Shown: positions 1-64,000 of the stretch, one piece after another
How the letters are laid out: every line of letters begins with the position of its first letter
How positions within the stretch are numbered: the stretch's first letter is position 1
Assembly (NCBI RefSeq): GCF_037042905.1
Contig: NC_087246.1
Span: forward strand, 64,046,001 to 64,110,000
DNA from: Lytechinus pictus
Lineage: Eukaryota
Reading direction: 5' to 3'
Length of the DNA stretch: 64,000 bases
The notes under the pieces: model-generated
What the model saw: the letters and a program-made list of their open reading frames with translations, nothing else
Databases searched by the model: none
What the model was told of the DNA's origin: nothing
Made by a program: the position numbers and the translations under genes

Positions 1-940
1 ATACTATCTGGCCTATTTCTCGTTCCTTTCCATTTACAACAGCGTAGTCCCTCACTCACACCAGGCTCCCAACACCCTGCTTGCACCATTTTGTTTCAAT
101 ACAACACCCTCTTTTTAAATGTGTAGGAATCAGGCTCTTTCGAGCCCATCTCTATGGTCTTTCTCTGGTGTAAAATTGGTTCTCTAGTCTTTCTGATTTT
201 GAGATAGCATGCAAATACCAAAAGCAAATAAAGATATGAATAACATTTTCTAACACTGCAATATTGACAAAAACCCCACTTTTGTTTCGTAAAGAAGTAA
301 TAGGTTCAGGTCTCAATGTAGGCTGAACCTAATTTATATTTGTGATATCGAAAATACAATCGCTTTGTTGTCGGCCCTAGACATGGCTAAAGTAGGGCAT
401 TGATACCTTCATGGTTTAGTACTTAATGAGTCAAATGTTTTTCTCTAAACAACTCAGACTGTAAATTGCCTAATGTTACCATCATTTTCATTTCATACAA
501 CTGTACATTGTATATTGTTGCTGCAACTGCCAATTACAATTAACTTTCTTGTCCGCCGGCAACAAAGACGTTGTCAAGAAGCCTATAAGTCCTTCCTCTC
601 TGGGCTTTAAAAATAAAATCAATTGTCTTCACGCCCGATCTTTACTTCTAAACCGCTGTTTTTTGTTAACATCGATCCAATTCATGTCCAGTACAATGTT
701 AATAACTCCCGTTATATTCTTACAAGGTTGAACGGTCTTCAGTGCGACTAGACGGATTGAGAACCACAATATCACCGTTAACCCCAACAAATCGTATTAA
801 TAGCTTTATGAAGGAACAACAAGAAAAGGAGAGTAAAATATATGCATATAAATAAGAAGGGATGGAGAAAATTATCAACTGGGAGAAGAAGAATAAAGAA
901 GGAGGAAGAAGAAGAAGGAGAAGAAGAGGAAATAGAGGAA

Positions 941-1122
941 NNNNNNNNNNNNNNNNNNNNNNNNNNNNNNNNNNNNNNNNNNNNNNNNNNNNNNNNNNNN
1001 NNNNNNNNNNNNNNNNNNNNNNNNNNNNNNNNNNNNNNNNNNNNNNNNNNNNNNNNNNNNNNNNNNNNNNNNNNNNNNNNNNNNNNNNNNNNNNNNNNNN
1101 NNNNNNNNNNNNNNNNNNNNNN
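941..1122. other. Assembly gap (run of N) inside a GA-rich low-complexity tract
   Basis: 182 consecutive n characters, flanked by GAA/GAG-rich sequence. Confidence 0.99.
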
Positions 1123-2611
1123 GGATCGAGAAATAGAATGGAAGGATGGAGAGGGGTGCATGAAAGTGAAGAACATAAATGAAACCAAACACATATTTCT
1201 TCTAAAGGAGCTTTGTGGTAAAAGACGATGGAGAAGTTTGCAAAATGGTATTTATTTCAGGCCCACACCAAAGAAAATTTACGAACGAAAAATACATCAA
1301 AGCAAGGTGGAAGGGAAATGAAAGAGTGGAAAGAGGGAGAGGGGGTATAGTTTGGAAAGAAGGGGTATTATTATGAAGAACAACCCAGGTAAACAAAATA
1401 CAGCCTCTACCTTTCTTCTGCTCAACAATGCCAGGTAATCTGCCTTTGTTGCTTGTGGATGGGAGGGGAAAAAATGGACCTCATTGATTGTCTATATTCA
1501 GCGATCTAGATGAAAAGAAACCCCTTGGTAGATAAAAGGGATGGGAAGCATGAAAAGAGACGTTACGTAAGAAGAGAACAAGGCTCTTTGTCGTGGGTTC
1601 ATTGTGATTCAAATAGTTATATGAATCGTGAAGAGCTAGTCATATTTACAGAAGACGATTTCAATATAATATGAATACCGCTTGCTGCGTCATCGGTGAA
1701 CTGCTATTGTCTAGTCATAAACCATTTCCAAGATAGCAGAAGAACATTATTCCCATCGAAATAATGTAATTGATCAACTATTCAGTCTTTAAACGCATGA
1801 TCGTTGAAAAACTATTTTAAAAGTAGTTACCTGGAACAGGTAACTATTAAATTCGACAAGACTTTTTATCACTGTTAATTTATCATGAAAGACAAATAAT
1901 CGATAGCATTTGACTAAAATTGTACATCTATACAAATGCCACTTTTTATATTAACTTCTCCTCCTTATTCATCATCATCATCATCATCATCTTCTTCTTC
2001 TTCATCTTTGTCTAATAAACTAAGAATGACAAGATTTTGATTTCATCCTTATAAACAATCGTTAAATTTAACCGTCATAATTAAAAGCAAAATCGATTTC
2101 TTGCAAAGTTAACTGGTTGCGACAACATCGTGTTGCGTGACGGTACTAAATATTTTCACAGCCATGCTTATTTCATTTATTTCTTATATTTCAAAATCAA
2201 TAACTCATAGATTTGAAGTTCGGCTCTTGGTGATCTGGTCTCGAATATGCCCCTCCCATCATCCATGCGTGGACCAAAAAAACACCTCCCTTCTTAGCAT
2301 CAAGTCATGATGAGCGAAGGTAATTGTTTTGTTCTGATTCTCAGATCGATCGAACTCCTTGAAAAAAAAAGGAGATCACTCTCGAAACCTGAAGAAAATG
2401 ACATACGCCCCCAGACGAATTTTTGCATACAGGACCATAGAACAATCCCATGCGAAGAGATAAGGAAGAATAGGATGCGGAGATATATTAATTTAGCAAG
2501 GTGATCAGAGGAAGAAGAGGAGGAAAAGGAGAAAAAATCAGAAAGAAAAGATGTGACATATAGAATACAAAAAGGGAGGGGGGGATGGGAAATAAAGGAG
2601 GATAACTTTAA

Positions 2612-2872
2612 AGGAGAGTAAGAGGGAGGTGAGGTGAAGAAAAAAAAAGGAGAAAAACGGAGGAGGAAGAGGAGCAGCACAGGAGGATAAGAAATGTGAG
2701 ATTAAAAACGAATAAGAAGCCTAAACGGCGGGCAAATAGGAGGATAACACTGTAGGAGAGTAAGAGGGAGATGAGGTGAAGAAAAAAAGGAGGAAAACGG
2801 AGGAGGAAGAGGAGCAGCACAGGAGGATAAGAAATGTGAGATTAAAGACGAATAAGAAGCCTAAACGGCGGG
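2612..2872 (+). repeat. Local tandem duplication (~140-bp period) in purine-rich sequence
   Basis: aggagagtaagagggag...gagcagcacaggaggataagaaatgtgagattaaa.acgaataagaagcctaaacggcggg occurs at ~2612-2732 and ~2754-2872. Confidence 0.85.
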
Positions 2873-5800
2873 ACAAATAGGGAATGTATACAAGGATGAT
2901 AGAGGGGAAATATGAGGTGTAAGAGGAAAATGATGGGAAATTAAAAAAAATGCATAAGACGAGAAGGAAGAGGTGAAGGAGAAATAAAAGAAACAAGAGA
3001 GAGAATAGAAGGAGGCGGGCGGGCATCTTGTTTCAATTAGGTCCCTCGTCCATACCTAAGAAAAAAGTGGCTGTCAATAAAAAATTATTTGTTTCTGATT
3101 ATTATTTGTTTCTGATTACACAAAAGAATTGTCGCTCTTACATTTTTTTTGATAAAGACATAATATACACACACAAGCGCGCAAATTTTACATGTACTAA
3201 GAAATAAAGAGAAATAAACAATAACAATTATAGATTTTATGTTTATTTCAAAATACACATTATTTGAATAATATGCGTTTCTTTTTTTATTTGTACATAA
3301 ACTCAAACAACTGAAGCAGAAAGAATGAATGTATTTAAGAAATATAATATATTTTTTGAAATCAACACAAAGGCATATATCTATTTATTTCATGTATTTT
3401 TTTCAAAGATCTTTATGCTTTTAAATATCGATCTCGTATGCTAGTATAATGAATTTTCAAATGTTTTCATAGCTGATCTCAATATCAATATTTCTCTGTG
3501 TGATTATAATACATTAACAATCAAAGATCAATGCAAATACTGTTGTAATGAACCCCTTTAATATAACTTAATTTATATATATATTGTTTAAAAAAATGCA
3601 CATCAGTACATCAATCATTAGAACACTTTATTACATAAGTTGATTTGAAGAAGACGTCATGGTTTGCCTATCTAATAAAATGTTAATTATCATGATAATG
3701 GAAATACAATTATGGTATTAAAACAATTTATAGCTTTGACACTTAACGCAATCTATCTTGTTGCTTAAATGACTGGTGTTCATTGAGGGGCTCCAAGAAA
3801 TTAAATACAGGGGGCAATTTCATAAAGTTGATTGTTGCACCATTTAATGAACAACTGGTGACCCTTTCTTTGGCTAAATAAAATACCCAGATTTGCCAGG
3901 TTCAGAATGTTAAATTATCATACCAAACTAAAAATTATTGGTTTTTTTTTAAAGAAAATTATCATACCACACTACATACCAATTATTCATAGGAGAAACA
4001 ATACCAGAGTGAATGTGAGATGGTGTACTGTATGCGATCCTGAGTATATTCCATTTTGAAATTAGACCAAGTGTTTATTTTGATTGTCATCTAATTTTTT
4101 ATTTGATTATGGAACGCAAAGGTCTTTCAAAATTATATGCGAACAAATTTTTTACCAAAATCAAAATCATTATGAATTGCATGTCTATGATGCAAAACAT
4201 AATACTATTGTTGATATTATCATTCATTTGCCCTTTTTAAAAATTATTAATTTTACAATGTACAATTATGATAAATCATACACCTGGCAACGCTGGAGAT
4301 TTCGGTATTAATACAATGGTAATGCATTTTTTACGACCCTAAAACAAATTTCGAAAAAATATTGAATTTTCCATCAAGATGTTTGCGATCTGTGACTAAA
4401 AAGATTGGATTTCAACTGTAACTAATGGAAAATCAAATGAAATGAGAATCTGATTTAATACCTAAGAAAGGGTCATCAGTCTTTCATTATGTTGTGTCAG
4501 GTCTCCGCACACCTAACAACTGGTCCACTATCCAATTTTTTAACAAATCGCATTTTGTTAATTTTCTGAAAATATGAACATAAAGTACCAGTATATTTTA
4601 GGTTAAAATTAAGTGTAAGAAAACTTGTGTAACAATTTTGTATGATAGCTAGCCTTTATTTTGGAGTAAAAGCAAAATTAACACAGAATCGTAGCCAATC
4701 ATTCGACTGCTATATGTCATTACGACTAAATATTCTATTCACTTTTACTCTAATAAAGATGGTAGCATAGTCACAGATTTGAACATTAGTATTTGTATGA
4801 TGTTTTAAAACTTTAAACATTAAAATGTTCCATGTTTCAATATTCACATAGAATTTTACGACATTTTATTCCAAAATTGGGTCACTGACCAATCATACGA
4901 TGTGCGGTGGCCTTTACAAAAATATTCATGGAACAAAATCTATAAATGGTTTATCATTGTAGTTATGATAACTTATATATGTGTGTATGAAGATGAATGT
5001 GTAATAGAAATCAATCTTTAAAAAGTATAACAGGGTGATTCAAGTTGGGTGTTGACAGTTGGTGTTAAGCAGATTTTTACACCAAACAGAGAACTTAAAA
5101 TCTCAGTATTAAGATATCAATATGATTGGAATCATTTTTTTAACCCATGGTCAGTCAGGCAGCCAGATTCAAACTCTGAACACCAACAACAAACTTGAAA
5201 TCACCAACTGATTCAATACAATCTCTAAGTTGAAAGGGTTTGAATTTTACATTTTTAGAAAAAAGGGAACAGGCCAAGTGTATAAGTTTTGATGACTGAA
5301 TAGAATAATCTAAAAATGTACTGTAATAAAATTAAAAACTGTGTATCATTTGAATGTGATATATATTGACATCTTACAATGATTTTCTTGTATACATACA
5401 TACAAGTGGATAAGTATAATATTCTCTATATACTATCAAATACATGAATATTTGTTTCTTTAGATAAGTGATATGAATATATAAAATCAAAATAGATAAC
5501 ATACTTACATCTGTACATATTTTTCAATGACAATAAATATTCCATCTCATCATAGAATGTATACAATTACATGTCATAATAGGAAAATTGATTCTTTAAG
5601 AAACACATAATACAGCTGAAACCAAAGATTCAAACTACAAATAGATTTCATTTGACTTACATAATCCTCAAGAAATTCAAAGCTTTTTTATCCAGGTGGT
5701 AAGATATGAAAAAAAGAACCAATAAGGAGAACAAGTACAACAACATTACTTGATTAGGGGAGATCATGACCATGAAAAGTTTTCACCAACCTCTAAATAT

Positions 5801-8800
5801 TGAAGACAAGCTTTCACTCTCTCCTGCACCCCATTTCTTGCAGTAAAATGCTATCTTCCTACTTACTGGAAGACCTAATGATTTCAAATCAACAAGAAAT
5901 TCCCATACAAAACAAATGATGGTGTGAATAAATTTGATTTGAATTTACTGAAAAATAGAGAGAAATAGTATATAAAAAGTATCCAAATGCAAATTGAAAA
6001 AAAAAAATGAGGAAAACAATCTTTCGATCTTGACAGAAAATCTGAAAAAATATATCGAAATGGAACTTATGAATTGGAATTTTTCAAATAAAATTGTACA
6101 ACCAAGGAGGTTTATTACAAAGCCATTTTAAATACACAGTGTAATAACAATAATAAAAAAACATTGTGGCAAAAGGGAGGTGAGGGGAAATTAATGGGAA
6201 GGGGGGGGGGGAGAATGGGGGGGGGGTGTAGAGTAACAAGAGAGAACCTCTACTTTTGGACTTGACAGGTTGCTCTATTTTGATATTGAGAATATCGACT
6301 GATCAAACAGAATTGGAATTCAACATTCAAGTGTTTGTACTATCAGGAAGCTTTATCACAAAACGGTTATGACTCAAGTGGGAATAGGAGGGAAAGGGCA
6401 AAAGAAGGGGGAAGAGAAGAATGGGAGAAGAGTAGGGGGCAGGGAGAAGAGAAGGGAAGAAGGGAAAAGAAAAGAAGCGAAGAAGATAATGAGAGAAGAG
6501 GGAACTTAGAAGGGGAGACAAGAAAGGAAAGGTCAAAGAAGTGGAGGGGAGATGAAATAGAAGACGGACATAATTACCTAGATGCTGCGGTCAATACAAC
6601 GATGGAATAAATGTATTTTTGGTATTAAATTAAATTAAGTTTTCACAGATTAGTTACACATCACTCGATGATAACTTGGGAGGGTGGGGAAAGGGTGGGG
6701 GAAAGAAGGGTGGGGAAGGGGTAGGGGAAAGGAGGGTGCAAAATGTATGGTGGTGCAGTGGTATATAGAGAGGGGTATAATGACCGAGACAATATCAATA
6801 ATTTTGTATAAAACTATCAAATTTGTCCAGGATCTAACAATCTATCATGTAATTCAAATAAAAATAATATCCTGGCTGTTTCATGTTTATTACTAAATCC
6901 TTATTGCTATGGTTCTAGCTCTATTGATGAAAAAGTTAAAATGTGTCCTGAAACTATGGTAGAAAAATGGATAAAAAGAACTGAATTAACAAGCTTAATT
7001 AATCCATAACTTAACAGGATGATTTATGGTGAAATATGGAGATCCATTTTTAGGATTTCAAACATTTATCACACACTAGTCAGAAAAGAACATATCATTA
7101 TCAAATCCTTTTAACCCAATCAAAAAGAAAATGCAAATATTATCAAGTTAAAACACACAACATATATAAAAATAACACCGAAACAATAAAACATCAGCAA
7201 TAATAAAAATGCAAACTTATGTCCACGAGTGGCAAGAGATTAAACATATTATATTTTAAAAGATCATAATGATTGTATTTTGCATTGATGAATTGAAATT
7301 GATTTTCATAGAAGAGGGTACAAAATAATTGATCACATAAATTCATAATGGAGGTGCAGTTCATACAACAATAATACAATTCAACTTCAGAAATGCTTAA
7401 ACGATATATAAAAAGTGACAAGCTTTTTTTTCTAAACCCTGTGGAATGTGGACATTATTTTCCGAGCTAATTGACACCAAGATCATTAATTTTTTTACCA
7501 AATTTTTAATGTATTTTGAGTCTGCTCATGCTTTGAAATAACCTTATTGAAAATACTAAAGGCCATTCTTATACAAGATGATTTTAAGGGAAGCACTGCA
7601 AAATTATCAAATTCTAGAGGTGACAGTGCCCCCGCCAAAATGGGCCAGCTCAAACCATGGTCTTCGTGCTTTATAACACAGGAACATAAATACTTTACTT
7701 TCTACCAAAAAGTAATAACAATAGCTTCTTGACCTGCAGTCCACATGGTCATTGAAAACTTATACCTTTTTTAGAGGGAGGGATCAGCCTGCCTCCTATA
7801 TGGATGTGAATAATTAGAAAATACAGAATACAACTAGACTTCAAATCAATATACCACATTAATTGTATTACTCAGTCATATTGATTACACTAGATGACTG
7901 AATTCATACGATAATGCCTCAAAAACTCAAGGAATGTATACAAATTGAAAACACATAGAATTGCTTAATATATAATAGTATTATCAATGAGAGATTGAGT
8001 ATTAAAAGTCTTTGTTCTAGATATATTCAGAATCCACAATATAAACTGATTAGTCATTGTATCCTACATTGATTAAAATACTCACTTGTAAAAAAATGGT
8101 TAAGCTGAAGTAATGAAGAGGACAGCTGACATAGCTACTTAGCTTAGTGTGTAAATGAATATTAATTGAGATTAATGGACTACATCAGCTTAATTCAATC
8201 ACATCTGACTCATTCGGAATCACAAAAGCAACCTAAATAATCAGCCAATATGTGAATAAACAACTCTGCTAATTCAAAGAACATGGTATGAAAATTAAAA
8301 TACATTGATTGTAAATAAGTAAATGAGAACAAATACATGTAGCATAATAGTATTTTTTTTCTTATCCTCATTAAAAAACATTCAAGATCAGTAGTAATTT
8401 TTTTGTTTTTGAAAAAAAAAGAGGATTTTATATGGCTTCTTCTGGATGAAAGAAACTAGCAGACAACAATCTTGTTTGATATCATTCAATGTTTCCTCTT
8501 TCATTCATTATATATATTTCAAATGGATTAAACTCATCAAATAATTGAAAATAATACCTCTGGAATAATGTTTAACTTCTCAGGCTATAACTTAACAGGT
8601 TAATAACCCAGTATCACATGGTAAGTATTGCACCAGATTTTTCTCTTCAGTTAGTAATTACCAGCATTTCTCATGAAATTGAACTAGAGACAGGGTTTCT
8701 TACATTCACTCTCAATTATTTGGTTACAGATCCATATGAACCCGACAGATTGGCTCATCAATTCATTTTGTGTGCATGTTCATGTGGTCTAGGACTTCTG

Positions 8801-10177
8801 AATAATGACATGATCTTCAATGATCACACCCCTTAAACCATTGGTCCTGGACTAATGTTGTCCAGTATATCACAGTCTTATATTCATTTTGGTCCAGGAC
8901 ATCTGCATAATTAGAAAAAGCTGTCCAGTGATCAGAATCATGTCTTAATTAGTCCAGGTCTAGACAGGTTGTCCAGTTATCACAACACTCGGCTTAGGCT
9001 TGTTAGGTCCAGGACTTAAGAAGAACTGAAAGCAACTCCAGCAACATTGTGACCAGCCCTGTATTATGAATCATGGAATCGTTGACAAACAAAAATAGTC
9101 AATCTTTCTGTATAACTTGACTGAATAAGAGGTACGAAGGGTTGACTGTAAATTCTTGTCCCCAATAATATAAAATGCTAGTGATAAATGGAATCGAAAA
9201 TTTGAAATAAAACAATTCTGATCATTCTAATCTAAACAAAATATGGATGCACAGTGATACAGTGTTATGTGAGTTAATAGTAGGTGTGAACATATCCAAA
9301 TGTGTTACGCCAGAAAATTTAAAGAAAATATTCAAGTGCAATAAAATCACAAAAATATCTGCCAGAATTCCTTAATTCAAAAGAAATTCAAAATACAATA
9401 GTATAAGACCCCTATTCCATTTATATTTGTCTAAATTGGGAATAATAGTGTTGGGAATAATAGTGTTGGGAATAATAGTGTTGAGACAATTCTGATGCTA
9501 GAATGAAAAAAAGGGAATATGAATTCATTACAACCATCAATATTCATAAGCAGTATTAAGCCTATATCAATATATTTGATCAAGATTAATTAGAATCTTA
9601 GGATAAATAGCTCACATGAGAACCATACAATACAAGTATACATATACAGTGAACATCTATAGAGACACTCTACAAGGTATGACTGTACAAACATTTGTAC
9701 AGCACCACATACAATACCACGTATGACCAACATTTACACTGAAATCTTACATCATCATTATTGACAAAAAAATCCCCTTTTCAGGGTGAGATCTGAAAAG
9801 AATGGACCATTTCACTAGCATTCTCAAGTTCATGGATATAAGTATTTTAACTACTTAGCAGTCTGCATGCATTGCCAGTTGTTATATCTGGCAAGCTCAA
9901 GCAACCTTCCAGATTCTACAAAGTGATATTTCAATTTAATAGGTACTGTTTAAAATCAAGAATTTGAAGAGATTCTAATTGTGATAGTGCAGTAACCTTT
10001 CATTCAATATCAGGAAAGCAATTGACAATGAAACTGAAAAAAATGTCATTTGATATTGCACATTCCTTTAACAATAAAAATTTACAATACATATAAGACA
10101 CATTTACAGAGCAGCCAAAAGGTGACAGAACCAAACATTGAGACATGAGTGATAACTAGTGTGTTTTGATTTCAGGT

Positions 10178-10252
10178 TTAGGGTGAATATGGTTTTGATC
10201 CATGCTGTATTTTCATCCTCTGTAGTCTTTTGGCAATTTTCTCAGGTTGGCT
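10178..10252 (-). CDS. WDR89: WDR89 last coding exon SQPEKIAKRLQRMKIQHGSKPYSP*
   Basis: cag acceptor at 10255-10253 and TAA stop at 10180-10178. Basic tail ending in KPY. Confidence 0.8.
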   Translation of the reverse strand, partial: SQPEKIAKRLQRMKIQHGSKPYSP

Positions 10253-13200
10253 CTGCAGATAGATGGTAGTAGCAGACAGGAAAGGATAAATAACAAAAGA
10301 AAAAGAAAAGAAAAAAAAATCATAAGCAAGCAAGAAAATATGTGCAGAACAAGAACAGTAGAGTAAAGAAGCTTCAAAGTGCCACCAAGATGTCTAGATG
10401 ATCAGATGACAAGATATTGGATCTTATTGTGTCTACATCATTTAGTCAAGATGATATCAGATGACAAGATATAGAGACAAGGAGATCTCAGATCTTGCCA
10501 CCTCATCATCTCTTCTAAAGGATGTAGACATGACGAGATCCAAGATTTGACATCTGTCCATCTCTTCTAAAGGATGCAGACATGACGAGATCCAAGATCT
10601 TTTCATCTGTTAATTTTTTCAAAAGCATGTAGACATGACAAGATCTAGTCACCTGAGCTGTACTTTAAAGCTTCCATTGTAAACAACAATGCCAGAAAAC
10701 ACATAACAAAGACAATATCCATATCCCGTGCTAGCAAGTTTACACAACAAATGCTTGATTGTGCAGACAAAACCTAATATTTCATAGCACTATTTCATCA
10801 GAATTGTGTCTATGATGTATTTTGATTTCAATTAAATACAATGAAGTTCATGGTTTGGATTGTATTAAATTTCTGTCTCTATAATATCTGAAAGTGAATG
10901 ACCATGCCACTGATAATGACCTTTACTTAATGTTTATCCATTGATTATGAGTGGGTATTTTTGTGGGGGTGCATTGATAAATATTTCAAACCAACTAGAT
11001 TGAAACTAAACAGAATACAAAAAAAAAGAAACTAGGCAAGCTAAATACTTTATCTACTTGCATTGAATCAAATGGCACAATGAATGAAAAATAATTTTTT
11101 GTGATAATAATATGTGGGTAAATATTTGTCAACAAGACAGAGAATAACATATTTGATACAGAGCAAAGGGGGATGCAGAACAATGCACAAAGTAGAGAGA
11201 ATGCGATCATATTTCTGATAACATATTGCATCCTTAGATTTTCAGCATCAATAAAATAAACAAAATATTGTTATCAAATATACTGAGAATTTTAACAACT
11301 TAATTTATATAAAATCAGATACTTCAAATTGTGTCATTTTAATTTTTTTCTTTCAAATTCACAATTTAACACTTCTTTATGCTCTATCATTAATTTTAAA
11401 AGTAATCTTCCCAATTATTTTCTTTCTCCCTTATTTTCTATAAAAATGGTATTCATGTATCTTCACTTTTAGAGTAAAACACTTGTCCAATATGCCAATT
11501 TGAAATAATTTCAAGAAAAGTTAGGTAATTCTAAAGAAAAAAACTTCTTATATTCAATGTCTGAATTTTCTCAAACTTTCAATTTTTTGTTCCCATTTTA
11601 TGCTACATCAATGACAACATTTGTACATCATTACCTTGACCGGTGAGCCTCTTTTCTCTGCTCTCCTTCCTTGCCGAATCCTACTCGTCGGTGCTGGTGT
11701 GCTCTTCTTCGTTGATGACTGATTGGCATTCCTATCAGGTTGCCACGACGATACCACAGAATCTTCTCCCCCTGTGATCAATGTCTCCGTCTAGAATGAA
11801 ATTCAGATACAGACTTACTCAGATGAATCAACATATCCCAAGTCATGTAAGGCACCGTTCTCACTACCTTCCTAAAACTAGTTTAGTGGAAACTAGTTTA
11901 ACGAGTAATGACAACGGTCGAAACGATCTTGGAAGCGATCTTCCAAACCGGTTCATAAAACCACCTCGTGATGTAGTTTTCAAAATTGCTTTGTCACGGT
12001 AAACTGGTTTTAGCATGAGGACACAACCATTCTCCAAGCATTTTGAGCACGCTACTCCACACGACAGGTGTAGAATGCCTACGGCGTGGTTTTGAATTTC
12101 GCGCAAAATGTGTCAACCCACTGAGAGCATTTCCATAGCAACAAGATCGCTTTACGTGAAGCGATGTTGGAAACCACTTTCGTGTGATCAAATGGGAACG
12201 CTAGCAAAACGATCTTCCAAACTGGTTTCCTGAACCGGTTTCCAGTAAACTAATTTTAGAAAGTGCAATGAGAACGGTGTCTAATATATATACCTAAACA
12301 GAAAAAACACCCAAAATACACTTACATGAAGGATGGATTATGACTTAATATATCCTAAAACATTCCCTTAACAAGTGGAATGCCTCTGGCCGTCTCACCT
12401 GCATCACGCGATTCAATATAGCAGCAGTGCTGATTTTGAAAACTACTATAACTCGCACAAGATGTTCAGTGATACTTGGTTACTCGTATTTCCACGTTTT
12501 ATGAATTAGACCAATATACTTACAGAGTTATGATGGTAATCAACAATTATCATCAACATGGCCAAAGTCCATTGACCTTTGACTTTGGTCATGCGACCTG
12601 AAACTCGCACAGAATGTTCAGTGATACTTGATTACTCTTATGTCCAAGTTTTATGAACTAGACCAATACACTTACAGAGATCTGAGCTAATTCAACAAAT
12701 ACCCCCGACGTGGCCAAAGTTCTTTGACCTTACATGACCTTTGACCTTGATCATGTGACCTGAAACTTGCACAGGATGTTCAGTAATACTTGATTACTAT
12801 TATGTCCAAGTTTCATGAATCAGATCCATAAACTTTCAAAGTTATGATGGTAATTCAACAGATACCCCCAATTCGGCCAAAGTTCATTGACCCTAAATGA
12901 CCTTTGACCTTGGTCATGTGTCGTGAAACTCATGCAGGATGTTCAGTGATACTTGATTAACCTTATGTATAAGTTTCATGAACTAGGTCCATATATTTTC
13001 TAATTTATGATGACATTTCAAAAACTTAACCTTAGGTTAAGATTTTGATGTTGATTCCCCCAACATGGTCTAAGTTCATTGACCCTAAATGACCTTTGAC
13101 CTTGGTCATGTGACATGAAACTCAGGCAGGATGTTCAGTAATACTTGATTAACCTTATGGCCAAGTTTCATCAACTAGGTCCATATACATTCTAAGTTAT

Positions 13201-16200
13201 GCTGTCATTTCAAAAACTTAACCTCAGGTTAAGATTTGGTGTTGACGCCGCCGCCGCCGTCGCCGTCGGAAAAGCGGCGCCTATAGTCTCACTCTGCTAT
13301 GCAGGTGAGACAAAAATGAAGATGTTGAGTATGCATGTATTTGTTTGATCCTATGATTAAATCTCAGTGTAGTATGATGACCACATCAGGTAAAACTAAA
13401 GCTATTGATGCCATACCCTAACTCCCCTCACCCATGCCTCAAGACGATAGAAGGGCCGGTGTGAAAAGCACCTCGGGAATGATAATTTACACAGTAATCC
13501 TCATTAACAGCCAATATTTGTATAGTATTGAATCTGGGTGCACTGCAAGAATACCAGCTTAAAGGGATGGTCCGGGCTGAAAATATTTATATCTTAATAC
13601 ATAGAGTAGAATTCACTGCGCAAAATGAAGAAAATTTGATCAAAATCAGATAACAAATAATAAAGTTATTGAAGTTTAAAGTTTAGCAATATTTTGTGAA
13701 AACAGTCGTCATGAATATTCATTAGGTGGGCTGATGATGTCACATCCCCACTTTCCGTTTTCTTATGTTATTACATAAAATCATAAATTTTTCATTATTT
13801 CATACTTGTGTGAATAATATGTCTCCCTTATAATGAAAGGAGTTGCAGCAATAAATATCTAATGTACTAAATCAGTTGTCAATCCAATTTTTCTAGTTCT
13901 TGGAGGAAACATTTTGAATAAACCTAATTTCATATAATAAAATACAAAAGAACAAGTGGGGATGTGACATCATCAGCCCACCTAATGAATATTCATGACG
14001 ATTGTTTTCACAAAATATTGCTAAACTTTAATATTCAATAACTTTGTTATTTGTTATCCGATTTTGATGAAATTTTCGGCATTTTGCTCAGTGAATTCTA
14101 CTCTATTTATCAAGCTATAAATACTTTCAGCCCTGACCATCCCTTTAATGTCCAAAGTTATACATCTATTGATTAGTGTCTTGTAATTCTGTTAATTTTA
14201 AATTTAGCTGAGGGCTCATATTACCCATCTGACCCATTTGACAAATTAAATAATAATGTGGGTCTGTCTCACAAATTGACCAATCAGATTACAAAATTCA
14301 TGGAAAAAATTGTCCCAATAAGAGATAAACAACATCATACACATCTGTTATAAATCTATTTTAATGTTGTGCAATCAAGTGATTGTAATCAGTTCTTTTT
14401 TTTATAATTATCTTTACCATGCTTGTATGAATTCTATGTACCCCCCCTCCAAACTCTGGATGTAAATCAATGAAGCACTACAATATTTCATTTTAACTCA
14501 AATTGCAGATTTACCACTAAATATTTTTGAAGTCTCCCCAATTTTATGAATTCATATATTTGTTACCCAATATCATAAACTGCAATCTACAGTATTATAC
14601 TACCTTTATACACATTATATGATCTCATTAATAGTCATCATCATGGTTTCTTACATTCTAATGAATTTTGAATTTACAATATTCTATTTTGATTTGAATA
14701 TTAACTTCAAAAATGTATTTGCATTCAATGTATGATTTATATATCTGTTTCATTTTTTTTTCATATTTCAAATTCAAACCCCTATACTGACCTGATCATC
14801 CCAGTGAAGACACCTTACTACTCCTTTATGAGTTCCTTTCAATGAATGTACAAAATGAAGTCTATCTCTTCCAACAGTTAGAAGATGCAAGTCACCGCTG
14901 TAACCAACAAACAACAGAATTTATGATAAATTTTACCTGAAATCGATAGGATATCAATCATAGCATCGCAGCATTTGTTACATCAAATGCATGTACGTAA
15001 ACTGACAAATAAAATGCTAAAAAAATCATTGGTGATTTATGTTTGTAGTGATTATCCTCATTCATCTAACATATTTTTGGGTTGGATTGATGTGTTTGTC
15101 AGATTCATCATTTTACACTCATCATTAAGAAAGTTTCAAACACTAGAAAAAAGTGTCATTCAGAAAGTCTAGACCACATGAACATGCACATGCAAAATGT
15201 TTTTTCCCCTTTTTTTAGTCCCTAATGACATGGTAATATTTTTCATTTTAACTGTAAAGGATATGTAACTGAGTCCAGTTAAGTCTTCATTCTTGTTCCC
15301 CTTCTAGTACTTCTCAAGGATCACAATCAATCAAGAAAATATTCTTTCATTTTCACATAAAAAGATGTAAAATATTGTCAAAATGTCCCATATGGTGCAG
15401 CATGGAATTGCTCTAATGTATGTGTACTTTACCGATGTGTAAGAATATGAATAAATATTTACATAAAGAGAAGAAAACATAGGATGAAAAAATTCTACCA
15501 AATGGATCCAACATTTTACCTTACTGTTCCTCCTAGAACTACTAATGACTTAAGACCAGAATGATAGAAACAATCAACCAGATAGTCCACCTTACATAGA
15601 TCCTCCTGTACAGAAAAACAAACAAATGATTCAACAAGGCAACCAACTGATTAATGCTTTATAAATAGTGCAAAAACAAGTTATGCTTTTTCATGCATTC
15701 TTTCACCCAGACCAAGGGTAAAACAAAAATTCTGCCAAGGTAAATCAAATCCAGAATTCCATGTAGAGACATCAGTATTATAAGGTATGATCACGCAGCA
15801 AAGTAATTCTTTTTTAAAGAGATAAAACTAAAATTACAGGATGCTTCACAATAAACAACATATAAACATAATTTATAATGAACAAATAAATGATTACTGC
15901 AACCATTCCCAAACACGTTGCAAAGAGTATCAAGGATTTGGAGAGAATTCTAAGAAAGAGTTGATTACAGTTTATAAAATTCTGGCTCCAGGGAGGAGGG
16001 GGGTACCATATCTAAATATGCCATGGGCTAATATGCACTTTCAAGATCTCTTGCATGGCTTCTTTGATAATTGTAGAATCTACACACATTTACTTACCTT
16101 TAATGATTCCCTTACTGAGTCAAATTTGGTAATTTCTGACGACTGGGAAAAAGAATAGGAAAATTAACAATACTGAAAATACATACATTACATAAACATA

Positions 16201-19200
16201 TGGAAATGAATAGTGTTATTAAATTCAAGTAGTAATGAACTTTTTAACCCATTAACTATGGCCAGTCCTGCAGGTTATCATTTCTCATTTAAAAAAACAA
16301 TCATTCCAAAAGAGCATCTGGAAGTACCAAGGTCTATCCCATGGCCTGATATAAATAAAGATATGATGAGAGAGAGAGAGAAAGAGGGATAAAGACAATT
16401 TGAATAGATCAAATATAATTTCAATGGAGAGATAGTGTGAGAGAGTTTTTTTGTCTTTCCTTTCTCATTCCTTCTTCATTATCTTTTATTTTGTTCATGT
16501 ATTCATTTATTTATGAATCTATATCCATTCTTTATTTTGAATTAATCAATTTGATAATTTAGTATAAATCTAGTATCTAACTGCTTTAATAATTTTTTCA
16601 CCATTATTTATCTTTTCGGGCAATGAGGAGAACATAACTGTGATCATGAAATTTAACAATATGTATATGACGTAAGTAATACACAATAATCATTAAAAAA
16701 ACAATTGCACAAAAATACAAAGTTGACAAATTCAAATCCATTTGACCATGAAATTAAAAAAAAAATTTTGAGATTCTAATTTCTATGAATATTTACCTCA
16801 ACAGCATCAAATATTCTGATGGTTTCCGTATGAGTTAAGCAGTAGAGATATTCACTATTTGTTCCACACCAATCAATATGGCTCTGTTATGATCAAATCA
16901 TAATCAAAATCATTACAATCATTATTACAATCATCACAACAGCAAAAAAATGTAGGTTCCTAAACCAGCTAGTTATACACGTATGTAACATGTGCAGCAT
17001 TGCAATCTAGGCTAAACAGTGATGTATTAATGAAAGAATTTCCGCTGAAATCAGGCCCCCTTCCAACTTTTGACAACACTGATTCTTTGGGGCTTCATCA
17101 GAGTAAACTCAATTTTTTCTCCCTACAGAATTCTTGCTTTTGTTATTTCTTTTTCTTCCTTTACTGTAATCCTTCTTTATGCCTGCCCTTTAGGATGTCC
17201 CCTGAAAGTTGGGCAGGGGGGGGGGGGGACATGCTCCCCTGTCCCCCTAACACCACTGACTAAAATGTCTTGATAGAATAAAAATTAGAGCCCGTCTATG
17301 GCATCGACCTATCCATAAAGGTCACATTTATTGCATACAACCTACCCATGACTAATATTTGCAATTCACATTTATTAGATACAATAACTCATTGGAGGAT
17401 ACTACAAGGTTCCAGGCACTTTACACAGTCATACCAATCGATTTGAAATTCATCACAATAAACAACCTCCCGTACAGGCAGCTTTATTAGAAATCTTCCC
17501 TGATAACTGGCAAGAAGGAAGGCTACTTTGACACTCACAGTCTTGCCTATGACAAACTCCATGTCTTATGAACAATGTATGTTTCTTATACTAAAATAAT
17601 TTCAATATTTCAAATTTTAATCATTATTTCAGAGGGGTGTTTTGCTTACAATCGGTTTATTTGTACTGAAAAAAGGTAAAAGGTTGAGCTTCTATTTTTT
17701 CATTTTGAATCATAAAAAAATTATCCTAGTTTTATTTCCTGATAAATGCACATTAGTAAATTACTGTACAATGTTTCAGTAAAAATAATGTATTCTTGCA
17801 TTATTGCAAAATCCTTTGTATGAGGATAGTCAAGGCTCCACATTAACTTTTTATGGTGGTGGCCCATTCGGGCCACCAAAACCTTCAAATAATTTTTTTT
17901 GGTGGCCCGATATTAAAGTTTGGTGGCCCGAAAAATATAAAGAAAAACATTAAAAATTAATAAATGGGTATAAATGGTTTAACCACTGTAAAAAAAATGA
18001 AAGAAAATAATAAAACGGCAAAAAAAGTGAGAAAATTCCTTCCCTAAATTTGCCAAAATGTTGGAAAAATTCACATTTCATATTAATGAAATGCCTTCCC
18101 AAAGTATTTACTTTCTCAAGAGTTGTTTAAGAAGTCATTTATAAACAAGAAAGAAAGTAACTGTCTGTTTATTTTTGGCTAGAAAAGACTGGAAAAGACA
18201 CAGCTTCGAAAGAAACCAAGTAACAACATACATACAAATGCACATGTGGGACTGTAATGTACTCACTTATGTGTTTTTATGTGTATTATTTTCATTTGGA
18301 AATCGGTCTTTTTGAGTCAAAAGAGAGGTCATGATTCCTCTTTTTAATGCTTGCAAATAATCAGGATACACCAGATATTAGCAAAAAGGTCTGTAGAAGG
18401 GCATTTAATTGGTGTAAAATGTGACTTTGACTTGGATTTTCACAGTTCTGTGGAAGATTTCTTAGCAGCAACATTTCGTATTGCAGCTCCCTGAGTCTGA
18501 ATAGGCTGCTAACGCACAGCTGCTTCAAGCATGCAAAGCTCACGCCAGCCGGCCGGCGCGGCTGGCTGGATAAAAGCTACGTAATGCTATAGCGGTAGGC
18601 CAACTTTGTGTGTGTGTTTGTGTGTAGATCAACAAAAAGGGCGCATGACGAACTGGCTTGCAATTTGAACTGTAGAAAGTTGATAAATGCGTGCAAAATG
18701 GGGAGAAAAATTGCGCTATTCTGAAAATTATTGGTTGCCCGATTCGGGCCACCAAAACTTAATATTTTTTCAATAATGGTTGCCCGAGGTGAATTTCTGG
18801 TGGCCCCGGGCCACCGGGCCACCGCTAATGTCGAGCCTTGGGATAGTGAATGTTCAAATAGAATGGAATGAGAATAAAAATCTCAAGTATGGTTTTTCCA
18901 TATACACAAGGAAATTGGAATGGAATTGGATTGACTATTCATAGCTATAGTAAGACTAAAGTAACATACCACTGATGATTCAGCGTTGAGCGTCGTCACA
19001 AGGGCATCTTCCTCATTCGTTTGACTCGTATCAAACACACAGACAAGCCCATCGGTTGATCCTGTGGCTAAACTTGATGATTTGGTGGGGTGAAATTTGA
19101 CCTGAAGAAATAAAATTATTGCATTAAACCAAAATCATATTTATCTCCTATTAAAGTAACCTTGCACGACAAGCCTTTAACTTCAAATGTTTCTAGGGCA

Positions 19201-22200
19201 AGGGCAATTCATATGGTGTACATTATTTTACAGCACAAGTGGGAGATATTATAAAACCTGGCTCACACCTTTGTGTTTGGGGCTTGTGTTCAGCTGGGTA
19301 TTGCATGAACGCAACATGCAGTAAAACGAAACACAACGCAATGGAACAAGCTAATACAAGGTAAATAAGCAGACTAACAAAGAGGCCTTGCGTTCTAGCT
19401 CGTTAGTTTGACACTTTGCAAACATCCGCAAAAGAACCCAACCTAAATTCATACGAGCAAAAGACGAGTGGCAAAAATGAGCAAATGTGAGCAAGAGCGA
19501 GTGGCCAAGACACATATTAGCACCACGTTAGTGCTCGATTTACCACGAATTACCTTGTTTTAGCTCGCTTTTAATACTGTACGCAACTTTATCCGAGATC
19601 TGATGAGCTTGTAGGCAAAAGTGTGATTGCAACCAAATATTTAGCTGCATAGTATGCTGAGTCAATACACAGTTTAGAATGCAAAGGTGTAAGCCAGGCT
19701 TAAAGATCAAGTCCACCCCAGATAAATGTTGAATCAAAACAGAAAAAACAAACAAGCATAACGCTGAAAATTTCATCAAATTCAGATGTAAAATAAGAGA
19801 GTTATGACATTTTAAAGTGTTGCTTATTTTTTCACAAATCAGTTATATGCACAACTCAGTGATATGCAAATGAGAGAGTCGATGATGTCTCTCATTCACT
19901 ATTTTTTGTTTTTTATTGTTTGAATTATACAATATTTCAATTTTCACAGGTTTGACAATATAATGACCAATGTGACTGAACCATAAAACGTTGAAAATTT
20001 TATGGTAATTCCACAGTTTCAGGGAGGAAATAAAATTTGGAGAAAAATTTGAAAAGTTCAAATTTAATATAATGAACAACAAAAGAAATAGTGAGTGGAT
20101 GATGTCATCAGACGCCTCATTTGCATACAGACCGGAAAAAAACTTTTTGTGAAATTAAGCGAAACTTCAAATATCATAACCTTTTTATTCTACATCTGAT
20201 TTTGATGAAATTTTCAGTGTTATGCTTGTTGGGTTTTTCTCTCTTATTCAAGTAAACTTTTTGTTGGGATGGACTTGACCTTTAATTGACACAAAATGGT
20301 TTTAAGAGCAATAAGAAGTGCACTGACTGAGAGCAGATAACAAGGCATCCATTAATTAAGTCACTAGTAGCCTGGATTAATTCAAGTCCAGATAATCTAC
20401 TATCTACAACTAAATCTACATCAGACTTAAAATTAGTTTGCTTGTCTACCCTGCTAGATGATATATATTCCAATTTCCAGGGGGATCCCCTTGAAAACTG
20501 AATGCTCTCCTCCTCATCCCCCAATCTAAATATCAACTGATTATTTCAATTTAAATGATTCTACATGCATGCAAGATCTTAAACAATATAAAATTGGGGG
20601 GGGGGGGTCATTTTAAAATGGTGTATAACTAAGCCCCCACCCCTCCTAATCCTGAAATCGAGAAATATCAGCTGATAATTACAATGACTTTACATGTATA
20701 CAAGGTATTCAACAACATAAAGATGGGGAGGGGGGGGGGGAGTCCCTTTAAAATGGTGTAACTATGCCCCCGCCCCACACTAATCTGGAAATAAGATCAG
20801 CCAATAATTACAATTTAAATGACTTTACATGTTTACAAGGTGATCACAGACATAAAGACGCACTAGTACACAAAGGTACACAAAGCATCTAATCACCATT
20901 TAACACATGTCTATCATTAGACTTGAATGGCCAGATGCTTAACACGTTGAATGTGTGAATAATTTATTAGAATATATCATATTCATAAGATAAGATAATA
21001 GACGTGTGCTGGGAGATGGACGTCATCATCGACAGCAATGGGCTTATTTTGTGAACCATCGGAATCATCGTCACACAATAGTAACACTGAATGCATGCAT
21101 AAATCATACAGAGGAAGAATGAAGAGAATTTGTTTTTTTTTAATAACAAAAGCTGCATCAAGGATTCATGTAATAACAGACTTAGTTGAGGTAGGAAAAA
21201 ATGTATACTTAATGAATAACAAATCATCAGAGAGAAGAAGAGCAGACAAGAAAAGGGAGGATTAGAAATTAAACAGAAAATTTCTTCTATATAATATGCT
21301 ACCACAGAGCAGAATGAAAAGATGTTTTTGTTCTCCTTCCCTCTAAATTACTCTACAATTTGTAATACCTTTATCATTTCTAAGCAGGGGAAATACATGT
21401 AGATGTAAAAAAAACAGACACTGAAAAAGTTTATATCTACACAATAATACACAACAAAAATATGTTAAAAAACAAAATACTTTCAACAAATTACTCCATT
21501 ATATATGCATACATTGGTTTACCTGTTTTATGACAAAAGGATTGTTCTGCCCATATTGAATGAAAAAGAAGGTGTTTGCAATTAAAAATATGATTTTGAA
21601 ATATCATTGGATAATTATGACTCTAGTCATATTTTCATGATACCTTATACAATATCTTATTACAATCAAGCACTCAGCCTTGTAAAATACAATTTTTTAT
21701 TACCACAAATTCTAACAAATCATGTGCATAATATATTACCAAATGTTTCACATGCTTTCATCAATGCATTACTGGGCCGCACAATTGCAAACTTCAACAC
21801 CAACAAATAATTAAATTTCACACTACTTTGTTTGCTCATCTTTCAGAATCATTAGAATAAAATGAATGAAACCTTCTAATCTAGTATCCCCTCCTTGCAT
21901 GTAATCCCTCCACAGATGCATAGGATTGGCATTCATTGTCTGAACTTTATCCCATCTTAGAATTTATTATTTTCTATAAAAGTTGGAATTTAGATGAAAT
22001 AAAATGGACAATATATTCATAGGAATTAGTTCACACTTAAAAAAAAAATCAATGCCAGCTATGATCTTTCTCACTGGACATACATGGCAAAAATATACCA
22101 AAGACTTCATTCAAAGTCAGTTTATAATATACATGTACATATTATCCCTTCCCTTCATTTCACCACAAAATTATTTATTAAACTCTTCCACATGCAACTA

Positions 22201-22359
22201 ATATTATCTGTTAAAGGGTAAATAAATTGACTATCAGCACTTCATAATATTTTGGAATAATGGCTTTACATAGTCAATGTTATCACAATACTAACCTGTG
22301 TAATATCATCTGAATGTGATTCCTTGTATGTACCAAGGAGATTTGTACTTCTCCTATCC
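10178..22359 (-). CDS. WDR89: WD repeat-containing protein 89 homolog, 3' eight coding exons (5'-partial)
   Basis: Hand-spliced exons 22359-22296, 19101-18970, 16883-16797, 16142-16098, 15605-15520, 14897-14792, 11790-11635 and 10252-10178. All are GT-AG and phase-compatible. Translation: (W)DRRSTNLLGTYKESHSDDITQ|VKFHPTKSSSLATGSTDGLVCVFDTSQTNEEDALVTTLNAESSV|SHIDWCGTNSEYLYCLTHTETIRIFDAVE|...|GTHKGVVRCLHWDDQ|TETLITGGEDSVVSSW...KPYSP*. The motifs ESHSDDITQVKFHP, GSTDGLV.VFD, YCLTH.E, DYLVD and TGGED are recognisable WDR89-family signatures. Confidence 0.93.
11635..11790 (-). CDS. WDR89: WDR89 exon TETLITGGED...GSPVK
   Basis: 156 nt, tag/gtaa boundaries, TGGED motif. Confidence 0.9.
11851..12281. 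mobile_element. MITE, PIF/Harbinger-like
   Basis: TIR ggcaccgttctca...tgagaacggtgtc, with TAA on both sides (3-bp TSD). Confidence 0.75.
12370..13316 (-). mobile_element. Non-autonomous Helentron/HINE-like (DINE-1/pearl-type) element with internal tandem repeats
   Basis: Subterminal inverted repeat gtctcacctgcat/atgcaggtgagac, several ~150-190-bp tgacctttgacc-containing units, and T-run ends on the minus strand. The same family recurs at 35078-35769 and 38250-38416. Confidence 0.7.
13563..14144. mobile_element. Palindromic MITE, TTAA-flanked (Kolobok-like)
   Basis: ttaa|agggatggtccgggctgaaa...tttcagccctgaccatccct|ttaa, with inverted arms of ~190 bp. Confidence 0.85.
14792..14897 (-). CDS. 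WDR89: WDR89 exon GDLHLL...HKGVVRCLHWDDQ
   Basis: 106 nt, cag/gtcag boundaries, start of a WD40 GH-type repeat. Confidence 0.9.
15520..15605 (-). CDS. WDR89: WDR89 exon EDLCKVDYLVDC...GGTV
   Basis: 86 nt. It ends in phase 2, matching the next exon. Confidence 0.87.
16098..16142 (-). CDS. WDR89: WDR89 exon SSEITKFDSVRESLK
   Basis: 45 nt, cag/gtaag boundaries, in frame. Confidence 0.8.
16797..16883 (-). CDS. WDR89: WDR89 exon SHIDW...FDAVE
   Basis: 87 nt, cag/gtaa boundaries, phase 0-0. Confidence 0.9.
17831..18840. mobile_element. Non-autonomous hAT-like DNA transposon
   Basis: TIR caaggctc...gagccttg, subterminal ggtggcccg/gggccacc repeats, and ggatagt duplicated on both flanks (7 bp visible; hAT normally 8). 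Confidence 0.75.
18970..19101 (-). CDS. WDR89: WDR89 exon VKFHP...AESSV
   Basis: 132 nt, cag/gtatg boundaries, WD40 repeat motif GSTDGLVCVFD. Confidence 0.92.
19704..20281. mobile_element. TTAA-flanked MITE (Kolobok-like), family aggNcaagtccacccc
   Basis: ttaa|agatcaagtccacccc...gggatggacttgacct|ttaa. Other copies are at 37822-38245, 60785-61376 and 62615-63213. Confidence 0.85.
22296..22359 (-). CDS. WDR89: WDR89 internal exon (W)DRRSTNLLGTYKESHSDDITQ; most 5' exon found in the window
   Basis: cag acceptor at 22362-22360 and gttag donor at 22295-22291. It begins in phase 2, so an upstream exon is required. Confidence 0.9.
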
Positions 22360-22558
22360 CTGTAAATCAAACAAAATAGGAAGCAAAATATTTTTTCATA
22401 AACAAGGCATTATAAATGACAATTTTCTTAGGATATCAACAATTTATTTCATTGCAAATATCAAAAGATAAAAGGAAAAAAATACCCAGACTACTAATGA
22501 GTCAAATTCAGACACCCAAATTATACGATAAGCACAAAAACAAATTGAAAAGTAATTT

Positions 22559-22760
22559 TAATAATAATAATAATAATAACAATAATAATGTGACTTATAA
22601 AGCGCCAAATCCACTCTGTAGAGTGCTCAAGGCGCGTAAAGAGCTAAGAGTTAAAGTTTTTAGAAGATTTTTGAAAGTCCTGACAGAGGTACATTTTGTT
22701 ATGTCTTCAGGAAGGATATTCACAAGGTGGGTCATGCAAAAGCAAATGATCCTCCCCCCA
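22559..22760 (-). mobile_element. 3' end of an L2/CR1-clade LINE with (ATT)n tail
   Basis: Minus strand reads NILPEDITKCTSVRTFKNLLKT (ORF2 end), then the tail stem-loop gcgccttgagcac...ggatttggcgctttataa and an (att)n microsatellite. Confidence 0.7.
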
Positions 22761-23047
22761 GTTTTTAAAACTTTTGGAATAATAATAGATAATGTTGAAA
22801 ATGATACACTTCCACTCTAATCAGAAACTGAAGTCATATCAGTCTGCTTTTCAAAACAAGCTTCTGTTATAATGTACATGTATGTTTCTGTGACAGAAAG
22901 CTTTGTGACTGCTAATGTGATTCAAACTGTTTTTAAAAATTGACTGCACATAATGTAATCAATCATAAATAGTATTACAATCAATTACAAGGCTTTGTGT
23001 TATGAGGCCTTGAAATCTAAACATTTTACAGATTGATACAGCCCCTG

Positions 23048-23192
23048 GGGCCCGTTGCAGAAAGAGTTGCGTTTAAACGCAAGCCAAAAAATCAATCCCA
23101 AGTCTTAAATGCATGCTGATGATTGGTTAAAAATCAAGTTGCGAATGATTTTTAGAGTTGCGATTGATTGCAACTCTTTCTGTATCAGGCCC
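23048..23192. mobile_element. Short palindromic MITE
   Basis: ggggcccgttgcagaaagagttgc...gcaactctttctgtatcaggcccc, flanked by ctg on both sides. Confidence 0.65.
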
Positions 23193-24133
23193 CTGGTTTG
23201 CTTCCCACAAAATGCATGCAATCAGCAAAGGATTTCCTTGCTATTGTGACTTGATAATCCGGCTCCAACGGCAACCCTGGCAAGCGGAACCCAAGACATG
23301 TTATGAATAATTAGGGTTTTTGTGATCCGAGTTAGATGTGGAAGAAGTACAAATAGAATGTGAAATACTAGGAGATGTCTCCACGGAGGAGTGGGATTAG
23401 ATATTATCAACACACAGATAGAGTTTCTGAGACAATTCTGATTAATCATGATGAGGATGGTCGGGAGAAAATAAGGATAAATCACAGATGAGAGAGAGGG
23501 GGAACACATGGAAGAGGTGGTGGGGGGGGGGGTCATTACATCTCAAACCTAATTAAAATTGATCATAATGAGAATAGTAGGCAGAGAAGAGGGATAAAGC
23601 AAAGCACAAGATGGATTGAGCAAGGGAGGGATGGAGGGATGGGTGTGTGAAAGAGAGAAGAGAATTAGAAGGGGCAAGGGAAAATGTGCATGGGGTGGTA
23701 GTAGTGATGGGAAAAAATGTAAAAGCAGTGTGTGAGAGAGAGAGAGAGAGAGAGAGAAAGAAGGGGTTGCTGGGGGAAGAAAAACTCAGATATATTCATT
23801 AGAAAGACCAAATGAAATGAGGTGAATATGAAAGAAAGATAATTTAGATTTGATACACATACTTGCAGAAAAAAGATAATGGGATAAAGAACATAAATTT
23901 GAAAGCTTATGTACTGTAGAATGAAAAAAAATTTCAAAAACACATTTGAAAATTTTGTGGTATCCGCATGATCACATCATTAAATGAAGGCTGGATTCAT
24001 TTATTATAATTTTTTTTAATTAGATGTTGCCAAAGATTTTGTAGGATTTTGATGAATATATTTCCATTTCTACTATTGATCATGATGTGGAGTGAGTAAA
24101 CATGTAGGTGGGAGATAGAGAGAGGGATTTTGT

Positions 24134-24298
24134 AGTATGGGCCTATTTTCCAGAGTGTGGGTCAGAAGTGTGGGCCAAACTTTTGAAAGTGTGGGCCATT
24201 TTGCGAAGTATGGGCCAAATTCATGGGCCCATACTTCTACCCCTGAAGTGTGGGCCATTTTTGGCCATTTGGCCCAAACTCTAGGGGAAGTATGGGCC
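24134..24298 (+). repeat. Left subterminal array of AGTRTGGGCC motifs
   Basis: Forward copies at ~24134, 24154, 24167, 24188, 24207, 24247 and 24289. Inverted copies at ~24226 and ~24271. Confidence 0.9.
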
Positions 24299-24343
24299 AA
24301 AATTTCATGAGAAAGGGTCATTTACCAGTCTCGAATGCGAAAA

Positions 24344-24390
24344 TGAATAAATGAATGAAAGAATGAGTGACTGAATGAATGAATGAATGA
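24344..24390 (+). repeat. (GAAT)n microsatellite just inside the element's left end
   Basis: gaataaatgaatgaaagaatgagtgactgaatgaatgaatgaatga. Confidence 0.8.
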
Positions 24391-24533
24391 CGGTTCCTAT
24401 CTGAGAGAGCATGCGCAAACAATGTGCATGTTTTTCATTGCACGTGCTTATTTTGCATTAGCCAACTACAAGTACAGTACGGTATACGATTACGACTAAA
24501 CTAAGTTACGACCAGTTCCAAGCTCAAAAAATT

Positions 24534-24584
24534 ATGGCAGACCGAGACGACGACGACATCGAGGCTATGTTGGCTGATCCTCTT
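24534..24584 (+). CDS. YR exon 1 MADRDDDDIEAMLADPL
   Basis: ATG in attATGG context about 400 bp inside the left end, in a CpG-richer region. gtaagt donor, phase 0, matching exon 2. Confidence 0.7.
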
Positions 24585-27500
24585 GTAAGTAGATTGGAAT
24601 TGTCTTAAATTTTTGCCTATGATTTATTGAGAGTCTTTATATTAAGGGCCTTCGATCGGACTAAGTTAGTCCTGGCCCTTGGCTAAGTTTAGTCAGACCT
24701 GCGGTACCGTAGTCCAGCGGGCTGGGGCTGGGACGGGTTAACGGTAAAGACGTTGACGACTTTAACTTAAACTTAAAGTCACTCGCACCGCGGAAGGCTG
24801 AATGGGGGTCAACGTAAACGTCCTCTTTTTATTCGTTTAAAACTTAAAGTTTTCTTTGAGGCAATATTTGGATACCACTTGAAAATGATCATCTTCTAGA
24901 ATCTAGTTCTACCACTACCAGCAAAAATTGGTACTTTCTTGAAAAGTTGAATAATTCTTCACCTTTTTTTGGAAGTCAATTAAAACTGATTATCCATCAT
25001 TGATGAGACTTGGGCTGAGTTCCAAATAGGCCTAGTCAATGCTTGGGCTTCATTGCATAATCTTAGTCTTTATTGAGGTCTAAATTTCATTTTTATTACC
25101 TTGTCTGTATGGTATATCAATGCAGGTTTCATGACATTTTCATAATAATATGGTCAGTTTCCCCATGACATGTCTGCGCAGTCTCCCAAATCTGCGCACC
25201 CGCGTATCTGCGCGATTTCTAGTAAAACTTAAAAGAAGATACGCAATGAGCATGAACTTTGCAGTACACATGCAATATAGACAGGTATTCATAAAAAATT
25301 CGACTCAAAATGGTGGAAAAATAATGAATTCAGGGCATTTCATGTGACGGCCTCAAAATGCAGCGTTTGTCATCAAAATCCCTGAATCGTGTGCAAAGTG
25401 AATGAGTGCGCAGACAAGGGGTAGGCCTAGCCCTAGGCCTAATAGCCTACCATTTTTTTTCAATCTGAAAATGACTGCCCGAGGTTTTTTCAAGGAAATC
25501 TTATATTTTCTTTCATTTTTTAATGAGAATTTGGTACATTTACTCTTTATAATATAAGGAACACTATTAACCAAAAGATTTTGTGAAATAAGAAGAAATT
25601 CATGTTAAATCTTAACTCAAATTGTTACGTGCGCAGACTTGGGGCCCACCATCATACTGCTGATTGATATTTTTCTGGTAAAATTAGGGCTGAGAAACCC
25701 AAGCTAACAAGCTACATGTACATGTCTTTTGTTTTGGAAATTTATGTCATAATTTATGCATAACTCCAGGCAAGCCTAGGTCGGCTGTGTGCCTGTTAAT
25801 TTGGTTGTGTTTAATTCGATATGTGTGTTGGATACATACAGAGTATAGCGCTGTGCTTCTTTGTCGCGATTTGGGACTGACGAACCAAAGTTAATCAAGG
25901 AAATGTCTCTTTTGGCAAAATGTATGTGTATATTTGTATAACTTATATTTAAGTCATGATTTTGATACCAGATGGTAGAAAAGATGCCTTAGACTATTGA
26001 TGTTAGATGTAGTAATTAATAGGTATGTCTAATTTTATTTGTATGTCTATAAATGCAATGATTAATGCTATAATTTATTCAGTGTTTCCATTGACACAAA
26101 GTAACACTCTAGTGTTTCTTTGGCACTCGACTAGTTTGGTTAGTGCTCCTTTGGCATATGTTGTGACTCTTTGGCACTAGTCTGGTTCAGTGTTATATTG
26201 ACACAAGTGAAGCATTTATTCGGATTGAGTTCAGTTTGGTAACTCTAGTGCCAGTGAAATAGTGAATGATATATGAATATTTATGACAGAACTGTAAAAT
26301 GAATTATGATTCTTGTGCTCATATTTGATTAGATATATTGTATTTATGTTTTTCTCAATGGTCACTTGTAAGAAGTAATGTTTGGAAAGGTCAACCTACA
26401 TTTGGACCAAGCAATTTTGTGCTTTACAGCATGTTAAAATTCTTGTTGAAATAAAATGAGATGCAGTACAGGTCGTTGAGCAGACTGACAACTGTCTCAA
26501 ATGCAGCTGTGTTCTCGTCTAGCCTTTTCCAGCATTGCTTCCGTGACATTTGGAAATTATGTATGACTTTGGTGAAGTTATTGATGATTGTGTGGGTTAT
26601 ATGTTTATTTATAAAGGACCAGTTCCAGGTTCAAAAGATGAATTTTTGAGGAAGAGGCTTCAGGCCTCAGTTACTTAAAAATGCCACTAGTGTCTCATTG
26701 GGAGGCATTTTTTTTTAGTTAGGCATTCTTTTAGTTAGGAATTCTTTTATACAGTAGTTAGTTAATTCCAAGTCAGTTATTCGCTCAGTTAAGCATCTAA
26801 ATTTGAATGCATCCAATATTTTATAGGACAAGAACAGCAACTATTTTTTATATTTGAATCAAGTGATTTTGCTCCTTGTGTAAATAGGATGTAGTTTTAA
26901 GGAGTGCTTTACATGTATATAGGCTGAAACTTGTCAGTTTGGCAAACACTTTTACTTTCATTCATGCTCTCTACAATTTCTAGCTATTCACTCTAATATA
27001 AGCACTCAAGCGTAGAACCAGTTAGGGTTAGGAAGTTAGTAAATTTCATTATTAGTCAAAGCAACTGAAAGTTTGAGATTGATTAGTTCAGGCACTGAAG
27101 TACAGATTGCAAGAAATGAATTCTTAGATATGCAGGATGTCTTGATTTAAAGTACGTAAAGCCGAATAGAAAGTTCTGAAGTTGGCAATAAATAGGGATT
27201 AGTAATTTGAGGCTAATTTATTGTAGAGACTAGGGTAGTAGTCCATGGTTAGCCAGGAGAGAGTTAACATGTAGACGAGGGGTGGAGAGACCCGTTAGTA
27301 AAATTCCCGTTGAGTGGTAGCATAATGTAGGTATTGATATTTCTCACTGCTAGAAGATAGTTGATTTGAGTTGGCTCGAATTTGGACTGGAAATATTTTG
27401 TAGGTGGCTAATAGGAAGCCTATGTAGAATTGAATGGAGACCAGGAAGGCCCAGTATAGAACTACTGTTTAGGTTTAGTTGGAAAGACAAGATAAATTTG

Positions 27501-30500
27501 GTCGAATTGACTTCAATTGTTTTAACTTTACATTACATGAATTACCTCACTTATGTCTGATAGAATAAAACCCATAAAACTGAGCTAGCTTAATTACAGG
27601 TAGATTAGTAGATTTATATATTTAGAAGTAATTTACAGGATACCTGTACTAGATAGCACTAATAAGATGTAAATTTGTACATATAGGAAAGATGAATTAT
27701 TACAAGTAACTGATTTGATACCATAGTTGTACGTGCCAAATGCATTGTACAATGCTTTTTATTTATGGAATTTCTTGGCTTGATTGCCATATTGTTGGAA
27801 AGAACAGTTAATAAAGTTATTTGTTACTTGTTTACTTTAACGATTTTGCTTGATTGATTCATTCTTTAAAATGTCTGGTCACATGCTAGTCACTATGGTA
27901 GTTATTAAATTAGTACTTCAACATCTCATTTAGATAGTAAATCAGAAAAATCATAGAACGGAATCATTGTTTAGTTGTTATGCTAGACGCTTAACCATGT
28001 CATTGTGCCTTAGATTGCTTGCTACCGTATAGGAGAACCGTAACATATAGTACATGTGATGAGAATCTGCCCCAGTTAGAAGTTGTGTGTGATAGCTCGA
28101 GTTTAGTTGTGCTAGCTTAGACACTAGTGGATAGCGTTGCATGTAGTTTGTGATGCTATGTGGAGTTGGTGAATCAAAGAAGTTTGATTGATTGTGCACG
28201 TTTTAGTGCATGAGATTAGTAGTTAAAATCATTTCAAAAGTGTTCTTAAAATGTTTATTAGGTGGTCTGTCGATGACAGATCACCTCTTGATTTCACCAG
28301 AATTTTCTTTCTTTATTCTTTATTTATTTTTATTTCTTCCGTAAACTTTTTTGTACACACGTTCACTCGAAATCGACATGGTCAATTTCCTTCAAATTTC
28401 TGTCAGTCATCAAGCCCTATGATTTCAAGTTAAATCAACTTTTTCAAGGTCATCAGGTCATCGCGACGTCATCCAGGCGCCATTTTGTAAAAATCAGGTC
28501 ATTATCATATCTCAATAACGAGTCATCAAAATTCAACTATATTTGGTATACATCAACTTCAGGTCAACGGTCAACTAAAAATTTCATCAATTCCGCGCGC
28601 GCACCTCGACGCGCATTAAAATTTTAAAATGCTCAAATTCGTTCCACATTAATTTTCCATACGTTTTAGGCCATTTTAAGCATTTTGCAAAAAACGCGCG
28701 CGCACACACATGCGCGCGCGTGTTCGCGCGTAATTGCATCTTCCAACATAGAATCGCCAAATTTGTTTATATCAATGCATCAATAATATAATTCTGAACA
28801 ATTTGATACCTTGATCAACCAACCTTCTACGACAAGTAATAACAAAATTATCACCCGTTAAACTTTGCAGCATGTGTGCGCGCGAGCTCTCACTACAGGC
28901 CATATATGGGCAAAAACATGTCTATTGAAAATTCACTGTAGCTCTTTAAAATAGTCCGTTGACCCAAATTTTTTTTTCATATATCGATAGAGTATGAGTT
29001 GTAGATTTGATTTCATGTCACCATTGCCCCTCAATTTGATCATGACGTCATCAAAATTGCGCCTAAACTGAAAATTTCATTTTTTCAAAAATGACGTCAT
29101 CAAATTTATGCAAATTTGATCATAACTCTGTGAATATTGATCATTTTTCGCCCAGATTTTGATGTGTTGTAGTTTAGAATGTACTCTTTCTCGTCAATTC
29201 CATGGATTTTTATTTTGAAAAACGCATCATGGTGTAAAATTGCGATGAAAAGAGGCATGTCATTTTTCCTCATATTACGTGTAATCTCTATGGGACATGA
29301 CTTTTTCTCAAAAGTAGATTCTACATTCGTCTATTTCGTGAGATATATCTCCATTTTTTCTTGTTAGTTATCCCTGAGCTTTTGATATGATGTAGCTGAG
29401 ATTCTAAGTTTTCGGAAGTGTGCCCTCCATTTTTCGATCAGATGCCAGGATCATACCCGTTTTTCGCCAGGATCATGCCCGTTTTTCGCTTGCAAAATTG
29501 GATTTGTAATTCTCAAATTTGCTTACGTCTAATCTCTATGGGAACGTGTAATCTCTATGGGGATTATCGTGGCTCAATGGATAATGCCCTTGACTTGAGT
29601 TCTCGGGGGCGCAGGTTCGAGTCCTGGGGGTGAACAAGATGATTTTTTTTTTCATTTTTTTGTCTTTTTACCACCTCGTACATGATCCTTTATGATAATT
29701 AAAAGGTATGAAAGTTGAAATTTAGCAAGATTAAACAGATTATAATTTTTTCATATCACATGTATTTTCATATATCAAAGAGACCCTTTTCACAGTGCTT
29801 TATCATCTCCCGTCTTTCACAAGTATTCCATCCATAATGATTAATGAACATTCCGTTGTCATCATGAAGATCATATTGATCTGCTTGAACATGGTAATAG
29901 TGATCATGATGGCGAGAATAAGGACAGACCACCTAATTCGTCCGCATGACGAATTAAAATCTAGTTTATAATTAGTTGTTAACTCATCGATATTGTTGCG
30001 AAGTGCAAGTTTGTTGTGACACATGAGCCTTGAATTTAGAGATGTTCTGCATGCACTGGTGTCGAGTTTAAGTGAGCATGAATGTTTATGATTTCTAGGG
30101 TGTCGGGGTCAGAGGTGACCAATTAGAAGTTGTGGTGATTGTGACATGTTGAATTTGTGTGCCAATGCGCTTACAGCAATTTGTGAATGATTAAGGCATT
30201 TAAATTACAATGTTGTTGTTGTTATGGGCCAGTGAAGCTGGCCCATGACGCTCTTTTAAAGTTCAGATGGTGGCAGCGTACTTTGTGGAGAATGGTTGAT
30301 GATAATTGGTGGCAGAGTATGATAGGAATTTTCAACATATTTTCCATTCTTTATTTTCTCTCTTGTTTCTTTCTTCTTTCTCAATCGTTTACTCTATCAT
30401 TCTATCTTTATCCTTGATTTCTCCATCATTCATTTTTTCTATTTTTCATTTCTTACTCGATCTTCTCTTTATCTGTTTCCCATCTTGTTTCACAAAACCC

Positions 30501-33500
30501 CTCTCTTTTTCCTCTTACCCGCCTTCCCCTCTATCTTCTATTTTCGCCGCAATAATTCATTGCTTTAAAAATAACAATTAGTCTAGACTAAAGTTAGAGG
30601 AAATACAATCAAGAAACATTCTCACTCGCTATTCCAAATATTACATAAATTATTTCATATTTACTAACCGTTTTCTTTGCATTGGGCTTGAAGCATACCC
30701 TTCCGCAAAAAACAATTATTTTCTTGAGTGACAAATAACATCATGATTCCGGACGCTCGCCGGACGGGTGAAGATGTTCTTGATTAATGATGTAATTAAG
30801 AATTGGGGTGTTTTTTTCTTCATATGTCATATCGTGAGTAAATTCTAAATTTTTTCATATCAAGTCTGAACAAAGTTTGGAAATATTATTTAATAATTTG
30901 TGTGTGCTAACTAATCTTCATTTTTGTCTTATTAGCTGCATGTTCCATGGCTTTTTTTCCAATATTTTGCTAGTTCCTTAGCATTACACAAATAAAGTTT
31001 GTTACGATAATAGTCTTGTTTAAACACCAGCTCGGAATCTATATATGTCCACACCAGAGAAGTGTTAAAACAACACCAGTTTGGAATCAAACCAATGCTG
31101 TTTTGATACTTCTTGGTGTTGTATAAACACATATTTGGCGTGAGGCCAAAAACCAAACTGGTGTTGTTTAACATTTCTCTGGTGTGGACATATATAGATT
31201 CCGGGCTGGTGTTGAATCAACAATTCAGTTTTTGCAGTGTAGCCCGGCGACATGTGCACGCTTCCCTTGCTTGCCTTTCCAATACAGGAATTTTTCAGCA
31301 ACTATTTTCTGAACTTGCTACTAGATGGTATATTGGAGCACTTGTGGTCGCATGTGGATCTTCTGAATAATGAAGAGTTAATTTCTCTTATTTTTTAACC
31401 ATCAGGTGCAGGCACATGGGCACGATGTCACCAGAATGCTGGCTTATAGCATAAGGCCAAAAGTATACTTCAGCCACATGCAAAAAGGTGGGTCCTTTGA
31501 AGAATTGCTAAATGAATTACAAAGGAAGGAATCTGAGGAAAGCCAGCAAGGAGCAGGCCAAGGGATAGTTCCAAGGGATAGTGATGATGATCATGATGGC
31601 GATGATGGCGATGATGGTGGTGATTATGAAGAGGAAGAGGAACTACTATATGAATTACAAAGGAAGGAATCTGAGGAAAGTCAACAAGAAGCAGGCCAAG
31701 GGATAGTTCCAAGGGATAGTGATGATGATCATGATGGCGATGATGGTGATGACTATGAAGAAGAAGAGGAAGAAGAGGAAGAGGAACTACTATATGAATT
31801 ACAAAGGAAGGAATCTGAGGAAAGTCAACAAGAAGCAGGCCAAGGGATAGTTCCAAGGGATAGTGATGATGACGATGACGATGATGAAGAAGAACTCTGG
31901 ACATTGCAGGAGGAAGATGAAAGAGGATATTCCAGTGAAGATGGACAGGAAGAGGAAGCTGTGGAGGAAATTAAAAAAGGTCAGTACTCTGTTAATAATT
32001 CCTTAAATCATTAACCCTATTGTTTCTGAAACTTTATTAGTAAAAGCTTGTGTTCACATAACACCAATATTGAAGAGATGAGATTAGTAGCAATCGAAGG
32101 TTACTGATAATCCCCACTTAAAACATCCATTTATAAATGCTTTCAAGCCTCTATTATGTTTTGAGTGTCTGCATTCAGAATACATGAAATCGCACTCAAA
32201 TACAACTCGATAAACGATAACCCAAACTATACAGTCCAACCTCTTATTTGGCCTCCCTTTATCAGGATCTCTCTAATATCCGAATGCAATCTTCCTGTGA
32301 TTTTCCCTAGTTTACTCAAATAATTACTGGGAAAACAAAGATTTCAAGCATAATCATTATTACTAAAAAAAATGTGAATTATATATTATTCCGAACATCT
32401 GTAATAAACATTCAGATGAACTTTCATGTTGATAACATGCTTTCAGACACCTTAGACCCATGCAACTGCATGTATTAAACATAGAGTCTCCCATATTCAG
32501 GTAGAAATAGGATGCGAAGTGATGTGGGTGACATGAATTCACAGTATTACATGGTAGTACAAGGTGTCCAGTATCCAGTAGAACCATGCTCGTAGTGAGC
32601 ATGGCGAATTCGCTCAAGAAAACATGACCTGACAAAAAAAATGTGTAGAAGGTTAATTCATTATCTTTTGTTTGCCAGCAGATGGGAAAATTAATTGTGT
32701 TATACATTCAAAGGTATAGAATTAAGATTTTGAATAAATACTTACATGTATAATAATAATGTGTTTTCTGTTTATTTATGTACTAAGGAACGAAAAGGAA
32801 GCAAGGACAAGATGGGAAAAAGGCGTCCAAACCAGCAGGTAAACAATTTACACTGTATATTTGTACATGTATACAGCAATGATTTGAAATGTAGAGGATA
32901 TGTTCAATGATATCCTGCTGTCAGGTGCAACTTCTTGTACATAGGACAGTCAGTCCACCTTATTGAGCAACAAAGTGTCTTGGCATGCATTTGTGTTGCT
33001 GGGGTACGATAGCATGAATTCTATATAGTTCACAGTGGTAGGCAGTCTGCTTCACGAATGAGTCCGGAACTTTGGTGAGTGACTAGTCCCTGAAAGATCA
33101 GTCATGCAACACAACATCTTGGCCTTGTTGCATAGAACTCTATAACTAGAGATAAATTTTAACTGGAGATTTTTTATCATTATTTTGGGGGTTTTGTGTT
33201 CAAGTCAAAAGTCAAAATATGTAATTTTAGTCCTCAATTGTCACCAATTGTACCGGTTTTATGCAATGGCCCTTGACAGAATGTAAACATGTATGGACCC
33301 CAAGTCAATTCAATTCAGGTTTACAAAAAAACATGATTGACAGTCAAAACTGGTTTTAATGTGGATTGGAGATGAGTTTGTGAAATGGAATGGACCTGTA
33401 AATGCGAGCTGTAAACCGAAGATGACAGATGATCATACTCCTTCATGAAATATCAAGAAATATATATATATATCTAGTTTAATTTGAACCATTCCATCAT

Positions 33501-36500
33501 TTTCACTGTTGATATGACAAATAATCATGTTTTCAAATATTTCATACTGAATTATAGAATTGAAAGTTGTAGAATTTATCCTTTTTCAGAAGTTAGTGTG
33601 CCACTGATACACCCTCACTTCCCCTCATACTCCCCAACATACATGCACAAAATAGATATACTCTATTAATCATTTTATCCCTCGAGATTAGAAAAAAATA
33701 ATAATAGGCCTACACTGGTAGAAATTTTCCTATAAGAGTCTTGTAGGCCTATTTGGTTAAGGAAGACCTATACTCATGATTCATTTTTTAAAATGTCCTA
33801 CCTTTATATTCCCTATCCCTTTAGTTACATTTATTTAGTAATACTATTATTCACCCTACATGCAGATCGAATCGAGCGAAATTGCCCACTTTGTAATGTT
33901 GCGACAAGAACGCTTGCCCGGCATCTTCGCCGCAAGCATACACAGCTGAAGGAAAACGAGATCTGGCATTTCATATATCAAGCCAGAGAACGGTGAGTAT
34001 AGTTCTTTACTCACCCATTGCCTCCAAGATTATCTGAATTTCATAGGTTTAACACAGGGACTACCCAGTTCCTGTAACCAATAGATTAAACTCTTTGCAA
34101 GTTTTGTTTGTAATTTTGTACAAGTGGCATGAAAATCATTGACAGGAAGTGTCGCTGTTATTCCAGAACTGAACAATAAAAAAAATCAATATTCTATTTC
34201 ATTATGAAGAGAATTATAGGAGAATGGACAACTGAATGATGGAAATACAAAGCATTTTCACATTTGCACCTCATAATTGTGTTATAAAAGGTTATTGATA
34301 ATTGATAAGGTGTGATCATCTGCAGACTGCAGTTAGCAAATTTATACTTTCTAAAGATTGAAAATATGCATGGATATATTAAGTATTTGAAATCAAATTT
34401 CAAAATCCCTGCATTCTGGTCATATAAAACTCGGAATTGCTTTCATGAACTGGTATTAAACCAACATGTTATAAAATAAAAGCTATGGGAATCATGTGTT
34501 CAGAGAAATTCTTATTTCTTACAGTGTGAGTATATGATGTAATATACATGTGACATACTTCTTCTATTTTTTAGAGTCCCAATTCAGAGGAAGAAAACCA
34601 GAGATGAAGGACGAGAGAGAACTGGACAGAACTGTCCCCTTTGCGCCGCAAAAGGATTAACCAAACTCTCAGACCATATGAAGAGGAAACATAATGGCCA
34701 CACAGTGGAAAAACAAGGTACTTTGAATAATTTTGTCAAAGCAATCTCATGGGGTAAGCCATTTATCACATTTAAACTATAAAAAAAATCCAACAACAGA
34801 AAATCAGGCATAAGAATTTTATATTCTTGCAAAAGTGGATTTATTACACATTTGTAGTTGATCATATAGGAAAAGGTATGCAATTAGTCATAAAGGTAAT
34901 AATCTCCCCCCTGCACACATATACACTACCAGCATGATGTTTCTGGTGTAGTAATTTGTAATGGCTTATTGTGAATAAACATTGCAATGATTTATTTTGA
35001 AAAAGTAATATTTTCCACTTCGAGATTAAGAATCCTGTCCATCTGTGTTTCCAATAATGGCTTCATCAAAGTTTGTATTTTTGTCTCACCTGTGAAGCAG
35101 AGTGAGACTATTGGCGCCACTTTTCCGGCGGCGGCGTCAACACCAAATCTTAACCGAAGGTTAAGTTTTTGAAATGACAGCATAACTTAAAAAGTATATG
35201 GACCTAGTTCATGAAACTTGGCCATAAGGTTAATCAAGTATACTGAACATCCTACCTGAGTTTTGAGTCACATGACCAAGGTCAAAGGTCATTTAGGGTC
35301 AATGAACTTAGACCATGTTGAGGGAATCAACATCAAAATCTTAACCTACATGTAAGGTTAAGTTTTTGAAATGTCATCATAACTTAAAAAGTATATGGAC
35401 CTAGTTCATGAAACTTGAACATAAGATTAATCAATTATTGCTGAACATCCTGCTTGAGTTTTGAGTCACATGACCAAGGTCAAAGGTCATTTAGGGTCAA
35501 TTAACTTTGGCCAAATAGGGGGTATATGTTGAATTACCATCATAGCTTAGAAAGTTTATTGGTCTAGTTCATAAAACTTGGACATAAGAGTAATCAAGAT
35601 TCACTGAACATCCTTTGCGCATTTCAGGTCACATGACCAAGGTCAAAGGTCAATTAACTTTGGCCATGTGGGGGGTATCTGTTGAATTATCATTATAACT
35701 TTGTATTTTTATGGATCTGATTCATGAAACTTGGACATAAGAGTAACCAAGTATCACTGAACATCTTGTTTAAATTTAGACCCCAGGGTTTAGATTCTAG
35801 ACCACTAACGTCAGACTCTAGATCTAAGAGTCTAGATTCTAGATCTAGAAAAGTCTATATCTAGAGTCTAGCTCTAGAGCTCTCACGTTATGGTGGTGGT
35901 CTCCAAGTCTGTTAACGATTGGAGTTAAGATTTTAATATGAATTCTAGATCTATCTATTTATTTCATAAATTCTTTCAGTTGCATAATGTTTTATTTTGT
36001 TAGACCTCTAGATCTAGACTCTAGATCTATATTCCAGATCCAGACTAAAGTCCTATCTCATAAAAATTTAAAAGAAATAGATCTAGAGTAGACCTAGGCC
36101 TATAGGTCTAGATCTAGGCCTAACGTAGGTCTCTACAAATCTATCTGCGTCGTTGTGCCGCCGCTTAAGGTTTTTCCACAAACTATTTTAATCCGTAGAT
36201 CTACATAATTATGGTAGTCCTATATACTTAGACTCTACCTTTGTCATCACGAAAATTGGCCGATAGTGATTGCAATGGTCAAGATTGACCACCAATGGCA
36301 TTTCCCAGTCGGCGACCTCCCTGTCTCGGGTGCGCGGTACGATGTACGATTCCTTTGTCTATCGCATATACTTGACCATAATACTGAAAATAAAATAATT
36401 GCCAGAGTAGATCAGGCTTTAATTATTCCGGCAAAGATACCAATACCACTGAGTGAAAACAACTTCTCCAAGAACCACTGTACTGAAAAGTGACCTTTGT

Positions 36501-39500
36501 TTTTCATTTTGCTTCCTTGTCCATTACTGGATGGATAGTTGAAGGGAATGACACCCCTGCCATATCATTTTTCTAAACAAGTCTAATAGACTAATGAGAG
36601 ACAAGACTATTTTTTGTAAACAGTTGAGGTCTGAAATTGTATTGTACTTTAAAAATCCCAAATTCCCAATCAATCAAAATTTGCCGTTATTAGGTAATTA
36701 TTAATTTTTTGAAAATATTCCCCTCTTCATATTCCACAGCACCAATTATGGATTGTCCTCCTCCTCCACCACCTTCTTGTGCTTCGTCTATGTCTGTTTC
36801 ATCCCTATCTCCCCCTCCATCCTCATCTGCTGCTCCATCTTCATCTCCTGTTCTATCTTCATCTCATGCTCCATCCTCATCTCACGCTCCATCATCTCAT
36901 GCTCCATCCTCATCCGCTGTTCCTCCCACACCTTCACATTTTGTTGCTGTATTTAATCACCCCTTATCTGCTCACTCTCATCATCATTGTAATCATGTAC
37001 ATGTACCACTTTTCAATTCTTCTCAAACTCCATCTGGATTTTCTTGTAAGTGTTTTGCCTTCTTTTTTTTCCTTTTCTTGATCATTTTGTTTGTCCTGTA
37101 CATTATCATGGTCATATCATATTTGTTTCTTTGAAGTTGTGTCTTTTCTTTGTCCATTGTTTGTGTATCATTTTGTATGCATGTTGTGAATGTAATGTCT
37201 GAATCCTTTGCTGTGAACAGAGCTACCTACATGTATCTTTTTTCATCTTCAATGAGGGAAATTCTTAAGGTGAGCTTTTAAGATTTCCTCATTTTGGACA
37301 GTATTTCAATGTTAAAGACCTAGACTGGACCCCAAAATGAAATTGACAAATCATATCATATACCAATTGAAAGCTTTATAAAGATAGCATTGTAAGCTTT
37401 AGGCATTTTACTGCTTATCAGCTGAGTACTTTCCTTAAAGTGATTGTTTAACATTGGTTTGACTTTTAAAAAATCTGAGCTCGAAGGTCACACATGTCAC
37501 CAGTGTCTGTGATATGTTACAAAAATGAAGCCCAGAAAAAATTGCATTCGAAAATAATTATTTAGTGCTTCAAAAATTGAAATATAAAGTGACCGGAAAC
37601 ACCACCTTAATTTCATCCCATACACTTATGTGTACTATTTAGGCGTCTAGTAGACGCTTATTTACAAAATCAGGGTTTGCCTTGTAGTTTTAGGTTTTCT
37701 TTCTCAATAACAGTTGTTTTCAGGGTTTATTAGTTCTAATACATGCACTTGTACACATGTTTCATCTTGGTTTAAGAATTTTTTTAAATCGGCTGCTCAC
37801 AAAGTTAAACCATACCTTTAAAGGACAAGTCCACCCCCAAAAAAGGTTGATTTGAATTAAGAGAGAAAAATTAAACAAACTTTAACACTGAAAATTTCAG
37901 ATGTAAATTAGGAAAGTTATGATATTTAAAGTTTCGCTTAATTTAACAAAACAGATATGCACATCCTGGTCGGTATGCAAATGAGGGGACTAATGACATC
38001 ACCCACTCACTTTCTTTTGTATTTTACTATATGAAATATGAAATATTTCGATTTTCTCCTTATTGTCATGCGAAACAAAATGAAATTGCTTCCTGAACAT
38101 GTGGAATTACCATTAATTTAACATTGTTTATTTCAACCAAGAGTGTGCAAAAATTGAAATATTGTAGAATTCAAACAATAAAAAAAAAAGTGAGTGAGTG
38201 GCTGACATCATCAACTCTTTCATTTGCACATCACTAAGTTGCACATAGTTACCATCATATCTCTGTAAGTGTATTGGTCTAGTTCATAAAATGTGGAAAT
38301 AAGTCACCAAGTATCACTGAACATCTTGTGCGAGTTCTAGTAGTTTTCAAAGTCAGCACTGCTGCTATATTGAATCGCGTGATGCAGGTGAGACGGCCAG
38401 AGGAATTTCACTTGTTACATTTTAAATTCCTTTATCTGAAGGCACCAGAAGCATATTTACTGGCCAAATGTCAGCAGTGTTTGGTTGCAGGGAAAGTACT
38501 GTATGGATGCATTCATCCATGTCATCATTCTATTCCCTTAATAATTATGATTATTTTATTCATTTTATTTTTTATCTCCTTAGCCAAAGATGGCATCTTC
38601 GAAAGGTATTTGCAGTTCACAAGCTTCTATTGCAAGGAGAAGACGGCTGAGCAGCATAAAAGCCAGCTTGAAAAAATTGATGATCTTGCCGGTGGCCTGT
38701 CAGCACTCTTCTCTGACCATGATGCAATTTACAGGTATATGGGATTCAATCTGGTTAATATATCCTTGGCCAGATACCCTATATGGAATAATTTGAAGAC
38801 TTATAACACACTGAATAGTGAATTAAAAGTTACATAGTATGTGTTAATGCATGTAATGAAAAAAAAAGTAATGTGTCACAATATTTGCTCCCTCAGAAAA
38901 ATTAGAAATTTATATTTGAGTACAAAATGAATGTATATCCTCGCTCTTAACCCTAAACCTACCAGGGGGAGGGGGAATTTTGCCCCCTTCCAGTTTTAGT
39001 ATTTTTTATTTATTCATTTATTTAAAAACAGGGAAGCCCATTCAACAAAGTGTTGGTCTCCCATGGGGCCCTGTAACAGTGTACATAGCATAACATAACA
39101 ATTATGAGAATTCATTTACAAAGCAACATCATAAGAGAGCCATAAATGAATTAGTAAGTACACGTGAAGGAAATAAGGAAATACAATTAACAATATAAGT
39201 AAAATTATTTTAAAAGCAGATGACGTGAAAGAAATAAGACGTGTATTGTTACAATTACAATGAGCCAAAAATCTGTTAAGAAAGTAAGCTGAAGTAATTG
39301 TGAGTCGAACAATATCAAAATAGAGCTAGGGCCATATGTTAATTATATATAATGATTGAGGTACAGCTTGAAAAGAAGAATGCTTATGGGTCATGATTAG
39401 ATAATGCTCAATGTTTCTAAAAATGAAATTTAAATGATGCAAAGCTAGTTTGGGATCTTATTTCAGTTGGTAGGTTATTATATAGGGATGGGCCGTCATA

Positions 39501-42500
39501 GCATAATGCGTTTTTACTGTATTCTGTGCGACATTTAGGGAGTACTAGGTCGCCTCTTGCTGACTGGCGGGTGTTAATTTGGTAAATTTCACCAAGTTGG
39601 AGAAAATGAGGTTTCGTGTGATTATTCCACATACATTTTTTACTTCGTTTAATGTTCTCGGCATGACTATTTATGACTTTTTTTCAAGTATTGCAAAACT
39701 TTTGAGACCAAATTTGTCACTCTCAGTCATATCACTTCAAAGCCCCATAAGTAATGATTATGACAATATTATTGTTGGGGATATTCAGAAGATTAAGTTC
39801 ACCCAAAAATCAAATTCTTGAAGCTTTATTTTTTTATTTACAGGTAAAAAAATATTTTTGCCATAAGTTAGCATAAATTAATTAATATAAAATACATATA
39901 TTAGAATTTAAAAAATCTCACTACACAGTCTTGTTTATTACATTGGCCTCTACCTTCTCGCAAATTTTCATGAGCTAAATCTGTAGGGGGGGTGGCCAAA
40001 ACACAAGACCCAGTGGGATTAGGGTTAACTAATTATTTTAGTTTTAGAAATATGTTGAAAAAAAACACCAAGAAGTTAATTCTAGGACAACTTACTGTTT
40101 TCCTTTCTATGTGACATTAAGTTGTAGCATCTTTATTTAATAATTTTGCCTTTATCCTAGTGTATACAAACACTTGAAGACCACATACCAGCCAAAAACG
40201 GTCGGCAAATATCTAACAAGTGTGGCAAAACTGGTGGCTATGCTCAAAGTAGAATATGCGGAAGTCGAGAGACTGCAGATTACGGACAGAGACCTACAAA
40301 GACTGGAAAACCTCCTAACTCCCTTGTCTAAGAAGACATCCATGGGAATAAAGGAGCGAGAAGCAGAGCTTAAAGACAGCATTGCAGGTTGCATTAAAAA
40401 AAATTGCTGCGTTATCATTTTTGAAAGGTTTTTGATTAAGTTCATTTGAATCATCCAGTTCTCTCATGAGCTTTTCCAAATCATTTTCTTAAGAACTTTC
40501 AGATACCCATTTGTTTATAAGTTATGCATGTTTTTTCTAACATATTTTTTCATTTGTTTCAAAATGTTCTATTTGCTTAACAATGTTCTGCCTTTTATGA
40601 ATAATGCAAATAATTCATTTTTGTGCTTTTTTTGTATTGATGTTATCTCTATTATTTTTAGCTCACTTGAGCCAGCTTTAGTTCATCATGCATTGTCTGT
40701 AACTTAACATTTTCATATTCTCTAGAATGAGTGTCAGATTTAAAAAAAAATTGGTAGAAATCGCCTTTTGGATATGGGGTGTGAAGTTCAAATGTTTCCC
40801 TTAAATCCAAAGTGGTTCAGGGGACAACCCTTCTTTTGCAAACTGTTCAATGTTACTATTGCAGCCCCATTTGCTAAAACTATTAAGGTTTCGCCCATTA
40901 ACTTCAGCTTGGAAATTTAAATCAATATCAAATTTGGTAGCAAGTAAGAAGTAAAATGAGCAAGAGTTTCTAAACACTGGGACGAAAGGTCAAAGTTTAA
41001 GGACAAAGGTCAATTATTGTTAGAAATGGGGGGTGTTCATATTGCATAGGTCAAGTTGGATATAAGGTTAGTCTCCACCACCAGGATCTTTCATTTGTGA
41101 TTACACAAGTATTTATGGAATTTCAGTGTCATATCTTTATGATAACCCCCCCCCCCCACCAATTCTCTGCCATTTATAATGAAAAATATTATAGTTTTTA
41201 GAACTGCACCATAAATATTACTTAACTTTAATTTCCATAATCACATTTCTTACTGGAAAAGATGTCATGAACTCACAAAATACAGTGTAATACAAAATCC
41301 ATTTAAAAAAATAAATGTGTAGGTGTGGGATAGGCAAATGCTAGAGGCCTTGTAAAATAGTCTGGAACCTACCAAGGACAGGTGCCTGATCTTACTGCCC
41401 TGTCCACTCGCCCATAGGAAAACCTCGGCAGGCTCATTACTCACAAGGGCTCTAGTAGTGCAGGCCTAGGCCTAACCCCTAGACAGAACAGCCATCATCA
41501 ATCGAAAGCAAGTCTAAACAAATGGGATGCATGATTTTGTTTTAGACTTTCCAATCAATAATTTCATGTGTGGATCCTATTTTGAATTTCACAAGAATGC
41601 ATATAGGCAAATTATTACATGAAAGATTCAGGCAATAATTGCAGGAAGGCAGAGGCATACCAGTCAATTGCATGCAGTCAAGTTTTTTGTAGTTTTTGTT
41701 GTTACAACTGTTCATTGTTTCAATCTAATAATAGATGCAATGTATACTCATATGCAGAGATAATAGTTGCTGTTTGTTTAGTATTTTTTAAATGTTAAAA
41801 TGTCACTGAAGTGATACCATTTGACTATATAATGCTTATATGCATGCTTCTAATCATTAATGTTAATTTTATTTTGTAGGTGTCACCATGTTCGGTGGCA
41901 GCAGCATCAATAAAGTTTGATATTTATACTGTTCGGTTTAATATATTAAAAGTTTTTCATGCACAGAAATTTTTCAAGGCTTTCCTTGTCCTTCATATAC
42001 ATATGCATATAAAATAGCTGCAAAGATGACTCACCCCAAATCTTATCCACAGTGTCTCGAAATAACTTGATTTGTAATCTGTTTAGAGGTTACAAATATG
42101 AGTCTACCCCAAATTTGTAAATAGCACAAAACATATTAACTGCAGGTTTTATACACCAAATCTGTTAAATGTTAAAATTTGGCAAAACATCTTACTATGC
42201 AATGTTCCAAAACAACAAAACCTAAGCCCAGTAAAAATGCAATTGACGATTGCGAAAATTTAGGAGAAGAAAGATGCAAGTTTATTTAGTGATGCCTTCT
42301 GATCTGACTTTCACTTTTTCCCAAATTTTATTGCAAGAGCTGTAGAGAATAAGGGGCTGGGGCATCTTCCCGCAGGAATAACCACCTTGTACTTTATTTC
42401 AAGTTCATAATTGCTGATTTTATCATATTCTTCTGTTACAGAGGAACTGCTATCAAAGGAGGACCTGCAGATGTTTTACAATACCCTCTACAAGCAAGCA

Positions 42501-45500
42501 TGTGATGTGAAAGGTTTGCCGATTATTAGTATTTTTATTCGTCCACGCCAAAGATTCTGGAGGCATTATGTTTTTGGATTGTCCGCATGGCTGGATTTGT
42601 TATGTTTGTGTGTAATTCTAAGAACTCCTTGATGGATTTGACCATACTTGGCCCAAAGGTCCCCTGTGACGTGTTGAAGAACTGATTAGATTTCGGGCCA
42701 GATCCACCCAGGGTCAAAGGTCATATATAACTTTATGTTTAGTCGTTTCCCACATCCTCCCTCCCCAACCAGTTATCTTTGATTTGTTGACTAATCATTA
42801 ATCAATATGCATGCTATGTATATCCACCCAACCTAGGCTGTCAAAATGCAGTGTATTGAAAAAAATCAAACAAATAACTCAGACAATTCATTCGAATGTA
42901 GGTCTAAACAAACTGAGTTTAAAACTTTTAAATCTAGGACCGTAAATGTGTGGATCCTATTATGAATTTCACAATAATGCATAATGGGAAATTATTATAT
43001 AAAAAATTCAGGTAAGAATTGCAGAATTTGAGAAGACTGGGGCATACCAGTTGACTGCATGCAGTCAAATTACTAGTGTCATTGGAAAAACTTGTGTTTA
43101 AATGGTGTTGATAATGCAAATTAACTTACAAATTATGCACCCTCCCCTCCCAAAAAGAAAAAGGTAAATGTTTACACAGTTTTTAAATAACTTTCAGTGA
43201 AATGTGGCTTTAATAAGCCTAAAAAAATGGTTCATTTGATTGCAGTATATATGATATTCTCTCTCTTGCTGTCATGTACCAAAGGGAACGATCTGGATTG
43301 AATTAAATAAATTTGTTGTTATTCACATACCATTGACCTGCTGTAGAATTGGCTCTTAGCACAGAGGGATGAAAATTCTCCAAAATTTAATAATTTCAAA
43401 TTAAAAGATAAATTTTGAATTAATCATTGTTAATTTTGAAACCAAACAAAATTCAACAAATTGTATACTATGCAGCTGTCCAATGTCTGAATCAAAATCA
43501 AATGTGTCAAATGTTTTGTAACACCTATTACATTTCTGCAAGGACATGCATTGTGCATTTTTTGTGATTTACTTATTCACTTGTGTTATTTCTTCAGAAA
43601 TGCACTTGGCTGGGGAGAACCTAAAGTGGGAGCATGTAAGAAGCGTACGAGATTTCCTACTTCTGACAGCAGTACTTAGTGGTGCTCCGAGAAGCTGTGT
43701 GCTCACCAACATGAAAGTGGGAGAGGTTGCCAAAGCATTCAAGCAAAATGGAAGGGTTGTGATACAGGTACAAGCTTTTCTATTCCATTCAATTATTTTG
43801 TCATGTTCAATGATTAAAAACACAAAAATTATCCACAGACTCTTCTTAACAAAAAGTGCATTGAAAAAAAATCACAAACTATAAAAACATCAAAATAATA
43901 CATGTAATATGAGTATATCAATAAATAAATATACCCTGTCTGCATGCTTGAGGACCCACAACACGACACCAACCACTGATCCACTGTATGAAACAAAGTG
44001 TCACCCGCAGTGGAACAATGAAGTCTCAGCATGCTGACAGGTACCAGGAGCTATTACGTGGATACAGGAATAAATTAAATAAATAAATTAATTTGACTTC
44101 ACCTCCACCTCGCAAAACAACATCAGAATTCATTGAGATTCTGTACAAACTCAAAAACATCATCACCTATGATATTACACTTGCTTCTTACATCGAAGCC
44201 TGTAATCACCTTCAGTCCATTCCAAGCATCTCTTGAGTTTCCTACTTGGAATTTCCTATCTACTTTTTTACCAAATTGTCTTTTCCTGTTCTTCATATAT
44301 TTCTTAAAGTTTCTCTCATTCTGAAAGGCCTGAACTTTCTTGTGAATATAGTCTTTGCATTTCTTATCCACCTATGGTTTGTTATTAGGGTATGTTCTTG
44401 TTGTTACCTCAGGGATTAACATATTCTTACAAAACTTGATGTAGCCTGTGACAACATTCACTGTCTCGTCCAGAGATACTGATGAGTCCAGGAGGACATC
44501 CCAGTCGGTGCACTCGAAGGAGGCTCTCAATGACTAAGTTGTGTCATCATTCCACTTACTTTCCTTGTTACTGGTTTCACACGCTTGAGTTTCTGCCTAT
44601 ACTTCGGAAGTAAGTGGATAACGTTATGGTCAGAATTTCCCAAGGGCGGCTTGGCTACAGCCTTGTAACCGTCACGTACATTCACAAAGCATTTGTCTAA
44701 TGTGCGGTTCCCTCTGGTTGGTAGGTCAATGTACTGATACAGATTAGGCATTGCAGTATGCAGATCACAGCTATTAAAATCACCTAACACAATCTGCACC
44801 GAATCTGGTGAAAAATTAGAAGTCTGATGAATAGTACTTTGGATTTTTGTGGCAGCAAGATCAACATTCGCTTTTGGTGGGATGTATACAATAGTAACAT
44901 AGATATTATTAAACTCCCTTGGCAGGTAATGTGGATGAACTGCTATAGAGAGAAGTTCAATGTTTTCTGAACAGAAGGTATCTTTCACAGTGACGTTACT
45001 TTCATGACACCATCTCTCATTAATGTAAACACACACCCACCACCCCTGGTACTCTTTCCTGATGCTGCTGTGCGGTCCCCTCTAAGACAGATGAAACTGT
45101 CCATGGGCGTATCAGTTTCAGTGCCTTTTGATGAAAACCAAGTCTCAGTAAAACACAGTAAGCAGCTATCACGGTACTCATATCTGAATTTCATACATGC
45201 CTTCAACTCATCAAATTTATTACTCAATGAACGACAGTTAGCTATTATAGAGAGCAATGGGGGACGAAAACATCTCTTTAGGCGAGCTCTAACTCCTCCT
45301 TTCCTTCCTCTCTTACGTCTATTCAGCTCCCTTGGAATATCGCAGCTGAGCTCAACCTTGCCACTCTCGCCGGCAAGCCGAATCAGAGATTGAAGAGCGC
45401 CATCATATTCAACAACAACAACAACTTGTATGAAATGTTGATTTCACTATTTCGATTCGCATCATTTTTTTTTTAGGCTCTTGCATACGCACATTCAAAA

Positions 45501-48500
45501 TGGTTTGAATCAATGTAATGATGACCAACTTTTCAATTTAAAAGTGGCCTTGGCATTGCAAGGCTGATTCATCACAACATTTAAATTAAGCTATCTTGAA
45601 AACTATTCTACCTAAGTCAGGAATGCATACCTTCCAAATGATCTCTCCGCTGAATTTAAATATTGGAATGTATAGAGAACCATTTTGCTGAAGGCCTAGG
45701 GATTGATCTAGGAATACATCAAGATATTTATAGGAGGTTACTCTTTCCAGTATAGTGTTATACATTCAAACAATCCACGGATGGTTACAATATTTGTAAT
45801 AACAATTCAAAGATTAGATGTCAATCCAAATATTAGATGAAATTATGTAAATAATCGACTAGAAATACAGAGGACATATTAACAGATCTCAAATACTGAA
45901 CATGTAGTCGAATATCGTGTTAACCCTATAAAAACAAATTTCACTATAGTACCAAGGAACATATATCTCCACTATACTACCAAGGAACATCAATATTATC
46001 AAAGAACTCATGATCACAAGACATCCTCATCATTCGGCCGAGTTGAAGTCATTGATGAACAACATTTCCATTACTTCAAGTTTTATGATGAGTTGCGTAA
46101 ACTAACGCCATCATAGATCACAGTCAGATAAACTTGTAAACGCACCATATTTCCTTGCCCATACTGTTGAAGCCAAGCTCCGAGTTTACCGAGGCATGGA
46201 GGGCATATGGCCTGCAGGAAGGGGTCTAGTGGAATATAAATTTTATACAACATATATTAAAAATACATACAGCATTAAAATTGCAAAGAACTCGCTGTTC
46301 TTCATTGTTATTGGAGTAATTTAAATTGGTCTATAATTGGACATGTCGTCCCTTTCTCCCCGTCCTCTCTCTGTATACAGGGGTAACTCTTGAACGTTTC
46401 CATTCCACAGGTATTTTGCCAGAATCTATAGAAAGATTGAATGAGTGCATAAGATGAGAACATATGACTGAGGATGCTCTTTTCAGTAATAAAAGCAAAT
46501 TTCACTTTACTACCAAGGAACATATATCTCCACTAAACTACCAAGGAACATCAATATTATCAAAGAACTCATGATCACAAGACATCCTCATCATTCGGCC
46601 GAGTTGAAGTCATTGATAAAGCCAAGCTCCGAGTTTATCTTGTTTTATCTTGTTTCGTATAAATTTCTCATCGACTTGTCAAGTTTGAATTGTGACTCTG
46701 ACCGATTAAGCATCTTTCTTTGAACTGATGTATGATCAATCCAAGATACACAGTTGATACCAGCTGTCGAAAAAAAATTCATTGAATTTTTCTGCAAGAA
46801 CTCCTTGATCGATTTCTTGTGTACCATTACCACTCCTAATAACATAAGTCTTCTTGTTTGAGAGTGTGAGTATTTTGAGAATTTTACATAGCTTCTTTGG
46901 ATTATTCTTTTTTTGCATTATCTGTTCCTGATAGTAACTCTTAAGTCATCCTCAAATTATTCACAAAATTTCTCATACTTCTGAATTGTTTCCATGTATC
47001 TCTATTTCTAGTCTTTTCTGCCATTTCTTTCAATTGGTTTATTTCATCTATTTATTTTGCATTTTATACACGGTAAGCAATTCAGTTATACACGATAAAA
47101 ACATTAACAATGAATAAAAAGCTGGTTTACTATTGGGCCCTGTTAATTAAAATACATGTACATACAAATTATAATGATAAATATATACAGTACATAATAT
47201 ACAAAATATACAAGAAATAAATCTTTAAAAATCCCAACCCTCTGTGCTTTCATCAGATTCATCAAAAACACACAGACACACACACTCCATCACATACTAG
47301 GGCACATTCTGCAGACTCGTTACGTGTAACGTATAATAATTAATTTAACATTTATGATGTTGTGGATAGCGTCCAAAATCATCTGTTACCCATGGGGTTT
47401 TGGCCGATCTTGCTCTCATAGAAACAATAGGAGCATGTTTGTCACACACCTTTGATAACAATTCTTTCCAAACTTGCCATGCGTCTTCAACATTAACACT
47501 TTGTAGAAAGGGTTCCTAATCAACCTCTTGCAGATCGCCAATAAAAGCATCTATGTCAAACTTTTTGAAAGACCGAATAGTAATCATTCTGTGAAGCAAA
47601 GTTGGTCTATAAAGTTTCCTCACTACATACACAAAGCTGTGGTCGCTTAACCCATTGGATACCACTCTACTTTCTTTGACATTTAGTGGGTTATTAGTTA
47701 ACAAAATATTAAGAAGACTTTGGCTATTTCCAGTTATCTGGGTAAGAGATTCGATTACCTGTTAAAGGTTTGTTGGATACACAGTTGTTTTATAAACTGA
47801 GCCTTTCTAACATCAAGCGTATTGTAATTGAGATCTCCTAAGACATATACTTCTATTCTCATAGCCTGTGAGACTGTAGTCTCAATTAAGTCCTGATATT
47901 CAACATTGGATTGTGGGGGCTGATAAAAAATTCCTATCAAATTTGTGTTTTGCAGCTTGAGTTCAATCCATCTAGATTCAATATGTGAGCTCTCTAGGTC
48001 CACTCTTCGACATTAATTGAGCTCGTCAGCAATGACCATTGCTACGCCTCCCCCATACCTATTCCTATCTTTTCTCTCAATAACAAAACCATACAAATCA
48101 ATGTGATTCCTTACCATTCTGAATATCACTTATTTTTTGTAAAGGCAGCTGGATCAGTTGTAAAGACAAAACCAAACCCCAAAATAGGATGCCATGAATG
48201 GTCATGGTGGTTTGGATCAGGAGAAAAGACATATTCTTTATCTTTTAATTCCAGGTGCATGATCACAAGACGTCGTCTTCATTTGGTAGAGCTGAAATTG
48301 TGGTTGAAGACCAGCATTTCAATTATTTCCAGCTATATGACGAGTTGCGTAAACTCACACCAAAGAGCTCACCATCAGATAATCTTGTAAATGCGCCATA
48401 CTTTCTGGGCCATAATGGCAAGGCTGTGTTGAAACCAAGCTGCGAGTTAACTGAGGCTTGGCGAGCATGTGGGCTGCAGGGAGGGGTCTCTACGAGAAGC

Positions 48501-51500
48501 ATCCGAAAGACAGTTGCCTCAGCGGTAAGTAAGATTCATCCTTGACACAGAGAATGAAAATAGGTGCGCTGTACATATACGTTTGCAATGAACGGCAGAA
48601 TTGCCTGAACAAAATGCCATTTACACCACCACCCTTACCCCTCCCCCTCCACCAACTCTTATATTTTTTTTCTTTTGTTGCAGTTTATTTTTTGATGGAA
48701 TATGTGACATGCATTTGATAAAACAGAATACTGCTAAAGCAATTCAATTTCAGCCATTGAGAGCAAATATAAGCATATTTATATATGAACCATGACGTGA
48801 AAAGAGTCAAATTGCAGTTCTCCTGTACACAAAATCACTTTTTGGAGTGATTTTTGGTCTGACATGTATGAATAAATAATTATCTAACTTTAGAACCATA
48901 CCCCGGGCATCACAAATTTGATGGCAAAATTTGTAGGAAACTTGTAGGAAAAGTCATGAAAAATCGTGGCGAGAGCTTTGTGCCTTCCAGAGCACTTGGG
49001 CGAAATCTGCCAATTGGTGTGTCAAACCATGGTAGTCAAACCATCAAAGCAAGCTTTAATAAACTGCATTTGGAAGTAATGTATAAATGAGTACAGTATT
49101 GAAGGAAGGCTTGTAATGGGAAGTTTGAGGTGTACCAAGGCATTGTATGTGAAAGTTATTTCTCTCAATTTTGTTGTTATGTTGCAGGCACGGGATGAGA
49201 TGTCTGCGGAGTGGCGCAAGAAGGTGGCAACCTTCATGTGTCATTCCGTAGAAACTGCCGAGCATTACTACACGGCAAGATTTAAGACTTCCCAAAACAT
49301 CGAATGCCGCGATAAGGTGTGGAGTCTTCTTCTTGGACAGGTATGTATCCTTCATTATGCAATAATTATCAAATCACATGTGTTATTGCTACCCTAATAT
49401 TACATGTTTTCACAATTTTTCTTTTTTCAGATGACTCTTGCTTTAAGAAACTTGCAACTGCCAAATAAAAAAAAAAAACATTAATTTCTTATCTAACCCT
49501 TAAATTTCATTTTACTTCTTAATCTTATCCAATCCCAGTAATATGTGCAATATTTTGCGCATTATTAGCACTGGACCAATGTGTTATAGATCATGTGGAA
49601 CCTTTCTCGGTGGAGCTTACTCAAAGACAAAAGAACACAAATGAATTAACAACCTAACTACCAGTAGTTGATTTTGCTATTCGGTAATTGTACCAACTAC
49701 AAATTCAATCAAACAATTTTATCCTCCATATGCCTCCATTGTACTATCAGTGAGCAAAGTACACATTCTTTTAATTGGGGTCAGTACATATTTTAACCTG
49801 CGTATATATTATGCTTCAGATTTGATATCTATTCATAAATTAAATCCTACATGTTTCCTTAAAATCAACAGCAGCCAGAAATGCAGGAGCAGACTGCTCC
49901 TGAACATCCTGTAGATGTCCATGTAGAGGTCCATGCTGGACCATCAACGAGTCAGACGACCGCCCTAAAAAGTGCAGGCATGAAGAAGAGGAAGGCCCAG
50001 GGAAATACACAAGCCAACATCCCCTCTGAGTCTGCTCCTGAGACCTGTGGCCATGAGGAAGGTCACGAGCTTTCTCAACAAAAGGAAGTAAAAAAGGTTT
50101 GTCACTAATGCTACATGAAGTTTATGTATTTCATATCAGTATGTTTTTTTTTAATAAGACCATGCCTTATGAAGTTTTTTTCTTTTTCTTTTTTAATTAT
50201 TATTTTTTATTTAAGTAAGGTAACTCTCATAGAGAGTAAAATATAACATTTCAAATTATAAATTTCTTACTACATATAAATCAGTATTTGTAAAATTATG
50301 TTTAAACATAGCAAAGAAATCCTTGTTTTCTGTGTTTTTGTTGCTCTTAGATTATGAATACATCAATTTGACAAAAGACAAACTTGTTGGTTTTTGCAAA
50401 TAAACTCTTTATTTGTAAATGATAAATTTATTTTGATATAAGTACAGAAATAAAACATGCATATATATATATATATATATTTGTATTAAAGAAATTGTAT
50501 ATGTCACTAATTCATTGAAAATATATTCATTCACTTAAAATATTATTTATGATACCCGATATATTTGAATATGCATATTACAGAGAATATCTGAAAATAC
50601 ATTATTCCAACATGTTGACTTTTGAGCAAAGCTCATTCTAGAGCTGCTAATATAAGGATCCATAATTATCAACTAAAATTAAATTCATAAGCATTTACTT
50701 TCTAACTTTCTCTGATATTAATTTGATGTCTCCAATTGCGATGAAATCACACCTTTGAGGAAAGAACATACTCATCTAATTGTTTCCCCTTCACAATTTT
50801 TGTTAAAGTTTTACATCAGTAATAAAATACTGAAAATAAAAGATTTATATTTTATTTTCTACTATGTTTGTACCTACAGCCAAGATCCCGCTTCGTACTA
50901 ACATCAGTGGAGCTTGAGGACATGAAGAGGACAATCATGGCTGTCATGAATCGGACATGCTCAGTAGTCAAAAAACCAAAATTCAGGGATATAGTGAGTA
51001 CAACATTAATTTATCAATACTCAAATGTTATTCACAATATTTCTAATAATTATCCTATATAGTGTGCAATGTGCGTATTCTCTCTAAACCAAATGCTACT
51101 TTATAAACTGGAATTGGTGCATGTTTTTTTTTCACAATGTTTTTTAAGTCACAATGGCATGAGAAATTATCACTTCAATGTATGTCTGTTGTGTTGAATA
51201 CTTTAGCAGACTTGCATGGCTTGTGCAATCTAATTCAGTTTGATTTCACTTGTACGTTTGAAGTGTGATGTGATTTTGATAGCCCCCTCTAAAAGAAAAA
51301 TGACAGATTTAAATCAGTTCCGGAGACTTGTGAATTAGGGAGAGAAAAAAACTGAACTCTTTGGAGTTTTTTGTATTATGTTTCAAAATCACAAAGTTCT
51401 AATAATCGCCTATTTATTTTTTCAATTCTTTTCCCTTTGAAATCGTATGTGAACTCAATAAGGTTAATGGTTACTTCTGTTGGATAGAAACTGAGTGAAA

Positions 51501-53124
51501 GATATATTATTTTCATGCCTTGAGCAGACCTGCCAACTAGTACTTCAGTAATTTCTATTTAAATAGGAGAAGAATAATGATTATCACTAGCAAACTACTG
51601 ATTTCAGAAATTAGTGTCTGTGATATAATATACTACACTTCTGAGAATTACTGATTTTCATCCATCAAAGTACTGACAGGCTTTTACAAAATTTGGCAGC
51701 TGTACTTGAGCATGAAAAGGTAAAAATGAACAATTTGAAGTAACACACACAGACACCAAAAAACCAACATGAATTAAATAAATCAAGCCACCAATCATGC
51801 CGATTGGTAAATTAAGCACACACAGAATTAATAAAATACAGAGCCTGAAGTTTTTTGCAAAGTCAGGTTGCATTACAATACAATGACACAAGTGTGAGAT
51901 TCCTTAGCCTTCTGGGTGGATGTAGACATATGATAATGTGAATATGAACATTCACAATTATTGTCACATCAAATTGTCAAGAAGTTAGCTCACAAAATGA
52001 ATTTCTTTTACCCTAAAAGGCACAAATGAAGTGATGCCTGGTGATGCATTTTATTATTTTCACAGGGCTTGTGGTTCAAACCTTGTTGGTTCCAGGCTGT
52101 TATGAACACATTTGAAGATACATAGGTCAGACAGTATCTATAGATTTTGAGATATGCAACTCTATCAATATTTTACAGTGATTGTTCAAATGAAAACATT
52201 CATGGTAAAATTATTTTTTTTAATGTATTCTTCTTTTTACCTGTTCTCTTTTATTAAGTTTGGAAATGCACCTGACATTCCCCATTGTTGTGCAAAAACA
52301 TTTGCACATTTCTGTACTTTCCTTTACTATTGACTAATTTGTTTATGCTGTTTTAATTTTGATTGTGTATCCCATTTTTTTGTCAGACCAACGAGGCTTA
52401 TAAAATAATAATGCCTAGTACGAGAGATAAGATTACTAGTCAACAATTTTATGACAAGGCCAGAAACTTGGGTCTGCGAGAAGGTAAGCTAAATCTAATG
52501 GCATCACTGCTAGTATATATACATGTGTAAGTCTCTCTATTAGAAGATCCTTGTATGGATATTCCTTTCAACATTTTTTAGTGATATAAAGGCTCTATGA
52601 CAGGCAAAGGATGTTGACTCCTATTAATGTGTACTAATTTTCAATCACTTATTATTTAAAGTGATAAAAAATATTTTAATTATTTTTAAATGACCTAAGC
52701 CCCCCCCCCAAAAAAAAGTACAGTATTGTGAACAGAGAACTCTTCCTGGCAACTGGATAGATAATAAAAATAGTGTTGCATGTTTTCATACAGTGGACCA
52801 TTACATATTATATTTTAAGATATACATTTATACAACTTGAGATAGGAATGCTCAGTAGTTTTGTAACTTGCAAGGAAGATTATGAATAAGAAGATATGTT
52901 GAATGAAAGGTCAAAGTCAAAGGAATAAGATATTGTTCCCACATGTAGTAAATGTTGACTTCTGAGCAATATTTGGAAACCCCCTAATAAGTTTAATTCC
53001 TTCTTGATCAATTCTGTCTAAGTTAAAAGAGGTAAAAGTTAATCAAACTTACTTGAAAATAGAAATAATATATTCAAAATTGATGATAAGCACTTTGAAT
53101 TTGTCTTTTACAGAGATCTGGTGA
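24534..53124 (+). CDS. Spliced tyrosine recombinase (phage-integrase fold) with two C2H2-type zinc fingers, 16 exons, 913 aa
   Basis: Exons 24534-24584, 31406-31979, 32788-32838, 33866-33992, 34575-34717, 36740-37045, 38584-38734, 40161-40387, 42442-42513, 43598-43767, 48255-48524, 49188-49340, 49872-50096, 50880-50993, 52387-52483 and 53114-53124. They sum to 2742 nt, and all introns are GT-AG with matching phases. Catalytic motifs: GAPRSCVLTNMKVGE (R), HDHKT (K), STRSIRK (R), FMCHSVETAEHYY (H, Y). Confidence 0.85.
25745..26548 (+). mobile_element. Possible LTR (solo or from a truncated element) in YR intron 1
   Basis: Begins TGTCA and ends TGACA, with AATAAA ~95 nt before the end, followed by tttgg. 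No second LTR and no clean TSD seen. Confidence 0.35.
29563..29652 (+). other. tRNA-derived Pol III promoter cassette (A and B boxes) within a repeat; not an intact tRNA
   Basis: tggctcaatgg (A box) at 29570, ggttcgagtcc (B box) at 29614 and a T-run at 29643. The acceptor and anticodon stems do not pair well. Confidence 0.55.
31021..31241. mobile_element. Partial palindromic MITE with a CACTG-type end
   Basis: Inverted arms aacaccagc.cggaatctatatatgtccacaccagaga / tctctggtgtggacatatatagattccgggctggtgtt; right end tttttgcagtgtag. Confidence 0.65.
31406..31979 (+). CDS. YR exon 2, acidic region with three tandem repeats
   Basis: Pyrimidine tract plus cag acceptor. ELQRKESEESQQxAGQGIVPRDSDDD occurs three times. 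gtcagt donor. Confidence 0.8.
32788..32838 (+). CDS. YR exon 3 GTKRKQGQDGKKASKPA (basic, NLS-like)
   Basis: 51 nt, aag/gtaaac boundaries, phase 1-1. Confidence 0.7.
33866..33992 (+). CDS. YR exon 4, zinc finger 1 (CPLC...LARHLRRKH)
   Basis: cag/gtgagt boundaries; CxxC...HxxxxH. Confidence 0.85.
34575..34717 (+). CDS. YR exon 5, zinc finger 2 (CPLC...LSDHMKRKH)
   Basis: tag/gtact boundaries, phase 2 to 1. Not listed in the + ORF track because it has no start codon. Confidence 0.85.
35078..35769 (+). mobile_element. 5' part of a HINE-like element (same family as 12370-13316)
   Basis: tttttgtctcacctg... followed by tandem ggtcaaaggtca units; reverse complement of the 12370 copy. Confidence 0.75.
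36740..37045 (+). CDS. YR exon 6, Ser/Pro-rich linker (symmetric phase 1-1, skippable)
   Basis: cag/gtaagt boundaries, 306 nt open frame. Confidence 0.6.
37439..38245. mobile_element. Two adjacent TTAA-type MITEs sharing one TTAA (37818-37821)
   Basis: ttaa|agtgattgtttaac...gttaaaccatacct|ttaa|aggacaagtccacccc...; the second element is truncated. Confidence 0.65.
38250..38416 (+). mobile_element. 3' part of a HINE-like element
   Basis: ...gcactgctgctatattgaatcgcgtgatgcaggtgagacggccagagg.att.cacttgtt matches the reverse complement of 12370-12540. Confidence 0.75.
38584..38734 (+). CDS. YR exon 7, start of putative core-binding domain
   Basis: tag/gtata boundaries; SKDGIFERYLQFTSFYCKEKTAEQHKSQLEKI. 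Confidence 0.8.
39001..39632 (-). mobile_element. 3' end of a CR1/L2-clade LINE
   Basis: NTRQSARGDLVLPKCRTEYSKNALCYDGPSLYNNLPTEIRSQTSFASFK is a typical ORF2 C-terminus, followed by a 3' UTR and an (aaat)-type tail. Confidence 0.75.
40161..40387 (+). CDS. YR exon 8, putative core-binding (SAM-like) helices
   Basis: YQPKTVGKYLTSVAKLV resembles the P.T...YL.S motif of integrase core-binding domains. Confidence 0.85.
42442..42513 (+). CDS. YR exon 9 EELLSKEDLQMFYNTLYKQACDVK
   Basis: cag/gtttg boundaries. Resembles the L-S/T-x-E-E/D helix that opens YR catalytic domains. Confidence 0.8.
43598..43767 (+). CDS. YR exon 10, box I with catalytic Arg (codon 43690-43692)
   Basis: RDFLLLTAVLSGAPRSCVLTNMKVGE. 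Confidence 0.9.
44123..45390 (-). mobile_element. Frameshifted LINE ORF2 5' part (AP endonuclease), Rex1/Babar-like
   Basis: IANCRSLSNKFDEL...LLCFTETW, GGG.CVYINERWC, YLPREF, VLGDFN, TRGNRTLD and GNSDH motifs across three ORFs. Confidence 0.85.
46009..46227 (+). pseudogene. Decayed paralogous copy of YR exon 11
   Basis: HDHKTSSSFGRVEVI-DEQHFHYFKFYDELRKLTP...LVNAPYFLAH...LKPSSEFTEAWRAYGLQEGV, with a stop and indels and no good acceptor. Confidence 0.9.
46497..46638 (+). pseudogene. Second, internally deleted duplicate of the decayed exon-11 copy plus its upstream flank
   Basis: Near-identical to 45936-46056, then jumps to aagccaagctccgagttta (46169-46187). Confidence 0.85.
46645..48100 (-). 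mobile_element. Degraded CR1/L2-clade LINE fragment (AP endonuclease and linker)
   Basis: GFVIERKDRNRYGGGVA, IGIFYQPP, VLGDLN, GLSDH, RSFKKFD and AEKFNEFF motifs in broken frames. Confidence 0.8.
48255..48524 (+). CDS. YR exon 11, catalytic Lys and box II Arg
   Basis: VHDHKTSSSFGRAEIV...STRSIRKTVASA; cag/gtaagt boundaries. Confidence 0.9.
49188..49340 (+). CDS. YR exon 12, catalytic His and Tyr
   Basis: RKKVATFMCHSVETAEHYY; cag/gtatgt boundaries. Confidence 0.9.
49872..50096 (+). CDS. YR exon 13, disordered linker with KKRK
   Basis: NAGNAG acceptor, 225 nt, phase 0-0. Confidence 0.7.
50880..50993 (+). CDS. YR exon 14 PRSRFVLTSVELEDMKRTIM...
   Basis: cag/gtgagt boundaries, 114 nt. Confidence 0.75.
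52387..52483 (+). CDS. YR exon 15 TNEAYK...TSQQFYDKARNLGLRE
   Basis: cag/gtaagc boundaries, in frame with exon 14. Confidence 0.7.
53114..53124 (+). CDS. YR exon 16 coding end (E)IW*
   Basis: ttgtcttttacag acceptor and TGA at 53122-53124. It is short, so least certain. Confidence 0.5.
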
Positions 53125-53281
53125 AATGTGACAAGATCTGCCGCAAGTGTTGGAAGTCAATGAGCCCACATCAAGCATTACGTCTTACCCCCGTTTGGGA
53201 ACGGACCGCAGATCAGATTGCAAACTGCGGTATTTTACCCCATTTTGCATTTGAAAATCTAAAACATAATTTCCAAGCCCT

Positions 53282-53425
53282 GGGGGTCTTTTCATAAAGC
53301 TGTTCGTAAGTTAAGAGCGACTTTAACAACGACTGGTGATTATCGCTAATGGTTTGTACCATTTACCGCAAGACATGATCACTAATCGCTCTTAACTTAC
53401 GAACAGCTTTATGAAACATCCGCCT
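53282..53425. mobile_element. Short palindromic MITE
   Basis: ttcataaagctgttcgtaagttaagagcga / tcgctcttaacttacgaacagctttatgaa inverted arms. Confidence 0.7.
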
Positions 53426-53875
53426 GATCAACCCCGCTTGGCCAGGTAATCCCCACAGGCCAGATTATGAGCGTTGAGCCAAGAACGAAATGATAAACAA
53501 CAGCTGTGCTATTACGTAAGTCTTCTCTGCCTGTAGAAGGACCTTCGGAATTAAATAATTGTATTCGATATTTAATCACGTTTTCAAAGGCATATTGTAT
53601 TCAGAAAGTTAATGCTAGCCCATTTTCAATTTCGAACGAAGAAAATCAACCTTGAAATAAGGAAAGTAAGTGAATAAAAAATGGCGACATGTTTTCCAGG
53701 ACCGCACTCGGGCTGTTGTGTTATCTTCGGACCGAGGTAAAGAAATAGGTGTTTTGATACTTACATTGCATGCTTTGGGCAGTAGGGTTTTCGTACTTGA
53801 AGAGAATTCATTGAGAAAATCCGGGGTATAGTGTTATCAAAAGGAGGTTTTTCGTCATGAGTTTGAGAACATTGA

Positions 53876-54289
53876 GGCCCGAATTTTCAAAGGTGGTTTT
53901 GAAAACCCACGGTTGAGTCCATGGTTTATGCAGATTTCCTGTTTAAATTACGCTTAATTTAGCGCGTATTGGGCGTGTGTATAAAAAATGTTCAATGCTG
54001 ATGCGCGCATTTGTCACAATGCGCCAAATTGACGCCTGTTACCATGGTTAGATACGCTATTTTATTCATAAGTCCACTGTTTGAAGAGTGGACTCATGAA
54101 TAAAATAGCGTATCTAACCATGGTAACAGGCGTCAATTTGGCGCATTGTGACAAATGCGCGCATCAGCATTGAACATTTTTTATACACACGCCCAATACG
54201 CGCTAAATTAAGCATAATTTAAACAGGAAATCTGCATAAACCATGGACTCAACCGTGGGTTTTCAAAACCACCCTTGTGAATTCGGGCC
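53876..54289. mobile_element. Near-perfect ~414-bp foldback MITE with TGA target duplication (PIF/Harbinger-like)
   Basis: tga|ggcccgaatt...aattcgggcc|tga. The ~200-bp arms are almost perfectly complementary around a ~10-nt loop near 54078-54087. Confidence 0.9.
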
Positions 54290-55691
54290 TGAAGGTTACC
54301 GCCCTATAGAAGTATACTTAGTGTTTTGTACATAAAAACCTTTGATTATTGCAGTTCCTCTGATTGTTTTATTTCACAAACAAGTTATTTGGATTGTGAT
54401 TGCATCTGATTGATTTCAAATAGAAGATTTCCATTTCTGCATATTGCATTAATGAGTCACTGAGCATGAATGGTTAAATCCAAGCAAAATATTAATTTTC
54501 CCATATCCAAGATGATGATTAAATCATTGGGATGCCTTTATTTTGGTTTAGCTAGAGGTAAGGTTACCAGATTATTATTAGATACCAGTGGAACCTATTA
54601 CATGTAAAGCCAGAGGTGTCAAGGAATGATATGATCGTGTACTCTTATATTTGCTATTTTTCAGTTCTTTGAATACACGCTCGTATTTTCTGATGCTTAG
54701 AAGAAAAGTATACAATGCAAGGTATTATACCCATGAAAATGAGCATTTGATATACAGGTCAATTAAATGGACACCTTAAAATATTATGTGGCCATGCGTT
54801 TTGAGTGAGGCCCATTTCCATTACAACTCGAATTTTCCTCCAAAATCGCACTGTTTCATAAAATTGCATTTGTTTTCTTATGTATGACATCCTATACCCA
54901 TAAAAGTATATATATACTTGAAAGGAAATTATCTGAGGAATTCAAAAATGCAATCAGAAAAGGCATACGGTAATGACATAAAAAGTTTTAGGTTAAAATA
55001 TGTGGAAAACTGTGAAAAAAAAATACTTCCCAATAAATCTGAGAATCAGATAAACTCTACACCCTATAGGGAAATAACATGCATATTTCAACTCTTTAGA
55101 GTGAGACCTTTCCAGTGATATATAACTTGTTAGGGATAACTCTACCAAAATAATTGGGCACGATCATCTGTATCAATGTGTATCAATGCTTGATTTACCC
55201 CTAAAATATTATGTAGTCTTGCCTTTAGTTGCATAAATACACTTGCAAACACTAAGCAGTATATTATAATATATTTACTGTGGTTATTATGATATTATGA
55301 ATAAAAAATGATTTCATTTGACTCAAATCGTGGGATTTGTCACCTCTTGGCTCAAAGACCAATGGACCACAGGTTGACAAACTGAGAGTCAAGTTTAACA
55401 TATAAATACAGAAAAAATGTGAATGCACAATGAAAAGTTCTTATTACTGCTTTAGCTTATTCAAACTTAGTGTGAACATAAACAACTAACATGTTATAAA
55501 TAAATCTATACGCCTGGTAAAAATACTTTATGTTATTCTATAGTGTTATATTTTAAATATATCCTCTTAACATTCTGCAGGACATGGTCTCTTGGTACTG
55601 GGTCAATTGAATGTCAATGCACAAAACACATTGTATGGGTACAATTGCCTCTGTTTAGTGTGATCTTGTACCAGTTTCATTCTCAAGTAGT

Positions 55692-56081
55692 TTGTTTGAT
55701 AATTTGGAATAATATTTTCTGAACACTTTTGTGCCAGCCAAATATGTTTAATATACTGTTTCACAGACACAGTGTGATGTATCATTAAGAAAAAAGGTAA
55801 ATAGCATCAGATGAGGGCTTTATTGCTACAAACAAGTTTTCATTGATTAAAATTGCATTAAAAGGTGTGTTTGCTTTCTGTTATGTTGTTTGATAATTTG
55901 GAATAATATTTTCTGAACACTTTTGTGCCAGCCAAATATGTTTAATATACTGTTTCACAGACACAGTGTGATGTATCATTAAGAAAAAAGGTAAATAGCA
56001 TCAGATGAGGGCTTTATTGCTACAAACAAGTTTTCATTGATTAAAATTGCATTAAAAGGTGTGTTTGCTTTCTGTTATGTT
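55692..56081 (+). repeat. Exact tandem duplication, ~194-bp unit
   Basis: ttgtttgataatttggaataat...ttgctttctgttatgtt occurs twice head to tail. Confidence 0.9.
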
Positions 56082-58065
56082 ACCGGAATAATCTGAAGAT
56101 TCTGACACATCAAAGTTATCACTGTCAGTCTACGCTGTCAAAATTAAAACCATGAGGTCATAATTAACAATTGATTGATTTATCTCTGAAGTCTTTATTA
56201 GTTTGTGCTTTCTTTTTGAAATTTTTGCAGCTTCTAAATTTTATTGAAGGTGTAACCCACAACTATATTTTTCTCCTCATTTCCTATACATCAGTCACAA
56301 TTTCAATTGTGTTAATTTCATGATTTACATCAATTAATTATAGTAATTAGCTTGATTACGTATCCTTTAAACTTAAAAGTTCAAATTTGACCCACTTATG
56401 ATTGAAGAATAAGCCAGTGAGCTAATAATATATAGCTCTTACAATATTAAGATTCAACCTTAAAGGGTGCATGCCTGCTCCATGTCTCTGTAGAAATGTG
56501 AGTTCTAGTGAACTCCTATATGAAAGGCCATTAATTGTACTGTCTGATTTTTAAATAGTTATTAATAAAAGACCCATCTGCTAGATGTTAACAGATTCTG
56601 ATTCAGTGCTTGTCCCTCTGACTGTGTGACCTCCCTATCGAACCCACTTGTCCTAACCAGTGATGACACGACATTTGCTTCTGTGACACTTGCTCTGGGC
56701 TTTTTTTAGTCTAAGATAAAGGGTTAGGGTTACAATAGGGTTTTATGTTGGGCATAGTGTTAAATCCAGGGTTGAAGTTAGTTATTTGGTTAGTGTGAGG
56801 AATTTAAAGCGGAGCAATTGTCGCCAGAGTAAATGTCATGGAACCATCGTAATCGGCCCCATTTCCACACAAGCAGTACACATCTCCCCTCCCTCCCCCA
56901 TACATTATAAATGTAAATATTCTGGGAACTTGTGATGCAAATGTCACATTTCGCATCTCTTGCAGGCATGTTTGTGTGTGTGTGTGTTTTTCATGTGTGT
57001 GTGCATATTTGTTCTTAAGCTAAGGCCCGTATCACAGTGGTTAACGATTGATCCCTAATTTCAAAGAAACAATTCTGATTGATTTGATTTAGCAATTAAT
57101 CGCTAACATTTGTGTTACAGCGCCCAGGTCTAATAATGGAATAGGGATAATTAAAGTTGCCTTAAAGAGAAAGATAATCAGATGTCCAGTTTTTTTATCG
57201 CTTGTTTTAAGAAAAAAAATCCTATTGACTAAAAACTTTCTGTAGATTAACCATGTAACATGAAAACTTTCAAATCGTCATAAAGTCTACATCTCTTGTT
57301 TTAAAACATTTGTGAAATGATGGGCATTTCTGACTTTCAGTTGACAATTACGTCACTTTGGTGTGTAATTGAGATTGTTGTATGTTTGTGTGTTTAGGGG
57401 TCTTAGGGTATGTTTACACATGTGTTGATGCATACATGTTACTTCATGGCCGAATATTCCCGGGGGGATGGGGTATGTGTTTTTGATACATCCGCGTCCC
57501 TTACCTCATAAAAGTCACCTAACGAGGATTTTAGCAAGGGATAATTTTACACCCTATTCAGAGCGGCAAACTCTAAATCACACATTTTCACACCCTTAAA
57601 GAGGATTTCTAATCTAGTAATTTTTGGGGTATTCATTTTTATGGCATTTACAGCTTCCCAAAAGCCGACCCCAAAAGAAAAAAAAAGAAAAAAAGGCCAA
57701 ATAAAAATAATTGAGAAAAGGAACCTCTTTATATTCCTTAAAGTGTAAAAAATAACCAGGATAAAATAAAATCTTTGAAAAGATGAAAGTTTTGAAACAA
57801 TTTTCTTTGACTAGGTCTGGAATCAAACAGAAATTTGGCAAGGGGCGATTTTCCCCACTCAGGCAAAATTTTCCCGCATTCCAATCTCCCTCGCTATTTT
57901 ATATCCTTTTCGTCAATGACACACCCCCTCCCCTCCCAGGGTGAATATTTAAATGAAATACTGCACACATTCATTAAAAATACAAAAAGAAACATACTAT
58001 AGGGTAAATGTTTAATCCGGAGTATTAATCAAACAAAATGTACTTTAATGAACCCAACTAAAATT

Positions 58066-59042
58066 GTGTCCCATACTTCCATTCACAGTCGAAAATCTGG
58101 CACACACTTCCGTCCAAATGGTTTAACCATGGGGGCGCCCTTGTTCCCATTTTACATCCTTCAAAACTATCATCCAAACAAGGCATTTGGGGGAGAATTT
58201 GATCGAAATTTGTCATTAATTTCATAATATAGATTCTAAAGATGGAATTCAAATCATTTTATGACGAATTTTGTTTAACATTTGTCCACAAACTTAATCT
58301 GAAAAGGTGGCCCACACTTCCCTACCCATAGTTTTCGTGTACTTCAGTAAGCAAAAACCACAAAAAACAAAAAAATATTGCGACAAATTTAGAGAGTTTC
58401 AGAAACAAGTAGCGCTGATTCTGGAAGATATTTGATATATCTACCCCTTCCAACTAAATTCTCAACCCTCTAATATTAATTTTCGTTTTCTGAATGGGTT
58501 GAAATTTGTAAAATGTGGCCCACACTCCCTAAAATGTAATTTCAGGATTTTCCGTTTTTCTCATTAAAATTACGGTTTGGGTAGAAAAAAAGAATGTAGT
58601 ATTCAAGAGTAATGTATAAATTATCTGTTGAGCATTTTTTGAATTTTTCAAATCGAACAGAAAATAAAAATTGAAATCCAATTTGTAAGGCTGAATTACC
58701 ATTATCCGTTATTCTCTCTTTTCAATACTATATGGGGCAGGTCTTGTTAACGTCTTTCATATATAAGGGGAAAGTTTCTCAAACTGACGAAAAGAGGAGT
58801 AGCGAATTGGAATTCCGTGGAAGAATTAAGAATTTCAGTATTTGAGGCGATAAAGCATCAAATTTTGTTCAAAAATATAAAATTTCAAAGTTATACTGTG
58901 CAAAACAAACGAGTAATTTGCAATACCCACACTTCCACCCCGTGTACAAAACAAATGGGCGGATATAACGCGCGAGAATGGGAAGTTTTTCATGAGATTG
59001 TTATCATTTCTCAAAGTTAGCGTGTCCCATACTTCTTTTGCC
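58066..59042 (-). repeat. Right subterminal dispersed array of the GAAGTRTGGG motif (inverted relative to left end)
   Basis: tcccatacttcc ~58069, ggcacacacttcc ~58099, ggcccacacttcc ~58309, ggcccacactccc ~58517, cccacacttcc ~58926 and tcccatacttcttttgcc 59025-59042. Confidence 0.8.
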
Positions 59043-59276
59043 AGAGGGGGAGAGAGGGAGGGAGAGAGAGAGAAATAGAAGGGAAAGAGAGACATTTATT
59101 TCTAATCTCATTATAGAATATGATTACCTATTTTGGAAGCAATGAAGCATCAAGCATGTCATACTATGGTCTGGTAAGCACATGATAAAAAGGTCACCCA
59201 CTTATTCATGTTTTGATGAATTACACAGGTCAAAGCAAGGAAAATGACTTTTGATCTATACTGCATGATCATATTA

Positions 59277-59630
59277 CGGTGTTGAACACCGTGTTGGTGT
59301 CGAAGCAAAAACAAACATCAGTCACGGTGTTGAACATCGGTGTTGGTGTCAAAGCAAAAACAAACATCAGTCACAGCTTGGTGTCTAAGCAAAAACAAAC
59401 ATCAGTCACGGTGTTGGTGTCGAAGCAAAAACAAACATCAGTCACGGTGTTGAACACCGGTGTTGGTGTCAAAGCAAAAACAAAGATCAGTCACAGCTTG
59501 GTGTCAAAGCAAAAACAAACATCAATCACGGTGTTCAACACCGGTGTTGGAGTCGAAGCAAAAACAAACATCAGTCACGGTGTTCCAACACCGGTTTGGT
59601 GTCGAAGCATAAACAAACATCAGTCACAAC
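59277..59630 (+). repeat. Minisatellite of ggtgtc(g/a)aagcaaaaacaaacatcagtcac units
   Basis: About 8 variable-length units with an optional palindromic ggtgttgaacacc insert. Confidence 0.85.
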
Positions 59631-60784
59631 AGTAACACTGGAACTCATAAAAACTCTGTTGGCATTTGGTCAAAATATCTATATTGAGATTTTCGCTGAA
59701 AAATGGAAGTACGATAACTACTCAGTGCCAAGTGTTTTTTTTTTAATAACAGACTCGTTAACACCAATGCCGGCCCAGTTTGGTGCATGCCTGTGCTTGT
59801 TTAATCATGTACTTGGGAAGAGTTTGCCTATTTAGATGTGGGTATGAGTATTATAAGAAAGCAGAAAGTGCAACTTTATATTCCTTGGTGCAGCACACTT
59901 TCACCAAAAATATACAATTCAACACACTTTCTTTTTGTGGATACATCGGAGACCGTTTCATCAACATTTGTCGTCTGACAACTGTGCTTGATTATGATTG
60001 GCTGAGTAGCACTGGTCTGACTGTTACTATAGTAACAAGATGATTCACTTTTCAGTCCACTGGACAGCACCACTTTTGTAATGAATATTTATATGATTAA
60101 TTTGGAGCTAAATGATTCGGCATTAAGAGCAATGCTTCACTACCACATGTTTTGATTCAAAAAAATCTGATGATGTAGATGACAAAAAAGTCATTTATAT
60201 ATAAAAATATCAAATGTTTTACGACATAAATCTTCATGTACTTTATCAGTAGAATTGTATTCATTACAGGTGTGTTGGATTTCATTCATTGCACTGAGTC
60301 ATACTCTAATTAAATTTATAAATTAATAAAGCCTAGACATTTTTGATTTACAATTATTTTTGTATTGATAAAAGGTCAGATAGAGATAGGAAGGATTTGC
60401 GGCACTGCAATCTGTCCACATCGATTGAGAATATTTATTTAGAGATTTGATGTAAGTTGAGTTAAGAAGGAGGTCCTGGAATAACTACTTGATGAAAGAA
60501 GCAAAAGGTCAGACAGCCTTCCAAATCTTTAATATGAACAAAATTGAACAGCTGTCTCAACAGAAGAGTACTCAGAAAGAGCTACCTGCTTCAAGCCAAC
60601 AAGTCTTCATTCCTTCGAAGTGAATTTATTCTAGCTCGGGAGATAGAAAAGAAAAACAAAGCTTTTGGGGTATGTCACTGCCCAGCGTGGTACATTAAAT
60701 CCTGCTGTATCCACAAAAATCTTGGTCAGACCTCTGGCTCTGGGGTTACTATTTTTCAGTCACTTTGATGTTCCATCCTTTTAA

Positions 60785-61376
60785 AGGTCAAGTCCATCCC
60801 AATGAAAAGTTGACTTGAATAAAAAGAAAAAAAATCAAACAAGCATAACACTGAAAATTTCATCAAAATCGGGTGTAAAATAAAGTTATGAAATTTTAAA
60901 GTTTCGCTTATTTTTCACAAAACAGTTATATGCACAACTCAGTGATATGCAAATGAGGGAGTCGATGATATCCCTCACTATTTCTTTTGTTTTTTATTGT
61001 TTGAATTATACAATATTTCAATTTTTACAGATTCAGCAATAAGCACCCTTTTGTTTAAACCAAATTTTTTTACAAAAATAATAGTTACACATGATCACAG
61101 AGAAATAAAACTTCATTTCATATGACAATGAGGAGAAAATTAGAATATTTCATATTCCGTGTAATGAAATACAACATAAATAGTGAGTTGATGATGTCAT
61201 CAGTCTCCTAATTTGCATACTGACCAAGATGTGAATATAAGTATTTTATGAAATAAAGCAAAACTTTAAAATGTCATAACTTTATTATTTTAAATCTGAT
61301 TTTGATGAAATCTTCAGTGTCATGGTTGTTTGATTTTTCTCTTTTTATTTAAACCAACTTTATGTTAGGGTAGACT
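60785..61376. mobile_element. TTAA-type MITE, same family as 19704-20281
   Basis: ttaa|aggtcaagtccatccc... with the shared internal sequence. Confidence 0.8.
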
Positions 61377-62090
61377 TTAAAGACTGTTCCCTTGCAGTCA
61401 AATTTTTGACAACATGCTCATTCATACCTAATGTCCCTGGAAGACATCATCTTGCAATTGATGATCGATCTTTAAAATGCAGAAAAATATAAGCGAGAGC
61501 TTTGTTAACAATTTTATCATTTTTTAAACAATAATATGCAGGCACCTTAATGAAACATAGTCTTTACTGAAAGCAATGAGAATGAGACTTTCATTTCAGT
61601 CTCGTCATGACCTATTTATCGGACAGTAAGGTGTTAAATTCACACACATCAATCAATGCAGATTCTCATTTTCTTGCTTCTAAGAAATGGATTATTACAA
61701 AATACCAAGGACATTTCCCATTCCTAGATTATTTCATTTCATTTCTATGAAATTTCACAGAAATATAGTCCTAGTGAACTGTTTGGTTAGTCTCGAGCAT
61801 TAAAAGGATTTGATATGGAGCAAGCTGTCAATCTAATCCGCATCTACCACGCTCAATTTCATCTTCAATTATGTTTGGCAATGATGATTATGATGGGTCT
61901 ACCAACCTGCCTGTCTGCTGATGAGCCAGCCAAACTCAACATTAACCATGGCATACAAATGATCTTCGAACAGGTTGCAGGGTCATAACCTTGTCAACTG
62001 GTACACTCTTTGATTTCAATGACTTAAAATAAATCTGGATTGGCTGTGAATAATAACATTGGATTTAGACTTAAATCTTGTGGATTTTAA

Positions 62091-62479
62091 AGGTAAAAGA
62101 AAGTAGTAGCGGTAAAAAATTATTTCATGAGAAAGTCTTTAACATCAATGTAAATTGCCACCATATTATCATAGATCTAGATCTGGTACATTGAAATAAA
62201 CTTATCTTTTAGAAATCATGAAATCTTAGCTGAGAACCGATAATTCTGGTGATCCCTAATACAAATAGGCATAAGTGGGACAGTGCATAAATATTGCTTG
62301 GAAAAATATACATTTTATGGAATTCTGTGCTTATTTTGCTCATTTCTCAGGAATTACATATTTTTTTCCAGAGCCATTTGTCACATATTTTTCATTTGTA
62401 CATACAAACACTTGGGTGGTCATTTTATTGGATTCTGTTTGAAGCATTTTGAGATCGTTAACACAACTGGTATTTATCT
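62091..62479. mobile_element. TTAA-flanked MITE
   Basis: ttaa|aggtaaa...tttatct|ttaa with an imperfect TIR. Confidence 0.55.
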
Positions 62480-62614
62480 TTAATTCAAACCGAATAGATT
62501 CCACTTTTTGGCTGGTCACTATTCAAAGCTGATGTGGGTTTCAAATTTAAATTCTTGACATTTAAGCATACTTAATATGAAAGGGGATGTCACCCCTGAC
62601 AAAAAGTTTGTCTA

Positions 62615-63213
62615 AGGACAAGTCCACCCCAACAAAAAGATGATTTGAATAAAAAGAGAAAAATCCAACAAGCATCACACTGAAAATTTCAGCAAAATTG
62701 GATGTAAAATAAGAAAGTTATGGCATTTTTAAATTTCACTTACTTTCACAAAACAGTTATATGCACATCCTGGTCAGTATGAAAAAGAGGAAACTGATGA
62801 CGTCATCCACTCACTATTTCTTTTGTATTTTATTATATGAAATATGAAATATTTTCATTTTCCCCTCATTGTCAAGTTAAACGATTATTAATTCCTCCCT
62901 AAACATGTGGAATTAGCATTGTTTAATACTATATATGGTTCAGTCAAGTTTGTCCTTATTGTCAAATCTGTAACAAATGAAATATTGTAAAATTCAAACA
63001 ATAAAAAACAAAAGAAATAGTGAGTATGGGACATCATCGACTGTCTCATTTGCATGTCACTGAAATGTGCATATTACTGTTTTTTGAAAAATAAGCAAAA
63101 CTTTGAAATATCATAACCTTATTTTACATTCGATTTTGATGAAATTTTCAGTGTTATGCTTATTTGATTTCTCTCTTTATTCAAATCAATGTTTTCTGGG
63201 GTGGACTTGACCT
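62615..63213. mobile_element. TTAA-type MITE, same family as 19704-20281
   Basis: aggacaagtccacccc...ggggtggacttgacct|ttaa. Confidence 0.85.
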
Positions 63214-64000
63214 TTAAAAAAACAGCAGAAACATAATCAAAAATATAAGTGAAGGTTTGATTATGAGGAAAATCCACAAAAGATTAAAAAAGTTATTACA
63301 AGTTAATTTTTTTATTTGTGATGTCATATGCGAGCAGCTTTCTATGTATTGTGAATTTAAAAAATCATTGAAATACCACTATCTCAAAAAATTGTAAATG
63401 GTTTTAATAGTAGACAAATTATTTCAAACCTGCTCCTGAAAGAAACAAAATATTGATAGTTATTATTTGAAAATTGCTGTTTAAATAAAAAAACAACAAC
63501 TTTGGTTGATTTTGTTTAAGCTCTTAAACAAAAATGATTAAGTTCATAAAGTAGGCCTAGGTCTAAAGGTGATAAAGCTAGTTTAAATCTATTGCTAAAT
63601 ATCCCTGGGATATAGCCACTCTCACAAACATCGTTTCATGTTTTCACTTATTAGAAATATACAATTTTTGACGTTGAGATCAAGTTTTTGAAAACCAAGT
63701 AAAAGTGTTTTACTTGGTTTACGATAATCTATTTCATTTTATCTGAAAATGAATAAAAATTAATGGAATAATCTTTAGATTTGCCAAAACCTAAAATTCT
63801 TTGAAACTTTGTTTATATAGTGATACATAACGTTTTTACTTGTAATGTTGCTTACAAATGTCATAAATATGAAGCGGTCATATTCAAGGGTTGATTACAT
63901 GTGTCCCTGCCACATGGCATCTCTGAACAAATCTAATTAATAATCACAAAACATCTAGGCAATAATAGATCTTCTTAATATCCCAAATCATCCATAATTT

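Follow-up and report, generated by a model that had tools for sequence, protein, structure and literature searches.

A recently mobile 34.9-kb DNA transposon of Lytechinus pictus, most probably of Crypton type with a tyrosine recombinase as its sole gene

Introduction

Eukaryotic transposons that encode only a recombinase are rare and poorly understood. The closest described systems are the Cryptons (Goodwin et al. 2003; PMC3212892; PMC9977147), DNA elements whose sole gene encodes a tyrosine recombinase. They have no RT, LTRs or true TIRs, carry a 4-6 bp terminal sequence resembling their target (CACCG/CAYCG in Chlamydomonas) and are presumed to be excised as a circle and integrated site-specifically. 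Direct observation of the activity of such recombinase-only transposons is confined to Chlamydomonas, where the short terminal motif of the active CryptonF-1_cRei matches a near-identical target (PMC9977147). Animal Cryptons have been described without terminal repeats (Kojima & Jurka 2011, PMC3212892), and intron-rich Crypton genes are regarded as probably inactive or domesticated (PMC13465315). CryptonV elements, from cnidarians, are target-site-specific and in some families microsatellite-specific, according to the description cited in PMC8869645 (Kapitonov & Jurka 2012, Repbase Reports).

We analysed a window of 64,000 nucleotides from the sea urchin Lytechinus pictus, whose numbering is used throughout unless stated. 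An earlier note, made from the letters alone, had proposed that a large tyrosine-recombinase DNA transposon with defined ends lies within it, and this interpretation is supported; three refutation tests drawn from that note all fell out on its side. The stretch is most probably an autonomous Crypton-type DNA transposon, with the tyrosine recombinase as its only gene. It shares with Cryptons the gene content and the absence of RT. A lack of LTRs and true TIRs and a short terminal sequence resembling the target may be further common traits, as may the proposed route of circle excision and site-specific integration, and the element appears to fit the Crypton model observed in Chlamydomonas (PMC9977147). 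Unlike Crypton proteins, its recombinase is not recognised by DUF3504 and barely by PF00589, and has two zinc fingers. The element further differs in its 14-intron gene and in the 10-bp motif arrays at both ends, which contrast with the animal Cryptons described. The length of 34.9 kb is about ten times the few-kb size given for Cryptons in the earlier note. The element is best filed as Crypton-type, as a new variant. Insertion into microsatellites is common to this element and CryptonV, a likeness drawn from the published description; as microsatellite-specific CryptonV families are, on that description, already in Repbase, target specificity alone is not new.

Starships of fungi, with their DUF3435 'captain', are likewise large, with a recombinase near one end, defined ends and a target preference, whereas the L. 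pictus element has an animal host, no host-beneficial cargo and a bulk made of introns and nested repeats. DIRS/Ngaro elements are also eukaryotic and also encode a tyrosine recombinase, but need RT and RNase H together with split or inverted terminal repeats; no sense RT is present here. In contrast to the bacterial elements (lambda Int, Tn916/Tn1549), the L. pictus element is eukaryotic, has an intron-containing gene, different N-terminal DNA-binding modules and no Xis-like gene, and targets a microsatellite.

Results and discussion

The mobile unit in the window is 34.9 kb long (about 24124-59046). Three full-length copies were found on separate chromosomes: C2 (the window copy), C14 and C5. 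Their alignment extends from window position 24110/24112 to 59060/59094 (34.95 kb, 99.9% identity) and is followed by complete divergence outside; outside a single 3-kb stretch of nested LINE, no more than a few positions in 35 kb distinguish one copy from another. The coding sequence is 100% the same among them, and all 14 introns are kept in every full copy, which excludes an RNA intermediate. A fourth copy on C1 is older and decayed, with internal deletions, and has the same ends as the young copies. Both flanks of the window copy are single-copy in the assembly, and a search with both therefore yielded no empty haplotig. We confirm that the element is a real DNA transposon that was mobile very recently, the 34.9-kb form having been copied whole at least twice. 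The co-termination of three copies followed by divergence, with single-copy flanks around the window copy, bears out the defined ends of the earlier note. That note had asked whether the two ends ever co-occur elsewhere: they are found together at four L. pictus loci with different flanks, and also in Strongylocentrotus purpuratus. The features of the ends are as follows:

24109-24126, no strand: left target flank, rich in GA, with GAGAGGGA at its end; its final 3-8 nt may belong to the element.
24127-24298, + strand: left terminus TTTTGTAG... with AGTRTGGGMC array, from motif positions, a shuffle control and the spacing in S. purpuratus.
58068-59046, - strand: right subterminal region with five inverted AGTRTGGGMC, about 480 bp of conserved non-coding sequence and the terminus ..TTTTGCCAGAG.
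59047-59095, no strand: right GA-rich target flank, from the sequence of three young copies.

The termini TTTTGTAG...TTTTGCCAGAG delimit the element at all four L. pictus loci and in S. purpuratus, and are the same or homologous in the five insertions (left TTTTGTAG/TTTGGTAG; right ..GCCAGAG/..GCCCGGAG). A GA-rich tract is the insertion site in 5/5 independent insertions (four in L. pictus, one in S. purpuratus). Among the three young copies the left flanks are dissimilar further upstream, yet each reads GAGAGGGA directly before TTTTGTAG, while in the C1 and S. purpuratus copies the left flank terminates in GAGAGAGA. Past GCCAGAG, the young copies continue with GGGGAGAGAG, GAGGAGAGAG and AGGGAGAGAG and are divergent thereafter. 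The direct repeat found at both junctions is AGAG(G) rather than a fixed AGAGGG.

Could the gene instead be a host or domesticated recombinase-derived gene, its copies being segmental duplications or products of ectopic recombination between GA tracts? We consider this extremely unlikely. The four insertions on four chromosomes share their end points to the nucleotide, and their flanks are unrelated and single-copy, whereas segmental duplications lack exact shared ends, and no flanking sequence was co-duplicated here. The same termini also surround the S. purpuratus relative, which sits antisense within an unrelated PARN-like gene. On the other side, 14 introns, with at least one position common to teleost relatives, are a host-gene-like trait, and neither expression nor evidence of excision was seen. 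A single-copy, syntenic gene had been named as the finding that would speak against a transposon; the gene is multi-copy and not syntenic.

The element additionally carries inverted subterminal motif arrays, which have no counterpart in descriptions of Cryptons and correspond to the matching end structures reported before. The left array holds nine AGTRTGGGMC at 24134-24298 (seven on the + strand, two on the - strand, spaced by about 20 bp), and the right array five inverted ones at 58068-59033. The window contains 20 matches where 6.3 +/- 2.2 are expected, a number reached in 0/100 shuffles. The spacings of the first left-end motifs recur in S. purpuratus (20/21, 13 and 21/20 bp), so that motif order and spacing are kept across two species despite 47.5% protein identity. 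The right ~480 bp can also be aligned with S. purpuratus (L045 21329-21703, 66.7% nucleotide identity). The outermost termini do not form inverted repeats. A candidate 8-bp target duplication is perfect in 2/5 insertions and imperfect in 2/3 young copies; given the GA-rich flanks, a true duplication of this length may conceivably exist.

Inverted subterminal short repeats are typical of cut-and-paste elements, and boundaries drawn as TTTTGTAG...TTTTGCCA give a perfect 8-bp GAGAGGGA repeat around the C5 copy. Both observations would suit a non-autonomous 35-kb passenger whose subterminal motifs are read by another enzyme, for example a hAT-like DDE transposase encoded elsewhere, with the recombinase as cargo. 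However, with the same boundaries the putative duplication has a single mismatch in one of the remaining young copies and two in the other, despite their 99.9% identity, and the extreme termini offer no inverted repeats. Gene and ends have stayed linked in two species at 47.5% protein identity, no DDE ORF is present in the element of either species, and copies with these ends are very few, with no MITE-like derivatives. We judge the passenger explanation very unlikely. As an identity for the element itself, a hAT-like cut-and-paste DDE transposon was likewise rejected, for want of terminal inverted repeats, an 8-bp duplication that is perfect in all three young copies and a DDE ORF.

The recombinase gene of the Crypton-type element comprises 15 exons on the + strand, from the ATG at 24534 to the TGA at 53122-53124 (28.6 kb). 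All exon borders are AG/GT with compatible phases, and the joined frame is open over 2,727 nt (908 aa). The earlier model agrees in its GT-AG junctions, phases, span, start and stop; its count of 16 exons and 913 aa does not stand, as the sixteenth exon was not found. The ATG lies 407 bp from the left boundary, matching the distance of about 400 bp given previously. The gene and its surroundings are made up of:

24299-24533, + strand: presumed promoter and 5' UTR with an (AATG)n tract, read from the sequence; its role is putative.
24534-24584, + strand: exon 1, aa 1-17, from the ATG; S. purpuratus has an equivalent short first exon, then gtaagt.
31406-31979, + strand: exon 2 (aa 18-209), with a conserved peptide at the N-terminus and acidic repeats of 138 nt; protein match to S. 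purpuratus.
33866-33992, + strand: exon 3, first zinc finger, CxxC..HxxxxH; the fish profile aligns to aa 210-297.
34575-34753, + strand: exon 4, second zinc finger, CPLCAAKG..KH, near the fish motif CPCCxKKG..RLDKHLQ..H.
36740-37045, + strand: exon 5, Ser/Pro-rich linker, placed by open frame and phase only; the weakest-supported exon.
38584-38734, + strand: exon 6, first half of the N-terminal (core-binding-like) domain, placed by open frame and phase only, with no direct homology match.
40161-40387, + strand: exon 7, second half of the N-terminal domain; the fish profile runs from aa 462 across the E7/E8 junction.
42442-42513, + strand: exon 8, colinear with the S. purpuratus protein (P0002).
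43598-43767, + strand: exon 9, catalytic Arg I (R594), by homology and motif.
44123-48003, - strand: nested LINE (non-LTR retrotransposon) fragments in intron 9, antisense, with a weak endonuclease-RT Pfam match.
48255-48524, + strand: exon 10, Lys (K624) and box II (R700, R703), by homology and motif.
49188-49340, + strand: exon 11, His (H728) and nucleophile Tyr (Y736/Y737), by homology and motif.
49872-50096, + strand: exon 12, variable linker, colinear with P0002.
50880-50993, + strand: exon 13, conserved C-terminal domain; the S. purpuratus exon is 68% identical.
52387-52483, + strand: exon 14, conserved C-terminal domain, by comparison with S. purpuratus.
53114-53124, + strand: exon 15, end of a split codon, the two last full codons and TGA; the model ends ..REEIW and P0002 ..RDGLW.

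Coding sequence makes up 7.8% of the 34.9-kb unit, and no further genes were found among the ORFs scanned on both strands. RT-related pieces occur only antisense in intron 9, in keeping with the earlier statement that RT is absent except for unrelated LINE fragments. A DIRS/Ngaro identity was rejected, there being no sense RT/RNase H and introns being kept in all copies; a Starship was rejected on the basis of no DUF3435 match and no cargo genes among the ORFs scanned.

The 908-aa protein opens with an acidic N-terminus, followed by two C2H2-like fingers and a core-binding-like N-domain; the tyrosine-recombinase catalytic domain comes next, and a conserved tail forms the C-terminus. The catalytic motifs announced in the earlier note were located in this frame as R594 (SGAPRS), K624 (HDHKT), R703 (SIRKT), H728 (MCHS) and Y736/Y737. 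R700 occupies the position of the canonical His in box II, where fish relatives have Asn, and recombinase activity is for this reason only assumed. The domain has a recombinase fold; a first structure model from nine sequences was too poor (pLDDT 47), and an 18-sequence model was used instead. Pfam searches gave no match to DUF3504 (PF12012), whether with P0002 (E <= 1) or with 18 family members (E <= 0.1), and none to DUF3435 for the same proteins; the CryptonA/DUF3504 lineage was accordingly set aside. The match to PF00589 was sub-threshold only, single exons gave no Pfam match, and profile searches against PDB sequences returned none. The catalytic exon is matched by 7 of 1.84 billion representative proteins, word-indexed protein searches added teleost paralogues only, and cnidarian proteins were not among the sequence matches. 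With no DUF3504 match, a sub-threshold PF00589 match and a S. purpuratus homologue annotated as 'uncharacterized', gene or repeat annotation would miss the element.

The S. purpuratus relative measures 12.3 kb and has the same exon borders and the same ends, again in a GA-rich tract; set against the 34.9 kb of the L. pictus unit, it agrees with the growth through introns proposed earlier. Its recombinase is the sole gene called on its strand, and no RT or DDE ORF is present in the 12.3 kb. The encoded protein (504 aa, 47.5% identity) is colinear to the last residue of the 908-aa model, with its residues 6-56 matching aa 7-58. A search of this element for the finger and N-domain exons found them absent, and these parts may therefore be dispensable, or the copy may be defective. 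Two other loci exist in S. purpuratus. The two zinc fingers, the N-domain and the catalytic domain all match multi-copy teleost relatives, such as those of Knipowitschia, and the position of the E10/E11 intron is exactly common to the L. pictus gene and a fish relative.

We infer that the recombinase itself is the mover, acting through a circular intermediate. The enzyme would bind the AGTRTGGGMC arrays at both ends and pair these, and strand exchange would occur within the short AGAG(G) found at both junctions. The predicted junction of the excised circle is ..TTTTGCC-AGAG-GGATTTTGTAG.., and by the same reaction the circle would re-integrate into the GAGAG-type core of a (GA)n-like microsatellite, without target-site duplication. 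Neither a circular junction nor a footprint of excision nor an empty allele was seen. As the element moves as DNA, its introns and nested contents move along with it.

In the L. pictus genome, exact ends, a simple repeated candidate binding motif, a GA-rich target and an intact gene are available together, and three near-identical copies show that a 35-kb DNA unit has moved whole. In contrast to the view that intron-rich Crypton genes are probably inactive or domesticated (PMC13465315), an element with 14 introns, at least one of them common to fish, was copied very recently. It is possible, if somewhat doubtful, that sea urchins and teleosts have in common a lineage of active animal tyrosine-recombinase transposons not described before, to which the element belongs. 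Such a lineage would combine a zinc-finger, core-binding and recombinase protein that current domain models fail to detect with conserved introns of ancient origin, site arrays of arm type and strict (GA)n targeting. Its enzyme would then be a site-specific integrase native to eukaryotes, whose own copies prove that at least 35 kb can be carried. Should activity be confirmed, the ability to deliver tens of kilobases to a genomic motif that is short, common and mostly harmless would make the enzyme interesting as a tool.

Junction support, which had been sought in RNA-seq, was not obtained: within 31900-37100, not one read from three runs (~8 million reads sampled each) fell on exons 3-5 or at the 3' end of exon 2, and coverage was confined to a nested repeat (35032-35900). 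Run X1 contained one 154-nt contig at 33862-33991, nearly coincident with exon 3, along with intronic pieces; since X1 may represent DNA sequenced at low coverage (100 M letters versus an 811-Mb genome), it was not counted as support for expression. The lack of reads on exons 2-5 and the long introns packed with repeats would be expected if this were a true recombinase transposon family in which the 35-kb copies are no longer self-mobile, being too bloated or silenced, or are moved in trans by a compact master absent from the assembly. We regard this as distinctly improbable, as all three copies have the same intact coding sequence, with a handful of differences outside the 3-kb stretch, and two exon-encoded peptides searched against the genome detected no relative that is both compact and intact. 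Their matches were confined to the three copies together with a haplotig of these, the decayed copy on C1, and distant paralogues at 31-32% identity.

Distant paralogues of the recombinase gene are located on C9 and C17. Within the window, an exon-10-like pseudo-exon lies at 45883-46321, inside the nested LINE region of intron 9.

Copies of the element and evidence for mobility

Using the two ends of the ~34.9-kb element to search the L. pictus assembly, both were found again on C14 and C5, ~35 kb apart and with order and orientation kept. The same search revealed that an unplaced contig (C279) carries the C5 flank again, and this is probably a haplotig. Full alignment of the window copy with the C14 and C5 copies covered 34,991 and 34,955 bases at 99.90% and 99.92% identity, respectively. 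The alignments extend from window 24110/24112 to 59094/59060, and beyond these limits no similarity was detected among the young copies. Exon sequences are identical across all three full copies, with ~20 internal differences in all. Sixteen substitutions of the window copy with respect to C14 and C5 lie within 44478-47476, a 3-kb nested-LINE region where C14 and C5 carry the same alternative base; outside it, a handful of positions differ over 35 kb. The cluster suggests that either gene conversion involved another LINE copy as donor or the window copy is the outgroup. An older, deleted copy on C1 (7.6 kb, 68-92% identity) contains exons 10-12 alone and both termini as in the full copies. The window-copy flanks are single-copy in the assembly. 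The boundaries proposed in the earlier note are found together within different flanks on C14, C5 and C1, with similarity stopping at the ends. The element is a mobile unit, and the very recent movement of a whole 35-kb copy appears to be new.

Ends and target sequence

In the three young copies, GAGAGGGA is followed across the left junction by TTTTGTAGTATGGGCC, while at the right GTCCCATACTTCTTTTGCCAGAG is followed by GGGGAGAGAG, GAGGAGAGAG or AGGGAGAGAG. The C1 copy has (GA)n joined to TTTTGTAG at the left and TTTTGCCAGAG joined to GGGGAGAGAG at the right. These junctions place all insertions in GA-rich tracts, and AGAG(G) is seen at the left and right junctions alike. The C5 copy is compatible with a fixed 8-bp duplication, but in the window and C14 copies such a duplication would contain one or two mismatches. 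The claim of matching end structures held: at 24134-24298 there are nine copies of a 10-bp motif, AGTRTGGGMC, and at 58068-59033 there are five more in inverted orientation. Across the window, 20 matches were counted versus 6.3 expected, and 0/100 shuffles reached 20. The arrays are reminiscent of arm-type sites known for lambda and Tn916-like integrases, and by analogy may play the same role.

Gene model and fold

Stop-free segments were chained by splice-site and phase score, yielding 15 exons on the + strand from an ATG at 24534 to a TGA at 53122-53124. Each of the 15 is AG/GT-bordered, and the joined frame is open over 2,727 nt (908 aa), interrupted by 14 introns. Start, stop and 28.6-kb span agree with the earlier note, but its 16 exons and 913 aa do not, as no sixteenth exon was found. 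A teleost profile spans the exon 7/8 junction and covers the fingers of exons 3 and 4; exons 5 and 6 are based on frame and phase alone. The YR catalytic motifs were located at R594, K624, R700/R703, H728 and Y736/Y737, with box II reading RSIR instead of HxxR (R700/R703).

Pfam PF00589 matched 3 of 18 family members (E ~1e-3), while DUF3504 and DUF3435 matched none of the 18. AlphaFold, supplied with 18 sequences including window exons 9-11, modelled residues 150-385 of P0002, a 504-aa S. purpuratus relative, with pLDDT 81.4 and pTM 0.83. Top Foldseek matches are all tyrosine recombinases or type IB topoisomerases, in favour of the proposed YR fold; the ESM Atlas returned XerC/XerD clusters at TM 0.65-0.76. 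That this protein lineage escapes current domain models appears not to have been described before. Other ESM Atlas neighbours of the P0002 catalytic domain are a chordate SET-domain cluster (TM 0.72) and a cnidarian Myb-domain cluster (TM 0.76), both fusion-like, which may be recombinase-derived fusions.

RNA-seq did not provide junction support: the 3' end of exon 2 and exons 3-5 were without reads in three runs from unspecified tissues, sampled at a modest ~8 million reads each. This is absence of evidence and does not contradict the predicted junctions. A repeat in intron 4 (35032-35900) reached an RNA depth of ~400-740x in peak bins at 35032-35379 in the three runs, and less beyond. It contains 153-bp tandem units (35375-35765), with many internal joints and variants in RNA-seq, and has the appearance of a dispersed repeat family with strong transcription.

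Relatives in sea urchin and teleosts

An exhaustive search with exon 10 returned just 7 proteins among 1.84 billion representatives. The top match, XP_030840177.1 ('uncharacterized') from Strongylocentrotus purpuratus, can be aligned colinearly over model residues 538-908 (47.5% identity), reaching the final residue, and also over residues 7-58. Its locus lies antisense within a PARN-like gene.

Related element in S. purpuratus
L045 (locus DNA) 9511-21770: element, 12.3 kb between ends

The ends, (GA)n joined to TTTGGTAGTATGGGAC at the left and GTCCCACACTTTCTCGCCCGGAGAG joined to (GA)n at the right, have the anatomy of the window element. The same motif arrays are present, with first spacings of 21, 13 and 20 bp versus 20, 13 and 21 bp in the window, and ~480 bp of right-end non-coding sequence can be aligned to the window right end. 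Borders of exons 10, 11, 13 and 14 coincide. Zinc-finger and N-domain exons were searched for and not found, and linker exons are likewise absent; the two ends are kept, and the catalytic and C-terminal frame remains open. No RT or DDE ORF was found in this element, and the recombinase gene is the sole same-strand gene call.

Teleost relatives are multi-copy in Knipowitschia, with others in Micropterus, Siganus, Larimichthys, Epinephelus and further genera. The proteins combine two CxxC..HxxxxH fingers, an N-domain and a catalytic domain. A five-teleost profile matches model residues 462-843 (E 5.7e-33) and 210-297, the latter corresponding to the finger pair encoded by exons 3 and 4. The teleost gene is likewise multi-exon (Knipowitschia caucasica locus L054, 5800-11030; proteins P0012-P0031), and the 491/492 exon break of P0014 falls exactly on the window exon 10/11 border, an intron position common to fish and urchin. 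Querying a language model with the fish N-domain returned sub-threshold leads only (QRICH1-like, Phage_int_SAM_1 and ALOG), all being N-terminal domains of recombinases or recombinase derivatives.

Size and nested repeats

Repeated features of the window element
53868-54297: palindrome 3' of exon 15; arms of 214 nt each with 96% complementarity, 2-nt loop
45883-46321: exon-10-like pseudo-exon within intron 9, flanked by LINE fragments; first 36 residues ~74% identical (aa)
55692-56081: two 194-bp copies in tandem, 100% identical, in the 3' non-coding part

The near-perfect palindrome is present in 3/3 full copies and the pseudo-exon in every one. As the earlier note proposed, the 35-kb size is the product of intron growth plus nested repeats: the window holds nested antisense LINE fragments, the palindrome and tandem repeats, and S. 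purpuratus introns are much shorter.

Mode of transposition

Because introns persist in all copies, an RNA intermediate is excluded. A Crypton-type element is the simplest account, because the recombinase is the sole gene remaining with these ends in both species, a clean duplication is absent and the short terminal sequence resembles the target. AGAG(G) at the junctions within a GA-rich target parallels the target-like terminal sequence of the Crypton movement model (PMC9977147; PMC3212892); in a Chlamydomonas Crypton seen in action, the terminus is CACCG and the matching target CAYCG (PMC9977147). Cryptons are already known, and Repbase includes a group, CryptonV, said to be microsatellite-specific (cited in PMC8869645). 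The subterminal arrays conserved between species appear to be new, as does a 14-intron recombinase gene with at least one intron common to fish.

Other exon-10-like sequences

Two predicted proteins of Serrasalmus rhombeus (P0001, P0003) consist of 7-12 tandem exon-10-like units (DKHKT...LIRTS), suggesting tandem amplification of one recombinase exon in that genome. Elsewhere in the L. pictus genome, C9:26575044-26575313 and C17:10973067-10973333 each carry a distant exon 10 paralogue (31-32% aa identity); the two may belong to other families within the same recombinase lineage.

Follow-up and report, generated by a model that had tools for sequence, protein, structure and literature searches.

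The copies of a short motif, AGTRTGGG(C/A)C, that cluster at two places in a 64-kb stretch of Lytechinus pictus DNA (64,000 nucleotides, hereafter the window) are best explained, with a probability of about 0.72 on the basis of sequence comparison, as the cis-acting ends of a Crypton-like tyrosine recombinase (YR) DNA transposon that inserts into (GA)n microsatellites. The two clusters form the two ends of a 34.9-kb intron-rich element at about 24127-59042, which lies within a GA-rich tract. Comparison with S. purpuratus establishes that the arrays are end-specific conserved cis elements and that the element is mobile, targets (GA)n, and has a YR as its only gene. The asymmetry between a dense left and a dispersed right array is a conserved property and not an accident of the copy in the window. 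A preliminary description of this DNA had treated both clusters as terminal arrays of one recombinase-encoding system, and this is borne out by the presence of the same arrays at the tips of three S. purpuratus copies of a YR-encoding mobile element; their co-occurrence at element ends in four insertions contradicts the alternative that the clusters belong to unrelated repeat families.

A pattern scan allowing at most one mismatch to AGTRTGGGMC finds nine copies at the left end within 24134-24298 (165 bp), in agreement with the nine or so copies in 170 bp noted earlier. Seven of these are on the plus strand and two (24226 and 24271) on the minus strand; sites L1 to L9 lie at 24134+, 24154+, 24167+, 24188+, 24207+, 24226-, 24247+, 24271-, and 24289+, with offsets of 7, 27, 40, 61, 80, 99-, 120, 144-, and 162 from the left end. 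At the right end, the earlier count of about six inverted copies over ~1 kb is reproduced for five copies at the same threshold, all on the minus strand (R6 at 58068, R5 at 58099, R4 at 58309, R3 at 58517, and R1 at 59024), and reaches six only with a copy that carries two mismatches (R2 at 58925-58934, reverse complement AGTGTGGGTA); the right array spans 58068-59033, and the offsets of R6 to R1 from the right end are 965, 934, 724, 516, 109, and 9. The density is thus 9 sites in 165 bp at the left vs 6 sites in 970 bp at the right, with spacings of ~13 and 20-21 bp (about one to two helical turns) in the left array and of hundreds of base pairs between right copies. The sequence around the copies gives a longer consensus, G-R-A-AGTRTGGGMC-A, frequently followed by a T run. 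The enrichment of the motif over background, which the preliminary description had proposed as a check, is evident within the window, where 19 matches occur vs 2.8 +/- 1.6 in dinucleotide-shuffled sequence (none of 100 shuffles having as many), and both zones stand far above the window's own background (Poisson P of 9e-22 in 200 bp at the left and 6e-8 in 1000 bp at the right), the six scattered matches outside both zones (62.8 kb) corresponding to the background rate.

The outermost copies lie next to the junctions of the element with a purine tract. The left flank (24110-24126) is the end of a GA-rich purine tract, the target microsatellite, and the left junction is placed at about 24126/24127, the purine run stopping at 24127 and the S. 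purpuratus copies meeting (GA)n at the same point; on the right, the GA-rich purine tract resumes at 59043-59092, and AGAGGG is present at both junctions. The GG-N5-G-W arrangement reported at the two tips can be read in the letters (left GG ATTTT GT AGTATGGG, right, strand-reversed, GG CAAAA GA AGTATGGG), and the N5 spacers differ between the ends as described (ATTTT vs CAAAA), but the equal distance of the outermost site from a terminal GG, literal in the window, is not conserved in S. purpuratus. With the purine tract as the reference point, the outermost sites have distances of 6 nt (left) and 9 nt (right) in the window and of 6 and 10 nt in S. purpuratus, so that an equal distance depends on where the boundary is set. 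Inside the right junction, a conserved non-coding terminal block of ~500 bp (58540-59042) can be aligned with S. purpuratus, unlike the introns (67% identity by blastn across 387 bp; 60-67% across ~500 bp); stops in all six frames and the lack of codon periodicity identify it as conserved non-coding DNA, and it includes a nearly invariant block of 32 nt between R2 and R1 (58941-58972, CGTGTACAAAAYAAATGGGCGGA..TAACGCG).

The window sequence is AT-rich and animal-like, with GT..AG introns, and the length of the element in it is inflated by nested retrotransposon fragments and other repeats. Translations judged by eye show apurinic-type endonuclease-like ORFs, as in non-LTR retrotransposons, at 44530-45443 (-) and 47519-48012 (-), nested in introns of the recombinase gene; the S. 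purpuratus copies lack them. Outside the element, at 12369-13256, lies a tandem repeat of ~160-bp period, which recurs inverted inside the element at 35126-35809 and 38302-38417 (80-96% complementary), as an unrelated repeat family inserted into an intron. The 3' non-coding part of the element contains a near-perfect palindrome of 214 nt (53868-54297, 96% complementary, 2-nt loop) and a perfect tandem duplication of 194 nt (55692-56079). An ORF with a WD40-like stretch (GSTDGLVCVFD) at 18886-19134 (-), 5 kb to the left of the element, is probably a host-gene exon. Sequencing reads from runs X1, X2, and X5 were placed on 22000-27900 in one comparison; they show no loose ends, joints, or depth step at the element boundary, and no extra copies, empty sites, or circle junction were seen among them, so that one copy is seen in the species of the window. 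A Logan contig of run X2 (1140 nt, 24120-25259, no mismatch) begins exactly at the element boundary, 24120, its first letters being those of the genomic junction and not of a circle junction; X1 and X2 cover intron 1 (25630-27900) and none of the unique left flank (23379-24119), and contain ~0.55 of the junction-query words, which is the element part.

The protein of the element has, as judged from alignment and a structural model, a YR fold in which the catalytic R, K, R, H, and Y are all present. Its exons in the window are on the plus strand. A putative exon 1 (24527-24578), recognized from the sequence by an ATG and an acidic stretch followed by gtaagt, begins 400 bp from the left end, compared with 490 bp for exon 1 in S. 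purpuratus; run X5 has no RNA reads on it, and exon 1 is therefore kept as putative. The exon 2 region (31406-31549), found by tblastn of the S. purpuratus protein P0002 and in the ORF list, is followed by acidic repeats to about 32011. Two finger exons with the pattern CPLC-x12-H-x4-H follow at 33883-33993 (finger 1, from the ORFs, with weak C2H2-type hints only from Pfam and a homologous exon in S. purpuratus copy L003) and 34633-34779 (finger 2, the better conserved of the two between genera). Alignment and tblastn place the first catalytic arginine (GAPRS) in the exon at 43609-43770, the lysine (HKT) and second arginine (SIRK) at 48264-48527, the region used as the phmmer query, and the histidine and tyrosine nucleophile (MCH...HYY) at 49170-49385; the C-terminal tail is formed by two exons (50862-50996 and 52387-52485) that are 62-67% identical to S. 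purpuratus. Frame-shifted extra copies of the start of the catalytic exon (HDHKTSSSFGR...) occur at 45883-46321 and 46489-46627, upstream of the intact exon (48252), and a stray motif match at 46156 (-) falls within one of them.

The family is rare, with 13 phmmer matches to the catalytic exon among 1.84 billion representatives, the best full-length match being S. purpuratus LOC100892106 (P0002). A protein-homologue search with P0002, whole or as region 165-400, returned only P0002 itself and one fragment; for the whole protein, the best 8000 candidates by word sharing were scored, and the long acidic stretch may have dominated this selection. Pfam gave nothing significant for ten window exons and no family at E <= 0.1 for P0002, and a distant fish relative (P0012) matches Pfam Phage_integrase at 4.6e-10. 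A family profile searched against the PDB gives weak matches to integrase and XerA chains. Similarly, the best Foldseek matches of an AlphaFold model of P0002:150-420 (pLDDT 79, pTM 0.74) are tyrosine recombinases only (XerH, XerA, Cre, Tn1549 Int, and IntI). The catalytic R, K (HKT), R (IR), H (MCH), and Y align in the window exons and in the relatives; conservation in this YR family does not extend to the H of the classical HxxR box. The family is also present, with a similar finger, in a sea cucumber and in fishes.

The 90% cluster of P0002 contains two more S. purpuratus gene products on other scaffolds, and the three loci (L001, L003, and L004, on scaffolds AAGJ06000014, AAGJ06000011, and AAGJ06000007) were compared. 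The copies are 99.1-99.2% (L001 vs L003) and 95.4% (L001 vs L004) identical from end to end; at either end the homology stops within (GA)n, and the flanking sequences of the copies are unrelated. All left tips read (GA)n|TTTGGT-AGTATGGGAC and all right tips GTCCCACACT-TTCTCGCCCG|(GA)n, and 7 left and 4 right sites are present at identical offsets in the three copies. GA or purine tracts of variable length flank all four insertions (three in S. purpuratus and that in the window). The host site of L001 is an intron of a PARN-like gene, and that of L004 is the purine tract of one monomer in a 105-bp satellite. Intact satellite monomers have a purine tract with a median of 15 nt (n=67), and the interrupted monomer has 17 + 22 nt (39 nt), as expected if the element imports its own GA tract in a conservative crossover. 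The satellite surrounds the copy at L004:1-3689 and 16690-22935, and each ~105-bp monomer has AGTGTGGGAA, one mismatch from the motif, ~30 nt upstream of its own GA tract and ~58 nt downstream of the previous one; by a rough estimate, a chance match in a given monomer has a probability of roughly 2%, and AGTGTGGGAA might act as a pseudo-site favouring insertion there.

The largest S. purpuratus copy is L003 (16.2 kb), and the other two, of 12.3 and 12.9 kb, are internal-deletion derivatives. The finger exons (L003:5896 and 6361) and the exons of the N-terminal domain are retained in L003 only (one of the three copies), and the annotated 504-aa XP_030840177 is the product of a deletion derivative in which the acidic region is joined straight to the catalytic domain. 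Each S. purpuratus copy has one annotated gene, and all ORFs of L003 are 125 aa or shorter; no reverse transcriptase was found, as judged from the ORF lengths and annotated genes of these copies. Other than the GA tracts at its flanks and the short motif, no direct or inverted repeat of at least 20 nt links the ends of L001. The window and S. purpuratus loci are unlikely to be orthologous, since neither blastn nor tblastx finds similarity between the flanks; the neighbours, a PARN-like gene at L001 vs a WD40-like exon in the window, also disfavour orthology.

The layout of the arrays is conserved between the two genera. In all three S. purpuratus copies, the left offsets are 6, 27, 40, 60, 91-, 119, and 133-, and the right offsets are 10, 99, 526, and 754, which gives 7 sites in 140 bp at the left vs 4 sites in 755 bp at the right. 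From the agreement of these offsets with those in the window, the outermost four sites at each end and both strand switches correspond between genera, though the introns no longer align and the recombinase exons have diverged to only about 45-60% identity (tblastn). Compared with S. purpuratus, the window has extra copies, two at the left (offsets 80 and 162) and two at the right. In the alignment of the left ends, the identity is 88% (44/50) in site columns vs 45% (39/86) in spacer columns (Fisher P 5e-7), a contrast to be read with the tendency of the aligner to match motif with motif. Conserved positions combined with diverged spacers are the pattern expected of cis-acting protein-binding sites.

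The arrays are known from two lineages, with one genus each. The urchin motif was not found in the sea-cucumber (L005) and fish relatives, the fish locus L002 being too repetitive to read. A 2.6-kb unit in the sea cucumber (L005:4072-6698), 3.3 kb upstream of the homologous YR gene, has GTTATGGACGGAA on the plus strand at its left (4072, 4411, 4434, and 4454) with one minus copy at 4241, and six GTTATGGACGGAA copies on the minus strand at its right side (6137-6698); the core TATGGAC resembles the urchin motif, and the unit has no GA flank and no established tie to the YR gene. Metagenome matches to the L1-L2-L3 spacing pattern consisted of two contigs without homology to the element and were attributed to chance. 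Head-to-head motif pairs in the left array were also considered as loxP-like core sites and rejected, their spacers being unconserved (9 and 14 nt in the window vs 21 and 4 nt in S. purpuratus).

Three other explanations of the arrays have been weighed. Relative to the putative start codon, the left array is 230-390 bp upstream in the window (350-480 bp in S. purpuratus), a position that would suit a promoter or enhancer cluster bound by a host transcription factor for the recombinase gene, the right copies being incidental, and the X2 contigs that start at 24120 and cover the array and intron 1, with the flank uncovered, might reflect transcription from the end. This is unlikely in view of the inverted copies at conserved offsets at the far end, 12-35 kb away, and of outermost copies no more than 10 bp from the junction in four independent insertions; a promoter role is moreover compatible with transposon ends through autoregulation and is thus no true alternative for the whole pattern. 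The least probable explanation, to which we give very little credence, is a functionless, minisatellite-like local amplification kept by shared ancestry: slippage can amplify short motifs and the window has two extra copies per end relative to S. purpuratus, but the spacings are irregular and non-tandem, the orientation switches are conserved, and the motif columns have been kept while the spacers decayed to 45% identity and the introns of the same element ceased to align.

Between these two in standing, and improbable as well, is the possibility that the arrays are subterminal repeats of a DDE transposon (CACTA, hAT, or P type) that carries the YR as cargo and takes its transposase from elsewhere. 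Dense subterminal arrays of a motif in two orientations are typical of En/Spm, Ac, and P elements, and GA on both sides could mask a short target-site duplication. The terminal inverted repeats and constant-length duplication of TIR (DDE) elements are nevertheless absent, the GA tracts being variable and the extreme tips unlike and not inverted repeats of one another (TTTGGT vs CGGGCGAGAA, the right tip reading ...CTCGCCCG), and no repeat of at least 20 nt links the ends. In addition, the GA tract of 39 nt at the satellite insertion, against the 15-nt median, is far above a duplication of 2-10 bp, and the sole gene in copies of 12-16 kb is the YR. YR elements that target repeats have themselves been documented (PMC8869645; PMC10871703).

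If the arrays are the ends of a YR transposon, strand exchange would occur in the GA tract, from which L1 and R1, mutually inverted, are separated by 6-10 bp. As in the Goodwin model, the element would be excised as a circle with the junction R1 - about 10 nt - (GA)n - about 6 nt - L1; this junction would be the attachment site, recombining by strand exchange within any genomic (GA)n. The protein of the element itself would bind the motif, with L1 and R1 positioning the recombinase at the crossover and the other copies (8 more at the left in 165 bp and 3-5 more at the right at about 100, 520, 740, and 950 bp) serving as accessory sites that load extra recombinase, or its DNA-binding domain, into a higher-order complex. 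The spacer between L1 and R1 would then be at least 16 bp plus the GA tract, against an overlap of 6-8 bp in classical YR systems, and L1 and R1 may therefore not be the catalytic cores. The zinc fingers, of which finger 2 is well conserved between genera, are possible candidates for readers of the motif, and the arrays kept in two S. purpuratus copies that lack the finger exons imply only that the fingers would have to act in trans. With the putative exon 1 only 400 bp from the left end, the promoter must lie within or just past the left array. This array falls inside the 400-490 bp that separate the tip from the start codon, which makes it probable that its occupancy also regulates the promoter of the element, a form of autoregulation.

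The unlike layouts of the two arms would allow both ends, and the circle junction as well, to be told apart from a bare target, and a role of the arrays in the direction of the reaction (integration vs excision) is possible but speculative. It is a tentative and rather doubtful proposal that the YR transposon builds a lambda- or Tn7-like higher-order complex on asymmetric arrays of a single motif, both for the specific integration of a circular intermediate into (GA)n and for discrimination between integration and excision. If true, this would be the first eukaryotic "complex att site" and would offer a compact animal-derived integrase system with a simple and abundant genomic target.

Of the classes of eukaryotic DNA transposons, Cryptons are understood least; their ends have been described as nearly featureless, so that cis requirements are not known for them and reconstitution has not been achieved for any family. 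The exact ends, the (GA)n target, recent copies (99% identical), and conserved candidate binding sites are defined here, so that binding assays and assays of excision and integration can be designed directly. Should the arrays work as proposed, eukaryotic YR elements would use an accessory-site architecture like that of phage and bacterial systems.

The element falls within the operational definition of a Crypton (sensu Goodwin 2003; Kojima and Jurka 2011), as it has a YR with catalytic residues, no detected mark of DIRS, Ngaro, or VIPER (reverse transcriptase, LTR, ITR-plus-ICR, or split direct repeats), a short identity between end and target (GA on both sides in four insertions and AGAGGG at the window junctions), and, in S. 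purpuratus, three copies at unrelated loci. The YR domains of CryptonA match DUF3504 at E <= 8e-12 (PMC3212892), a mark of that group that is lacking here, DUF3504 giving no match for P0002, any relative, or the window exons. Microsatellite-specific insertion, found in all four insertions, is also reported for some cnidarian CryptonV families (Kapitonov and Jurka 2012, Repbase Reports 12:2034, cited by PMC8869645); compared by description, the likeness to Cryptons and CryptonV consists of a YR, no reverse transcriptase found, no long terminal repeats, and a short end-target identity. In contrast to the Cryptons so far described, multi-copy motif arrays are present at both ends here, in a conserved asymmetric layout: animal Cryptons were without terminal repeats in the study of Kojima and Jurka (PMC3212892), and the background section of a 2026 paper gives only direct repeats of 4-6 bp for Cryptons (PMC13465315). 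With published Crypton ends lacking arrays in PMC3212892 and in that section of PMC13465315, conserved asymmetric multi-site ends appear new for the class; microsatellite-specific YR transposons (CryptonV) are already known, and conserved asymmetric arrays appear to be undescribed. In Chlamydomonas, insertion of an active CryptonF was observed to proceed through recombination of a short sequence at its end with a target identical to it, which confirmed the Goodwin model (PMC9977147). Endogenous nimaviruses of crustaceans, according to the available text of PMC10871703, have multi-exon YR genes with a C2H2 finger and a SAM-like N-terminal domain and insert specifically into simple repeats ((TAACC)n) or 28S rDNA; the C2H2 zinc-binding domain is there among the typical parts of nimaviral YRs, termed arm-binding-domain-containing, and that text mentions no terminal arrays. 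A nimavirus, compared by description, is a giant viral genome, unlike the single-gene element of 12-16 kb considered here (35 kb in the window, with nested repeats).

Among prokaryotic systems, lambda attP, Tn916, and CTnDOT resemble the present element as YR systems with extra sites unequally spread over two arms, an arrangement that is also found here. Unequal arms of the lambda type build a higher-order complex, and attP, attB, attL, and attR are hence inequivalent. In lambda, the sequence of the arm-type sites is not that of the core-type sites, and recognition of the former involves an N-terminal domain dedicated to them, along with IHF, Xis, and Fis. The analogy to lambda arm-type sites drawn in the preliminary description fails in this strict form, as the same motif of 10-13 nt occupies both the crossover-proximal (L1 and R1) and the distal positions; unlike in lambda, a single motif is used throughout, and neither an excisionase nor sites for accessory factors are known here. 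The En/Spm (CACTA) elements have a roughly 12-bp subterminal motif bound by TnpA, in both orientations over a few hundred base pairs and overlapping the promoter, and this overlap couples transposition with autoregulation; unlike the present element, they use a DDE transposase, end in perfect terminal inverted repeats, and produce 3-bp duplications. Tn7 and Mu likewise have one motif repeated at each end, packed at one and spread at the other, with ends that are functionally unequal in those systems, but they use DDE transposases and produce target-site duplications, whereas a YR and recombination within a GA tract are indicated here. As analogies, the ends of Tn7 and Mu or the subterminal repeats of CACTA elements are at least as good as the arms of lambda.

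What the first reader, a model, noticed from the sequence alone, without database searches (positions are those of the whole stretch)
24109..24141. Insertion junction: 6-bp direct repeat AGAGGG splitting a GA-rich tract, suggesting microsatellite targeting
Seen: the left flank is ...gtgggagatagagAGAGGG|attttgtagtatggg and the right flank is cccatacttcttttgcc|AGAGGGggagagagggagggagagagagag. Removing the element and one AGAGGG gives one continuous purine tract. Established: tyrosine recombinases exchange strands across a 6-8-bp overlap, and Cryptons are bounded by short direct repeats. Inference: AGAGGG is the crossover core and the family prefers (GA)n-like targets. Chance is possible because GA tracts are frequent here (e.g. 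23735-23760).
Basis: partly seen in the sequence, partly recalled or inferred. Interest (0 to 1): 0.75.

Follow-up and report, generated by a model that had tools for sequence, protein, structure and literature searches.

The report
Recombinase transposon that targets GA microsatellites
The junction is the real left end of a sea-urchin jumping gene that carries only a tyrosine recombinase, and all four copies I could recover sit inside GA-rich simple repeats, so the element does target such repeats, although the exact six letters AGAGGG are not shown to be the crossover point.

Summary
Observation confirmed. AGAGGG lies at 24121-24126 and 59043-59048, bracketing a 34,916-bp element (24127-59042). 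Removing the element leaves one purine tract.

The hexamer itself is not significant: GA-rich flanks like these share a 6-mer in 37-47% of trials, and a 10-mer is also shared in another register.

The boundaries and the GA targeting are real. Three copies of the same family in Strongylocentrotus purpuratus lie on three different scaffolds and are 94-99% identical. The one tested for synteny is non-orthologous to the window. They begin and end with the same terminal sequences (ATTT[T/G]GTAGTATGGG ... GTCCCA[T/C]ACTT plus 8-9 nt) and carry the same inverted AAGTRTGGG arrays. Each is flanked on both sides by (GA)n, with the purine strand always on the gene strand (4 of 4).

One copy sits in the short GA tract of a 105-bp satellite monomer. 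73 unoccupied monomers serve as empty-site proxies. The occupied monomer has about 23 nt more GA than they do, so the repeat is variable-length GA, not a fixed 6-bp core.

The only enzyme encoded is a tyrosine recombinase (fold confirmed). It does not match DUF3504, so it works like a Crypton but does not pass the CryptonA test.

Verdict: new variant of a known kind. Earlier scan notes concern this same window only; no other copy in this genome was noted.

The parts
24103..24126 (+). Left flanking GA-rich purine tract. It ends in AGAGGG (24121-24126), the target-side half of the split microsatellite.
   Evidence: The equivalent tract abuts the left terminus in all three S. purpuratus copies.
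24127..24141 (+). Left terminus of the element, ATTTTGTAGTATGGG. The first A could equally belong to the GA tract.
   Evidence: 14 of 15 bases match ATTTGGTAGTATGGG at the left end of L001, L008 and L009. The run X11 contig that matches the element exactly stops at 24120.
24134..24298 (+). Left subterminal array: seven (A)AGTRTGGG(C/T)C motifs on the + strand (24134, 24154, 24167, 24188, 24207, 24247, 24289) and one on the - strand (24226-24235).
   Evidence: The same array is present in S. purpuratus.
24127..59042 (+). Whole element, 34,916 bp. It is an intron-rich copy bloated by other repeats. The compact S. purpuratus copies are 12.3-16.2 kb.
31406..52488 (+). The recombinase gene, as exons matched to S. 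purpuratus LOC100892106 gene models. 31406-31996: acidic repeats. 33868-33993 and 34573-34719: two CPxC...H...KH zinc knuckles. 38595-38735 and about 40174-40370: N-terminal domain. 43597-43770: box I Arg. 48252-48542: Lys and box II Arg. 49170-49394: His and Tyr. 50877-50993 and 52387-52485: C-terminal tail. All matched exons are open.
   Evidence: tblastn, tblastx. The tyrosine-recombinase fold of the homologous P0002:170-400 is shown.
44527..48012 (-). Nested non-LTR retrotransposon fragments (endonuclease and RT-like ORFs) on the opposite strand inside an intron. Absent from the S. purpuratus copies.
   Evidence: Exo_endo_phos_2, weak hit. No counterpart in L001.
58070..59034 (-). Right subterminal array: five AGTRTGGG motifs on the - strand (58070-58078, 58309-58319, 58517-58526, 58926-58934, 59026-59034).
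   Evidence: Four motifs in the same arrangement in L001 at 21003-21754.
58597..58972 (+). Non-coding right subterminal block conserved with S. purpuratus (67% over 387 nt). It includes a nearly invariant stretch of about 50 nt around CGTGTACAAAA[C/T]AAATGGGCGGA.
59024..59042 (+). Right terminus, GTCCCATACTT plus CTTTTGCC.
   Evidence: Aligns with GTCCCACACTT plus TCTCGCCCG at the right end of L001, L008 and L009.
59043..59097 (+). Right flanking purine tract. It begins with AGAGGG (59043-59048), and a second AGAGGG lies at 59053.

Best explanation
Positions 24109-24141 hold the left junction of a Crypton-like DNA transposon (24127-59042). Its only enzyme is a tyrosine recombinase with N-terminal zinc knuckles.

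Shown:
- The family has fixed ends.
- It has arrays of an AAGTRTGGG motif in opposite orientation at the two ends.
- It is multicopy and young in S. purpuratus.
- In four independent insertions it lies inside a (GA)n or GA-rich tract, always with the purine strand on the gene strand.
- The GA tract is present on both sides with variable length.

Inferred mechanism:
- The recombinase excises the element by recombining the two flanking GA tracts, giving a circle whose joint reads right end, (GA)n, left end.
- The circle integrates by strand exchange between its own GA tract and any genomic GA tract of the same polarity. Any GA repeat of a few units supplies the 6-8 bp of identity that the overlap needs.
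- After integration the element is therefore bracketed by GA runs whose summed length is target plus donor.
- The motif arrays probably bind the recombinase or its N-terminal domain, like arm-type sites, and help set direction.

AGAGGG in the window is simply the part of the GA-rich sequence that happens to be identical on both sides. It is not a defined core.
For: Junction text and coordinates.

Motif arrays: enriched and confined to the two ends in the window and in S. purpuratus L001 (9 copies against 1.3 expected).

Same termini at the same distance from the GA tracts in the window, L001, L008 and L009.

Independence of the insertions:
- L001, L008 and L009 are three different Spur_5.0 scaffolds.
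- Homology between them stops inside the GA tracts.
- L001 lies in a PARN intron, with CAF1 exons 0.9 and 3.7 kb from its ends. The window has no PARN exon in 24 kb to the left or 5 kb to the right.

Empty-site proxies: 73 unoccupied satellite monomers in L009 carry a purine tract of median 17 nt exactly where the element sits. The occupied monomer has 16 + 24 nt.

Purine-rich 17-mers occupy only 0.2-1.2% of positions.

Recombinase identity:
- Conserved Arg, His-Lys-Thr, Arg and His...Tyr-Tyr motifs in alignment A6.
- The profile hits integrase and XerA in the PDB.
- For the AlphaFold model (pLDDT 73), the first 44 of the 50 Foldseek PDB hits listed are all XerA, Cre/Tre, XerH, XerD, Tn1549 Int or an S. 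aureus integrase, and two poxvirus topoisomerase IB entries appear further down.

No other enzyme: no RT or DDE domain in the compact 12.3-kb copy or in the window copy, apart from nested LINE fragments.

Precedents: CryptonF-1_cRei ends in CACCG and inserts at CAYCG, with clean excisions (PMC9977147). Nimavirus tyrosine recombinases with a C2H2 domain and a SAM-like N-terminal domain insert into (TAACC)n (PMC10871703).

Read evidence: in run X11 a contig identical to the element ends at 24120. Runs X10 and X11 hold the element half of the stretch but not the unique left flank.
Against: - No circle junction, excision footprint or true empty allele was seen. Recombination itself is inferred.
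- Only four copies, and three of them are one young S. purpuratus subfamily.
- No second copy could be recovered from the Lytechinus genome. The read evidence for more copies there is ambiguous, because runs X10 and X11 may be RNA or low-coverage DNA.
- The box II His of the canonical catalytic set is not conserved in this family, so activity is not guaranteed.
- The inverted motifs lie 7-9 nt from the GA tract, not directly against a 6-8 bp spacer as in classical core sites.
- Microsatellite slippage after insertion could account for part of the extra GA length.
Confidence: 0.75

Rival explanations
1. One reading: AGAGGG is a defined 6-bp crossover core carried by the element and required in the target, as CACCG/CAYCG is for CryptonF-1_cRei.
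For: AGAGGG is identical on both sides in the window. The X11 contig that matches the element extends exactly through GAGAGGG and stops at 24120.
Against: No S. purpuratus copy has AGAGGG at either junction; they have pure (GA)n. A 6-mer match between such flanks has P of 0.37-0.47, and a 10-mer is shared in another register. The satellite copy shows about 23 nt of extra GA rather than 6. A Lytechinus-specific core cannot be excluded, because that subfamily's terminal 8 nt differ.
Confidence: 0.1
2. GA tracts are chosen by protein recognition or DNA structure (zinc knuckles reading GAGAG, open chromatin or H-DNA at GA tracts), not by homology with a GA tract carried by the element. The flanking GA on both sides is just the split target, later expanded by slippage.
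For: The protein has two conserved CPxC...H...KH knuckles preceded by basic residues. GA tracts are mutable, so the length differences could be secondary.
Against: Strict orientation in 4 of 4 copies and junctions precise to the nucleotide fit sequence-level recombination. The occupied satellite monomer's total GA (40 nt) exceeds the largest of 73 unoccupied monomers (29 nt). The knuckles give only weak generic C2H2 / zf-Di19 hits, and no GAGA-factor family was listed.
Confidence: 0.12
3. The GA tracts are part of the element (terminal microsatellite repeats) and it inserts anywhere, so there is no target preference.
For: GA abuts both ends in every copy, which would also be true if the element carried the tracts.
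Against: In L009 the satellite monomer already has a GA tract at exactly the insertion point, and the monomer sequence continues in phase on either side. GA tract lengths vary from 10 to 235 nt between copies.
Confidence: 0.03
4. It is a cut-and-paste terminal-inverted-repeat transposon with a target-site duplication, for example TTTTG next to the inverted AGTATGGG motif. On this view the recombinase gene is cargo.
For: TTTTG occurs at 24128-24132 and 59035-59039, next to an 8-bp inverted repeat. Subterminal motif arrays are typical of hAT or CACTA elements.
Against: The supposed duplication is conserved between independent insertions on the left (ATTTTGT versus ATTTGGT) and is absent on the right in S. 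purpuratus (TCTCGCCCG), so it belongs to the element. No DDE transposase domain in any frame.
Confidence: 0.01

Closest known systems
Cryptons (Goodwin et al. 2003; Kojima and Jurka 2011, PMC3212892), especially the active CryptonF-1_cRei of Chlamydomonas (PMC9977147)
   Same: A DNA element whose only enzyme is a tyrosine recombinase. No long terminal repeats. A short sequence at the terminus is repeated in the target, so copies are bracketed by direct repeats that are the same in all copies. Low copy number.
   Different: The repeat is a variable-length microsatellite tract rather than a fixed 4-6 bp word. There are arrays of a 9-11 bp motif in inverted orientation at the two ends. The gene has many introns. 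For animal Cryptons no terminal repeats were found, and the paper's Additional file 1 lists them as 'n.d.'. The recombinase gives no DUF3504 or Phage_integrase Pfam hit, unlike the CryptonA recombinases.
Telomere-repeat-specific tyrosine recombinases of endogenous nimaviruses (Kawato et al. 2023, PMC10871703)
   Same: [quoted passage not shown] Insertion specifically into a simple repeat, which then flanks the element on both sides.
   Different: Those are 280-400 kb viral genomes targeting (TAACC)n in crustaceans. This is a 12-kb element with one gene targeting (GA)n in sea urchins. Sequence relatedness was not tested, because I had no nimavirus sequence in hand.
Lambda-type integrases with arm-type sites (general knowledge, not tested here)
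   Same: Repeated binding motifs away from the crossover region on both arms. An extra N-terminal DNA-binding domain.
   Different: Here the motif is the same on both arms and is also the one nearest the junction. Binding is not demonstrated.
Microsatellite-specific R1-clade non-LTR retrotransposons (recalled from Kojima and Fujiwara, cited in PMC10871703; not read here)
   Same: The same strategy of living in simple repeats, said to include (TC)n/(GA)n.
   Different: Those are retrotransposons that use an endonuclease and target-primed reverse transcription, not a recombinase.

Membership tests
Crypton (tyrosine-recombinase DNA transposon, broad sense) | Encodes a tyrosine recombinase with the catalytic residues | tested here: met
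   Arg (GAPRS), His-Lys-Thr, Arg (IRKT) and His...Tyr-Tyr are conserved. The fold model matches XerA, Cre, XerH and Tn1549 Int, and the profile hits integrase and XerA. Caveat: the box II His is not conserved.
Crypton (tyrosine-recombinase DNA transposon, broad sense) | No reverse transcriptase or other transposase of its own | tested here: met
   Six-frame ORF pieces of the 12.3-kb S. purpuratus copy give no enzyme domain. In the window the only such hit is a nested LINE endonuclease fragment on the opposite strand.
Crypton (tyrosine-recombinase DNA transposon, broad sense) | No long terminal direct or inverted repeats | tested here: met
   No inverted repeat pairs the two ends. Only the 8-9 bp motif is shared. 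The subterminal motif arrays are an addition to the described pattern.
Crypton (tyrosine-recombinase DNA transposon, broad sense) | [quoted passage not shown] | tested here: met
   GA sequence abuts both ends in 4 of 4 copies. The length is variable (10 to over 40 nt of strict purine run), not a fixed 4-6 bp.
Crypton (tyrosine-recombinase DNA transposon, broad sense) | Several dispersed copies, as evidence of mobility | tested here: met
   Three S. purpuratus loci on different scaffolds, 94-99% identical, with unrelated flanks. Only one copy was seen for Lytechinus.
CryptonA (animal Cryptons, Kojima and Jurka 2011) | The recombinase matches the DUF3504 profile (E of 8e-12 or better in their searches) | tested here: not met
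   P0002 has no Pfam hit at E up to 0.1. Its relatives P0012 and P0005 hit Phage_integrase, not DUF3504.
Nimavirus-type simple-repeat-specific tyrosine recombinases | C2H2 zinc domain plus SAM-like N-terminal domain plus recombinase | tested here: inconclusive
   Two CPxC...H...KH knuckles give only sub-threshold C2H2 / zf-Di19 hits. The N-terminal domain was not modelled.
Nimavirus-type simple-repeat-specific tyrosine recombinases | Insertion into a simple repeat that flanks both ends | tested here: met
   The repeat here is (GA)n rather than (TAACC)n.
Nimavirus-type simple-repeat-specific tyrosine recombinases | Sequence relatedness to the nimaviral recombinase clade | not tested
   No nimavirus recombinase sequence was available through the tools.
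Cut-and-paste DDE transposon with terminal inverted repeats | DDE transposase and a fixed-length target-site duplication | tested here: not met
   No transposase domain. The candidate TTTTG duplication is element sequence.

The most novel reading that the evidence does not exclude
The element is one member of a wider group of eukaryotic recombinases (zinc knuckles, N-terminal domain, tyrosine-recombinase domain) that act as simple-repeat integrases. On this reading the target is set by whatever microsatellite the excised circle carries at its joint: (GA)n in sea urchins, (TAACC)n in crustacean nimaviruses, and possibly (TTAGGG)n for the distant relative P0012, whose locus L002 is subtelomeric with telomere-repeat blocks on both sides. 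Such an enzyme would be a naturally re-targetable, orientation-specific integrase for animal genomes.
Probability: 0.3. Interest if true: 0.8.

Novelty: new variant of a known kind. Interest (0 to 1): 0.62.

Why it matters
The 2011 survey found no terminal repeats in animal Cryptons and lists them as 'n.d.' [quoted passage not shown] How they integrate therefore could not be studied.

This family supplies the missing pieces:
- exact ends;
- a candidate binding motif;
- a simple, abundant and orientation-specific target;
- very young copies (99% identical) in a laboratory model species, S. purpuratus.

That makes the Crypton integration model directly testable in an animal, by circle-junction PCR and by donor/target plasmid assays.

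It also offers a small non-viral counterpart to the nimavirus telomere-repeat integrases. Insertion into microsatellites is a low-damage niche, which would explain how such an element persists at low copy number.

Tried and rejected
1. Word-index protein search with the 98-aa catalytic exon found nothing. Two further word searches with P0002 returned only P0002 itself and an older gene model. The copies were finally found through the 90% cluster list.

2. The reads tools (one call each, 5,901 letters laid). No contig was listed spanning the junction, no joint at it and no empty allele. The loose-end table was swamped by two high-copy repeats at 22976-23369 and 25143-25733. My estimate of about 8-10 Lytechinus copies from depth ratios is unreliable, because summed repeat depth is not linear with coverage, so I do not rely on it.

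3. A metagenome scan for the left terminus plus the next motif gave two hits (L004, L005). Both are chance matches in unrelated contigs.

4. The S. purpuratus L001 locus as an orthologue of the window locus was rejected. PARN exons flank L001 and are absent from the window.

5. TTTTG as a target-site duplication was rejected.

6. The zinc knuckles as GAGA-factor-type fingers was a lead from memory. Pfam and PDB searches gave no support.

7. Distant relatives were fetched (P0012/L002, P0005/L003, P0013/L006, P0004/L007), but their element boundaries could not be defined. L002 has an assembly gap (7512-8499), which I left unfilled. P0009 has no contig on record.

8. The exons were searched one by one.

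Full report
THE OBSERVATION

The window is AT-rich animal DNA.

AGAGGG occupies 24121-24126 and is followed by ATTTTGTAGTATGGG. The sequence CCCATACTTCTTTTGCC ends at 59042 and is followed by AGAGGG at 59043-59048 and a purine tract. The stretch between them is 34,916 bp.

The motif AAGTRTGGG occurs 10 times in the window against 0.83 expected. All copies lie within 24166-24296 (mostly + strand) or 58070-59034 (all - strand). The two ends therefore belong together.

IS THE HEXAMER MORE THAN CHANCE?

No.
- The 30 nt outside the outermost motifs share AGAGGG, but they also share TTTTG and, in another register, the 10-mer GAGAGAGGGA.
- Shuffled versions of the flanks share a 6-mer in 47% of trials.
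- Real GA-rich 30-mers from the window share one in 37% of pairs.

What is unusual is that both ends abut purine tracts on the same strand. Only 0.2-0.6% of positions in the window are as purine-rich over 17 nt.

WHAT THE ELEMENT ENCODES

Six-frame reading shows split exons on the + strand with the signature of a tyrosine recombinase.

A search of 1.84 billion representative proteins with the 98-aa exon at 48249-48542 gave only 13 hits. The best full-length one is P0002, S. purpuratus LOC100892106.

P0002 and an older gene model, P0014, align exon by exon to the window:
- acidic repeats, 31406-31996;
- two CPxC...H...KH knuckles, 33868-33993 and 34573-34719;
- an N-terminal domain, 38595-38735;
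- the box I Arg exon, 43597-43770;
- the Lys and box II exon, 48252-48542;
- the His...Tyr-Tyr exon, 49170-49394;
- two tail exons, 50877-50993 and 52387-52485.

All matched exons are open.

The catalytic region of P0002 was modelled with a nine-sequence alignment (pLDDT 73). The first 44 of the 50 Foldseek PDB hits listed are all tyrosine recombinases or integrases: XerA, Cre/Tre, XerH, XerD, Tn1549 Int and an S. aureus integrase. Two poxvirus topoisomerase IB entries appear further down the list. The sequence profile hits an integrase and XerA.

P0002 itself has no Pfam hit, and in particular none to DUF3504.

No reverse transcriptase or DDE transposase is present in the compact S. purpuratus copy. 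The window copy has only nested LINE fragments on the opposite strand.

OTHER COPIES

The P0002 locus (L001, Spur_5.0 scaffold AAGJ06000014.1) has the same motif arrays: + strand at 9516-9577 and - strand at 21003-21754. It also has a conserved non-coding block near the right end.

Its termini align with those of the window. On the left, ATTTGGTAGTATGGG aligns with ATTTTGTAGTATGGG. On the right, GTCCCACACTT plus TCTCGCCCG aligns with GTCCCATACTT plus CTTTTGCC.

Both of its ends abut GA tracts, of 235 and 116 nt.

This locus is not the orthologue of the window locus. It lies in a PARN intron, with CAF1 exons 3.7 kb to the left and 0.9 kb to the right. The window has no PARN exon in 24 kb to the left or 5 kb to the right, even at E = 10.

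The 90% cluster of P0002 then gave two more S. purpuratus genes, on scaffolds AAGJ06000011.1 and AAGJ06000007.1.
- L008 carries a copy at 2200-18363, 97-99% identical to L001.
- L009 carries a copy at 3739-16611, 94-96% identical to L001.
- In both, homology stops inside GA tracts and the flanks are unrelated.

In all four copies the junctions read (GA)n, then ATTT[T/G]GTAGTATGGG, and at the other end GTCCCA[T/C]ACTT plus 8-9 nt, then (GA)n. The purine strand is on the gene strand each time.

AN EMPTY-SITE PROXY

The L009 copy lies in a 105-bp satellite. Each monomer contains a short GA tract between AATCT and CTTAC.

The element sits in that tract, and the monomer continues in phase on either side.

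Among 73 unoccupied monomers the purine tract has a median of 17 nt (range 9-29). The occupied monomer has 16 nt to the left and 24 nt to the right of the element.

So the target already had a GA tract, and insertion added about 23 nt of GA. A fixed 6-bp crossover duplication would have added 6.

This fits a circle that carries its own GA tract and recombines somewhere within the aligned repeats. Slippage after insertion could contribute to the extra length.

READS

Laid on 21400-27300, run X11 has a 1,140-nt contig identical to 24120-25259. It ends at 24120, 7 nt outside the proposed boundary. Runs X10 and X11 hold the element half of the stretch but not the unique flank.

This marks a real discontinuity at the junction. 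It could mean several copies sharing GAGAGGG, or a transcript end. The nature of these runs is not on record, so I treat the result as weak support only.

A related species (run X7) holds the left flank at about 5% divergence. The listed rows do not show whether it has the insertion.

MECHANISM

Shown:
- precise conserved ends;
- inverted motif arrays;
- GA on both sides;
- a fixed orientation;
- young dispersed copies;
- a tyrosine recombinase as the only enzyme.

Inferred:
- excision as a circle by recombination between the flanking GA tracts;
- integration by strand exchange between the circle's GA tract and a genomic GA tract of the same polarity;
- the arrays serving as binding sites for the recombinase or its N-terminal domain.

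This is the Goodwin model for Cryptons, which is supported experimentally for CryptonF-1_cRei (CACCG into CAYCG, with clean excisions; PMC9977147). Here it is applied to a microsatellite.

The closest functional analogue is the nimavirus recombinase family. It has a C2H2 domain and a SAM-like N-terminal domain and inserts into (TAACC)n (PMC10871703).

COMPARISON WITH WHAT IS KNOWN, AND NOVELTY

Kojima and Jurka found no terminal repeats in animal Cryptons and list them as 'n.d.' (PMC3212892). I found no report of a GA-specific recombinase element in the papers searched. Repbase could not be consulted, so the family may already be deposited there under another name.

The element works like a Crypton and passes the broad definition. 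It fails the CryptonA criterion of similarity to DUF3504. I rate it a new variant of a known kind.

LIMITS
- Four copies, three of them from one subfamily.
- No true empty allele and no circle junction.
- The N runs in the window (941-1122) and in L002 (7512-8499) were left as they are.

Noticed in passing
L009:1-3722 and 16637-22935: The element copy lies in a long 105-bp satellite. Each monomer carries both a short GA tract and AGCAGTGTGGGAATGCATCC, which resembles the element's own subterminal AGCGAAGTGTGGGACATCGCC. The satellite may be a preferred pseudo-site, or it may derive from an element end.
   Followed up: partly
L002:5042-7511 and 20115-21271: The locus of the distant relative P0012 (which has a Phage_integrase hit) is subtelomeric. 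Blocks of (TTAGGG)n lie on both sides of the gene, there are 23-bp motif arrays at 830-2320 and 15287-17300, and about 4 kb is duplicated 15 kb apart. This hints at an association with telomere repeats. An assembly gap at 7512-8499 prevents a conclusion.
   Followed up: partly
proteins P0001 and P0003: Two predicted proteins consist of 7-12 tandem copies of a roughly 98-aa piece of the recombinase domain (the Lys to box II region). This looks like a tandemly amplified exon or fragment in some genome.
   Followed up: no
window 45883-46113 and 46493-46720: Two partial duplicates, 96% identical to each other, of the start of the catalytic exon at 48252 lie in the preceding intron. They are about 74% identical to the real exon (repeat finder families D15 and D17).
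   Followed up: partly
window 53868-54297: An almost perfect 214-nt palindrome (96% complementary, 2-nt spacer) inside the element, downstream of the last matched exon.
   Followed up: no
window 55692-56081: A 194-bp unit duplicated in tandem at 100% identity. This is a very recent duplication or an assembly artefact.
   Followed up: no
window 31508-31886: The acidic N-terminal exon contains 2.7 in-frame copies of a 138/144-bp coding repeat. The S. purpuratus protein is acidic in the same region but not repeated in the same way.
   Followed up: no
window 24307: A 151-nt contig of run X1 matches 24307-24441 exactly, but its first 16 letters do not match the window to the left of 24307. This could be a structural variant or a splice joint just inside the left array.
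   Followed up: no
window 22976-23369 and 25143-25733: Two very high-copy short repeats, with summed contig depth in the thousands to hundreds of thousands in the sea-urchin runs. One is in the left flank (a MITE-like inverted repeat at 23044-23196) and one is nested in the element.
   Followed up: no
window 18886-19134 (- strand): An open frame with a weak WD40 / beta-propeller hit (THOC3-type, E = 9.5e-5). This is probably an exon of the host gene next to or around the element.
   Followed up: no
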